Assembly (NCBI GenBank): GCA_030167865.1
Contig: JALAGF010004448.1
Span: forward strand, 1-58,349
DNA from: Craspedostauros australis
Taxonomy: Eukaryota
DNA: 58,349 nucleotides
Direction: 5' to 3'
Part shown: positions 1-58,349 of the stretch, piece after piece
Numbering within the stretch: position 1 is the first letter of the stretch
How the letters are laid out: the number at the start of each line of letters is the position of its first letter
Translations under genes and position numbers: made by a program
The notes under the pieces: generated by a model
Databases searched by the model: none
What the model was told of the DNA's origin: nothing
The model's input: only the letters and a program-made list of their open reading frames with translations

Positions 1-3
1 CCA

Positions 4-374
4 TGTTCTGACCAAGTGTGATTGTCGATGAGCATGTGAGAGGAGTGAGTGAACAACACGGATGAGTGTACTGAATGAGTGATGAATGTCTGATGAGAAG
101 AGAATGAATCAAGCATCAGCATGCATGCACCTCAGGAGTGTAGACCGATATCTCAGGAGACGAGCATGGTGAAATGCACTTGTCATGAGCAATGAAATGG
201 GNATGACAGAGAGAGATTGCAATGATGATTGTGAGGGGCANCTACAGGANNCCANCAACANCATCATGGGCAAACGAGTNGACGATNTGAGAAATGAGTG
301 TGTTGTTCTCACAGTTCTAAAACGGTACAGTTTAATAAGCATTAGACTATATCTATAACCCCGGATTTCCAACA
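4..374 (-). mobile_element. Probable 5' LTR of a Ty1/copia-like retrotransposon whose body lies left of the window
   Basis: On the minus strand the segment starts TGTTGGAAAT at 374 and ends ...GAACA at 4 (TGTT...AACA termini). It is followed immediately by TGG (positions 3-1), the usual start of a tRNA primer-binding site. It has no credible ORF, is TG/CA-rich, and holds all the N bases of the window (about 200-290), as expected for a collapsed multicopy repeat. Confidence 0.55.
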
Positions 375-1326
375 AACTCAATCTACTCTACTCTATTCTG
401 GACTAATCTTGTGTGCCGATGCTGACCAAGGGATCATTGCTCCCCCAAGCAGGATGGATGCAACGATATACATCCATCCAAGTTGCTGTTGACACGACGG
501 TTGCTGGTGTACGGTATTCCGAAGTAGAACTGAAACGCTATTGCAGAACTTATCAACCATTCTGTCAACTACAATGCTATACGATGAACTAAGCCACAAT
601 GGATGATATCAGGATATAAGGGACTGATCATTGCACATGAGGAACGCATTGGTTGGTACCACATTGTTTTGTGATCATTTCAACCGCATGTTAACACGCG
701 TTGGGGCACACAATAGTTCGCCACGACACATCGTGGTGATTGGCATTCGTGAATGGCAAGAACGAGTGCCGGCACCAGAGAAACGAGCAGATCTCGACAA
801 CTAAACAACCAATCGCCATCAAAGTTGGAGAGGACGATGAAAAGCCATACGTGAGAGTGATCACGAAAGGAGGGCTCAAACGAATGGAGCGGCATGGACT
901 TGCTGAGGAGGTTTGTGGCAGAAAAGGTGTTTTTTGGCCACTTCCCGTGGGACTGACGTACAAAATGTACCAGCGTCTACAGAGATCATGACTCATATGA
1001 CTAGATACCAATTGTTACAAATGGTTCCCAAAAAATGTGGCCTTCGCCCAAGCCAGGAGACACTATGGTCATGAGTATAGAGGATGCATGAGAGAGAGAG
1101 AGGGCAGAAGATTGCACTTTGCAACACTTGCCTACTGGAAGTGTGGGACGGACGGTCTACTGTGTGGCACTACCCTGGGTATGGCATTGTATAATAGGTC
1201 GTACAAGTACGTAGTACACGGATGATTAAGTTTTGATGTATGTTGTTATTCTCCTGCACCATATCAGTCGGGGGCATCAGTGTTGGCAGCCTTACGTTCT
1301 TGTAGCTCGTAGAGAGCCGGCAGCGA

Positions 1327-2914
1327 TCAACCAGCAAAGCAGCCTGGTGGGGTTGGGCAGATGCCCGGATCGGCAGCCAAGATCTTGAAGTAGTTGGCAC
1401 TGGCGAATTCGACGGCCTTTGTTGCGTCGACGTTGTCGCCGTCGATTGCAGCCAACCTGGCCCCCACAATTAGTCCACAGACGCCGTCGGCCGACTCGAA
1501 CCTGCGTGTGTTCTCCAACAACTCACAGAAGCTGTTGGAATTCATGTCGCCCATATTGCGAGCAAAGAAATACCCTGTCAACACATCCATGTTGACGCCA
1601 AGTCTCTTTCCAACGAGGTTCAGTGTGAGTGCAGATGCTCCGTTGAGCTCGGGCATGGTTGCAACATCGACGGGCTCAACCAATGAGACCAGATACTGAC
1701 TGAAGAGGGTCACAACCTGCTTGTCTATGCGAAGCCTGCCTGCCTCGCCAGCTCTCTCCACGAGCCCGAGGATCCCTTCTCCAAGCAGGATGGAAGGAAC
1801 AGGAAGAAGCACGAAAGATTGGACCCCATCGAAGGATCGGTACGGGATGCCGATGGTTCCTGTTGTTGTCAGCTCTCCGGTTTGCGCAGTGTACAACGAA
1901 AGCAGAGGGTTGGAGAAGTTGCCTGGAAGGAAGGTTCTAACGGCATTTTGGAGCCCAGTGATCACTTCTGGGGTAATGGAAGGCGAAACACCAAACACCT
2001 GATTCAGCAGTGGTGTGTTCTCGTAGATTTTTCCCGACACTCCTCTGATTTCGATCTTCCTCAACTGAGCCTGATCGATAGCAGGATCCAACGACCAGAA
2101 TGCCAGAACCTTCTCAAGCCTGTCGCACACCGCCTCGGTGAACTGTCCGTCGCTCCCAACGCCTGGATTACCTGGGATGCAAGCATTTGATCCACCGAGG
2201 GCTGTGAGCAGAAACGCTGCCCCTTCACCGGGGCCACCAACCGGGATGACATTGAATTGAGCGAGCTGCTGCTTGACTTGATCGTTTGGAATTTGAGCGA
2301 GTTGCTCGTAATAGAACGCGGTGGAGCTGAACCTCCAGGATTCAGTGTCGATCTCCATCCCGCCTGCCTTGGAGCCCTTGGATGTAGGTCCAGCACCAGA
2401 TCCCTTGAGACGACGAGTCTTTCCCAGCACGACTTCCGTATCTGATATGGTTCGTGCGTGGAGATAGAATGATTGAATGGCAAATGGAAGTAGAAGCGTC
2501 CGTGTCCGCGAACGCGCACGTACATGCGAAAGTGAACGGGTTGGTGCATCGTAGCAGCAGAGCCGAATGCCAGGAGTGAGTGACCATCGTCAGAAGGCAA
2601 GGTGTGGAATGCAGACAAGGAATGTTCGCCTCATCGAATTTCAAGCGATGCAGTAGATGTTCATAGAGAACAGGATTCACGAGACGGAAAGGCGTGTGGC
2701 CAGAGCGAACAACGAGAATAACAGTGGCATACTCCTCTGTCTCTGTCTCTCTCTCTGTCTCTGGATTGGCAGCTGCTCCCAATAGTGTGCTCGTGCTCCT
2801 TCCGCCAAGCATCGAACAGGACATCCTGAAGAGCTGTGCGTACCTTCGCCCAAAGTGAAGCCCATGAATGTGCTCATGAAGGACAACGCAAGCGCTGCTT
2901 TTCCAAATGAAACC

Positions 2915-2916
<2 letters not shown>
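1327..2916 (-). CDS. Secreted protein, about 395 aa, neutral zinc metallopeptidase-like but without HExxH; exons 2916-2844 and 2441-1327
   Basis: Signal-peptide exon MVSFGKAALALSFMSTFMGFTLGE ends at the donor G|GTACGC (2843). The acceptor CAG at 2444-2442 joins in frame (E-D-T-E-V-V-L-G-K-T-R-R-L) to the 367-aa ORF. Blocks LAFW, LPGNFSNPLLSL, SILLGEGIL and MDVLTGYFFAR resemble putative neutral zinc metallopeptidases (from memory, not searched). Confidence 0.7.
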
Positions 2917-2951
<35 letters not shown>

Positions 2952-2958
2952 CGATGAT
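2915..2958. repeat. (ATG/CAT)n microsatellite, 12 perfect units plus a degenerate tail, abutting the start codon of the minus-strand gene
   Basis: Read directly from the sequence. Confidence 0.95.
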
Positions 2959-4364
2959 CCAATTGTATGTGCTCTGGTGGAGTCTTGTGGATTTGTCTCC
3001 GTCGCTGTTGTTGTTTTGAGCGTTGGTGTTATTGCTGCTGTTGCTTCGAATGGCTGCTTCGAATGACGTCGAATCCGTTTTATGAGACCAGATCGTGCAG
3101 CACTTTCCTCGCGAGTATTTTGCTCAACGAGAAAGACCTTGCGTTTCCAGATCAGCTGCTTTTGGCAACAGCGACACAAAAGAGTCGGCCTCAAGAGTCA
3201 CTTTGGCTGGTACACCCTGGCGGTCAATGCAATGCATGCCAATACAGGATTGGTGACATGAGTTCACTTCAAAGCCTTTCATCATGCAGAGTGCACATAG
3301 CATACTGCAGTGCCCAACTTCACGCAGATGTTCATGTGGAGTCATGGAGTTATTCGTCCACACAACCATGTCGCTACTATGAGGATTGATAGTGAAGGAA
3401 GCGCCTCCGATCACTCTGTGTCGTGCGCGAGCGTGATCGCTCCGGTCTTTCCGTATAGTATTGACACCGGATCCAACGGCACAATTTCATTGGCCACAAA
3501 CCAAGGATTATTGTCGAGGTGAATGTGACCCTAAGCCTTCCTTGTCCCAGCCATTGTGCATGCTCCCGTCAACGCATAAGTATCATTCGCGGACTCAACG
3601 AATTCATGGTTCCTCCACCGCGGTTGGCACGACCGTTGTTCCGTTGAGGAATGGAATGGGCCGAGTCCAAAAATCCAACGCCCACGAAAACAAGCAGCAA
3701 AAAACGTCGATCTGTTTTGGTGGAGCGTGCGCAGTCGTAGCAAACCACACAAGAGTTTGTCGGTTGTGTCGGTTACACGAGCGAGGCCAACCGCCCAGTT
3801 CCGAGGAGACAGAGAGAAGGGGACAGGGCGAAATGACACTTCGCTGTTGCCATTCTGCGTTCGCTGGTGTTGGCTGGAACACAAAAAATGGAAATCCTGC
3901 TCACGAGAGCAACATAGGGAGACCCAGTTAGCATGCTGCACAAGTATCGTCAACATGGAGGCGTGTGACGATCTCTTAATAGTATTCTACTAAATATTGA
4001 TAGGCATACAACATATACGAGAATAAATGTGTTGGTGTTGGTGTTGCGTCTGCCTGTCTCCTTCTGTGCCCGACCCTACACTCCTGCTCAGATGCGCTCA
4101 TGCCCGTCCGTACCACACTGTGGCATCCTCAAAATGGCCTGAATCAATTGCCGCGCGTCGATGCGAGCACAGGTGAAGCAGGATAACGACAACCAAGCGC
4201 GTCTTGCCCACTAGGCTTGGTGAGATGTACGAAAGTACTCTCCCCTGCCACGCCACATTGGTACAACCGCAATGACGACAAGCACAGAGCGAACTTCCGT
4301 GCCTCACGTGTTCCCCACCGTGATCCGCGAAAACAAGCACCGTCCAACGATCGTGTTTCCGTGA

Positions 4365-7300
4365 TCAAAGGATCAAACCCGACATGGCCTCCTGCTGCGC
4401 GCTGACGAAATTGTCCATGTCGTCCACATCCGGAAAGGCTTCGGTCAGCTCCAGATACAGATCGGGGTTGCACTCCTGCAGCTGCGACGAATGCATGCTG
4501 CCGCCACCGCCGCCGCCATTCTGATGCCATGAGATGGAGTCCATGGAGTCGTGGTCCGTGTAGCCCGAGGATGTGCTCATGGTGTGCTGCGGTCGGAAGG
4601 CGTGGATAGAGGATGAGATGGTGTCAGACTCCATCGACGTCGACATTGACATCGATGTGGAGTGCCCGGATGGTAGAGACAGACTCTCGTGGATGGATGC
4701 CGGTGCCATGTTGCCGTGGTGCGTCGGGGGTGCTCGGCATGACATGCTGCGTGTCAGATCGCGCCCTGCCTGCAACCGGAAGCTACGCTGCCGGTGCGCC
4801 TGCATGCTGGACTGCTCCGGCATTTGCAGCTCCGTCGACTCTCCGATGGACGGGGTCAGTGACGCCCGCCGCAAGCCATTCCGCGACGCGTGTTGCGCAT
4901 CGCCGTGACGGTGCATCGACCAAGATAAGGATGCGTCGTGATCACCTCGCGTTGCGCACATACCGGCCGTACCCCGGTTCGAGGATCGGCCGGTAATGCC
5001 GGGATGAATCAGTCCGCTGCCGGACGCTGATACAGTGCGTCTTGGCCCTGGTCTTGGCATGCGTGGGCTGGAGGCCGCCGCTGCTGGTGGCAGGCTGCCG
5101 TTGCTGCAGCTGCGTGGTGGCAGCGACCTCCTCGACCGTCCGGATCTGTTGGATTGGAACGACGGATCCCTGGTGAGATGATCGCGATTGGGAGCACAGG
5201 AATTGCTGCTGCTGCTATTGCTATGGCTGCTGTTGTCGGTTGCCATGCGGGAAGTGCCCTGCGCAGTGCTGGATGCACTCGACCGATCCAAGATCTGCGT
5301 CTGCAACGATGTGATCAGCTGCAGGATCATGCGGCTTCCCACCTGGTTGCTGTCCAGGCCATTGACGACGGGTATGTTAAAGCTGCTGTCAGAGTTGCCG
5401 CCGTTGTGTGTACCGTCGTGGGTGCCGCTGTGGATACTGTTATGGAGATTGGGGGATTGGGGGCACAGGATGGACTGCTGCATCGCACCCAGGATGAAGC
5501 CAGCACCTTCGTCGCTGATGCGATTGTTCGCCAGATCGATCTCCAATGGATCTTCGTTGCTGCCATCGCTGGCACCGACGTTGCTCGTGTTGGACGTGCT
5601 ACGAGCACTTGTAGTATGTCCAGATGCACGGTTCGAGTGCCGCGAGACGCTCTGGATGTAGTCCGAAACAGCGGACGCGCCAACATCAGTCACTTCGTTG
5701 CTGCACATGGACAGCTTCCGCAACGCGCTTCTCGTGTTCTGTCCCAACGATTGCAGGATGCACTTGATGCCTTCGTCGCCGAGCGTGTTGTGATCCAGGA
5801 GCAGACTCTGCAGGGTGCAATTCTCCGCCAGAGCTTCGCCGATGCCCTTCCCCGCATGCACCGTGATGTGATTGCTGGTCAACGACAGGCATGTGAGAGA
5901 CGATACAGTCGCGAACTGCAGCGTGCGGAAGATCCGGGAAGCGCCCAGATCTGCGATGCGGTTGTGCGACAGTCGCAGCGTCTGGAGTTGGTTGGAACCA
6001 AAGGGTTGCAGCTGCAGCATCTGCCCGATGTACCGGGCACCTTCGTCATCGATGCCACTCGATCGGAGACATAGCACCTTCAGCATGTCGGGCGGGTTGC
6101 TGCGCAGGGCGTTGACCATCTCTTCCAGGGTGCTGTCGGTTTGAGCGCAATGATCAAGCAGCAGGGTCTTCTTCCCATCGCACAGGGAGCCGAGGATGGC
6201 ACGGACGTCCTTGGCGCAGAGCTGCGGCTGGCTGGAGAAATCCAGGACCGTGGCAAGCTTCGAGACGTTGCTGGGGTAATGCGAGGACTGCGACAATCGG
6301 TGATGATCCGCGGCTCTGCTGCGCTGCTGAGCGTTGTCTCGATTGACTAACGGAGCGATGGTATCATCCAGAATCGGGTTTCCGCGTCCAGGAGGGGCCA
6401 TGGAGATGGTCGATGACGACAGGGATCTCGATCTGTTGAGCGGAGACAGCATCACCGGCGTGCCTTGTGAATCTGCGACGCCGCCGGCGATGCCAGTATT
6501 GCTGTTGCTGTTGGTGGCAGTGTCGCGGTTTGTGTTGCGGTTAGTGGCATGATCAGTCATAAGTACGCTCACGCTTCTTGCTCTGCCTCTCAACGACCGA
6601 ACTGGTCTTGTATGAGAATGAGAATGAGAGCTACCCACAGTCTCACCCAACGCGGCATTATTTGGGGAATTTGAAGGAGAAACAACACGCTGCGTCTTCG
6701 GTCCCGCTCCCGCTCTTGGCGACAGTGATGGTGTTGGTGCTGGTGAAGCGACCATCGTTGGGGCCAACCCTAGTGTCGCAGCAGATTTTGGCGCAGTCGG
6801 CGATGTTGACGTCGGCACTGGTGGTGCAGATTCGAGAGCCGCGGCAACAGACCCTTCAATGCTCCTGTCGTGCTGGGAGTCTGGCGTCATCGGCAGCTGG
6901 GTGGGGAATGCCGATCTGTCGCGTGTCACTTCTTTCTTGGAGGCATTTCGCTTTGGCGAGAATCTGCTGTGGAAGGAACCTTTCGTCTTGCGCCTGCGGC
7001 TGTCCTTGTGTTTGTCAATCACCGTGCCTCGTTCATGATTGGATTCGGGCGACGACGACGAGGAGAAGAAGGAGAAGGACGATCGGCGGCGCTGGCTCCC
7101 GTTCCTGTTGGAAGCGCTGGAGTCGCCCACGTTCTGCAACCTGGACGAGCGCGACGATCCTCGCTTCGGCGAAAGGCCTTGCGCAGGCACGGGCTGCAGA
7201 GGCGTCGCCATAGCCGACAGCTTCTGGGCCTGTTCCAACGTGTAGCACGTTGCCTGGATGCAGTAGCCATTGTAGATGGTGTATTCGCCAGTGGCGTCAT

Positions 7301-7643
7301 CCTTGTCCGTGAGCGGGTGGTTGCGCTTCCCCCTCGTTCCGAAGAGACCCTTGTGGCTGATCGAATGCGTCTGCGTGTGACCGCAGATGTGGCACAGCCC
7401 ATGGCATTCGCAGTACGTCTCGAAGTCTTGGCCGTGCAGGATGCGACCGTTCTTCAGGACGATGGTGCTGCCGCGGCCTGAGCCGAGGCTGGTGGAAGCC
7501 CGGCGAGCGGTCTTTCGGGCTCCCTTGCGCTTCGGACTCAATTGGCAGAGTGTCCGCGACGAGCTGCGGAGCGATCCGCTTGTGGTGGCAATCGTGCTGA
7601 TCGGTCCCGTCGCACTGACTGTGGTGACTGTGCTTGGCGCCAT
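4365..7643 (-). CDS. Leucine-rich repeat (RNI-like) protein, about 1092 aa, with an N-terminal Cys/His cluster and long Ser-rich disordered regions
   Basis: Long ORF, first ATG at 7643 (the listed start at 7706 is TTG). Central repeats: LKVLCLRSSGIDDEGARYI, LQTLRLSHNRIADLGA, LQSLLLDHNTLGDEGIKCI, LRKLSMCSNEVTDVGA, IDLANNRISDEGA. Confidence 0.85.
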   Translation of the reverse strand: MAPSTVTTVSATGPISTIATTSGSLRSSSRTLCQLSPKRKGARKTARRASTSLGSGRGSTIVLKNGRILHGQDFETYCECHGLCHICGHTQTHSISHKGLFGTRGKRNHPLTDKDDATGEYTIYNGYCIQATCYTLEQAQKLSAMATPLQPVPAQGLSPKRGSSRSSRLQNVGDSSASNRNGSQRRRSSFSFFSSSSSPESNHERGTVIDKHKDSRRRKTKGSFHSRFSPKRNASKKEVTRDRSAFPTQLPMTPDSQHDRSIEGSVAAALESAPPVPTSTSPTAPKSAATLGLAPTMVASPAPTPSLSPRAGAGPKTQRVVSPSNSPNNAALGETVGSSHSHSHTRPVRSLRGRARSVSVLMTDHATNRNTNRDTATNSNSNTGIAGGVADSQGTPVMLSPLNRSRSLSSSTISMAPPGRGNPILDDTIAPLVNRDNAQQRSRAADHHRLSQSSHYPSNVSKLATVLDFSSQPQLCAKDVRAILGSLCDGKKTLLLDHCAQTDSTLEEMVNALRSNPPDMLKVLCLRSSGIDDEGARYIGQMLQLQPFGSNQLQTLRLSHNRIADLGASRIFRTLQFATVSSLTCLSLTSNHITVHAGKGIGEALAENCTLQSLLLDHNTLGDEGIKCILQSLGQNTRSALRKLSMCSNEVTDVGASAVSDYIQSVSRHSNRASGHTTSARSTSNTSNVGASDGSNEDPLEIDLANNRISDEGAGFILGAMQQSILCPQSPNLHNSIHSGTHDGTHNGGNSDSSFNIPVVNGLDSNQVGSRMILQLITSLQTQILDRSSASSTAQGTSRMATDNSSHSNSSSSNSCAPNRDHLTRDPSFQSNRSGRSRRSLPPRSCSNGSLPPAAAASSPRMPRPGPRRTVSASGSGLIHPGITGRSSNRGTAGMCATRGDHDASLSWSMHRHGDAQHASRNGLRRASLTPSIGESTELQMPEQSSMQAHRQRSFRLQAGRDLTRSMSCRAPPTHHGNMAPASIHESLSLPSGHSTSMSMSTSMESDTISSSIHAFRPQHTMSTSSGYTDHDSMDSISWHQNGGGGGGSMHSSQLQECNPDLYLELTEAFPDVDDMDNFVSAQQEAMSGLIL

Positions 7644-9114
7644 TGTGTTCCGAACGGATCTGGACTGATGCTGGGACTGATACTTGGAAGTGATGCTTGG
7701 AAACAATGGGTGCTCTCCTTTGCGACAGCCTGGGTGGTATGTTGCGGTAGACGATGGGCGCCTGGCGGATTGTGTTATACTAGCTTGTGCTCTACTCTGC
7801 TGTCACTGCTTGTACAAAGGATACTTGCGTTCCTTGTGACGACGGTACCAACAGATGAGAGCGGAGAGAAGAACTCTGCGATGCTGCCACGGAATGATGC
7901 TCTGCTGTGCGAGTACGTTTGATAGTTGTGCGGATGGAAAACTGGGAGGTGGATGGATCGAATTGTAAGCTGAGTGGTACGATCTGCTGGTACGAACGTG
8001 GCATGGGTTGTGAGGAGTGGCAGAACACAAAGCAGGCCAAAGAGGAAAGGAAAGGAAAGGATACACCACGCGCTCCCGCGAGCACGAGGATCCGTGCGCA
8101 TTGGTAAGTCGCGTACTGTAGACGGCATTGGTGCGACTGCATGCGGAAGAGAGGGACAAACGAAATACGAGTTCGAGCCACGAGCAGGGAGGCAGTGCTG
8201 TCCCTCGGTGCCGTCTTGCGCATTGAGTGCGTGAGCGGAGGAGAAGCGCTGGCATGATGGCTGCGCTGCTTCTCTTTCTGGGCCGAGTTCCTCCACTCCG
8301 CTCTGATCTCTGATCGGAAAGGGACAAACGCACGCGTCTTTGTGCGCCCAAAGAGAACACGGGATGAGACGGATCTTTGCATCCCCTCGTTTCTCTCGTT
8401 TCCCCCTCCCAATTCACGCCGTCGGCTCCCTCTTGTCTGCGAGCCACTTTATGAATCACATTGGGCGTCACAGGTCACGACATAGCGTCGTGACAGTTCC
8501 TGGCGAAGAGGAGCGACATGGATGCAGCCAGCGGCAACAGCGGCGTCCCCAATCCCCTCCCCTCTCTTGCTTCGTTGCCTGATGTGGACTTTGCGCCGAT
8601 GTTAACGCCTGTGGAAGCGCCTCGCCAAATCCAAGACGAACAAAGCCGCAATACAGGGAGTATAGTAGTTCGTACACCATCAAAGGTTGAATCATACTCG
8701 TACGGCTACCCGCAGCTCGTGCAACACAAGATGGTGGTTTATGTCCGCCCAGTAGCACGATGTCATTGATGCAAACAGACCTAATCGTACGATGGCGTTG
8801 TCCGTCCTTGAAATGTCTTTGCCAGTTCGTTGCTGCTGCTGCTTCTCTCGTTGGTTGCATACTACTACGACAACGAGTACGGGTTAAGAGGACTACGACT
8901 ATGAACATTCGAAAGGAATGCTGTGACCAGAAAACAAGACTCTGGAGCGGAAATGACAAAACAATCGTTCTCTGACGCAGACGTGCCAACCAAGGACCAA
9001 TTCGCACGGTTTGGCGCCACGCTTGTGATCCGTCTGGTCTTTCATCGACTAGATCGACCATACTCCGAAACTGAAATTCGCATGCCGCCATCCGACTCGC
9101 TGGAATGTAAGAAA

Positions 9115-9170
9115 TGGCGCGAAACTGAAAAAATCAGCGAGCGCGTGCGAACTCGTCTCGTTCGCGCCAA
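9115..9170. promoter_or_regulatory. Inverted pair of E2F-like sites upstream of the 9271 gene
   Basis: TGGCGCGAAA at 9115-9124 (reverse complement TTTCGCGCCA, matching TTTSSCGC) and TTCGCGCCAA at 9161-9170, 100-155 bp upstream of the ATG. Confidence 0.35.
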
Positions 9171-9270
9171 TTTTGCGCGTTCAGAACAAGGTGAGTGCGA
9201 CCGTGTTCGTGGGAATACTGTTGCGGTCTCGTGTTTGTTTTGGCGACAGTCTCCAGATGCACGATGAGAG

Positions 9271-11475
9271 ATGGGCAACGTCAACGCAAGAACAAGAACA
9301 AGAAAAGGCACAAGCACAAGCACAAGTACGACATTGGCACCATTCTCAACAGCAGCAGCCGCAATAGCAGCAACAAAAAAGGCAACGGACGAGCCACTCA
9401 AGATGATATCAGCAGCGGAACCAGCATCGAATGAAAGGCTAGCACACATGATGCCATCGCCATTGACATCGGCATCACCACCGCGTTCGTTTGAGAGAGC
9501 CCGATTGGTCTGTACGCGTCCTTCGGAAGTGCTCTCCGCCATTGCAGCATCAAGGAACAATGCTGCGAATGACATTCACAACAGCATTCCGATCAGCCAT
9601 CGTTGGTGGCCTGCTCTCATCTATGCCGACATGGACGAGTTCCACGAAGGAACCAAGCACGAGATCACCATTGACGCAAGCAATGACGCAATCGTTGACG
9701 CCAACGAACAACAGCTCTACGACATCATGAATCGCTCCATGCTTTGGGCGGATCAAGTCGATGCAATGGACGGAGCAGAAATCGCCGCCGTCTGCAACCG
9801 CATGCACTTCATTCGGTTCCTGGGTCTGCCGGTGTCGCACTACGTTCAGATCGGCGATGATGTGTTCCGCCACCTCTCCATCCGCCCGATGCACGATCCC
9901 AAGTGCCTGCTGGCCATGTCCACCGGTCATCGTTCCGCATCATCGGGCAGCGCAGACGAACAAACGCACTTCCGCAAAGCTATGCTTGCGGCTCAGGCAA
10001 TTCTGCGACAGAGCGTTCAGGAACAATCCGATGTGTATGATGCTCGAAAAATGGCACCCAAAGCAATGTCCGCTGATCGCCGACGGCTGATGCTGCCATC
10101 CACGGCCAAGCATGCGGTGAGTGCTCCTGTCAGCTTGGAACAACATCTGCGACAGACTGCAACGGTGGAACGAGCTCCAGCCAAGTCTCTTGTGTTGCAA
10201 TCGAGGATACCTATTCCTGAAGCAAGAAGTGTGCCTTCGATTCCAGCTCGTGCAAACACTGCAAGCTCACTTGGACGACCACAGCATGACTTGGATACGA
10301 CCAGCAATGCCAATCGCAGCAACACGAGTAGAGCTGGACCAATGAGCACACCCCAACAGACACACCTCGACATCGCACGCAGCGACAGGCCGATGATGGC
10401 AACGCCTCTACACCACAACAAAGATTCAACATTGTGCACGCCTCCAGCTACAGCTCAGCGCATGACGAGTCCTTCGCAGGACCATGGCAGCAGGCACCAG
10501 CGCAACGCAATGAATCAGGTCTCTCTTTCCACAGTGAAAACAGCGAACGGAACGAAGCCCCGACATGAACTCAACGCGAAGCAGACGGCGATGGCTCTCT
10601 TGGCTCTGCCATCTCTCGATTCCGACCACGCACCACTGAAGCACAAGAAGAATCCAGGCGTCTCCCGAAAGATTCTGCGTGCGACGAGCCGCGATTCGCA
10701 AGCAGAACAACCGAAGAAACCGGAGGTCAGTTACATTGAGGATGAGGAGCAGCTGCGCGATGACAATTCTTGGGCGTATTCTCACATCGCCCATGAGATC
10801 AACCGAAGCAAGGCCGTCCTGTCCACGACATCTGCACCTGCAGCGGCAACGGCAACGGCACCCTTGCCACAGGCGGGGACCACGGTTGCTGCAGCTTCAG
10901 ATCAAGCGAGGACGCCGCAGCCATTGATGACGGCAGACGAAGCCAAAACCATCCAAAACGACTGTCACAACGACAACGTCACAGTCTGCACAGCGGCCAC
11001 GGATGGCGTTGCTTCTTCCCTTCCCGTCGTTACCAACTGCGCCGACAGCGTCGCACAGGAACGTCCTCCCAATGAATACAACGTCCCGACCGACGCATCC
11101 TTCGACGTGGTTTGGGGACATTTGCAATTCGAGCACAATTGGAGCGCGCGTCCCGATCTGGACGGTGATGGGGATCTGCACTACTACCGTCCCAACACGC
11201 GCACGCGGGATGCTGCGGCTGGTCGCGATTTCTTCACGCGTCAGCAACTGGAACATTATCTGCGCACGCAATGTGGATGGAAGCACGAGTCTGCGGAAGA
11301 TTGTGAAAGCGATGGCGATACTTCCATTCATCATTCACCAACAGACCGGCAACAGGAACAACGCAAACGATGCCTCTCGCCATCTTCAGTTCACCCTTCG
11401 CCACATCAAGGCGAGACCAAGAAGAAGATGAGGCGGTCACTCACTGCAAGGACAGATGGAGAGCGAAGCAAATGA
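9271..11475 (+). CDS. Hypothetical protein, 734 aa, with an N-terminal PWWP-like motif and a Trp/Tyr-rich C-terminal domain; possibly nuclear/chromatin-associated
   Basis: Uninterrupted ORF. Motifs HRWWPALIY...FIRFLG and FDVVWGHLQFEHNW...YYRP...GRDFF...YLRTQCGW; basic NLS-like end KKKMRR. Confidence 0.75.
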   Translation: MGNVNARTRTRKGTSTSTSTTLAPFSTAAAAIAATKKATDEPLKMISAAEPASNERLAHMMPSPLTSASPPRSFERARLVCTRPSEVLSAIAASRNNAANDIHNSIPISHRWWPALIYADMDEFHEGTKHEITIDASNDAIVDANEQQLYDIMNRSMLWADQVDAMDGAEIAAVCNRMHFIRFLGLPVSHYVQIGDDVFRHLSIRPMHDPKCLLAMSTGHRSASSGSADEQTHFRKAMLAAQAILRQSVQEQSDVYDARKMAPKAMSADRRRLMLPSTAKHAVSAPVSLEQHLRQTATVERAPAKSLVLQSRIPIPEARSVPSIPARANTASSLGRPQHDLDTTSNANRSNTSRAGPMSTPQQTHLDIARSDRPMMATPLHHNKDSTLCTPPATAQRMTSPSQDHGSRHQRNAMNQVSLSTVKTANGTKPRHELNAKQTAMALLALPSLDSDHAPLKHKKNPGVSRKILRATSRDSQAEQPKKPEVSYIEDEEQLRDDNSWAYSHIAHEINRSKAVLSTTSAPAAATATAPLPQAGTTVAAASDQARTPQPLMTADEAKTIQNDCHNDNVTVCTAATDGVASSLPVVTNCADSVAQERPPNEYNVPTDASFDVVWGHLQFEHNWSARPDLDGDGDLHYYRPNTRTRDAAAGRDFFTRQQLEHYLRTQCGWKHESAEDCESDGDTSIHHSPTDRQQEQRKRCLSPSSVHPSPHQGETKKKMRRSLTARTDGERSK

Positions 11476-11677
11476 ATGGGTACGATTGGGAATAGAAAGC
11501 TGTGCGCAAGAGGCTCGGAATAGGAGGACAATTAGGGTGCAACTGGACAAGCATACGTTGCATGCGACGTGTCGCAAGGGGAACGCGGCATCCGAACTCA
11601 AACAGTCCAACATGGTCAAGAATAAGCGCGTACGCACGTTGCGAGTACAAGTCATAAATGAAGTAACTCTTCTTCTG

Positions 11678-14600
11678 TCATTTTCGTTTCCGCTTAGCCT
11701 CGAGCTGCGCTTTAAGCTGCATCTTCAATTTGGCAGTGTTACTTTGCAGAGCCTTGAGCTGAGCAGCAATCTCCTCCGGAGACTTGCCCGCGTGTTGTTG
11801 CGGTGCCTTGGATGGTTCTTTCTTCTTCGTCTTCTTGCCTGACTTTTTCGATGCCTCGGTCGAGGTCTGCAGCAATCGTCTTCGCAGATGATCCGGGATG
11901 TGGAAGGAGCGCGATTTCGTGTCCATGTTGCTGTTGCTGTCATCGTTTTCATCCGCGCCGCCGCCGCCAGACATGATCTGCTGCATCTTCTCGCTTCTAC
12001 CGCCCTTGTTGGAATGCTTGTCCTCCATCTTTTGGAATCGATTGAGGATGGAGGCGGCGCTGCGGAATCCTCCTGATTTGCTGGGGATGGTGGCGGGAGC
12101 GCTGCGGTTGGGTGCGTCATGGTCATCTCCGCCATAGATGTTGGAACCGTTGCGCGATGGTCCCGTGATGTTAAGGCCGCCGACATTCCAGCATTCATCG
12201 CCCCAATCCTGCGCCAGTTTGTCTTCGTCCATATCACCGTGCGGTTTGCTCCATTGGCCATCCCATTGCTGCTTACTCTTGCGACCCCGCGATTTGGAAA
12301 AGCCACCGTGAGCAAGCGCCTTTGCGGTTTGGATATTGCGTCGCACCTTGTCGCCATTGTCACAGTAGTCGCATGTTTTGTTGCAAATGCACTTGTTCCT
12401 GTCACCGAAATGGTTGAGCAGATGCTTTCTGCGGCAGCCATCGTTGAGGGCGTACTCTGTCATCTGCTCGAGCGCATCCAGCTTGTTTTGCAGCGCCTTC
12501 TTGTGCTCAGGCTTTGAGTGCTGCTTGTTGATGAGAAAGGAGAACGTGCGAACATCCTGATGGGAGAAATAGAGCAGGCTGTGGCTTGGCAGGCCGTCCC
12601 GACCAGCACGGCCTGACTCCTGGTAGAAGGCCTCGATGGATTTGGCCATCGACCAGTGGATAACGTAACGCACGTGCGCCAGATCGATGCCCATGCCGAA
12701 TGCGACCGTGGCAACGGCCACCTGGATCTGCCCGTTGGACCATTCCTGCTGCACACGCTGGCGTTCATCCTTCTTGAGCCCGGCGTGGTAGGAGGCTGCT
12801 TCGATGCCGGCCTTGCACAATGCTTTGGTGATGAGATTCGTGTCTGCGCGTTTGTGCACGTAGACAATGCCGCTGCATGGAGGAGGCTTCTGCCCTTTCG
12901 CCGTTGTCACAGCAGGTGTACTGCTGCTGGTACTACTACTGATGCTGCCGCTGCCGCTGCCGCTGTCTGTGTTGCCATTCTTCTCGCCATTCTTACTCTT
13001 GCCGCCGTCTCCAGCATTCGTATTTGCGTTTGTCTTTGTATCCGTTTCCTGATGCCGCCTCTTGACGTACTTGGTGAGATCAGCGAGGGCGCCACCATCC
13101 ACAACATCATCAAGGACATCACGATATCTCACCTGCAAATTGTTGGTCGAGTATTGAAGAAGAGGAGAGTAGAGCAGAGTCGACGGGTACGCACAGTGTC
13201 AGCAATGTATGAGGTGCTGTAGTTGACATGTGCAACAGCAGAGTAGGTACATACAGCAGGAATGCAATACAAATACAACGCACACACGCACAAACGCACA
13301 CGGGGACGCACCTTGTAAAAAATGTTGGGACGATCAAAGGAGCCGACGAAGAGCGGGCTCTTGTCCAACTTCAACGTCGACTGGATGTCGCGGATGACCT
13401 TTGGCGTCGCGGTGGCTGTCAGGGCGACCAGTGGGACATTCGGGAAGGAAGTTGCCAACGAGGAGAGTTTGCGGTAGGCCGGGCGGAAGTCATGTCCCCA
13501 GCTGGACAGGCAATGCGCCTCGTCGATGGCGAAGAGCGCTAGGCGGTTGGCATCGTGGAGCTTGTGCAGGATAGATTGGAATCGTTGCGTTTGAATGGAT
13601 TCGGGAGTAATGTAGAGAAGTACGAGTGGCTTTGTGTTCTTGTTGTTGTAAGTTGACGATGATGATTGCGAAGCGGAGGGATTGGTGGTGAAGAGACGGT
13701 CCAGGACCTCCCTGTTCTGCTTGGCGGTTTGGTTGGAGGAGATGAGGGCGGCAGGAATCCCCTTCTGATTGAGGGCATCGACCTGGTCAGTCATCAAGGC
13801 GAGCAGAGGCGAAATGACCAGCGTGACCCCTCCGAGAACGACCGCAGGAAGCTGGTAGCACAGACTCTTGCCTCCTCCAGTGGCCATGACAACCATGTGG
13901 CTTTGATGGTTGAGCGAAGCCTTGACAGATTTGGGTTGCAAGTTGCGCAACGATGGTATGTTGAAGGTCGATTGCATGATTTGCTGCGCATCCTTCCACA
14001 GTTGATCATTGTGACTGTTGCTGCTGTTGTTGCTGCTGTTGTTGCTGCTGTTGTAGTTGCTGCTCCTTCTTCGGACAGTGGGATGGTACGGAAAGTTGAA
14101 GGAGGATTGGTCCTGCCTGAACATCGGCGCCAGCGTCTTGCTCTTTGAGCTGCTCTTTGGACTGCTGTCAGCTTTGATCCTCTTGTTACCGCTGCTGTGT
14201 CTGCTACTCTGTTGACCACCCACATAAACTTTCTCGTTGCGGATGTCATTGTCAGCGCTTCGTTTTCTTTCGTTCTTCTGCTTCTGTTTCTGCTGCGAGG
14301 AGGCAGACTTGTTCTTCGATCGACTGTCGGCATTGCCAGTAGCTGTGGCGGTCGTACCAGCAGTCTTGCTAGCAGTCTTGCTTGCAGCCGCTGTCCCAAA
14401 CAAAGTGAGCTGGCGATGCGTCTTGGGAGCCATCGATCTGCCTCGCTTCTCTGTCGTCTTTGTTATTCTCCGCGACGTTGATGCCGACGTTGATGCCGAT
14501 GCTGATGATGTTGATGTCGGCATCAACTTTAGAGCAGGTCGCAACGCCTTGGGCAACGACAACGCAGACGGTGCCGACGCTGACGTGCGTGACGGCCTTC

Positions 14601-14679
14601 TGGTGTGACACAGCTCACAGTGCGTCGCATTATCATTGCCATCGTTGATGAACGTGCATGCATTGCAACACCATGTCAT
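11678..14679 (-). CDS. recQ: RecQ-family ATP-dependent DNA helicase, about 940 aa, with an N-terminal RanBP2-type zinc finger; exons 14679-13312 and 13132-11678
   Basis: Motifs [89 protein letters not shown] and the RQC Zn motif [11 protein letters not shown]...CDYC. A phase-0 GT-AG intron at 13311-13133 joins the two ORFs. Confidence 0.95.
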
Positions 14680-15262
14680 GGTTGGATTATATAATACGTG
14701 CGAGTGTGAGCACGGACAGGAACGGAAGTTGTGGTACCTACCATACGCAACAATGAGAGAGGCAACAGACACCGTGTTCTGCCTCATCATGTTCCAAGAA
14801 CGAGGTCCGCGTCCTCGGTCTTTGGTGGACTGTGTGCGCAAAATCGTGGAGATCTTGTCGTGTGTTTGTTCTTGTTGTTGCGCGGTTGGACCACTGCTCG
14901 TGATTTTGAATTTGAAACTACGGTCATCGCAGTCGAATATCGCGTGTCTCGATCAAGTCATGCATCGATCCGTTGGGCGCGTCTGTCCGCATGTCAGAAT
15001 TGCCGGAAAAATCCGCAGGTGGATTGGTCGTGACAACTGGATGACGATGACCCTTCGCGATGACCGTGGGCGAAATCTGCTCGCACACAATCTCGGCTCA
15101 CATTCCGCAACTCAGTGTCTGCCTCCACAATCTCAATTTGGTGGTAGCTCACATTGCTATTATCGATCGTATTGGTATAATAGGTTGCATGCACCCATTC
15201 CGACTCCAATCGACAACACACAAGACCATCGACACGAAGACAAGCCAGGACACGATAAGATC

Positions 15263-18100
15263 ATGCCAGCGCAACGCGACGATCACGAGGACGCGTTCGA
15301 CGACGCAGACGATGACTATGATTCGGACAGGGATCGCAACGAGCTGGAATCCGAAAGCGAAGGAGAGTACTCCAGCGGAGAGGAGGAGGAGGAAAGCGAC
15401 GAAGATGGCGAAGAGGAGAGCGAGGAAGGAAGCGAAGAAGAAGAGACGGACGATGAAGAGGACGACGATGACGACGACGACGACGACGAGGAGGATGAAG
15501 ATGAAGATCTAGACTCAGATGAGGACGAAGATGAAGGAGAGACCGACGACGATGAAGAGGAAGAAGAATCTGATGAAGACGAAGATGACGATGATGATGA
15601 CGACGAGGACGAAGATGATGACGAGCAAGAGGAAGGAGACGGTTATTGGGATACGGATAATGAAGATGACAACGATGACGACGACGATGATGACGAAGAA
15701 GAAACTGATGATAGCGAGGAAGAAGACGATGATGATGATGATGACGACGATGAAGAAGAAACTGACGATAGCGATGAGGAAGAGGAGGAGGGGAGCGATG
15801 AAGACTTTGAGGATGAACCAGGTTATGGCGAGAGAAACGCCCTGGTGCCCACCAACGTCAATATCGAAGACAACGGCAGCGAATTCGATGCGGACGAGCG
15901 GCTACCCGATGACGAAGAGGACGAGCATGATGAGGAGAAGGCAGCTGCCTCGCGCCGTGCCATCTACATCCTCGTTCTCTGCTGCTGCATTCTGGTTCTC
16001 ATCGCCGTGGGTGTGGTGCTCGCGCTCCTCTTCGTCAACAAAGATGACGACGACAAAAAGTCTACCAAGCAGCTGGGGCCAACCATTGCACCGACGCCGA
16101 TCAGTGCTGGCAACACCACGACCCCGACGATGGGACCCACGCGGAGGACGCTGCCGTCCAGGTTCGAATACACCGCCGTGTCTGACACATACGTTCGAGG
16201 CGGGAACTTTGCCACGCAAGCCTTCGGGACGCAGAACTTCCTCTCCATCCGAGATGTTGCTTCCAATCCATCCGAGACCAGCTACGCCCTTCTCACCTTC
16301 GACCTCACGCGCCTGCCATCGCTCGACAACCTGCCCGAGGACATCTCAGGCGTCAGTCTCCAGCTTGAGCATCAGCCCGGTTCCACCGGCGCGTCGCCCA
16401 TCCTGCAGGTCCGCCGGATAGTGGACATGCCCAACGTCGATCTGGAGAAGGCGACTTGGGAATCGTTGAACCCGACCATAAAGTCTTCCAGCATCCAGGA
16501 TGGCAAGAAGTTCCAGGTCTTCGACACCGACTTCGTCGTCAACGTCGACATTTCGGACCTCCTGGGCCTCACGACCACCACCAATTCACGATCTAGGAGA
16601 CAGCTGCGCGCTTCGCAGCACCAGAAACAGCGGCGGCGGCAAGAGCAGACTGAACAAAACCAACTAAGTCGCACAACCCTGAAGCAGGTCACGTTGCAGA
16701 TCATTAGCGACTCCAACAACGCCGTCGGCACGCTCTTCCAAAGCCGCGACACCGCCAACGGTTCGAAGCAACCAAAGATCGTCCTGGAGTTCACGGGTCC
16801 GATCCCCACACCCGCACCAACCCTGTCACCAAGGCCCACCACCAGCCCCAGGCCATCGGCGTCGCCCACGATCAGCCAGGCGCCCTCCGTCACCTCGCAG
16901 CCAACATCCGGGCCCACCTCATCGCCAACACGAACGACGCGCCCGACCGCCACGGCCAAGCCAACCTCGTCTCCGACGCTCAGTCAGCAGCCAACTCGAA
17001 CGGCGCGACCGTCTGCCACTCCCACCGACAGCTTTGCACCGACCAGAGCACCAACAGGATCCCCTTCCTCCAGCGCTCAACCATCGGCGTGTTCCGGCCA
17101 GTTCGAGCCGGAACTGATCTTCACGCAGCCACCGCCGCGAGAGTTGCCAGATGGGGCCGTCTCGATCATTGCACAGAGCGGTACCCAGGCGACGGTCCGC
17201 GTGCGACAGATCTTCACCAACGCCGACCTGGACTGGATGGCGCCGTCCTTCCTGGACCAGGCCACCAACAACCAGGTCTGCAACAAGCAGCGCAACGTGG
17301 CATTCCAAGCAGTCAACGACTACACCATCCGATGTTTGGCGGAACAGTTCGGAATCTTTGACCTCATCGTCAATGATGCTAACATCCCGACGGGCCCCGT
17401 GCTCAGCTTGCCGGATTCGTGCACCACCGGCGAATCGGATGACCTGCCGAACAATCAGATCATGTACCGATTCCGCATCCCGTGCAAGGTTCCGGCCTGC
17501 ACCTCGTCCCCGGCACCCACGAAGAGCCTCTTGCCGTCCGCCGCCCCGACCACCACCAGGACGCCCACACCAATGCCAACGAGCGTACCCACGGCATTGC
17601 CCACCATCTTCACAACGTCCGCGCCCACGGCTCCCAAAACATCGTCGCCGACGCAGAGTGCGGCTCCCAGCGAGTGCATCGAGCAATTCCGCCCGCAGCT
17701 GTCAGGAACCTTTGGAACGAAGGTGGATCTGCCGGACGGTGCCGTCACCATCATTAATCAGGGTGGCAACACGGTCCGCCTCAAAATCACGCAGCTGTGG
17801 TCCACTAGCGACATTTTTTGGATTGCCCCGTACTACCAGATCGGAGGCACCGGGACCTACAAATGCGAGAAGAACAATGAGATCGCACCACTCGAGGAGC
17901 TCGAAGAGGTGCTGGATTGCTTCCAAGGGTTCGTCAACTTCAACGTCGTTCTCAACGATTCCAGCTTCCCGTCCGGGCCCGTCCTGGGAGATCTCCCCGG
18001 ATGCGCGGATGACTTCTTCGACATCCGAGGCAAGAAGGTCGGCTACAGCTTCAACGTCCAGTGCAGAGAGCCAACGTGCGAACTTCCCACCGAAGCGTAG
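15263..18100 (+). CDS. Type II membrane protein, about 945 aa: acidic N-terminus, one TM helix, CBM96/DNRLRE-like domain, Pro/Thr/Ser stalk, two Cys-rich repeat domains
   Basis: ATG at 15263 follows a CA-rich leader. About 220 aa of D/E, then TM AIYILVLCCCILVLIAVGVVLALLFV. Domain pattern DTYVRGG..FG...YALLTFDL...ATW...VDISDL...FQSRD...PKIVLEF; then PT/SPT repeats and two homologous six-Cys domains at 17090-17500 and 17675-18079. Confidence 0.85.
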   Translation: MPAQRDDHEDAFDDADDDYDSDRDRNELESESEGEYSSGEEEEESDEDGEEESEEGSEEEETDDEEDDDDDDDDDEEDEDEDLDSDEDEDEGETDDDEEEEESDEDEDDDDDDDEDEDDDEQEEGDGYWDTDNEDDNDDDDDDDEEETDDSEEEDDDDDDDDDEEETDDSDEEEEEGSDEDFEDEPGYGERNALVPTNVNIEDNGSEFDADERLPDDEEDEHDEEKAAASRRAIYILVLCCCILVLIAVGVVLALLFVNKDDDDKKSTKQLGPTIAPTPISAGNTTTPTMGPTRRTLPSRFEYTAVSDTYVRGGNFATQAFGTQNFLSIRDVASNPSETSYALLTFDLTRLPSLDNLPEDISGVSLQLEHQPGSTGASPILQVRRIVDMPNVDLEKATWESLNPTIKSSSIQDGKKFQVFDTDFVVNVDISDLLGLTTTTNSRSRRQLRASQHQKQRRRQEQTEQNQLSRTTLKQVTLQIISDSNNAVGTLFQSRDTANGSKQPKIVLEFTGPIPTPAPTLSPRPTTSPRPSASPTISQAPSVTSQPTSGPTSSPTRTTRPTATAKPTSSPTLSQQPTRTARPSATPTDSFAPTRAPTGSPSSSAQPSACSGQFEPELIFTQPPPRELPDGAVSIIAQSGTQATVRVRQIFTNADLDWMAPSFLDQATNNQVCNKQRNVAFQAVNDYTIRCLAEQFGIFDLIVNDANIPTGPVLSLPDSCTTGESDDLPNNQIMYRFRIPCKVPACTSSPAPTKSLLPSAAPTTTRTPTPMPTSVPTALPTIFTTSAPTAPKTSSPTQSAAPSECIEQFRPQLSGTFGTKVDLPDGAVTIINQGGNTVRLKITQLWSTSDIFWIAPYYQIGGTGTYKCEKNNEIAPLEELEEVLDCFQGFVNFNVVLNDSSFPSGPVLGDLPGCADDFFDIRGKKVGYSFNVQCREPTCELPTEA
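15278..15938 (+). repeat. Low-complexity (GAN)n coding tract (poly-Asp/Glu) with an internal duplication of DDDDDDDEEETDDS
   Basis: Read directly; purine-rich GAC/GAT/GAA/GAG codon runs. Confidence 0.9.
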
Positions 18101-19911
18101 AATAGACGAAGCCAGAGGGATAGCGCGGCCGGGTGTGAGCGAGGGTGCGAGCGCGAGTCCACGCAGGCTGGCGTTTCCTCTTGTGCAAAGCTTCACCCAA
18201 ATGGAGGACAAGCTTATGGACAAGCACGTGAGCAACAAGGAGACGAGCAGCCCCAGACATTGACCGTCTGTCTGGTTTGCTCGTGGAACGGCAAGCCCGT
18301 GATCGTGGGGACGAGGAAGAGAAGCAACCAAACAGAAGCAACGGTGGCGCCAAACAGCGCAGCCAAGTGATGATACCAGAGCGTATCAGTTAAGTGTGAG
18401 TGTGATGCCCGTCTATCTAATTGTAAACTAGAATACGCATGGCACATGTTGGCCCTTTTGCGTCGTGGCGAACAGAGCCGCATGCTGCACCATCCGAGCA
18501 GCGAAGGAGGAAACGGCGGATCAATGAGAACGATGGCCTGCCATTGCCTTCTGTTGACTCAACGCTTGTGGAGACAGGTCATGTGCATCTTGATGTTCAC
18601 ACGCTGTGGTGGATGCATCGTAGCGGCCTCTCCTCGTGCCTCTTTGGCTAGTCACCTCCACGAGTACGAGCACGAGTACGAGTACGATTGCGAACGAGAA
18701 GGAAGCCAAGATCCGTCTGCCGCTTTGTACCTCGGCTGATCGCGGCGGTCTCAAGCCGGGGTTCTTGTTGTGTCCCTTTTGGAGAGAGATCGCGTGTGTT
18801 GATGCCGTCATGGAGAACGGAAGACGAGCAGAAATCTTCCAAGGCGGCCAGAAAGAAACCGCGATGGGAGAGTGTGACTGTGACACAGGTGAGCTCCGCG
18901 TACAAGTACTGTACGACAGTAGTAGAAGTTCTGCAGAGCATCAAGGCAGCACTGAACAGAACACAAGGCGCGAAGCGAACGACAGGGAGAGGAGTTGAGT
19001 GGATTACAATGAACCCGTAATCGTTCATCGAGCCATGGGGGGCGCTCGTTTTGTCTTTCGCCACGAACCCACTCATCCGTACTCACACATCTCATGTGAC
19101 CGCCGAATCTCTTCGCATCCGCGAACAGGTGGATGGGCCTTCTTCGTGAACGAGGGGAAGGACGAAATGACCGAATGTTCTCATGGAATACTATTTCGTT
19201 GTCATGGTCTTGCCGGTTACTCTTCCTCGTACGTATAATACCGTAGGTTGGACGAGAACGAGCTGTCATCAAGAAGAAGAACACCCACCGCGGCAACGAC
19301 GAGCGACGCAGCCCGTACAATCGCTCCACCCTCACTCTTGGTTTGTTGATGGCCTTCCCTTGCAGGTTATCTGCGCTGCTACTCTGTCACGGTGCCGTCC
19401 TGGTCGAAGCCAAGGGAGGAAACGGTTTGGGGTTATGTCTGACCTCGGTGGACCATTGTTGCCATTTATTCACGAAACGGAAAAGGTAGGATCGTGCAAT
19501 CACCACTCTGAACCTTCACTCGGTGGCACCATTGCACCAGATGTATTGGGACGGTAGGACCTCTCATCATAGTCGTAGAATACCAGTCATCATACAAACA
19601 CAGCGCACCTGGCATTCACCACTGCCGCTGTCGTCGTCGCTGCCGTCATTACCATCGTAGTCGTAGTCATTGCCACCATCACATCTTCACCTTCACAAAA
19701 TCGGAGTCCCCACTTTCGCAAACCAAACGACCGGTGATCCTCTTCACTCCACATCGCAGTCCTTGCCGATCTGCTCGATAGAATTGCGTCAGGGAGCATT
19801 TGGCCAGAGCACACCCATCCAACGCTGCGAGTGCAACAACGCTGCGATCACATTTCCGCAACCACACCATTCAAGTTCCGAGCACAAAACCAGCAACCAG
19901 CGATCACCACC

Positions 19912-22900
19912 ATGATGGGTGACAATTCCAAGCCCCAGCAAGACCAGCAGCGACAGCCATCGACAGACGATGACATCGAGTTGACGGATATATTGGATCA
20001 AGGATCCGATTCCGCGGTCGATGAACTCAGTGCGGCGCGCAACATCACCAAGCAGGATACGCTCAACGTGCGGTTGTGGCGCTGCGTCGTCACTCTCGCC
20101 TTGCTTGTGACGGCCGTTGCGGTCACCTGGACGACGTTTACGGTAAGCAACGGGCTGTTGCTTCTTTCTTCACATCAGAGGACTTTCGCATCTGTTCTAG
20201 TGCCTCAGAAGGTCTTCATTTGCGTCTCCCCTGTCTCGAAGTTCCAATCGAATTGATGCGCATCTTCTCACCACCCCCTGCCATCTCTCGCTCTTGTTCC
20301 AACTTTCTTCGCGCCTCGCCTTCAGTTCCTTCGGAATGATCAATACGACAACTTCGAGACTGCGGTGAGTGCACCCCCTCCATTTCATTGCATTACATTG
20401 CATAATGTGTCACTTCTAAATATGATACATGTCCATCATCTCTTGACGCTGGGCATCTGTACACTGATATGCCGCACACTGCATGTCGACATCCTTGAAC
20501 AGCTCCTGGTCAACTATGATGTCCACTCAACTCACTCCTCCAGTCCCTGATCGTATGCTTTTCCACGCCAACTCACATCACAACTCATCACAATCCACCC
20601 TCCTCCGACCTACGACTACATCCACGCGCACATTCAAATCAACACCGTGAACAAAACCAGTTCGACCAATTTTCACGAACTGTCGGCGATGCCGCGGTGG
20701 AGCAACAGAAGCACGTGCTCATCGGGGTCCAAGGTCTGGCCGACGCCGTGTCGGCGCATGCGCAAAGCATCAACGCAAGTTGGCCAAACGTCACGGTGCC
20801 ATTCTACAGGAAGCATGCCGACACCTTCCTGCGACAATCCAAGATGGAGGTTGTCACCATCCTGCACCGCGTGGAGCGCGACCAGAAGGAAGGGTGGAGA
20901 GACTACGGGATGATGCATCACGAGCGCCTGTTGGAGGAATCGCACATGCTGGAGAATGGCAATCTCGATGACCTCACCAAGAAGAACTACAATCCCAACA
21001 TCGCCAGGTCTTCGCCGAACGGCTTCATCGAAGACATCGACCGGGACGTCTACTATGCATCTTGGGAGTACGCTCCCGCGCCATTCACATACAGCTCGCT
21101 CAACTGGAACGTGCTGTCTGTCCCCGACTACGCGGCCGTTTCCAATGCCGTGTTCCAGCTGAAGGATCAACTGCTCTTCTCCAAGGTGCGCAAGTACACT
21201 GCCGTTGTATTTGGCGAAGCAGAGCACGAAGCCATGCACTCCAAGTTGAGAGATTCGAGTACGCAGCATCCGCACGCCTTCTTCTTCTTCCCCGTGCACG
21301 AGATCGTAGGCGACATCAACTCCAAAATTGTCGCATTGGTGGGCGGCGGCGGCAGCTGGGATGCCGCGCTCATCGATCTGCTCCCGCAGAACGTACGGGG
21401 CATCACCGCTGTCATCATGAATACATGCGATCAAGCGTACACATACGAAATCGATGGAGGCGATGCAATCTTCCAAGGCAAAGGTACGTCTGCCCATCTT
21501 TGTGCGCTCGTCTCTGCCCATCTTTGTGCGTTGATTACCACACGCGTGCATACGCACGAGCTATTACACACAGGCAGTATGGCATACTCTACCACACTCT
21601 CACACCAATCCCATTGTTCTTGACCGTGCGTTCCTGTCACAACCCTACTCCTACCACCCTCCCTCCAACTATATTTTACTCGTACTGCACTCATTGCCAG
21701 GAGATCTCCACGAGCGCGAGTACGACAAGTACGAACGAGTTGTCAACCTCTCGCTCGGAGAACATCCAGAGAAGAGCACAACTCCGGGGCATTGCCAATA
21801 CTCCATGCATATCTACCCATCCCGGAAGTTTGAAGAGCCGTACGACACCTTCACGCCGGAGTCGTTTGCGATCATCGTGTTCTCAACCTTCGTCGTGGTC
21901 GCCATCGTCTTCTTCGTCTATGATAGGTTCGTGTACCGCCGGAATGAAAAGTTGGTGGAGAACGCTGCCAGATCCAACGTCCTCGTCTCGTCCCTCTTCC
22001 CCAGCATCGTCCGAGATCGGCTCATCTTCAACAGCAATGGCGCCGGTGACGCGACCGCCAACCAGCGCATCTCCAGCCTCAAGAACTTCCTGGCAGGAGG
22101 CCACAGGCACGATCCAAGAGTCCATCGTCGCAAGCCGCTCGCTGACCTGTTCCTCGACACGACCATCCTGTTTGCGGATATCACAGGCTTCACCGCATGG
22201 AGCTCGGTGCGGGAACCAACGCAGGTCTTCACCCTCCTCGAATCCGTCTTCTCATCATTCGACCAGGTCGCAAAAGTGCGCAGAGTGTTCAAGGTGGAGA
22301 CGGTTGGAGACTGCTACGTCGCGGCCACGGGCATACCTCATCAGCGAACGGATCATGCGGTTGTAATGGTTCGGTTCGCCAGAGACATACTGACGAAGAT
22401 GGCCATCACGACGAATGAACTCGAAGTGACGCACGGCCCAGACACCAGTGACCTGTCCCTTCGCATCGGCATACACTCCGGGCCTGTCACCGCCGGCGTC
22501 CTCCGCGGTGAACGCGCACGCTTTCAGCTCTTTGGTGACACCATGAACACGGCGTCTCGGATGGAATCCACCGGGGAAATTGGTCGTATCCATGCATCGA
22601 TCGAGACGGCCGAATCGCTGCGCTCGTGCGGCAAGGCGCACTGGGTGATCAAGCGAGAGGGGACCGTAAAGGCCAAAGGCAAAGGCTCTATGCAAACGTG
22701 AGTGTTCAATCAATTGTCACAAGACGAATGCTCCACTGTTTGCGCAAAAACGGTTTTGTGCAATGCAAAGGTGACAGTGACGGCCGCCGCTACTCTGCAC
22801 ATGTTCGCTCTGCTTGCTTTGATCGTTTGGCTTGGTTCGGTTCCACCTCAAAGTTCTCCTTGCCGCTGCCGTTGCTAACACACAAATGGATGATCTGCAT

Positions 22901-24474
22901 TCGATATCTCTGTGCTCTTCGGAACTGAATTCATGCCCAAACGCAAAACGCAATGCAAACGCAACTTAATCCAATATGCGTCACGCCACAGATACTGGAT
23001 TGACCCAACCGCAGGCTCCGCGGACACGGCTTCTGTCAGCAGCGGAAGCAATATCCTCATGCCGACACCGTCAGTCAGAACCAACCCCGAATCGGGCAAT
23101 AGCGATGGTCCTACAGGTGAAAATACGCACGATGGCGCCGAAACGAAGGCGCTGCGTCTCGTCGACTGGAATGTTGGCATGATGCTGCAGATCATTCGGC
23201 AAATCATCGCGCGGAGGAATGCGATCAGCGCCGCGAATCCACGCAGCTCCAGCATAACTCCCCAGGTGCCATTTCAAAGTGATCCCACCTCCGACAGCCC
23301 CGACGCTACTGACCCATATATGATGACGAGCCCGTTGGATGAAGTGCGGGAAATCATCCACCTTCCCGAGTTCAACTTTGACACTGCACAGCAACAGCTC
23401 GATTCCGAGAAAGTTATCGTTCCTGAAGCCGTCGTGTCGCAGCTGCGGGAGTTGATCACGGCGATCGCATCCTTGTACAACGGCAACGCATTCCACAACT
23501 TTGAGCATGCATCTCACGTCACCATGTCCGTCATCAAGCTCCTGGCCCGTATCGTCGCACCTTCGGACTTCGATGAGATGGTGCGGCGACAAGATGCTGT
23601 CTCGGAAGTCACAGCCGAGACAGCATCAGCAACGATGACGACACCTGCGTCGACGGCAAAGCCAACACTCCGTCAAACTGCCGAAACTGCCAAACATCGC
23701 GACGTTGCCGCGACATTGCATGACCATACCTATGGCATTACGTCGGACCCCTTGACGCAGCTGGCCTGCGCATTTTCTGCCTTGATTCACGACGTGGATC
23801 ACTCGGGCGTTCCTAACGCACAGCTTGTGAATGAAGATGCCCGCATCGCAAACATCTACGGCGGGAGATCTGTCGCGGAGCAGAACTCCGTCGCGCTGGC
23901 GTGGCAGCTGTTCATGTTTGATTCATTCCGGGATCTCCGCAACGCTATTTGTCCTACCGACAAGGAACTTCGTCGGTTCCGCCAGCTGGTTGTGAACGGC
24001 GTTATGGCAACCGACATCGTCGATCGAGATTTGAAGAACCTGCGCAACCAACGCTGGGACAAGGCCTTCAACAATGGCCAGGAAGAACGGACCCGCGACG
24101 CGGTCAACCGCAAGGCGACCATCGTGATCGAACACTTGATCCAGGCATCCGACGTGTCGCATACGATGCAGCATTGGCATGTGTACCGCAAGTGGAATGA
24201 AAGGTTCTTCCGAGAGTGCTTCGCGGCCTACAAGAACGGACGCGCAGAGCAGAATCCTGCCCACAGCTGGTACGAGGGCGAGATGGGATTCTTCGACTTC
24301 TACATCATCCCTTTGGCGAAGAAGCTGAAGGACTGCGGTGTGTTTGGCAAGTCGAGCGACGAGTACCTGAACTACGCACAAGCGAATCGCAAGGAATGGG
24401 AAGAACGGGGAGAGCAGATTGTGGCAGAAATGATGGAGTCGGTGGACAGAGAGGGAGGGGGAGAGATAGTATGA
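19912..24474 (+). CDS. Membrane-bound class III adenylate/guanylate cyclase fused to a cyclic-nucleotide phosphodiesterase, about 1190 aa; exons 19912-20142, 20326-20364, 20661-21483, 21701-22697, 22992-24474
   Basis: Four GT-AG introns give one open frame of 3573 nt. Two TM segments flank an extracellular domain. Cyclase motifs TILFADITGFT, FKVETVGDCYV, RIGIHSGPV, LFGDTMNTASRMES; PDE motifs FHNFEHASHV, HDVDHSGVPN, VMATDI, IQASDV. Confidence 0.95.
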
Positions 24475-24722
24475 TTCGGGGAAATCGGAAGTACTCTAGC
24501 ACACGTATCTCTAGCATTGCTTTGCCTCGCTTTTGGACGGCATGGTACGATGTGGTGTGCCATGCCATGGTGCGGAGTATTGATCATTTCATGCAAGGCA
24601 AGGTTGAGTGGCGATATGCTTTGAACTGGTCGCTTGTATTCTATAATATTCTATGACTATACAATTTAATTGGCTTTCCTACTGTCACAAGTATGTACTA
24701 TACATGTATGCGATAGACGCAT

Positions 24723-25604
24723 TCAGACAATCTGCGCGGTGGTCTGTGGGTAGTCCTCGATTGGTGCAGTTGGATGTGGATGATGATATTTGGGTTGGAA
24801 TCGACCACCCTCGTAGGTATCGTTGTCGTTTATGAGGATGGCGGTAGCCATGGGGATGTCATAGCCACGAGCAGGAGGCGCTGATGGGGTCGCCAAGGCC
24901 GACACAGCATTTCCATGCGTCGGATGGGTGCCATCATGTCCCATCAACACGAAGTCGGTGTTTCTGTCATCCTGTCTTTCGCTGCGTTGAAATGTATGGT
25001 CGGCATATGATGGCCGATTGGTGGGCAAGTGCATGGCACCACCCAGCATGGCACAAACGATGAATGTCAACAATATCCCGACGACGGCGAACATTTGTTG
25101 TGCGAATGTGAAGTCGTCGTCATCACCTTCGTCGTCCCTGTACCTGTTGTCGTTGTTGCTGTTGTACCCGCCTGCCTGTTTCGCATCCTCGTTCGCGTCA
25201 ACGCAGTCTACTTCGTCGTAACCATTCTCAGCTTGATCCTCATCTAATTCGTCGCAAAGCGTTCCCGACGATGATCCATCATTGTAGTAGCCTCCTCCAT
25301 TGTGATTGTAGTTGTTGTTGTCGTAGTTGTTGTAGTAGTTTTGATTGTAGCTGCTGGTGTGACTGTTGTATCCGTTGTATCCATTGTATCCGTTATATCC
25401 GTTCTTATTCCGATTGTACGAGGATGATGTCGTCGACCCACCTCCTCTATTTGTATTCCATGTTGACGATGAATGGTACCTGCCGGTCGAACTGCTTCGG
25501 CCGCCGCTGCTGCGAGCATCGCACAGTTCACCGAGTTGGCTGCAGAGGATGATTTGAAACAGCACCAGCTGCACAAGGTTTGACCATCCTGTCCGTCTAA
25601 CCAT
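24723..25604 (-). CDS. Type I membrane protein, about 293 aa, with a Gly/Tyr/Asn-rich ectodomain and PSAP/PTAP motifs in the tail
   Basis: ATG at 25604 (the listed start is TTG). Signal-like LVQLVLFQIILC, (GYN)4 and N/Y runs, TM MFAVVGILLTFIVCAMLGGAM, tail ...PSAPP...PTAP... Confidence 0.75.
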   Translation of the reverse strand: MVRRTGWSNLVQLVLFQIILCSQLGELCDARSSGGRSSSTGRYHSSSTWNTNRGGGSTTSSSYNRNKNGYNGYNGYNGYNSHTSSYNQNYYNNYDNNNYNHNGGGYYNDGSSSGTLCDELDEDQAENGYDEVDCVDANEDAKQAGGYNSNNDNRYRDDEGDDDDFTFAQQMFAVVGILLTFIVCAMLGGAMHLPTNRPSYADHTFQRSERQDDRNTDFVLMGHDGTHPTHGNAVSALATPSAPPARGYDIPMATAILINDNDTYEGGRFQPKYHHPHPTAPIEDYPQTTAQIV

Positions 25605-26794
25605 GGCCTTGCGCGCAGAGTATCGTACCAATACTCTGAAGGAATAGATGCCGTCGCAATGAATCAGACTCCACTATCCGAAGACAAAGATGCGACTTAA
25701 TGAATGAATGAACGAATGAATGGGTGGATGATTGGAGCTGCTCGTAATCCGTTGCTCGTTTCTGAATTTGTGGGAGAGTATCCAATTCTGGACGCAATGC
25801 GCAATGAGCGATGTACAATGGATGAAGGAGGTGGAAGGGTGATGACACAGAGAAAGAGGAAGACAATGGATGCCGTCGACGGTGGTGGCGCGAGGGTGAT
25901 GTGAGTTTCTGAGAATCGCGCCATTGCTGTGCACGTTGGCGCGTTGTTTTCTGTCGGCATACCTTTTCACGAGTCAACTTGAGACGTGCTGGGGATTATC
26001 GCCGATTTTTCACGACCTTCTCCAAGTCGTGCATCAACCAAGAGTCCGTGGAAGGACTGCCCGCGTGTCACAATCAATCAAACAGACAACATTGCATAAT
26101 ACAGTAATGTTTGCGCGGCCGCACTTGAGCAAGGAGCCAGCGAAAGACGGAAGACCACATGAACTTATTCCATCTCGAGTCTCGTCTCCGAAGAGGTGGA
26201 GAAGCCATGAAGTTTATGACGATGTTGTTGTGTTTGACTTGGAGATGTCTGTATGCGCTCCTCTCTGTGGTAATCCACCATCTGTCCAAAGTCGTCTGTC
26301 TGTTTGGGGAAGCCAGTGAATTGACTGTCTGTTTATCCTCGTGTTCTCTTCGGAAATTAGCGTTAAGTGACCGTTAACACATGTGGAAGGGAAGTAATTG
26401 ATGATTTTCATGATTTACCGCAGCTCCATTGGTGTACTTGTTTCGAGGACAGCCTCTCTCTCCAGAACCACCATGTCGACGACGGTTCGGATGCGTGAGC
26501 TCCATGCATGCTCGTATGCAGAGTACAACCTTGTGTGCATTTCCCTTGTCCTGTGTCTGTGCACTGCATAGAGCAAATGGATCCATTGATCTATTCCACA
26601 TGCATGCATTGCGAATGCAACGTTGGTTGTTGACTGCGATGATATGGAAGTCAAACGATTCTTGGACGTGTACAACTGCGCATGGATGGCGTCATCACGC
26701 GTCATCCATCAGCTGGTTTCTTTCACGATATCGAAAGATGCACTTGTCTCTGCTACGTACGTACGTAAGTACGCGAGTACACGCATGTGTGAAT

Positions 26795-27634
26795 TTACAA
26801 AGCCGCCCTCCACGCATCGAAGGTGCCTTCTCCCATCTGGTACAACAAACCGAGCAGGACGATCTGCATGGCGGCGCGGATGAAGTGCCCCGTAACCGGG
26901 ATTTCGGGCCCGTCCGTGGGCAACCGCGCGCCGTGCGTGTACATGTAGATGTTGGCCGGCGTGACGGCGATGGTGAGAAGGAAGAGGCATGCCGCGCTGT
27001 CGCTCATGAGACCGGCCGTCGACAGGAGGTTGGGGCTGTCAAAGTAGACTGGAAAGAAGGCATCGATGATGCCGCCCGCCAGCAATCCGGCGCCGCCCAG
27101 AATTTCGGCGACGCCCGTCCATGCGACGTGGAACTTGGCGGAGCCTGGCAGGTACCAGATGCCCCAGGCTCCCTTCTGCGGCATGATGTTCTCGTAGGCT
27201 TCGCCGAGGGTGAAGTGCGTGATGCCGGCCGCGAGGTAGACGGCGCCCAGCAAGGGCCACGTGGTACGCCAGGCCTCCACCCATTCGTACGAGGCAGTGA
27301 CGTCCGTGAGGAAACCGGAGAAGACGGCGGTTCCGGCTGCCAGGGTTCCAAAGTAGGACACGAAGGCCTTGGCCTGGAAGGGCTTGGCGAGGGTGTTGAC
27401 GCGGCTTGGGGATGGCAGATTGCACCCTTCCTCTCCGACGCCCTGGATGGCCGCTGGGACCTCGGGTTCCGGATCCTTTGGTCGGAATCGATCGAGGAAG
27501 GACTGGGCCTGGAGCTGCGTGGCGCTGACTCCTTGCTGCTGCTGTGGTAGGAATCCTGCCACCGTGGTTGCCTGCATGGATGCAATCAAGGCAACCGCCG
27601 CCATGAAGGCGAGCGTTGTCTTTGTGCACTTCAT
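26795..27634 (-). CDS. Plastid-targeted DoxX-like membrane protein, about 279 aa
   Basis: ATG at 27634. Signal peptide ending VAG-FLP (ASA-FAP-like bipartite presequence). Motifs AGITHF, IMP..GAWGIWYLPGS..FHVAWTGVAE, VTPANIYMYTHGA, HFIR...Q match conserved algal/plant DoxX-like plastid proteins. Confidence 0.85.
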   Translation of the reverse strand: MKCTKTTLAFMAAVALIASMQATTVAGFLPQQQQGVSATQLQAQSFLDRFRPKDPEPEVPAAIQGVGEEGCNLPSPSRVNTLAKPFQAKAFVSYFGTLAAGTAVFSGFLTDVTASYEWVEAWRTTWPLLGAVYLAAGITHFTLGEAYENIMPQKGAWGIWYLPGSAKFHVAWTGVAEILGGAGLLAGGIIDAFFPVYFDSPNLLSTAGLMSDSAACLFLLTIAVTPANIYMYTHGARLPTDGPEIPVTGHFIRAAMQIVLLGLLYQMGEGTFDAWRAAL

Positions 27635-28814
27635 TCTGTATCTGCTGGAGTATTCCGTGTGCTGTTGCTTGTGCAAGTTTGTGACGATGATGATTCTTCG
27701 GCCTTTGATTCAAGCCGTGAGTGGAGTATGTACTCTATGAGATTGTGAGTCTTCATCGTAAAGGACTGTGCGCATCCTCGCATTCCAACAACCATCGTCA
27801 CAGCCTCCCTTGTCGATGTTGACGTTGTTGCCATTGTTGTTGTGCACAGCACCGCTGCGGATTGTTTGGCTTCGTTTTGTGACCTGTTGCGGTCGTTGTC
27901 GTCACAACCAGCTCAGAAACGTCATCTTCCACAGAATTCCAACCCACATGGTACTCTCTAAGACCCAATTTAATCACGACTAAACAACGGCTAAACGAGA
28001 ACCAATTCCGCGGCGAAGCTTGTCACATTTTGCGACAGACGGCGAAGCAGATGGAGAAACGGGGTGACAGACAGACGCGAACACACTGGACGAACCAAAC
28101 ACGAAAGAGTCGCAAGGAACAGAACAGAGACGCAGCGTCAAATGACACCTTTGGGTGCTTCCCGAAGGGCGGTTGTCCACCATTTGTGGATCGTGATGCT
28201 CTGCCTTCGCTGTGAGTACGGCACAGGTGGTCGTGAGTTGGCTGGTTGGTTGTTCGTATCGTTGGTTGGTGAGTGGGCGAGGTTGGGAACGATCGGTCAC
28301 CTCGAAAGTACAATCAACGAACATCACAGAGAGAGACAGCATTCACCACCAACATCCCGATTCAATTCCTTCCGTTCTGTTTGAACACGCGTGACGCAGG
28401 CAGCATTGCATCGCAACTTGCCTCCCACCATTCAATCAGGATAAGAGTATAATACAATACTCTATCATAATCAATACTCGACTCTCTAGAAATAAAGGAA
28501 GACGAAGCCCATGTTGCATGGCATCCCAATACGCTGATCTGTCAGAGCAATCCGCAGATCGTATTCTACTATTCTATTCTACCATTCATACTGTCCCTGC
28601 GACCACAGTTGTCATCCAATCGCGGTGGAGACTGTCGAAGGAGAAAGCAACAGCAATCAATCAACCAACCCATCAAGTCATCAATCGATCAAGCCGTCTA
28701 CGACTAGTCATCTAGTCATTGCAGCACCAATCAAAGGCATTCAGGCATCAGAGACGTCAACCAAAGCACAGCGAAAACAGATTGAAAACAAATTGAAGCA
28801 AGTGGAGGAACAGG

Positions 28815-31055
28815 ATGTCTCAGGATGAAGGTTCGACGTGCTCTTCCTCGGCCTTCTGGCAGGAACCCATCGTCGTGGGATACGCGTTCGGACCCAAGAA
28901 GATGAGCACCATGGGGACGGTCATGGCAGAAGCCTCCAAGACGGAAGTGCTGTGGGAGCTGGAGCATGAAGACAGCGAAGGAAGCGATGATACGGAGCAT
29001 GATCATTGTGATGATCATTGTGATGAACCATGTGATGATGTCTATCATGAACGTTGCGATCGGAACCCGATGCATCAATCTCTGATGGCTTCGGTGGGTT
29101 CTCTGTCTCATGCGGCAAATGGTGTTGCCATCACAGGCTCTGGTGGAGAACAGGGTAATCCTGCTATTCAAGATGATGGATGCGATCGAGTCCATCCACA
29201 GGCCCAAAGCATGACAGGTGTGAGCACAAGTGACTTCACATTGCACTCCACCAATGACAAAGACGACACAGAAGTCCAGCAACATCAACATCACCAACAA
29301 ACGCATCAACAACAACAACAACAACAACTCACATCGGATGCACTGGCAATGATGGAACCTCCGACGAGTCAAACAGTCATCTTCAGCATCGGCAGGTACG
29401 ATCCCGCAGATGATGGCACCACCGTCAACAACAACAATAACAGCAACTACAATCACAACAACATGACAACTTCACCGCCTTCTCCAACTGCCAACCCAAA
29501 CGGTATTTCAGGGAGCACAGTCACCGGTCGGGGTGCAGCAGCTGCGGGCACCGGGTTCGTCACCACCAACCTAAGGCACATCGTTCGTTACTTCCAGTCA
29601 TCATGTTCCTCGGCGGGTGGTTCCGTCGCTGCGGAAGATGAACTCTCTGCCACACCCACCGTTACATCGGCCACCACAGGCACCTCGTGGACGACGACAG
29701 CCGCCTTTCACAAAAGAGACTGCGACAATGCCACCATTGCATCGGGTGCGACCAATCGACGGCTCCTGGCGCCAATCCGCCTCAAATTCGTTCCCCTCAA
29801 CCCAAACCTCCCACTGCATGAACAGGGAGACTTCGATCTCATCCTCCACAAGCTCACTGAGGACATCCTCTCCTGCAGTCTGCAACAGCAGCAGAACAAG
29901 CTCAGGCTCAAGAGGGGCATGGACATCATCCACGCGACCGCGCCTCAATCTTCAAACTCCCACGACGACTCTCACCAACGCGTGCAGCGGCTGTTGGAGT
30001 ACAAGGCAAGCCACCCGGAGTGCTGCCTCATGGATGACCCGCTCTGCGTGCAGACCCTCATGTCGCGATCGGATATTGCGCATGTCCTGCAATCGTGTCT
30101 CCATGGTGTGCGCTCGGCCTCGGGACGATCGGTGCGCACTCCGCGGTACCTTGTCGTCGAGGAGGATGACTTTGACGACATTGACATACAACGCGCAAGT
30201 GACAATACGAATGATGATCACTGCACACATGCGCATGTACATGCAGACCCATGGCAACCAGCAAGTCAGACCCAACGATCCAGAGCGTCGAGATTGCAGC
30301 AAAAGCTCGATGCCGCCGACATCCAATACCCGTTAATTCTCAAGCCCCTCATCGCTGCGGGGACCAAGCAATCGCATTACATGTCCGTGCTGTTGGGGCG
30401 TTCGGCCCTTGACGCATTCGATCGTGAGATGGGAAGTGACGACCATGTTCATACTTGCAATCCCTCCAAGGTGAACAGCGCAGCAACACATCCAACAGCA
30501 GCACGAGACGAATGCAATTCCAAGCAGCAGCCACCATGTCAGTCAAGAGCAAGCAACAACAACAACAGTAGCACTGCGAATCGCAGCTACTTATTTCAGG
30601 AGTACGTCAACCACAATGCCACCCTCTACAAGGTCTACGTCCTGGGCGACACGGTGCATGTGTACCGGCGGCATTCCCTACCCGATCTGCCGCCTCTGTC
30701 GCAGCGATCGGATTCTACCAACTGGACCGTCAAGTTCGACTCGCAGCGTCCGTATCCCAAGTTGCAAGATTTCGGTTTCCAGCTTGCCACATCGCAGGCC
30801 GCATGCGACGCCGATCCCGTCACGCTCACGGCGACGGAAGTTGCACCCATCGTGGAGACCTTGCGCCAAGCATTCGGTCTCGAACTATTCGGCTTCGACA
30901 TCCTCCTCTCGTCGTCCAAGCAGCGCAACGAATTGCTTGTGGTCGACGTCAACTACTTCCCATCGTACAAGGAGGTTCCCAACTTTCCTTCCCTGCTGGC
31001 GCAGTATCTGACGCACAGAGTGCTGGAATCGCGGCGGGAGCGGGAGGAACGGTAG
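28815..31055 (+). CDS. ITPK1: Inositol-tetrakisphosphate 1-kinase (ATP-grasp), 746 aa, with long low-complexity insertions
   Basis: Motifs VVGYAFGPKK, FDLILHKLTED, YPLILKPLIAAGTKQSHYM, QEYVNHNATLYKVYVLGD, RHSLPDL, LELFGFDIL, VVDVNYFPSYK. Confidence 0.92.
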   Translation: MSQDEGSTCSSSAFWQEPIVVGYAFGPKKMSTMGTVMAEASKTEVLWELEHEDSEGSDDTEHDHCDDHCDEPCDDVYHERCDRNPMHQSLMASVGSLSHAANGVAITGSGGEQGNPAIQDDGCDRVHPQAQSMTGVSTSDFTLHSTNDKDDTEVQQHQHHQQTHQQQQQQQLTSDALAMMEPPTSQTVIFSIGRYDPADDGTTVNNNNNSNYNHNNMTTSPPSPTANPNGISGSTVTGRGAAAAGTGFVTTNLRHIVRYFQSSCSSAGGSVAAEDELSATPTVTSATTGTSWTTTAAFHKRDCDNATIASGATNRRLLAPIRLKFVPLNPNLPLHEQGDFDLILHKLTEDILSCSLQQQQNKLRLKRGMDIIHATAPQSSNSHDDSHQRVQRLLEYKASHPECCLMDDPLCVQTLMSRSDIAHVLQSCLHGVRSASGRSVRTPRYLVVEEDDFDDIDIQRASDNTNDDHCTHAHVHADPWQPASQTQRSRASRLQQKLDAADIQYPLILKPLIAAGTKQSHYMSVLLGRSALDAFDREMGSDDHVHTCNPSKVNSAATHPTAARDECNSKQQPPCQSRASNNNNSSTANRSYLFQEYVNHNATLYKVYVLGDTVHVYRRHSLPDLPPLSQRSDSTNWTVKFDSQRPYPKLQDFGFQLATSQAACDADPVTLTATEVAPIVETLRQAFGLELFGFDILLSSSKQRNELLVVDVNYFPSYKEVPNFPSLLAQYLTHRVLESRREREER

Positions 31056-32318
31056 CTCATGTAGAAGAATGGCAACGGGGGATGGCTGTGGATACAGTAC
31101 CACTACAAGTATCGTACTAGATCATTGAACATAAAGACATGCAATACACTGCAGTGCTGTAAACTTGATCACTAAAGCAAGCCACGAGTAGCTCGTATGG
31201 TGCGAGTATGACACAGTGAAGAGTGTTGAACGCGGGTACGAGGTAGACGAACGGTCCGGATCAGACCTATGACGACTTCCTATTATTATTCCACAATAAC
31301 AGGGGATGCAACGCACAAGGAGTGCATCGCAGCGATTTCGAAGGTGGCACATTTGAACTTGTTCTTCAAACGTCTTTAACGGCTGGATCTGTTGTTCTGA
31401 ATCGCTCCAACAAACAACATCCACACGATCGCTCTGTTGTGATGTGTCACCATGATCCTCATCTGCGATCCGCACAACACATGGCAGACAACAACGGAGA
31501 CAACTCGCTGGATCATCGCAACCAGAGTAATCGTCAGCGGAACCACGGCATAGTAGTACGGCTCCGACTACGAGCAAGTACAGAGAGGCCACTTCAGAGA
31601 GATAGTCTGCACTCTCGATACGAGTATGGCATACCGTGCCAGAGATGCCGATTCATCATCTACAACGAAGAGTGGGTCCTCCCGCTTCGATCCCACACGT
31701 CTGCTCCTTGCTCCTTACTCCCCACCGTGGCCATCAACAGAGTACCATACCTACCACGCTCCGCAGAGCCACACTGCACAATACTTATGATACACGATCG
31801 TGTGAATGCCATCGATGCTTGACGATGGAGAATCATGATGATGATTTTACTTGGGCAAGGTGCCGTGATGTCTCCGATACGACGGCCATCAATTCGTCAA
31901 TTCACCATCACATCTCCACATGATCGTGTGATTGTGTGATGGCACGATCGTGTGATCGTATCGCCACGGAGTATTGCACAGCAAGATGCAGGTGCAGATA
32001 CAGACGATCTGAGCACTCGTGCAGTGACTACCATGGGCTCCGGTATGGTTCCACGCTCAGCGCAGTGCCTTAGTATCGTGAGCTGTCGTCCTCTGCATGA
32101 TGGCCTCTCATCAATGCGGGCAAGTTGAGTGGCAAGTCGAGCACAATGATGATGCAGCGTGGAATTGATGCTGTCCATGGTTTCAGATTCTACAATTTGC
32201 TCATAAACCGCACATAATTCGCTCATGTACCCTTCATTCCCCCCCTTCCAAGCATCCGTCTCTTCCTCCATCCCTCACTTCCTCTCATTCTCGTTTCAGA
32301 ACCACATCATCTTCGACG

Positions 32319-33599
32319 ATGTCTCAACCACTCAACAACAACGAGACCGTGAAGTTCGTACACGCCAACAAGCGAGCAAAGAAAGAGAATGACGACGATG
32401 ATGATAATGACCATGAGAAACACTTGATTGTCGTGAAGTTCCATCAGTTCTCTGAGATCAACTACAAGAGAGAAACGGAGACGTTCTCTCCTGTCTTTGA
32501 GTGCGGCGGTGCTCGATGGAAGGTGAACCTGAAGTTCTCAAAAGATGATGCACAGTCAGGGGAAGACTCTGACTCGCCTCAAGGATATGAGTTTGGGATG
32601 TATCTTTATTTCGACGAAGCGCCATGGCTGTTGGGTGAAGAGTACTCTGCCAATTACACAGCCTCGATTCCGAAGTTGGGTATCACCAGGACCGCAGGAG
32701 AAAAAATGTATCCCTTGGAAAAATATGCCGGATGGGGATGGGACAAAGTTACGACCATGAGGCATGTGCTCGACCATGGACTCGATGATGGCATTCTGTC
32801 TGTCCACATCAAGTTCCATCACCTTCAACACATCAGCAAGCGCTGGACTCCATCTCTAAGTTTCAACAAAGAACGGCTCAAGGTGCTTCGAACCGAGGCT
32901 CACACTGACATCACCTTCGTGGTCGGCACTGGCGATCAGCAACAGCGCATCAAGGCCAACACCTCATTCGTACTTGTGGGTGCACCAGCCATGAAATCAT
33001 TCATTGATGAAGCTACATCTGTGGACGAGGAAGATGATGACGGAAAGTCAATCTCGTTTCCAACGATCGACCCCGACCATTTCCGATTCATGCTTCGTTT
33101 CATCTATGCTGACGACATATCATTCGTTGCTGATGATACAACCCAAAGCGAGCTGACCAAGCTACTGGTTGTTGCCAATCGTTTTGGCTGTTGGAGACTC
33201 AAGGTTTGGTTGGAGACCGAACTCGCAGCGAAGCATCTGAATGTGGACACATGCGTCGATCTTCTGTTGTTCGCAGATGCGAATAGCTGCTATGTGCTGA
33301 AAGAAGAGAGCATCAAGGTGGTGGGGAAGAATATGACAGAAGTATGGCGGCAACGTAAGGTCGAACCACTGATCGAATCTGTTGAGCTGCTGAAGGAGAT
33401 TTATCAGTATGCAACTTGCGAGGATTTGACGAAAACAACTGGAGACGGATTTGATCAAATGCGGATCGATGAGCTGTATGAATGGTTGGAGAAAAGAGAT
33501 GATGTGATGTTGGAAGAGGACATGGACCGGTCCTCTCTGCTAGAGAAGATTCGATCATTGGAGACCAAGCAGCAGAGCGACAGTAGTGAAGCCAATTGA
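32319..33599 (+). CDS. MATH-BTB/POZ (SPOP-like) protein, copy A, 426 aa
   Basis: MATH-like VKFHQFS...SPVFECGGARW...GMYLY...GWGW...LDDGILSVHI; BTB DITFVVG...IKAN...IDPDHFRFMLRFIY...LLVVANRFGC..LK; BACK-like CVDLLLFADANSCYVLKE. Confidence 0.92.
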   Translation: MSQPLNNNETVKFVHANKRAKKENDDDDDNDHEKHLIVVKFHQFSEINYKRETETFSPVFECGGARWKVNLKFSKDDAQSGEDSDSPQGYEFGMYLYFDEAPWLLGEEYSANYTASIPKLGITRTAGEKMYPLEKYAGWGWDKVTTMRHVLDHGLDDGILSVHIKFHHLQHISKRWTPSLSFNKERLKVLRTEAHTDITFVVGTGDQQQRIKANTSFVLVGAPAMKSFIDEATSVDEEDDDGKSISFPTIDPDHFRFMLRFIYADDISFVADDTTQSELTKLLVVANRFGCWRLKVWLETELAAKHLNVDTCVDLLLFADANSCYVLKEESIKVVGKNMTEVWRQRKVEPLIESVELLKEIYQYATCEDLTKTTGDGFDQMRIDELYEWLEKRDDVMLEEDMDRSSLLEKIRSLETKQQSDSSEAN

Positions 33600-34975
33600 T
33601 TGGATGTGGCAAGGAGGAGATTGGGATGAGGTGGGTGATAAAATAGGAACGTACACTCCACGACGCACTCCACGACATGCTGGCATTGAGAAGCATTGAG
33701 AAGCTTCAGCACGTTGAGGCACCAATCCAGCATGGAGTGGAGGTTTGGTGCTTTGCTCTGTTCTCTGTTCATTCCGAAGCAGGAGCATGGACAACACAGT
33801 GCTTCTGTCACAGGCTCCCTCGCAGTTGAAGATGTCGTCGTTGTGGAGCACAGAAGATGAGCCAGATCCTTCCTCCTCCATGCATGGGCCCCAACAGCAA
33901 CCATCGTGGCCGACTCACGCTCGCAGAGATCTGATAGATGTACTATTCTATTCTACGATCTACTATGTAGAACTGAGTGTCCCAGGACAGGGGATGTAGT
34001 ACACACAGAGCGCATCGTGACGGTTTTGGATTGTGGCACATTTGAACTTGTTCTTCAAACGTTTTTAACGGCTGGATCTGTTGTTCTGAATCGCTCCAAC
34101 AAACAACAACCAACACGATCACTCTGTTGTGATGTGTCACCATGATCCTCATCTGCAGCCCGCACAACACATGGCAGACAACAATGGAGACAACTCGCTG
34201 GATCGTCACAACCAGAGCAAACGTCAGCGGAACCGCGGCATAGTCGGACGACTATGGCCATGTACGGAGAGGCCACTTCAGAGAGAAAGTCTGCACTCTC
34301 GATACGAGTGTTCCACGCCGTGACAGGGATGCCAATTCATCGTTCGCAACGGAGAATGGGTCCTCCCACTTCAATTCCACACGTTCGCTCCTTGTTCCAC
34401 CGTGGCCATCAACAGAGTACCATACCTACCACGCTCCGCAGAGCCACACTGCACAATACTTATGATACACGATCGTGTGAATGCCATCGATACTTTGCGC
34501 TGGAGAATCATGATGATTTTACTTGGGCAAGGTACCGTAATGTCTCTGATACGACAGCCATCAATCCGTCAATTCACTATCACATCTCCACGTGATCGCA
34601 CGATCGTGTGACCATGTGATCACGGAGTATTGCGCAGCATGATGCAGATGCAGATACAGACGATCTGAGCACTCGTGCCGTGACTACCATGGGCTACGGT
34701 ATGGTTCCACGCTCAGGGCAGTGCCATAGTATCGTGGGCTGTCGTCCTCTACATGATGACCTCTCATCCATGTGGGAACGTTGAGCGGCAAGTCGAGCAC
34801 AATGATGATGCAGCGTGGAATCGATGCTGTCTATGGTTCCAGATTGTACAATTTGGTCATAAACCGCACATAAACTGCTCATGGACCCTTCATCTGCCCC
34901 CCTTCCAACCATCCGCCTCTTCCTCCATCCCTCACTTCCTTTCATTCTCGTTTCAGAACCACATCATCTTCGACG

Positions 34976-36265
34976 ATGTTTCAAACACACAACAAAAACA
35001 ACAACGAAACCGTGAAGGTCGTACACGTCAACAAGCGAGCAAAGAGAGAGAATCACGATGACGACAACGATGATGACCATGAGAAACATTTTATTGTCGT
35101 GAAGTTCCATCAGTTCTCTGAGATCGACTACAAGAGAGACACGGACAAATACTCTCCTGTCTTTGAGTGCGGCGGTGCTCGATGGAAGTTGAATCTGATG
35201 TTCTCAAAAGATGATGCACAGTCGGGGGAAGACTCTGATTCGCCTCAAGGATATCGTGTTGGGGTGTATCTTTATCTCGACGAAGCGCCATGGTTGTTGG
35301 GTGAAGAGTACTCTGTCAATTACGCAGCCTCGATTCCCAAGTTGGATATCACTAAGACCTCAGGAGAAAGTACATTTCGTTTGGGCAAAAGTAACGGATG
35401 TGGATGGCGCAGAGTTACGACCATGAAGCGTGTGCTCGACCGTGGACTCGATGATGACACCCTCTCTGTCCACATCAAGTTCGCTCACCTTCAGCACATC
35501 TGCAAGCTCTGGGCTCCATCCCTCGGTTTCAACAAAGAACGGCTCAATATGCTTCGTACAGGAACTCACTCCGACATCGCCTTCGTTGTTGGCTCCGACG
35601 ATCAGCAACAGCGCATCAAGGCCAACACCATGCTGTTGTTGATGGGTGCACCAGCCATGAAATCATTCATTGATGAAGCTACAACCGCCAACGAGGAAGA
35701 TGATGGCGAAAAGTCAATCTCGTTTCCAACGATCGACCCCGACCATTTCCGATTCGTGCTTCGTTTCATCTATGCTGATGACACATCCTTCCTTACAGAT
35801 GACACGACCCAGCGTCAATTGCAAGATCTGCTGATCGTCGCCAACCACTTCGGTTGTTGGAAGCTCAAGATCTTGCTGGAGACGAAGCTGACAGCGAAGC
35901 ATCTTAATGTGGATTCATGTGTCGATCTTCTGCTGTTCGCAGATGCGAACAGCTGCTATGTGCTGAAAGAAGAGTGCATCAAGGTGGTGGTGAAGAATAT
36001 GGTCAAAGTATTACGGCAACGTGAGGCCAGTCAACTGATCGAGTCAGTTGAGCTGATGAGGGAGATTCATCTGTGTGCAAGTTGCGAGGACTTGACGACA
36101 ACAGCTGGAGACGGATTTGATCAAATGCGGATCGATGAGCTGTATGAATGGTTGGAGAAAAGAGATGATGTGATGTTGGAAGAGGACATGGACCGGTCCT
36201 CTCTGCTAGAGAAGATTCGATCATTGGAGACCAAGCAGCAGAGCGACAGTAGTGAAGCCAATTGA
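34976..36265 (+). CDS. MATH-BTB/POZ protein, copy B, 429 aa
   Basis: Full-length paralog of copy A with an intact ORF. Confidence 0.92.
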   Translation: MFQTHNKNNNETVKVVHVNKRAKRENHDDDNDDDHEKHFIVVKFHQFSEIDYKRDTDKYSPVFECGGARWKLNLMFSKDDAQSGEDSDSPQGYRVGVYLYLDEAPWLLGEEYSVNYAASIPKLDITKTSGESTFRLGKSNGCGWRRVTTMKRVLDRGLDDDTLSVHIKFAHLQHICKLWAPSLGFNKERLNMLRTGTHSDIAFVVGSDDQQQRIKANTMLLLMGAPAMKSFIDEATTANEEDDGEKSISFPTIDPDHFRFVLRFIYADDTSFLTDDTTQRQLQDLLIVANHFGCWKLKILLETKLTAKHLNVDSCVDLLLFADANSCYVLKEECIKVVVKNMVKVLRQREASQLIESVELMREIHLCASCEDLTTTAGDGFDQMRIDELYEWLEKRDDVMLEEDMDRSSLLEKIRSLETKQQSDSSEAN

Positions 36266-37208
36266 TTGGATGTGGCAAGGAGGAGATTGGGATGAGGTGG
36301 GTGATAAAATAGGAACGTACACTCCACAACACACTCCACAACACACTCCACAACACTCTGGCATTGATAAGCATTGAGAAGCTTCAGCACGTTGAGGCAC
36401 TAATCCAACATGGAGTGGAGTTTTGTTACTTTGTTCTGCTCTCTGGTCATTCCGAAGCAGGAGCATGGACGACTCAGTGGTTCTGCCAGAGGCTTACTCG
36501 CAGTTGAAGATGTCGTCGTTGTGGAGTACGGAAGATGAGCTGTGCTCTTACGATCTACTCCTGCGGGCATGATCCCTGACAGCGGCTCGTCGACTCATCG
36601 ATCTGGTCGACGCGGAGCTCTCTGGAGACAGAGATGTGTTCGAACAGAGAACGTGTGGCGCGCAAAAAGCGCAGCCAAGCGTTTGGTTTGCCATTTTTGA
36701 ACTTGTTCATCAAACGTCTTCTAACGGTTGTGATCATAAATCCGAAATCAACACACATCGTGTCACCATCACAAACCACACAACAACACAAAGGGACAAA
36801 GTCCTCCGTTCTGCCCCCCAGCCGCACCCATCCCGGAGCCCCCACCACCACCAACAGGACATACGACTAGTTGACACTCTTCCCTCGGTGGCAGGATCTG
36901 TTCCGTCCTCGCTGCCTCTCTTGGTTCCGAGACGAAGCTCTTCGTTTGTTGTGACATCAAAGATAGCTCGTAGTCATACGGGTGTTGTGATTGCCACACT
37001 CACCATCACTCTCTGGTGCGATACGAGTCGGGACATCCATCGAGCCTCTTCCTCCACAACCAAATCAATACGCAGTCATCATATCATATTATATGATACT
37101 TGCAAAACCAGGAATCAATCCGGGACGATCACCTGCGCCGAGGCTAAAACACAGAGTTGATCCATCCTTCCAGCAGATCATTCTGCAGAATCAACATCAA
37201 GGTGGATC

Positions 37209-38643
37209 ATGTCAAAACGCCCTCGTGTCAACTCCATCTCTAGCTCGTCAGAGCCTGGCTTTCAATACGAAGAACGCACTATCGGAGAACGCACTATCGA
37301 AGAACGCACTATCAATCAGGGCGTGAAGGTTGTGCACGTCAACAAGCGAGCAAAGAGGGAAGATTGCGGTGATGACTGACAACGACAACAACAACAACGA
37401 CGACAATGACAGCGACAACGACCATGAGAAAGACGTGATCGTTGTCAAGTTCCATCAGTTCTCAAACATCGATTTCAAGTCAAAACAACGCACATACATA
37501 TCCTCTCCTGTCTTCGAGTGTGGTGGTGTGCGATGGAACTTGAAGCTCACGTTCTCAACAGACAGCACACTGTCAGGAGAAGGGCCCGACTCATCCCAAA
37601 CCTACCATCTTGGAGTGTACCTGTTTCTTGACGACGCGCCATGGCTATTGGGAGAAGAGTATGCTGTCATCAGTACAATATCGATCCCCAAGCTTGCCAT
37701 CTCAGATCGCGGGGAAGAGCCAGACTTGTATCGTGTGGATACCAATGGTGCATGGGGAAGCGACGATTGCACGACCGTGAACAAAGTGCTCGATGATGGA
37801 CTCGATGACGACACCCTCTCTGTGCACATCAAGTTCCATCACCTTCAACACATCTGCAATCGCTGGACACCATCACTCGCCTTCAACAGGGACAGACTCA
37901 AGATGCTTCGGACCGAGACGTATGCCGACATCACCTTCGTGGTTGGCACCGGCGATCAACAGCAACGCATCAAGGCCAACACCATGTTCATACTGGTGGG
38001 AAATCCAGCCATGCGATTGCTCATGGCTGGAGCCACACCCGTAGAAACGACGTCTGCACCTGCGACAGCTGTTGGTGGCAGCATTGGCGATGAAAAGTGC
38101 ATCTCGCTGCCAGAAACCAATCCACGCCACTTTCGATCCATGCTCCGATTCATCTATGCGGACGACATATCCTTCATCACGGATGATACCACACAAGCGG
38201 AGCTGCGAGATCTGTTGCTCGTCGCCCATCGCTTCGGTTGTTGGAAGCTCAAGATCGTGGTGGAGACGAGACTCGCAGCGAAGCATCTGGATATGGCTTC
38301 ATGTGTCGATCTGCTGGTGTTCGCAGATGCGAACAGGTGCTGTGTGTTGGAGGAAGAGTGTGTCAAGGTGGTCCTCAAGAACTTGACTGAGGTGTTCCAG
38401 CGTGGCCATCACACCCAGCTGGCCAGATCGGGCGAGTTGATGAAGAAGATAGCTGAGAGTCCTGGCCACAAGCGCAGCAGCGGAGACGACAGGTTCGATG
38501 GAATGCGAATCGATGAGCTGTACAGGTGGTTGGATGAGAGGGAGGATGTGGTGTTGGAGGGAGATATGGGGCGGGGATGTCTGTTGGAGAGGGTTCGATC
38601 ATTGGAGAGCAAGGGGCAGAGTGCGAATGGGGGAGTCGATTGA
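37209..38643 (+). pseudogene. Divergent MATH-BTB copy C with a 1-nt frameshift near 37377; may still be expressed from ATG 37372 as 423 aa
   Basis: The frame from ATG 37209 reads MSKRPRVN...GVKVVHVNKRAKREDCGDD-stop (TGA 37377-37379) and carries the family N-terminal motif. The MATH-BTB body continues in the +1 frame to 38643. Confidence 0.7.
37269..37313 (+). repeat. 15-bp tandem repeat x3 (GAAGAACGCACTATC; EERTI) in the N-terminus of copy C
   Basis: Read directly. Confidence 0.9.
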
Positions 38644-40065
38644 TTGGATGTGCCAAGAATGAGATGGGGATGTAGAGGAGAGTGAAGTAGATGATGAAGT
38701 GGGCAATGGGGTAAGAGTGCGCACTTCACACACTGCAGATACACAGGCATTGATACGCGTGAGTACTGTACGTTGGGATGTATCATACCTGTAGAGCATA
38801 CTGGGTTATTCTCTTGTTGTCTGTTCGTTCCAAGACGAGGCGAGGACACACATCGCCCTGTGGTCGTGACAACCAATGGTTGTGTCAACGGGTTGCTCGC
38901 AGCTGAAGACGTCATCGCTGTGGAACATCGCAGATGGGCCAGATCTTTGCTCCTGCAGGCATGGTCCCCAACAGCAACCACAATGGCCGACTCACGCTCG
39001 CAGAGATCACATAGATGTACTAATACATTATATCATATCATATGATCTACTATGCAGAATTGAATGTCTCTGCACAGGGGATTCAGCGCACAACGAGTGC
39101 GCCGCGGCGATTTTGCAAGGTGCCACATTTGAACTTGTTCTTCAAACGTCTTTAACGGCTGGATTTGTTGTGTTCTGAATTGCCCCAACAAACAACATCG
39201 ACACGGTCACTCTGTTGCGATGTGTCACCATGATCCTCATCTGCGATCTGCACAACACATGGAAGACAACAACGGAGACAACTCGCTGGATCGTCACAAC
39301 CAGAGAAAACATCAGCGGAGGCAACTCGCTGCATAGTAGTACGACTACGAACAAGTACGGAGAGGCCACTTCAGAGAGACAGTCTTCACTCTCGATACGA
39401 GTATGGCATACCGTGCCAGAGATGCCAATTCATCGTTCGCAACGGAGAATGGGTCCTCCCGCTTCGATCCCACACGTCTACTCCTTGTTCCTTGCTCCAC
39501 CGTGGCCATCAACAGAGTACCATACCTACCACGCTCCGCAGAGCAACATTGTACAATACTTATGGTACACGATCGTGTGAATGCCATCGATACTTTACGC
39601 TGGAGAATCATGATGATGTTACGTTGGTAAGGTGCCGTGATGTCTCCAATGCGACGGCCATCAATCCGTCAATGCACGATCACGTCTACACGTGATCGTG
39701 TGATTGTGTGATCACGGAGTATTGCACAGCAAGATGCGGAGACAGATACAGACGATCCGAGCACTCGTGCAGTGACTACCATGGGCTACGGCATGATTCC
39801 ACGCTCAGCGCAGTGCCTTAGTATCGTGAGCTGTCGTACTCTGCATGATGACCTCTCATCCATGTGGGAACGTTGAGCGGCAAGTTGAGCGGCGACCAGG
39901 GGAACATGATGCAGCGTGGAATTGATGCTGTCCATGGTTTCAGATTGTACAATTTGCTCATAAACTGCTCATGTACCCTTCATCTGTCCCCCTTCCAAGC
40001 ATCCGCATCTTCCTCCATCCCTCACTTACTCTCATTCTCGTTTCAGAACCACATCATCTTCGACG

Positions 40066-41355
40066 ATGTCTCAAACACACAACAACAACGAGACCGTGAA
40101 TGTCGCACACGTCAACAAGCGAGCAAAGAGAGAGAATCACGACGACGATGACCATGAGAAACACTTGATTGTCGTGAAGTTCCATCAGTTCTCTGAGATC
40201 AACTACAAGAGAGAAACGGAGACGTACTCTCCTGTCTTTGAATGCGGCGGTGCTCGATGGAAGTTGAAACTGCAATTCTCAAAAAAAGATGCAACGTCAG
40301 GGAAAGGCTCTGACTCGCCTCAAGGATATCGTGTTGGGATGTATCTTTATCTTGACGAAGCGCCATGGTTGTTGGGTGAAGAGTACTCTGCCAATTACAC
40401 AGCCTCGATTCCCAAGTTGGATATCACTAAACATGGGAACGAGCCAGACTTGTATCGTTTGGACAAAAGTAGTGCATGGGGATGGGACAAAGTTACGACC
40501 ATGAGGCATGTGCTCGACCATGGACTCGATGACGACATTCTGTCTGTCCACATCAAGTTCGATCACCTTCAACACATCAGCAAGCGCTGGGCTCCATCCC
40601 TCAGTTTCAACAAAGAACGGCTCAAGATGCTTCGTACAGGATCTTTCGCCGACGTCACCTTCGTTGTTGGCACCGGCGATCAGCAACAACGCATCAAGGC
40701 CAACACCTCATTCGTACTTGTGGGTGCACCATCCATGAAATCATTTATTGATGAAGCTTCAACTGTCAAGGAGGAAGATGGTGACGGAAAATCCATCTCG
40801 TTTCCAACGATCGACCCCGACCATTTCCGATTCATGCTTCGTTTCATCTATGCTGATGATACATCCTTCCTCACAGATGACACGACCCAACGTCAATTGC
40901 AAGATCTGCTGATCGTCGCCAACCGCTTCGGTTGTTGGAAGCTCAAGATCTTGTTGGAGACGAAGCTGGCGGCGAAGCATCTTAATGTGGATTCATGTGT
41001 CGACCTTCTGTTATTTGCAGATGCACACAGCTGCTATGTGCTGAAAGAAGAGTGCATCAAGGTGGTGAGAAAGAATATGACAGAAGTGTTACATCAAAGT
41101 GAGGCCGGTCAACTGATCGAGTCTGTTCAGTTGATGAAGGAAGTCCACAAAGCTGGAAGGGACCCATCGTTCCCGTCCATAACCTGGTGGAGCACTTACT
41201 ACAAATTCAACAAAATGCGGATCGATGAGCTGTATGAATGGTTGGAGAAAAGAGATGATGTGATGATCGAAGAGGACATGGACCGGTCCTCTCTGTTGAA
41301 GAAGATTCGATCTTTGGAGACCAAGCAGCAGAGCAGCAATAGTGAAGCCAATTGA
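40066..41355 (+). CDS. MATH-BTB/POZ protein, copy D, 429 aa
   Basis: Full-length paralog with an intact ORF. Confidence 0.92.
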   Translation: MSQTHNNNETVNVAHVNKRAKRENHDDDDHEKHLIVVKFHQFSEINYKRETETYSPVFECGGARWKLKLQFSKKDATSGKGSDSPQGYRVGMYLYLDEAPWLLGEEYSANYTASIPKLDITKHGNEPDLYRLDKSSAWGWDKVTTMRHVLDHGLDDDILSVHIKFDHLQHISKRWAPSLSFNKERLKMLRTGSFADVTFVVGTGDQQQRIKANTSFVLVGAPSMKSFIDEASTVKEEDGDGKSISFPTIDPDHFRFMLRFIYADDTSFLTDDTTQRQLQDLLIVANRFGCWKLKILLETKLAAKHLNVDSCVDLLLFADAHSCYVLKEECIKVVRKNMTEVLHQSEAGQLIESVQLMKEVHKAGRDPSFPSITWWSTYYKFNKMRIDELYEWLEKRDDVMIEEDMDRSSLLKKIRSLETKQQSSNSEAN

Positions 41356-42090
41356 TTGGATGTGGCAAGGACGAGATTGGGATGAGGTGGGTGATAAAAT
41401 AGGAACGTACACTCCACGACACACTCCATGACACATTGGCAGTGATAAGCTTTAGCACCTCGAGGCACTAGTCCAGCATGGAGTGGAGTGTTGGTACTCT
41501 GTTCTGTTCTCTGTTCATTCCGAAGCAGGAGCATGGACGACTCAGTGGTTATGTCAATGGGTTGTTCGCAGCTGAAGATGTCGTCGTTGTGGAGCACAGG
41601 AGATGGGCCAGATCCTTACTCCTGTAGGCATGGGCCCGGCAGCAACCATCATGGCCGACTCGCGCTCGCAGAGATCTGACAGATGTACGATTATACGAGA
41701 TATAATACGATCTACTATGTATTATGTATTGTATTACAAATAGTACAATAGTAACCTCGATGGAACAGGCTCCAACTGATGCCATTCCACACCATGCGGC
41801 GCAAGCCAGGTGTTGCTCATCCCCTTCAAAACCACAAGCACGCAAAATACAGAATTTAAATTAATGGATTGCTTCACGACAAGAGGAACCCCAATCGTGA
41901 CAATACCCTCCCTTTCTTGCATGATTGGTGCAACTTTCGTACCGGTCTACTCGGCAAAGTTCGCAAGAGGGAATGATGGCATGCAGACGCAAGCACTCGC
42001 ATGCACGAATGGATACATTCATGTACGCCTGGTCGTGCAAGATGAACGAATGAATGAATGAATGAATGCAGAGATTCTGCCTTGTCTCTT

Positions 42091-42918
42091 CTACTGCTTC
42101 GACTTCTTCTTCATGCCGAACAAGGACCCGAGCTTGGAAGTCGCGCCGGATTTGCTCTGCTGCTTGTCATGCCGCGCACCGTCCTGACGGGCCTTCGGTT
42201 GCTTGACGGGCTTGCCGCGTGTATGAGCCTGCGCGAAGGCTTGCGCCTGCGCCTGCGTGTTCGAGTTGGACGCCGCCATGAAGGTCTTGGCCGCCGCATC
42301 CGTCGACAGCTCCTTGTCCATGAAGGGCGCGCTGACGCCGTCGGCACCTCCGAACCGCAGCGAGTTGCTGTCGAGGTCGATGACGCACTTGAAGCGGCGC
42401 ATCTGATCCAGACCCAGGATGAGGAAGGGCACGGGCGATTCGAGGACCATGAAGAAGAGGCGGAACTCCACCTGGCCGATGGAGCAGCAGATATTCTCGA
42501 GCGCGCCGAGGATCCTGGCGGAACCCACGCCGGAAGCCTGGCCGGCAACATGCGGCGACATCTTGTGCTGCAACGAGAGGCGCTCCATCATGGTGGATGA
42601 GATGGCCGACGTGGAGGCGCCGGAGTCCACGAGCATCTCCACGACGCGGTCATCGAGCTCGCACAGCACGAAGAGCATGTGATCCGCCATGCCCCTCATG
42701 TTGGCCGGCGTGCAGAATCCCTGATTCTCGATGTGACGGTTGTGCCTGGCCCTCCTCTTGTCCGCCTTGGCCTGCTGCATTTGCACTCTCGCGACGAGCA
42801 GCTCCTCCTTGTCCTGCAGGCTCAAGGCCAGCTGCAGATCCTTCGCGAGCTGCTCGTCGTCGTCAACAGCGGGGACGGCGGCTGATGCCTCGGTGGTGGT
42901 TGCTGTTGCGGGGGTCAT
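42091..42918 (-). CDS. DDI1: Ddi1-type retroviral-like aspartyl protease, 275 aa, without UBL/UBA but with a UIM/MIU-like helix
   Basis: MLFV...MLVDSGASTSAIS...GQASGVGSARILG...LILGLDQMRRFKCVIDL matches the Ddi1 RVP domain. N-terminal DDDEQLAKDLQLALSLQD. The symbol is meant as DDI1-like. Confidence 0.85.
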   Translation of the reverse strand: MTPATATTTEASAAVPAVDDDEQLAKDLQLALSLQDKEELLVARVQMQQAKADKRRARHNRHIENQGFCTPANMRGMADHMLFVLCELDDRVVEMLVDSGASTSAISSTMMERLSLQHKMSPHVAGQASGVGSARILGALENICCSIGQVEFRLFFMVLESPVPFLILGLDQMRRFKCVIDLDSNSLRFGGADGVSAPFMDKELSTDAAAKTFMAASNSNTQAQAQAFAQAHTRGKPVKQPKARQDGARHDKQQSKSGATSKLGSLFGMKKKSKQ

Positions 42919-43975
42919 GGTGCTGCTATTGCTGTTGTTCCTATTGCTATTGCTGTGGTTGATGTTGTGTCTGTTGCTATTGCTGTTGTTGTGTCTGTTC
43001 GTTGCCTTGATGGGTTTTCTCTGCAGAATCTGATTTGTGAGGCTGTACTTGGTTTCTTCTTTTTTGTGTGATGAGTTCTATTCTTGGGATTGCGTTTGCG
43101 ATTGCCCAGGCCTTGAGTTCGTGATCTTTGTGAGTATGTATAATCGCAGTGAGACTGTGGAACTCCAGGGATAGTCGTACGTGAGCAGGTTGAGTATTCT
43201 TGTTGTGTTGTGGCAATGCAGGAATGTGATGATGTGGGAGTGTGGTCTTCGTTGATGGTGCTGGTGTTCTCTCGTGGTGGATGCGCTGTGGTCACTCCTC
43301 TCTCTCTCTCTCTCTCTTGTGTGTGCTGCCACGCCAGACCTCCCACTCCGACCCTTCTCGTTGACTTGTGCACGGTCTCTGCCCGCATCCCATCGAGAGA
43401 GAAGCGGAAAGGAGGAGATCCGCCAGTCTTTTTGGATGGGTCTCTTGTTGTGCCACCGAAACTAACATTCGATCCGATCGTTCTCCTTCTCCTCACATCA
43501 AATCGATCCCGTTGACTTTTGTTCTTCGTATCTCTCGCACAAAAGCTCTTCCAATCGTGCGCGACTTTTCATCCTTGTTTTGGTCTTGGATGTCTCCGTT
43601 CGTTCAAGTCGTGACACTTCAACACATCCTCGATCGACCGCTTCGATCTCAACATCATTCTCCTTCGACTAGAGCGATTCAATCCAATCCACCAAACTGG
43701 TTCCAGACAAAAACGCATCACAACATGCCGAGACACATCACGCAACATGCGTCACGCAACATCCATCAAGGGACCAACGCATCACCAACCCCCACCACAT
43801 TCCGTGTTGCTTCTGTGGTTGTGGCGTTCATCGGGATGCGCTCTCCCATTTCACCTCGCCGAGCTTCGCTCCAGGTTCACGCAAGACCAACACTATCATC
43901 ATCAAAGAACAAGAATCAAGACCAACGGCACTGACAAGACGACACGACGCAATACGCTACGCTTCACGCAAGAAC

Positions 43976-45160
43976 ATGATTCCCGAGCTGCGCCGATCGA
44001 AGACAGGATCCGCGTTCGCCCTCCTCACAGCCTTCCTTGCGCTGCCATCGGTCGCATTGGTGGCCACCGGAGATCCCTTGCGACCCAAGGCACCCGCGGA
44101 AATCATGACGCACGGATCCATCGAGATCATTCATCCCATGGACGCCGCCGCGGTCGAGAAGCTGCCGGCGTCCTTCGTGGCATCGTGGCCGACGTGGGTG
44201 CTGCAGGCTCAGTCGGGCGACGAGGCATCTGGCAATGCGTTCCTTCGTATTCCGGATGGCGATGGATTCGTCAATCCATCATCGGTGGATGAATTGTGGC
44301 AGCCGATCGATCTGAAGTATCCCGAATTGAGACTGGCTCTGGGCCTTCACGTGTGAGTTCCATGCCGCCGTCATGTTTGCGACCGTGAAAAGCGTTCTGC
44401 AATTCTCAAGTGTTCCTGTTGTTGCTGCAACCAATACTGACACCGATCCAACACGCACGCGCACACGATATAACAACAAAACACTCCGTGTATTTCACTA
44501 TTTTGCAGACGCAACGGCCAACTGCGGCACATCATGCCAGCCGTGGATCTCTCATTCCACAACGGCGAGCACAGAAACCGCGGCATGTGCAGCGTCCCAC
44601 GAGCCTATGGATGGATACAGTACGTGCAGGGCATGGAGAAGTGGGTGGTGCGATTGCACAGCCTGCCGAAATCGAAATCGCCCGACAGCGACGAATGGAA
44701 TCAGGTGGCCACCTCCGTGCCGATCGGGCCTTTCCTGGAGAGAGGATTGGAGGCCCTGGCCGCATCGCCGCCCGATGAACTCGGCGACGGATCGCATATC
44801 ATCCACATTCCGCTGCAGCATGACAACGCCCTCGCGACATCCTTCCTGCCATGCCCCAAGGTCGGCCAGCAGATGAAGGTCACGTTGGGGGGCGCCGCCA
44901 ACGCACGTGAGGCCGCCGCGGCACCTGGCATTCTGCAGGTCGTGGTATCTGCCACGATGGCAGGATCCGAAAGCGAGTACCTGCCCGACGCCTACCGTCG
45001 GCTCTACGACGATCAATCCCTGAGACGTGAAGCGTACGCCAAATTCCACGCGCGGCAGGAGAAGAAGCGGGACGATCTCAAGAAGGAGTCGGCCGAACGC
45101 AACAGCGCCGGCGTCACGGTGCTCATGGATGAGGCTAACGGCGATGTCACGGAGCTGTAA
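43976..45160 (+). CDS. Hypothetical protein, about 342 aa, with a signal-peptide-like N-terminus; exons 43976-44352 and 44509-45160
   Basis: Donor GT|GTGAGT at 44353 and acceptor TTTTGCAG at 44508 join the two ORFs in frame (LGLHV-RNGQLRHIMPAVD). Coding-like composition. Confidence 0.8.
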
Positions 45161-45748
45161 TAGTTGGTTGCCTTTACTCTGTTGCAGTATGTATAATACT
45201 ATTATATTATGTTATATATGGTGCAGCAAGCTATCATGGCACCCTGAACGACAATAGATGGTGGGGGTACGCATTTTATGACATGAGAAACCACTCTGGC
45301 ACAACAGCTCATTCGTGCAAAATAGTATGAGTACTCAAGTAGGCCTCTCTCAAACTGCGGATCCAAACGTGGGACAACACGAACACGTTGTTGTGGCGCA
45401 AACACGGCTTGTTGTTGGTGGCAATGTTTCCCACCCATCAAACCATCACACAAGTGCTTCTCTCGACCCATCCATCACCAATCACCACACACAAGGGAGT
45501 CTCACAATACCCAATCAAACGCTTTCAATCCATTCCTCTCTTGGTGGCCACCAACTCCTTGTCTGTCTCTCTCCGTATCTTCCTCTTTGCATTCATTCAT
45601 TCATTCAAACAATATTAGGTATGCAACTGGAGCGTGGAATTCTCGAAGTCCTTCGTCAACCACCAGCCAATCGTCTCTCCAGCCAAGCCAAATCAAGCCA
45701 GACCAGGCCAAACAACGAAAGCGCTGCTGCTGAATCCTCAATGGCTTG

Positions 45749-48109
45749 ATGCATTGGCGTCTGCTCAGACCACGCTTTCGGCATCATCAACGCAAGCATC
45801 TGCGTTGCCTTCAACTCGCATTCCCAGCTGCTCCATCCTTCCCATCAACAACCTCTTCCACTCCACCCGCAGACGACTCGGCCAAGTGGAGGTCTTCAGT
45901 GACGAATCAGAGCAGATTCACATCACTCGCAGCATTAACACCAACATTGGCACCATCGCAGTCGACATTCACATCAATACTCGGATCCACGTCATTCATA
46001 TCCTCAACTCGTACGCAACCCGCGATAGCGACGGCAGTGGCAAGGTCGATGTCGACGATGGACACCTCGAACGAAACGAAGGATGCGGAATTGCAGCCCA
46101 TCTGCATACCAGTGCACATGGTGTCAGCCGAAGCAGCAACCGAAGCAAATGACAACGCCAATGCATCCCAAGGCAACGACGCATCATCACCAACGAAGAA
46201 GACCTGCCTCGTAGATCAGTATCAGGCATTCATCGCTGCCAACCAGAACAATGAGATTGCGCAACAAATGAAGGACGAGCGCACCAATGAGCCCACCATC
46301 CTGCCAGTCGACTTCGCCATGATGCTCACAGAGCAGGAGCAGGATCTGTTGCACGTCCTGCACGAGACAGCGAAATCCGTGCAGGATGGCACCCTCACCG
46401 TCGCCACGCGGCCCGATGTCAAATCCATCACCGTGCGTGTCGCCGGCGGCTGGGTGCGCGACAAGATCATGGGCCTGCCCACGCACGATGTCGATGTCGC
46501 CTTGGATTCTTGCAGCGGGGTGGAGTTCGCGCATCTCGTGCAGTCGTGGATGGAGCAGTACAACAAGCAACACCAGCAGCTCGATGGTCAGCAGCCTCAA
46601 GCCGATGCATCCGAACGGCGGTTGGCGAATTCGCAGCACTCCAGGATGGGCGTCATTGCGGCCAATCCGTCGCAGTCGAAGCATCTAGAAACGGCGACGA
46701 TGAGGGTGTGCGGCATGGAGGTGGACTTCAACAACCTGCGACACGAGGCCTACTCGGACGTCAACTCGCGAATCCCCACGGTGGCAGGCATCGGGACGCC
46801 GTATCAGGATGCCATGCGTCGGGATTTCACCATGAACGCCCTGTTCCTCAACGTCACGCAAAGCCGCCTCGAAGACTGGACGCGCCGTGGAATGAACGAT
46901 CTCGTGCACAACAAGCTGGTCCAAACGCCCTTGCCACCATTCCAAACCTTCCAGGATGATCCGTTGCGCGTCCTGCGCGCTGTGCGATTCGGCGTGCGGT
47001 ACCGGTACCGGTTGGATGCGGACCTCATGGCCGCGGCGAAGGATCCGTCCATCCATGCCGAATTGCAGAGGAAGGTTTCACGAGAGCGCGTGGGCAAGGA
47101 GCTGGAGGGCATGCTGTCTGGCAAGCTCGCGCATCCCATCCTGGCGTTGAAAACCATCTACGACTTGCATCTCGCACCCGCCGTCTTCCTCCTGCCGACG
47201 ATGCAGACCATCACGACCAAGGCAGCAGCGACGACCATCCATGGGTCCATCGGCATCCAATCGTCGGTGGCATTGCCAGCTGTCGAGGATGCAACAACAG
47301 CGCCATCGCCGGAGGCATCGAGATTTCTGGAGAACGGCGCATGGCTCGAATCGAAGGAGTGCTTACCGTTGCTATCGAAGGTCCTGGAGAGGCTTCACAT
47401 CAGCAGCAACGTCAAATGCGCAACGCAGCTGGACGACCGTTTGGTGTACCTTGCAGCCTTCCTGCTGCCGTACTTCCGCTCCTTCTACGTGAATAAGAAG
47501 CGGAAGCAAGTGCTCGTCGTGGAGTACATGTTGCGAGACGGCATCAAGTTCAAGAACAAGGATTCGATCGGCATCGTCAAGATCATGCAGAGCGTGGATG
47601 CCATGGCGCAGTTGCTGATGCAAGGTGATGGACAATCGATGTCGTCCACCGATGCCATGGAGGTCGATCTTGCGTCGATGTCAGAACCCATGCGGCAGCT
47701 GCGGTTAGATGCGGGGCTGCTGTTGCGAGAAACGAGAGAGCTGTGGCTTACCACGTTGGTGACGGCCGCGGTGTTGGCGCTGCGGCATCAACCAGATGAC
47801 GACGAAGCAATCCTGGATCGATTCCAGAGTCTGCTGGAGACCATCGCTCAACGTCTGCAGCTGGATACATGCTGGAAGGTCCGTCCGATGCTTGACGGCA
47901 AGACCATCATGGCAGAGGTCGGCATCCCGCGCGGTCCCGAAGTGGGCGAATACAACCAGGAGCAAGTTCGGTGGAGTCTTCAGTATCCCTCTGGCACAAG
48001 GGATGATGCCATCCAGCACTTGTTGGCATTCAAAACGTCGCGGCAGTCGTCGGATTCAAAAAGCACAAGCACCGGCGAAGAACCAAAAACAAAGAAGATG
48101 CACCTGTGA
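45749..48109 (+). CDS. CCA1: CCA-adding tRNA nucleotidyltransferase (class II), 786 aa, with an N-terminal organellar transit-like extension
   Basis: Motifs RVAGGWVRDK...HDVDVALD, NPSQSKHLETAT, DFNNLR.E.Y...SRIP, DAMRRDFTMNALF, DDPLRVLRAVRF, KVSRERVGKE. Confidence 0.93.
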   Translation: MHWRLLRPRFRHHQRKHLRCLQLAFPAAPSFPSTTSSTPPADDSAKWRSSVTNQSRFTSLAALTPTLAPSQSTFTSILGSTSFISSTRTQPAIATAVARSMSTMDTSNETKDAELQPICIPVHMVSAEAATEANDNANASQGNDASSPTKKTCLVDQYQAFIAANQNNEIAQQMKDERTNEPTILPVDFAMMLTEQEQDLLHVLHETAKSVQDGTLTVATRPDVKSITVRVAGGWVRDKIMGLPTHDVDVALDSCSGVEFAHLVQSWMEQYNKQHQQLDGQQPQADASERRLANSQHSRMGVIAANPSQSKHLETATMRVCGMEVDFNNLRHEAYSDVNSRIPTVAGIGTPYQDAMRRDFTMNALFLNVTQSRLEDWTRRGMNDLVHNKLVQTPLPPFQTFQDDPLRVLRAVRFGVRYRYRLDADLMAAAKDPSIHAELQRKVSRERVGKELEGMLSGKLAHPILALKTIYDLHLAPAVFLLPTMQTITTKAAATTIHGSIGIQSSVALPAVEDATTAPSPEASRFLENGAWLESKECLPLLSKVLERLHISSNVKCATQLDDRLVYLAAFLLPYFRSFYVNKKRKQVLVVEYMLRDGIKFKNKDSIGIVKIMQSVDAMAQLLMQGDGQSMSSTDAMEVDLASMSEPMRQLRLDAGLLLRETRELWLTTLVTAAVLALRHQPDDDEAILDRFQSLLETIAQRLQLDTCWKVRPMLDGKTIMAEVGIPRGPEVGEYNQEQVRWSLQYPSGTRDDAIQHLLAFKTSRQSSDSKSTSTGEEPKTKKMHL

Positions 48110-48213
48110 TCTGCATTAACAACAGATCGACCAACGATAGAACTCAACAAATGAGCGCAAGAGCATCGTGCTTGTTCTACTCATAGAATGCGTCATCCTA
48201 TTGCCGAATTTAA

Positions 48214-49500
48214 TCAATTGGCTTCACTATTGCCGCTCTTCTGCTTGGTCTCCAATGATCGAATCTTCTTCACCAGAGCCGACCGGTCCATGTCCTCTTC
48301 GATCATCACATCATCTCTTTTCTCCAACCATTCATACAGCTCATCGATCCGCATTTGATCAAATTTGTCTCCAGCTGTGTTCGTCAAGTCCTCGCAAGTT
48401 GTATACAGATAAATCTCCCTCAGCAGCTCAACAGACTCGATCAGTGGGCCGACCTTACGTTGCCGCCATACTTCTGTCATATTCTTCTCCACCACCTTGA
48501 TGCATTCTTCCTTCATCACATAGCAGCTGTGTGCATCTGCAAATAACAGAAGATCGACGCATGAATCCACATTCAGATGCTCCGCTGTCAGCTTCGTCTC
48601 CAGCAAGATCTTGAGCTTCCAACAACCGAAGCGGTTGGCGACGATCAGCAGATCTTGCAATTGACGTTGAGTCATGTCATCTGTAAGGAAGGATATGTCG
48701 TCAGCATAGATGAAACGAAGCATGAATCGGAAATGGTTGGGATCGATCGTTGGCAGGGAGATGGATTTTCCGCCACAGTTTTCCTCGTCAACATTTGCAG
48801 CTTCATCAATGAATGAATTCATGGCTGGTGCACCCAACAACAACAGCATGGTGTTGGCCTTGATGCGCTGTTGCTGATCGCCGGTGCCAACAACGAAGGT
48901 GATGTCAGTGTGAGCCTCAGTTCGAAGCAGCTTGAGCCGTTCTTTGTTGAAACCAAGGGATGGAGTCCAGCGCTTGCTGATGTGTTGAAGGTGATGGAAC
49001 TTGATGTGGACAGACAGAATGTCATCATCGAGTCCATGGTCGAGCACATGCTTCATGGTCGTAACTTTGTCCCATCCCCATGCGCTACTTTTGTCCAAAC
49101 GATACAAGTCTGGCTCGTTCCCATGTTTAGTGATGGTAAGTTTGGGAATCGAGGCTGTGTACTTCACAAAGTACTCTTCACCCAACAACCATGGCGCTTC
49201 GTCGAGATAAAGATACATCCCAAACTGATATCCTTGAGGCGAATCAGAGTCTTCCCCTGACTGCGCATCATCCTTCGAGAACTCCAGTTTCAAATTCCAT
49301 CGAGCACCGCCGCACTCAAACACAGGAGAGTACGTCTCCGTTTCTCTCTTGTAGTTGATCTCAGAGAACTGATGGAACTTCACGACAATCAAGTGTTTCT
49401 CCTGGTCATCGTTGCCGTCGTCATCATCATTCTCTTTCTTTGTTCGCTTGTTGGCGTGTACGACCTTCACGGTCTCGTTGTTGTTGTGTGTTTGAGACAT
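48214..49500 (-). CDS. MATH-BTB/POZ protein, copy E, 428 aa
   Basis: Full-length paralog with an intact ORF. Confidence 0.92.
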   Translation of the reverse strand: MSQTHNNNETVKVVHANKRTKKENDDDDGNDDQEKHLIVVKFHQFSEINYKRETETYSPVFECGGARWNLKLEFSKDDAQSGEDSDSPQGYQFGMYLYLDEAPWLLGEEYFVKYTASIPKLTITKHGNEPDLYRLDKSSAWGWDKVTTMKHVLDHGLDDDILSVHIKFHHLQHISKRWTPSLGFNKERLKLLRTEAHTDITFVVGTGDQQQRIKANTMLLLLGAPAMNSFIDEAANVDEENCGGKSISLPTIDPNHFRFMLRFIYADDISFLTDDMTQRQLQDLLIVANRFGCWKLKILLETKLTAEHLNVDSCVDLLLFADAHSCYVMKEECIKVVEKNMTEVWRQRKVGPLIESVELLREIYLYTTCEDLTNTAGDKFDQMRIDELYEWLEKRDDVMIEEDMDRSALVKKIRSLETKQKSGNSEAN

Positions 49501-50868
49501 CGTCGAAGATGATGTGGTTCTGAAATGAGAATGCGAGTACGTGAGGGATGGAGGAAGAGACGGATGGTCATAAGGGGACAGATGAAGGGTACATGAGCGG
49601 TTTATGAGCAGTTTATGAGCAAATTGCAGAATCTGAAACCATGGACAACATCAATTCCACGCTGCATCATCATTGCACTCAACTTCACACTCAACCTCCC
49701 CGCATTGATGAGAGGTCATCATGCACAAGACGACAGCTCACGATACTAAGGCACTGCGCTGAGCGTGGAATCATGCCGTAGCCCATGTTAGTCACTGAAC
49801 GAGTGCTCAGACCATCTGTCTCTGCATCTGCATCTTGCTGCGCAATTCTCCGTGACCACACGATCACACGATCACGACGAGATGTGATGGTGAATTGACA
49901 GATCGATGGCTGTCGTATCGGAGACATCACGGTGCCTTGCCAACGTAACATCATCGTGATTCTCCAGCGTCAAGCATCGATGGCATTCACACGATCGTGA
50001 ATCATAAGTATTGTAGGTACAGTGCTGCTCTGCGAAGCGTGGTAGGTATGGTACTCTGTTGATAGCCACGGTGGAACAAGGAACAAGGAGCGGACGTGTG
50101 GGATTGAAGTGGGAGGACCTACTCTTCACTGTGAACGATGAATCGGCATCCCTGTCACGGCGTGGAACACTCGTATCGAGAGTGAAGACAGTCTCTCTGA
50201 AGTGGCCTCTCCGTACTTGTTCGTAGTTGTACTACTATGCAGCGAGTTGTCTCCGTTGTTGTGTGCCATGTGTTGTGCGGATCGCAGATGAGGATCATGG
50301 CGGCACATCGCAACAGAGTGACTGTGTTGATGTTGTTTGTTGGAGCAATTCAGAACACAATAGATCCAGCCGTTAAAGACGTTTGAAGAACAAGTTCAAA
50401 TGTGCCACCTTCCGAAACCGTCGCGACGTACTCTTTGTGCACTGCATCCCCTGTCCAGAGATATTCAGTTCTGCATAGTAGATCATATTACATAATATTC
50501 TCTGACAGTACACCTATCATATCTCTGCGAGCGTGAGTCGGCCATGATGGTTGCTGTTGGGGGTCATGCCTACAGGAGCAAAGATCTGGCCCATCTTCTG
50601 TGCTCCACAACGACGACATCTTCAACCGTGAGCAAGCCTCTGACAGAACCACCGAGTTGTCCATGCTCCTGATTCGGAATGAACAGAGAACAGAGAAAAG
50701 AACAAAGTTCCAAAACTCCACTCCATGCTGGGTTAGTGCCTCAAGGTGATCAAGCTTATCAGTGCTTATCAATGCTTATCAATGCCAGAGTGTTGTGGAG
50801 TGCGTTGTGGAGTGGGCGTTCCTATTTTATCACCCACCTCATCCCAAGCTCGTCCTTGCCACATCCAA

Positions 50869-52143
50869 TCAATTGGCTTCACTGTTGCCGTTCTGCTGCT
50901 TGGTCTCCAATGATCGAATCTTCTTCAACAGAGAGGACCGGTCCATGTCCTCTTCCAGCATCACATCATCTCTTTTCTCCAACCATTCATACAGCTCATC
51001 GATCCGCATTTGGCTGAATTCGTCTCCAGTTGTTTTCGTCAAATCCTCGCAAGTTGCAAACAGATGAATCTCCCTCATCAGCTCAAATGACTCGATCAGT
51101 TGACCAGCCTCACGTTGCCGTAATACTTTGACCATATTCTTCCTCACCACCTTGATGCACTCTTCTTTCAGCACACAGCAGCTGTGCGCATCTGCGAACA
51201 ACAGAAGATCGACACATGAATCCACATTCAGATGCTCCGCTGTCAGCTTCGTCTCCAGCAAGATCTTGAGCTTCCAACAACCGAAGTGGTTGGCGACGAT
51301 CAGCAGATCTTGCAATTGACGTTGGGTCGTGTCATCTGTGAGGAAGGATGTATCATCAGCGTAGATGAAACGAAGCATGAATCGGAAATGGTCGGGGTTG
51401 ATCGTTGGAAACGAGATTGACTTTCCGTCACCATCTTCCTCCTTGACAGTTGTAGCTTCATCAATGATTGATTTCATGGATGGTGCTCCTGCTAACACGA
51501 ATGAGGTGTTGGCCTTGATGCGCTGTTGCTGATCACCGGAGCCAACAATGAAGGTGATGTCGGCGAGAGTTCCTGTACGAAGGATCTTGAGCCGTTGTAT
51601 GTTGAAGCCGAGGGATGGAGTCCAGCGCTTGCTGATGTGTTGAAGGTGATCGAACTTGATGTGAATAGACAGAATGTCATCATCAAGTCCATGGTCGAGC
51701 ACATGCTTCATGGTCATAAGTTTGTCCCATCCCCAACTGGTAGTTTTGCCCAGACGATATGTTCTTTCTTCTGTGGTGTTGGTGGTACCCAACTTGGGAA
51801 TCGAGGCTGTGTACTTCACAGAGTACTCTTCATCCAACAACCATGACGCTTCGTCGAGATAAAGATACATCTCAAGATGATATCCTTGAGGTGAGTCAGA
51901 GCCTTTCCATGGCGTTGCTTCATCCTTTGAGAATTGTAGTTTCAACTTCCATCGAACACCGCCGCACTCAAAGACAGGAGAGTACGTCTCCGTTTCTCTC
52001 TTGTAGTTGATCTCAGAGAACTGATGGAACTTCACGACAATCAAATGTTTCCCATGGTCATCGTCGTCGTGATTCTCTCTCTTTGCTCGCTTGTTGACGT
52101 GTACGACCTTCACGGTTTCGTTGTCGTTGTGTGGTTGAGACAT
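50869..52143 (-). CDS. MATH-BTB/POZ protein, copy F, 424 aa
   Basis: Full-length paralog with an intact ORF. Confidence 0.92.
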   Translation of the reverse strand: MSQPHNDNETVKVVHVNKRAKRENHDDDDHGKHLIVVKFHQFSEINYKRETETYSPVFECGGVRWKLKLQFSKDEATPWKGSDSPQGYHLEMYLYLDEASWLLDEEYSVKYTASIPKLGTTNTTEERTYRLGKTTSWGWDKLMTMKHVLDHGLDDDILSIHIKFDHLQHISKRWTPSLGFNIQRLKILRTGTLADITFIVGSGDQQQRIKANTSFVLAGAPSMKSIIDEATTVKEEDGDGKSISFPTINPDHFRFMLRFIYADDTSFLTDDTTQRQLQDLLIVANHFGCWKLKILLETKLTAEHLNVDSCVDLLLFADAHSCCVLKEECIKVVRKNMVKVLRQREAGQLIESFELMREIHLFATCEDLTKTTGDEFSQMRIDELYEWLEKRDDVMLEEDMDRSSLLKKIRSLETKQQNGNSEAN

Positions 52144-53512
52144 CGTCGAAGATGATGTGGTTCTGAAACGAGAATGAGAGTAAGTGAGGGATGGAGGAAG
52201 CGACGGATGGTTGGAAGGGGGGCAGATGAAGGGTACATGAGCAGTTTATGTGCGGTTTATGAGCAAATTGTAGAATCTGAAACCATGGACACCAACAATT
52301 CCACGCTGCATCATGTTCCCCTGTTTGTCGCCCAACTTGCCGCTCAACTTTCCCACATGGATGGGAGGCCATCATGTAGAGGACGACAGCCCACGATACT
52401 TAGGAACTGCGCTGAGCGTGGAACCATGCCGCAGCCCACGGTAGAAATTGTAAGAGTGATCGTGGGCATCTGTATTTGATCTTGCTGCTCAATACTCCGT
52501 GACCACACGATCGTGCGATCACACGATCATTCGATCACGACGAGATGTGATGTTGAATTGACGGATTGATGGCCGTCGTGTCGGAGCCATCACGCTGGAG
52601 TTATCACGGCGTCCCGCAACGTCTGGATCACGATCGTGTCGAGTATGTCGAGTAGGGTTGCGTGGAGTGCGAGCTGCAGCATTGCTGACTTCCGCGAGGG
52701 GAGAGAAGGCCGTTCTGCGCAGTCCGTGGAATGTAGTCTTGTGATGACCACGGCGGAGCACGAGGAGGGGCAGGGTAGGAATCTCTCCTCGTACGTTTCC
52801 GCATGGAGGGTGTGTGCCCATCTCTCTGGAGTATCCTCTCCGTAAGATTATACGTATGCCATGGCTACGCTGTTTCTTTCCAATGCTCTCGTTCCAAAGA
52901 TCCAGCGAGTTGTCTCCATCGTTGTGAATCTGTTGTGCAAGTTGCGGAGGAGGGCGGTGGTGTCGCGATTGCGCCATCGTTCTTCGTTGGGGAAATGCGG
53001 AATGGTGAGAATACCGTTAAAAGACGTTTGAACAACAAGTTCAAATGTGGAAAATCAAACTTCCCGCACGCTCTTCGTGCACTGCTTGTTCCCTATTCGT
53101 CTGCACCCCGTTCTGCATCTATCATGCGCGTAGCTCTACGAGCTTGCGTTGTTCTCTGATCTTGGTATTGAAGACCAGCTACAACCATAGAAGAGTTGGC
53201 ACCTGCGTCGAAGTATGGCACACCCCCAGGCTGACGAGCATCACAGCGTCTGAACCCTCATGTATTGGAGGGTCTCGGATGGATCTGGTGCTGAACCCAC
53301 GTGATCTCGTCTCCAAATGAGTGAACAGCGACGGAAGCACCGAGAGCATCAGTTCAGTATGCGCAGAGACATGCATATATCAAGGTTGTTTGTTATGCGC
53401 TGCTTTATGCGCGGGGTAGTGACGCGTCTTCATGCATGGCGCCATTTGCTCGCATACTTCTTCATCACGTGTCACTGCCGCATCTGACCCCTTTGATCCA
53501 TTGCTGTATTCA

Positions 53513-54892
53513 TTATGCCACCAGCGATCGGATGTTCGCCAGAAGAGACGTCCGGTCCATGTCCCGATCCAGCACCACGTCGTTCCTCCTCTCCAACCAT
53601 TCGTACAGCTCATCGATCCGCATCCCATCAAACTTGTCACCATCTGCTTGACACTCCACACGGCCACTTGCACACTGGTGGATCTCCTCCATCAAGCCCA
53701 CCGCTTGGATCAGGTCGCCGGCACGGCCACGCCGGAACACTTCGCTCAAGTTCTTTCCGACCACCTTGATGCATTCTTCCTTCAATATGGAGCAGCTGTG
53801 CTCATCCGCAAACAAGAGAAGGTCAACGCACGAGTTCACGTGGAGGTGGTTCGTTGCGAGCTTGATCTCCAACAAGACCTTGAGTTTCCAACAACCGAAG
53901 GCAACGGCCACACTCAATTGATCCAGCATATCAGTTTGGCTCGTCTTATCCGCGAGGAAAGACGTGTCATCAGCGTAGACGAAGCGAAGCATGTCTCGGA
54001 AGTCCTCAGGATCGACCATCGGGAGCGCGACGCGTCTTCTGCCATCGGATGAGACAGGTGCCAGATCGATGATCGCTTGCAGCCCTGGTGCGCCCAACAG
54101 TACAAGCGCCGAATTGGCTCGGATGCGTGTTTGGTCGTGGGGTTGACCGACGACGAATGTCACATCCACCTGACGTTCGGCCCGCAGCATCTTGAGCTTC
54201 TCTCGGTTGAAAGCAAGGGTCGGAGTCCAGCGGTGGTGCTTGCGGACGAGACGGTCGAACTTCACCTGTATATGAAGGGTGCCATTCTGGATTCCACGGT
54301 TGACCATGTCCTTTGAGTTGAAACACTTTGGCCAGAGCCGCCGGCAGTCGGTGCCTGGGCGGGTTGCTCTCTCGCTGGATGTTCTGCAGTACCCAAGCTT
54401 TGGAATGGTGACTGTGTACATGACGGAGTACTCGTCACCACGACACAATTCACCGCTATCCATCTTGATGGCGATCCCAACATCAGGAGCTGTCGCCGAG
54501 CCACCTCGTCGAACTCCCCGAAAGTCCAGCTCTACCCTCCACCGAACACCGCCGCATTCGAACGAAGGGGACGTTTTAGATTCAACCCTCGTGAAATCGA
54601 TGGCGTGAAGCTGGTGGAAGTTGATGTTGACCGTGCCTCCGCCATCCCTGGCGCGGCTGTTGGGATCGCCCCAAGCAAATGGCGGTTTGCCGACATGCAC
54701 GGTCTGCACTGCCTTCGCAACTCTCGTGGGTCCCACATTCTCAGATCTCCTGGCACGCTGAGAATACACCGCGACCGCATTCGCAGAGCTCCTGGCACGT
54801 GGGGGAGACGGCGTGACCGCATTCGCAGAGCTCCTGACACGTTGGGGAGACGGTGCAGCCAGCTGCGGATCCCAGTGTTGGCGTTTTGACAT
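53513..54892 (-). CDS. MATH-BTB/POZ protein, most divergent copy G, 459 aa
   Basis: INFHQL...SPSFECGGVRW...IPKLG...RWTPTLAFNRE...DVTFVVG...FRDMLRFVYADD...FGCWKLK...CVDLLLFAD...MRIDELYEWLE. Confidence 0.9.
   Translation of the reverse strand: MSKRQHWDPQLAAPSPQRVRSSANAVTPSPPRARSSANAVAVYSQRARRSENVGPTRVAKAVQTVHVGKPPFAWGDPNSRARDGGGTVNINFHQLHAIDFTRVESKTSPSFECGGVRWRVELDFRGVRRGGSATAPDVGIAIKMDSGELCRGDEYSVMYTVTIPKLGYCRTSSERATRPGTDCRRLWPKCFNSKDMVNRGIQNGTLHIQVKFDRLVRKHHRWTPTLAFNREKLKMLRAERQVDVTFVVGQPHDQTRIRANSALVLLGAPGLQAIIDLAPVSSDGRRRVALPMVDPEDFRDMLRFVYADDTSFLADKTSQTDMLDQLSVAVAFGCWKLKVLLEIKLATNHLHVNSCVDLLLFADEHSCSILKEECIKVVGKNLSEVFRRGRAGDLIQAVGLMEEIHQCASGRVECQADGDKFDGMRIDELYEWLERRNDVVLDRDMDRTSLLANIRSLVA
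54731..54856 (-). repeat. 42-bp tandem repeat x3 (PSPQRVRSSANAVT-like) in the N-terminus of copy G
   Basis: Units begin at 54731, 54773 and 54815; the 54731 unit is degenerate. Confidence 0.85.
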
Positions 54893-56190
54893 GGCTTGGT
54901 GTCACGTTTGGAAGGTAGGTACAGCAGCACAGTTGAGAAGTAGGAGCGCGAGCGCGAATCGAGGGCTTCCTGCTGTTGTGTGGCGTTGGTAGTCTGTGGC
55001 AAAGGAGTAGTTCGAACAATCCTCGTAACCACGATCTCGCTCTGCGTTCTGTTGTTGTGCGCTGTTCCTTGCTTGATGTGAGCGTCGCAATCTATTGTAT
55101 CATCGGAAGCAGTGTTGAAATGGTATTCTATGATAGTATGATGATTGTTCTGCTGGAGAGGAGAGAGATCAGAAGTGCAGAGAGGTTCAGAGTGTCAGCA
55201 CAGTGTAGAGATGTGCGGGATTTCGATTCCATTTGAACTCCGGCGATCGGCGAATGATTGTGTCGTTCACACAGACAGGAATGTGAGGCTGCGCACTCTC
55301 GGCGGAGTGAGGGCATCGACTGTCACATCGCACTTCTCGCCATTGCCGTCTCCGTCTCGGTCCTCACCTGCGAATCAACCTTTGCTTTGGGAATGAGATG
55401 TCTCCCAAGTTTGTGTCATAATAGTATCGCCGCAATCAGGTTTCCCATCTCGCAGTGGACACAATGGTACATCCTGTGCAAGAACGGGCCATCGACATGA
55501 CACCAACTTGCCACACGCATGAAACCTCGCGAAGCGGTTGTTTCGGCACAAAGAATAATCAGATGGTGGATGTTGTTGGGTCATTGCATCCAGGGGAAGC
55601 GACTACCTCCGCCTCTGTGTCGCAATAGTCGACATGAATGTCCACATGGCAACCCCTTGTTCGCCGTTTTACGAGCGTGTCTGTTGGGTAGTATGGGGCT
55701 GGAAGGAGGCGAAGTCCCGGAAAGATGGCGCCAAGAAATTCCGCGATTCTACACAGAAGTTTAAAGTAAAGAAATCCTGGCTTCGACACGAAATTCAACC
55801 AGAACAACAACATCTGTTCCATCATCTCCTGTAGTGAAGTGGTTATCACTTGACACTCTGAATGTCACATCCTCGGTTCGAATCCGGGCAGGAGAACACT
55901 TTTGGCTGTCAGAGGCGTCGACTCGGTATTCCTTTTTTCAAACTGAACGTTGCCCATCGTCTTCCTTGGATGTGTGCAACGTACTCCACAACATCGTTCG
56001 ATGGTCTTTGGCGACTCGGTTACAACCACCTCGCTCCTCTCCTTCTTCTTTTGCTTGTCTTGTATCTTCAGATCCATTGTTACAGGGCACAATGTTCATG
56101 AGAGTTTGGTTGCCAGTTGCTTGTGGAGAGTACAAGCCGGACACCCTTTCATAACCGACTCTTGTCACGGTCAAGCATCGAATGGGATGT

Positions 56191-56228
56191 CGACCGTCCA
56201 GAACGACCGTCCAGAACGACCGTCCACA
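56191..56228. repeat. 13-bp tandem repeat x3 (CGACCGTCCAGAA), intergenic
   Basis: Read directly. Confidence 0.85.
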
Positions 56229-57192
56229 TTCGAATCCAGACTTCGCGCATATTTTTGTCATTCATCCGGTGCGCGTGTTGACGCGACATGATACCAACCA
56301 TAAATCTGGAGCCTTGCGGCAACTTTCCTGCTTGGCGACGTGCTGCCATTGCGAGATGTGTGTTGGACATTGGTGATTGTGTGTGACATGCAATTGGACC
56401 ACGATCGCTTTTGAATGTCACCGGTCATGCGAGAACACTCCAGACGGCGACATCGATTGGATACGACCCATGCTATGCACTCGAAGGCGGCTGTGCGAGG
56501 AAGAATTCCATTTTCCTTGTACTCTTCTTTGTGCAAATCTCCCACCATGATTACAAATTGTGACGACGGAGATACTCTTCGCACGATAACCGCATCACAC
56601 AAACGCGAAAGCCAGACAAGAGCGCGGAGCGTGCGAGCTTCGTGCATGGCGACATACATGGAGGTACGATCATACCGCAATCCGTTCCGCATCCCGCCAC
56701 GACATTCTCATCTTCTTCTTCGGCTTCCCTGTTGACCAGTATTGGTTCTGATGCCAATACTCCTGTCTGTGCTAATCCTCCGTCAACCAGCTTGCCTTGG
56801 GAAGCCTCTTCTTGCTGAAGTGGTGTTTCAACCCATGGTTGAGATACAGAGTAGAAGAGAGAAGTCGGCGCAGGGCGAAAAAGGCCCGAGACACGAGGTT
56901 ATGTTGACTACGATTACAAAGCTCGTCCATGTCTCACCACAGTCTCTTGGCGGGAATTCTGCCGCCTGGAGCCAACACGTGCACTCAAAGGTGATGCCAC
57001 TGAGACTGTTGGATGGAGATGATGCAGACACAAAATCGATTCACCACAACATCAAAACATAAAAATCATCAAACCTCAACTTCACTTTACATTCTTCATC
57101 ACTCATCGTCATCCTCTTCACAAAAAGCATCCTGAAACACCGTCCAACAACCTCCAGCATACTACACAAGCACGCAGACGAGCATCAACACC

Positions 57193-58349
57193 ATGACCAT
57201 CACCATGACGACAGTCTCGACAGTGCCATCATCGGCAGCATCGACTCCAACATCACCACCACCAACATCATCACCAACAGCGGCATCCGCACCAACGATG
57301 ATACCCTCCAAGCCTCGATCATCGTCACTCTTTCCACTGTACGCAAAGATCATGACGATGTCCTGCAGCCTCACCGCCATCATCGCGCTGACGGCATCGC
57401 ATCTGGAATCCTACCCGATCATCGGCCACACCAGAGCCTTCCAGTACCCGTGGAGGCTGCAGCAGCCCACCCAGTGGTCGTTCGCCACGGCCTGGACGGG
57501 ATACGCCATCCATCAGACCGCCACATGGTTGCTCATCGCCTACATGCGCCAGAACAGGCCGAAGCAGTACTCCTCCCAAATGCGCTGGTTCAATTGGGCC
57601 ATGATCGGCATCCACATGTTTGGCTTCGTCACCCACTGGCTGCAGACGCGCTACTTCTACGACGGCCTGGCGCAGGACGTGCCAGAGATCACGTCCATCG
57701 CGTCCGTCGCCATGATGCTGCAGGTCATCATCCTCATGGAATCGCCCTGGCGTGGGCTCATCTTCGGATACAAGATGTCATTCCCCCAGCGGTTCCTCAG
57801 CATCGTCAAGAACTACCATTCCTACTTCTTCTCGTGGAGTCTGATCTACACCTTCTGGTACCACCCCATGGCAGCGACTCCGGGCCACCTCTACGGATTC
57901 TGGTACATGTTCCTGCTGCTCAGCCAGTCCGTGCTCATGTTCCACCGTGCGCACTTGAACCGCGGCTGGAAGCTCTTCCTCGAGATGTGCGTAATCCCGC
58001 ACGGTGTCGTCACCGCATATGGTAACGGAACCAACAAGTGGCAGATGTTCGGATTTGGCTTCTCGGGCATCTTCTTCCTCACCCAGATCTACGGCCTGGG
58101 TCTTTCCGACAGGGCCACCCGGCTGTCCACGACAGCCTTCGCTATCACCGTCGTCGGCACCTACCAGTACATGGACCGCATGAAGAAGATGCACGAGATC
58201 GTTCGCATCCCGCTGGCGAACTACATGATGATCTTCTTCCTCTACCTGATCTACCTCATCTGCACCCCCTTCATGCCAAAGGAGGACCGATCGCAAGCCT
58301 TGAAATCAGCCGAGAAGGCAGCACCGACCAAGGCCGCAAGCTCGAACAA
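57193..58349 (+). CDS. Multi-pass membrane protein of unknown function, 3' end beyond the window
   Basis: Open frame from ATG 57193 to the window end (missing from the ORF track because it has no stop), with strong C/G third-position bias. Motifs FQYPWRL..PT...AWTGYAIHQ, HWLQTRYFYDGLAQDVPE, YHSYFFSWSLIYTFWYHPM..TPGHLYGFWYMFLLLSQS, HLNRGW...E...PHG, WQMFGFGF. Confidence 0.88.
   Translation, partial: MTITMTTVSTVPSSAASTPTSPPPTSSPTAASAPTMIPSKPRSSSLFPLYAKIMTMSCSLTAIIALTASHLESYPIIGHTRAFQYPWRLQQPTQWSFATAWTGYAIHQTATWLLIAYMRQNRPKQYSSQMRWFNWAMIGIHMFGFVTHWLQTRYFYDGLAQDVPEITSIASVAMMLQVIILMESPWRGLIFGYKMSFPQRFLSIVKNYHSYFFSWSLIYTFWYHPMAATPGHLYGFWYMFLLLSQSVLMFHRAHLNRGWKLFLEMCVIPHGVVTAYGNGTNKWQMFGFGFSGIFFLTQIYGLGLSDRATRLSTTAFAITVVGTYQYMDRMKKMHEIVRIPLANYMMIFFLYLIYLICTPFMPKEDRSQALKSAEKAAPTKAASSN

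Follow-up and report, generated by a model that had tools for sequence, protein, structure and literature searches.

Seven related MATH-BTB genes lie together in this stretch of the Craspedostauros australis genome. The locus raises the question of how its copies came to resemble one another in patches, and whether this patchwork serves recognition, as a preliminary description proposed when it read the locus as a variable-recognition ubiquitin-ligase repertoire. Our results favour, with a probability of roughly 0.75, seven SPOP-like genes of which five young copies swap patches by interlocus gene conversion in short tracts, a process at the DNA level. This is a real but fairly ordinary mode of evolution for tandem gene families.

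In the window (the whole stretch analysed, 58,349 nt) the seven genes are intact, intronless ATG-to-stop ORFs of 423-459 aa, and the coordinates first assigned to the cluster, 32319..54892, were correct. The copies form two converging arms inside 22.6 kb, A-D on the + strand and E-G on the - strand, flanking a unique central segment of 6.9 kb. They are regularly spaced, and gene plus spacer make up a repeat unit of about 2.66 kb. The spacers are 80-87% identical and contain no conserved ORF.

32319-33599, + strand: copy A, 426 aa, MATH-BTB-BACK-SAP-like, young mosaic group (ORF, Pfam, mosaic sites)
33600-34975, + strand: spacer of the ~2.66-kb unit (homology), with mosaic partitions here too
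34976-36265, + strand: copy B, 429 aa, young mosaic group (ORF, Pfam, mosaic sites)
37372-38643, + strand: copy C, 423 aa, diverged (~70% nt), inside the + arm (ORF, Pfam)
40066-41355, + strand: copy D, 429 aa, young mosaic group (ORF, Pfam, mosaic sites)
48214-49500, - strand: copy E, 428 aa, young mosaic group (ORF, Pfam, mosaic sites)
50869-52143, - strand: copy F, 424 aa, young mosaic group (ORF, Pfam)
53513-54892, - strand: copy G, 459 aa, oldest (~58% nt), longer N-terminus (ORF; Pfam BTB only)
31056-32318, 38644-40065, 49501-50868 and part of 52144-53512: homologous spacers

The young group (A, B, D, E and F) shares 84-90% nucleotide identity. Within the window, tblastn found no extra copy or fragment and there were no pseudogenes, all seven ORFs being intact; no viral or defence genes lie alongside the cluster. 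Transcript-derived proteins of the family are known in Craspedostauros australis. The proteins nearest to the cluster come from this species, which is also named for five of the ten closest representatives looked up, and the next-best representative is only 44% identical. The seven copies and the species of their relatives point to a lineage-specific, local tandem expansion.

All seven proteins matched BTB (PF00651) at 30.8-41.3 bits against a cut-off of 20.5. MATH (PF00917) exceeded its Pfam cut-off in D, E and F. It stayed under it in the other four copies, which counts against our preferred explanation; copy A, for example, scored 37 bits for BTB (cut-off 20.5) and 17.7 bits for MATH. MATH or MATH_2 was listed at E<=0.1 in six copies, and G had neither. 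A profile built from 39 family sequences aligned with SPOP over residues 35-358 (E 1.7e-53), with MATH aligned from residue 35. The AlphaFold model of copy F (mean pLDDT 83.8) has beta-strands at 34-170 and helices at 274-364. With this model, Foldseek returned full-length SPOP on top (E 1.8e-19), and the fold matches include the MATH domains of SPOP and USP7. Pfam matches to BACK and BACK_BPM_SPOP were all under their cut-offs; the BACK/3-box region was recognised from the profile alignment reaching SPOP residue 358 together with the helices at 274-364 of the model. At the C-terminus, SAP (PF02037) gave no match at E<=10 in the tails scanned (four of the seven: A, C, F and G), and the motif there aligns column for column, with a 3-residue insertion, with the Pfam-positive SAP of the relatives P0020 and P0023. 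Judged by this alignment, the tail is SAP-like and degenerate, outside Pfam SAP membership. The domains of copy F, all on the - strand, are placed as follows.

51655-52038, - strand: MATH
51241-51579, - strand: BTB
51052-51216, - strand: BACK-like
50908-51021, - strand: SAP-like

The cluster genes are thus MATH-BTB genes of the SPOP type, with MATH, BTB, BACK/3-box and a degenerate SAP-like tail, in agreement with the preliminary description. They have the domain order MATH, BTB, BACK/3-box in common with SPOP, HIB and plant BPM, but are only about 20% identical to SPOP, end in a degenerate SAP-like helix-loop-helix instead of SPOP's own tail, and form a local multi-copy set, not one conserved gene. 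By homology, the proteins are predicted substrate adaptors of cullin-3 ubiquitin ligases. SPOP-type adaptors bind CUL3 via the BTB alpha3-beta4 loop and the 3-box; in the alignment of the family profile with SPOP, this loop falls in an insertion region. The cluster proteins would be expected to bind CUL3, to dimerise through BTB, to differ in substrates and to locate to the nucleus.

Patchwork among the copies was first noticed in short protein motifs that group them incompatibly, and every one of these is present in our alignments: DDAQSGEDSDS in A, B and E versus KGSDS in D and F; KHGNEPDLYRLDKSSAWG in D and E; RTEAHTDITF in A and E; NTML in B and E versus NTSFVL in A, D and F; ANHFG and MVKVLRQREA in B and F; and MTEVWRQRKV in A and E. 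Of the 1272 ungapped columns in the five young copies, 344 are variable and, among these, 117 informative. Each of the ten possible 2/3 partitions was present (20, 19, 14, 13, 10, 9, 9, 5, 4 and 2 sites), and the observed PHI value was reached in 0/2000 permutations (z = -10). The single ML tree was nearly a star, with bootstrap values of just 52-60% and internal branches making up 6.4% of its length. As a null without recombination, 300 simulations were run on this tree with fitted rate heterogeneity. None of the 300 reached the observed number of informative sites (112 observed versus 64.5 +/- 7 simulated), and none attained the observed equal-partition adjacency or SSCF. The earlier statement that no single tree fits is supported. 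Parsimony segmentation found 5 topology changes, attained in 0/300 permutations; its segments include a few long ones, such as alignment columns 823-1279 and 1281-1473.

When shared runs were scored on informative sites only, four of the ten pairs were globally significant: D-E (p<0.0001), B-F (0.0056), and A-B and A-E (both 0.027). Three of these four pairs join the two arms, so the claimed sharing between + and - copies stands. In a first GENECONV-like test, some long 'shared' runs were rejected as exchange, since a patch found in A alone accounts for them. Individual tracts are given below.

33439-33661, + strand: A/B identical tract of 223 nt (B: 36105-36327), reaching past the stop codon into 3' flanking DNA
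33147-33179, + strand: A-private patch of 15 consecutive differences in the BTB helices (reached in 0/5000 permutations)
38209-38268, + strand: homogenised patch of C, common to B, D, E and F
around 41160-41168 and beyond, + strand: D-private replaced linker segment

The longest identical run in the 300 no-recombination simulations was 93 nt. The A-private patch may have come from a copy that lies beyond the window. Copy C participates in two patches only, and G gave no sign of exchange (0/6 pairs significant). Clear mosaicism is confined to the five young copies: the exchange first attributed to all seven genes holds for these five, which exchange freely, and rarely for C, but not for G.

The signal extends into non-coding DNA. 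Upstream of A, B, D and E, the spacers contain 47 informative sites, which divide 17/16/14 among the quartet partitions. Equal neighbours numbered 25/46 versus 14.7 +/- 3.2 expected (11/10000 permutations; 72/10000 in a second adjacency permutation). PHI on the 1-kb upstream spacer alone was not significant (697/3000), which counts against conversion, and the downstream flank gave no mosaic signal, with only 7 informative sites there. Also counted against conversion is the very short range of the partition clustering. The adjacency signal was lost after merging equal-partition sites <=6 nt apart (8/85 versus 7.1 expected, 4186/10000). No clustering was seen among the 22 informative sites whose codons keep their amino acid, and PHI for these sites lay above the permutation mean in 3000/3000.

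Clustered incompatible patterns, over-long shared tracts and affected non-coding flanks together suggest interlocus gene conversion as the mechanism. A tandemly duplicated unit of gene plus spacer (~2.66 kb) would have given rise to the two converging arms. Interlocus (ectopic) gene conversion would then have passed short DNA patches, from tens to about 220 bp, from one young copy to another within this group of five, within and between arms and in both coding and non-coding DNA. Each gene would thereby be a different combination drawn from a limited pool of variants, so that no single tree fits. Interlocus gene conversion is known as concerted or mosaic evolution in MHC, plant NLR clusters and antigen families. 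The cluster resembles them in its short non-reciprocal patches, its conflicting local trees and the involvement of coding sequence and flanks, but differs in that its partners include inverted copies 7-20 kb apart.

The most variable block lies in the MATH domain, on strands aligned with those that bind substrate in SPOP.

40420-40485, + strand: hypervariable block of D, aligned with the SPOP substrate-binding strands (~SPOP 111-133)
32679-32741, 35345-35407 and 37696-37761, + strand: the block in A, B and C
49072-49137, 51727-51789 and 54332-54394, - strand: the block in E, F and G

In this block 15/21 columns vary versus 153/403 elsewhere (Fisher p 0.005). Here D and E reach 94% similarity to each other and 73% to C, against just 56-63% to A, B and F. 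The block carries two old cassettes, distributed without regard to how the copies are otherwise related; C, D and E have one in common. Synonymous divergence is 0.44 in the block versus 0.14 in the remaining MATH, as expected if old cassettes were kept and their flanks homogenised. The SPOP cleft residues are Y87, F102, Y123, W131 and F133 (excerpts of PMC9690554). Hand-mapped through the profile alignment, the corresponding positions are aromatic 5/5 in A, D, E and F, 4/5 in B (with Cys at the W131 position), 3/5 in C and 2/5 in G. Another MATH variant, absent from the window, is found among the transcript proteins. Conversion would have carried the two cassettes to copies not otherwise related, and substrate preference probably varies from copy to copy as a result.

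These results bear on the rival that survives best, in which conversion is favoured by selection since it generates new MATH specificities against viral, bacterial or mating non-self proteins. It can point to the position of the block on the binding strands, the aromatic residues kept at the cleft positions of A, D, E and F, the raised synonymous divergence, the cassette common to the divergent C and D/E, the pN/pS of 1.2-1.3 in the A/B/F cassette lineage, and the further transcript variant. dN/dS was 0.26 in BTB, 0.26 in BACK, 0.60 in MATH and 0.42 overall, and 0.69 (pN/pS) in the binding block. Only within the A/B/F cassette lineage did pN/pS rise to 1.2-1.3, which was not significant (Fisher p 0.7-1.0); for block and lineage alike, 5-6 recombining sequences give little power. 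No value was significantly >1, whether overall, by domain, in the block or in the cassette lineage. Purifying selection acts on BTB and BACK, and the loop and strands aligned with the SPOP cleft are the least constrained region. Exchange was equally evident in BTB, BACK and the spacers and so resembles a general process at the DNA level; neither an adaptive sense of 'diversifying' nor an exchange aimed at recognition, both put forward earlier, is borne out. With no viral or defence genes nearby as well, we consider selected diversity unlikely.

Expanded MATH-BTB families of nematodes and grasses have been proposed to target foreign proteins. Grass MATH-BTB genes cluster in tandem arrays (excerpts of PMC4091423), and the nematode expansion shows positive selection in substrate-binding domains (excerpts of PMC5392922, citing Thomas 2006, and of PMC12951971). 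The Caenorhabditis BATH and grass families share with the cluster lineage-specific local duplication, a variable MATH and a conserved BTB. They differ from it in size (tens to hundreds of genes against seven) and in mode: those families evolve by birth and death, whereas the window contains no sign of birth and death with many pseudogenes (7/7 intact, no tblastn fragments). Positive selection is reported for BATH, but no dN/dS significantly >1 was found here. These differences in number and in pseudogenes also speak against a selected diversity generator. The term 'gene conversion' has 0 occurrences in the available portions of PMC4091423 and PMC12951971.

Nearer to the present species is Seminavis robusta, another benthic raphid diatom. 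It has species-specific tandem expansions that include ubiquitin-ligase genes, and its BTB/POZ families are biased to sexual stages, some members having high piN/piS (excerpts of PMC7335047), which lends the diversity generator some support. We liken these expanded families to the cluster without assigning orthology; in the available main text of PMC7335047 the MATH-BTB architecture is absent and 'gene conversion' has 0 occurrences.

A more elaborate version holds that old MATH-cleft cassettes are selectively kept and converted between inverted arms, among nuclear CUL3 adaptors whose heterodimerisation would yield combinatorial degron receptors against fast-changing viral, bacterial and mating-type proteins. 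The inverted arms would allow exchange without deletion of the array. We regard this cassette-shuffling repertoire as distinctly unlikely. To our knowledge, no intracellular recognition repertoire has been described in diatoms, and we know of no substrate of their cullin-3 ligases. The adaptor variants of this locus, which differ mainly on the predicted substrate-binding strands, form a compact and fully intact set. The locus offers a convenient entry point: the variants can be expressed and their degrons compared. It can also be used for measuring ectopic gene conversion, inverted repeats included, in a diatom genome. As our preferred reading has it, interlocus conversion in a young tandem family is a common process, met here in a gene class known to expand elsewhere; current views are unchanged unless selection or a role in defence or mating is demonstrated.

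Unequal crossing-over in repeated tandem birth and death, with one long chimeric junction per event, would account for the repetition of the whole 2.66-kb unit with spacers as similar as the genes, for the few long parsimony segments, and for the A/B tract at the 3' ends of adjacent genes. However, three of the four significant pairs sit on opposite, inverted arms, where a crossover would invert the centre of the locus and leave no chimera in the array. The patches are mostly 50-220 nt long with other groupings on both sides, and the copies are regularly spaced. This makes crossing-over highly improbable as the source of the mosaics.

Mis-joined or collapsed copies in the assembly would make the mosaics chimeras, and none of the seven proteins was found exactly in the protein collection, where a single-copy neighbour is found. 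Against this, the copies differ at about 1 base in 8, so that reads are copy-specific. In one other public run, a piecewise check matched 49 contigs to the locus, and 32 were >=99% identical; zero-difference contig pieces fell inside A (32493-32671) and two spacers, and 22/30 bins were covered. Between residues 107 and 258, a stretch that includes several partition changes, the transcript protein P0002 departs little from F. None of the seven frames is interrupted, and the mosaic junctions are far too many and too close for mis-joins. The chance of an artefact is very small.

The weakest reading, a rapid burst without exchange in which shared motifs are parallel changes, perhaps selected for few allowed states, fits the star-like tree and the unclustered synonymous sites, yet is practically negligible given the simulations, blocks that are nucleotide-identical over 50-223 nt in non-coding DNA too, and the evenly conflicting partitions of the neutral upstream spacers.

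Seven uninterrupted ATG-to-stop open reading frames of 423-459 codons each lie at 32319-54892, and no further copy besides these seven was found in the 58-kb window by tblastn with F, G and C as queries. The copies, and two genes in the unique segment where the arms converge, are listed below.

32319-33599, + strand: copy A
34976-36265, + strand: copy B
37372-38643, + strand: copy C, middle of the + arm
40066-41355, + strand: copy D
42091-42918, - strand: DDI1-type aspartyl protease, 275 aa (Pfam Asp_protease, E 3.9e-18), in the unique segment
45749-48109, + strand: poly(A)-polymerase/CCA-type nucleotidyltransferase, in the unique segment
48214-49500, - strand: copy E
50869-52143, - strand: copy F
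53513-54892, - strand: copy G, outer end of the - arm

The repeat unit is about 2.66 kb long and consists of the gene and a spacer of about 1.37 kb. Spacers are 80-87% identical to one another, and no open reading frame conserved between units was seen in them. Copies A, B, D, E and F are mutually 84-90% identical in nucleotide sequence, with C about 70% and G about 58% identical to them. A simple palindrome was ruled out as the source of the two arms, since C and G, at the positions listed, have no mirror partner. The unique segment is 6.9 kb long, and its DDI1-type protease is a ubiquitin-pathway protein adjoining the adaptor cluster. The window's only ambiguous bases, eight N over 86 nt at 202-287, are far from the cluster.

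The identity of the copies as MATH-BTB proteins, first proposed from the sequence alone, was borne out by domain searches, profile comparison and structure modelling, and the family assignment is sound. Pfam BTB scored above the cut-off in all seven copies and MATH (PF00917) in D, E and F; MATH or MATH_2 was listed in six of seven, and BACK matches were weak. A profile of the seven copies and 32 relatives matched human SPOP residues 35-358 (E 1.7e-53). The AlphaFold model of F (mean pLDDT 83.8) had full-length SPOP as its best Foldseek matches (E 1.8e-19). Homology predicts that the proteins work as dimeric substrate adaptors of CUL3, and an N-terminal KRAK(R/K)E motif is a putative nuclear-localisation signal.

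No Pfam SAP match was obtained on the four C-termini scanned (A, C, F and G). The conserved C-terminal motif aligns column for column, with a three-residue insertion, to the Pfam-positive SAP domains of two relatives (P0020 and P0023), and in F (50908-51021) it is modelled by AlphaFold as a helix-loop-helix. In all copies this motif is degenerate SAP-like rather than a Pfam SAP member, and the MATH-BTB-BACK-SAP architecture seems to recur in the relatives. Ankyrin-repeat relatives (P0008, P0009, P0010, P0012, P0014, P0015 and P0018, the first two from Craspedostauros australis) have the common BTB and C-terminal module at 35-43% identity. This suggests that one BTB scaffold is combined with either of two recognition domains, MATH or ankyrin.

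The preliminary description had listed short motifs shared in conflicting combinations and had argued that no single duplication tree fits the copies. All of these sharing patterns were found in our alignments exactly as stated, and the argument was upheld by site partitions, PHI, simulations and segmentation. The five young copies (A, B, D, E and F) gave 1272 ungapped columns with 344 variable sites, 117 of them parsimony-informative. All ten two-against-three groupings were present (AE 20, DE 19, DF 14, BF 13, BE 10, AB 9, AD 9, BD 5, EF 4, AF 2), and 12 more sites had three states. Equal groupings adjoin along the gene: the PHI value was matched by none of 2000 site permutations (z = -10), and this result stood when C and G were included. 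The best single maximum-likelihood tree was near-star, with bootstrap values of 52-60% and internal branches making up only 6.4% of its length.

For a no-recombination expectation, 300 alignments were simulated on this tree under the fitted GTR+G model, using the six-sequence column set. There were 112 informative sites in the real data versus 64.5 ± 7 in the simulations. None of the 300 simulations matched the real data in equal-partition adjacency (0.33 versus 0.14), in longest identical run (158 nt versus at most 93) or in the sum of squared concordant fragments. When the alignment was segmented by parsimony, with all 15 topologies for five taxa allowed, 5 topology changes were found versus at most 4 in permuted data (0/300), and 3 changes were kept under a stricter penalty (0/300 permutations).

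Shared runs were located with a GENECONV-like test on informative sites only, which replaced a version on all polymorphic sites. The long B-F, D-F, D-E and E-F runs that the earlier version had given at columns ~985-1130 were discarded as largely a product of a patch private to A. Runs were globally significant in 4 of 10 pairs (D-E p<0.0001, B-F 0.0056, A-B 0.027, A-E 0.027); A-D and B-E reached pairwise significance only, and the remaining four pairs were not significant. The A-private patch comprises 15 consecutive differences at 33147-33179, in the BTB helices (permutation 0/5000), and may have been acquired from a paralogue that lies elsewhere than in the window. Merging equal-partition sites at most 6 nt apart left 8 of 85 adjacent versus 7.1 expected. 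The adjacency excess thus vanishes on merging, which indicates that the patches are dense and short. Codons with an unchanged amino acid held 22 informative sites, which are ~60 nt apart and outside the variable blocks by construction; no clustering was seen among them (PHI above the permutation mean in 3000/3000). These 22 sites were more incompatible with their neighbours than in random order.

Mosaic structure was also detected upstream of the genes. Of the 186 variable sites in the ~1-kb spacers that precede A, B, D and E, 47 were informative and split the quartet 17/16/14. Same-partition neighbours numbered 25 of 46, versus 14.7 ± 3.2 expected (permutations 11/10000), and PHI with k=5 on the same spacers was not significant (697/3000). 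The last 460 nt upstream of the five young copies held 29 informative sites, with ten two-against-three partitions and a single site in three states (PHI 78/3000; adjacency 72/10000). No mosaic signal came from the downstream flanks, which had only 7 informative sites. A 223-nt stretch is identical between A (33439-33661) and B (36105-36327), starting within the SAP-like region and continuing past the stop codon into 3' flanking sequence.

Exchange between the + and - arms, as initially claimed, was recovered: of the four pairs with global significance, three combine copies from opposite arms. The claim that all seven genes take part stood for A, B, D, E and F, was reduced to two patches for C, and failed for G, in which no exchange was detected (0/6 pairs significant). 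One of the C patches is a cassette common to C, D and E (run p 0.0096) in the binding block, the hypervariable MATH stretch aligned to the substrate-binding strands of SPOP. The other lies at columns 1036-1095, in the stretch that holds the A-private patch, where the identity of C to B, D, E and F is 88-90% versus 70% gene-wide.

The exchange acts on the DNA itself, and short, non-reciprocal and orientation-independent patches in both coding and non-coding DNA are as expected from interlocus gene conversion. We assign a probability of roughly 0.75 to the whole statement that the mosaic observation is confirmed and that gene conversion is its best-supported mechanism. Unequal crossing-over alone, as the source of the mosaics, would leave single long junctions, and it could join inverted copies only by inverting the centre of the locus. 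Mis-assembly is unlikely, since the copies differ at about 1 base in 8. Copy D has an odd linker before the SAP-like motif (~41150-41220), with 12 extra nt and a replacement of ~60 nt; these ~60 nt are non-homologous, and a compensated frameshift was ruled out.

The variation is unevenly distributed along the protein. Compared in pairs, the five young copies gave a dN/dS of 0.42 overall, 0.26 in both BTB and BACK, 0.60 in MATH and 0.65 in the C-terminal part. Variability peaks in the 22-codon binding block directly before the conserved WGW, where 15 of 21 columns were variable versus 153 of 403 in the remainder (Fisher p 0.005), and 10 of 21 versus 23 of 403 had at least three states. SPOP binds substrates through Y87, F102, Y123, W131 and F133 (PMC9690554). 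SPOP positions were placed by hand using the profile-SPOP alignment; on this mapping the block covers about residues 111-133, including Y123, W131 and F133, and Y87 and F102 lie upstream. By the same hand mapping, the aligned cleft positions are aromatic at 5/5 in A, D, E and F, 4/5 in B, 3/5 in C and 2/5 in G.

In the block, pN (0.30) and pS (0.44) were both raised (ratio 0.69; pS 0.14 in the rest of MATH), which indicates old variants there, not fast new ones. Two cassette lineages were recognised, one with an extra codon common to C, D and E, the other in A, B, F and G. Within the block, D and E have 73% identity to C and only 56-63% to A, B and F. Together, the block variation and the cassette sharing show relaxed constraint at the recognition surface, with old cassettes moved between copies. 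The cluster had been described as diversifying, possibly for defence or non-self recognition. In the adaptive sense this was not sustained: no significant positive selection was found, with the overall ratio of 0.42 and pN/pS of 1.2-1.3 in the A/B/F lineage (Fisher p 0.7-1.0). We consider an adaptive variable-recognition or defence repertoire improbable.

Tandem, lineage-specific MATH-BTB expansions have been reported in grasses (PMC4091423) and in Caenorhabditis. For the latter, positive selection has been reported on the substrate-binding domains, as has induction of the genes by virus and microsporidia (PMC5392922 citing Thomas 2006; PMC12951971). The diatom Seminavis robusta has expanded BTB/POZ families with a sexual-stage bias, and some members have high piN/piS (PMC7335047). 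Literature searches gave no account of a MATH-BTB cluster or its mosaic evolution in diatoms; supplementary tables may list such families. Among the matches listed, titles and abstracts on gene conversion of tandem paralogs in diatoms named no BTB genes, and one diatom genome paper named SPOP, only as a shared gene.

Among 5.8 billion proteins, the only close ones were transcript-derived proteins of Craspedostauros australis, a raphid diatom. One is 76% identical to E over its full length, and a 258-aa fragment is 90% identical to F. Five of the ten closest representatives looked up were named from C. australis, including a MATH-BTB protein and two ankyrin-BTB proteins with the common BTB and C-terminal module; one more was from Stauroneis constricta. 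The exact sequences of the adaptors were present for 0 of 7 in the protein collection; the single-copy DDI1-like neighbour had a letter-for-letter match. Pattern searches for related loci in metagenome contigs gave 143 matches, none confirmed as a relative.

Four transcript proteins (P0001, P0154, P0155 and P0002) are mosaics of window-like blocks. At residues 39-106, the transcript proteins carry a MATH segment encoded by none of the seven window copies, so at least one more copy or allele exists. Three full-length forms are identical over ~330 residues and then differ; they may represent additional copies, alleles or chimeras made by the assembler, and chimeric transcript assembly may explain some other combinations. 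P0154 has a related but different form of D's odd linker, suggesting that a D-like allele or a further copy exists.

The public sequencing run X1, guessed to be RNA, was matched as contigs only and is uninformative on transcript ends or levels. It gave 49 contigs on 32250-52200, 32 of them at >=99% identity, and covered 22 of 30 bins, with no cover on B (34914-35579) and several other bins. Zero-difference pieces were found inside A and in two spacers (34488-34758 and 49758-50152); the spacer contigs reflect either transcribed spacers (long UTRs or non-coding RNA) or DNA in X1. In the unique segment, a contig of 1024 nt matched the DDI1-type protease region (41767-42790) with zero differences. 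Another zero-difference contig (44632-45187) lies over a 208-aa open reading frame without Pfam match (44534-45160, + strand), and the surrounding 42-45 kb is GC-rich with several long overlapping open reading frames on both strands.
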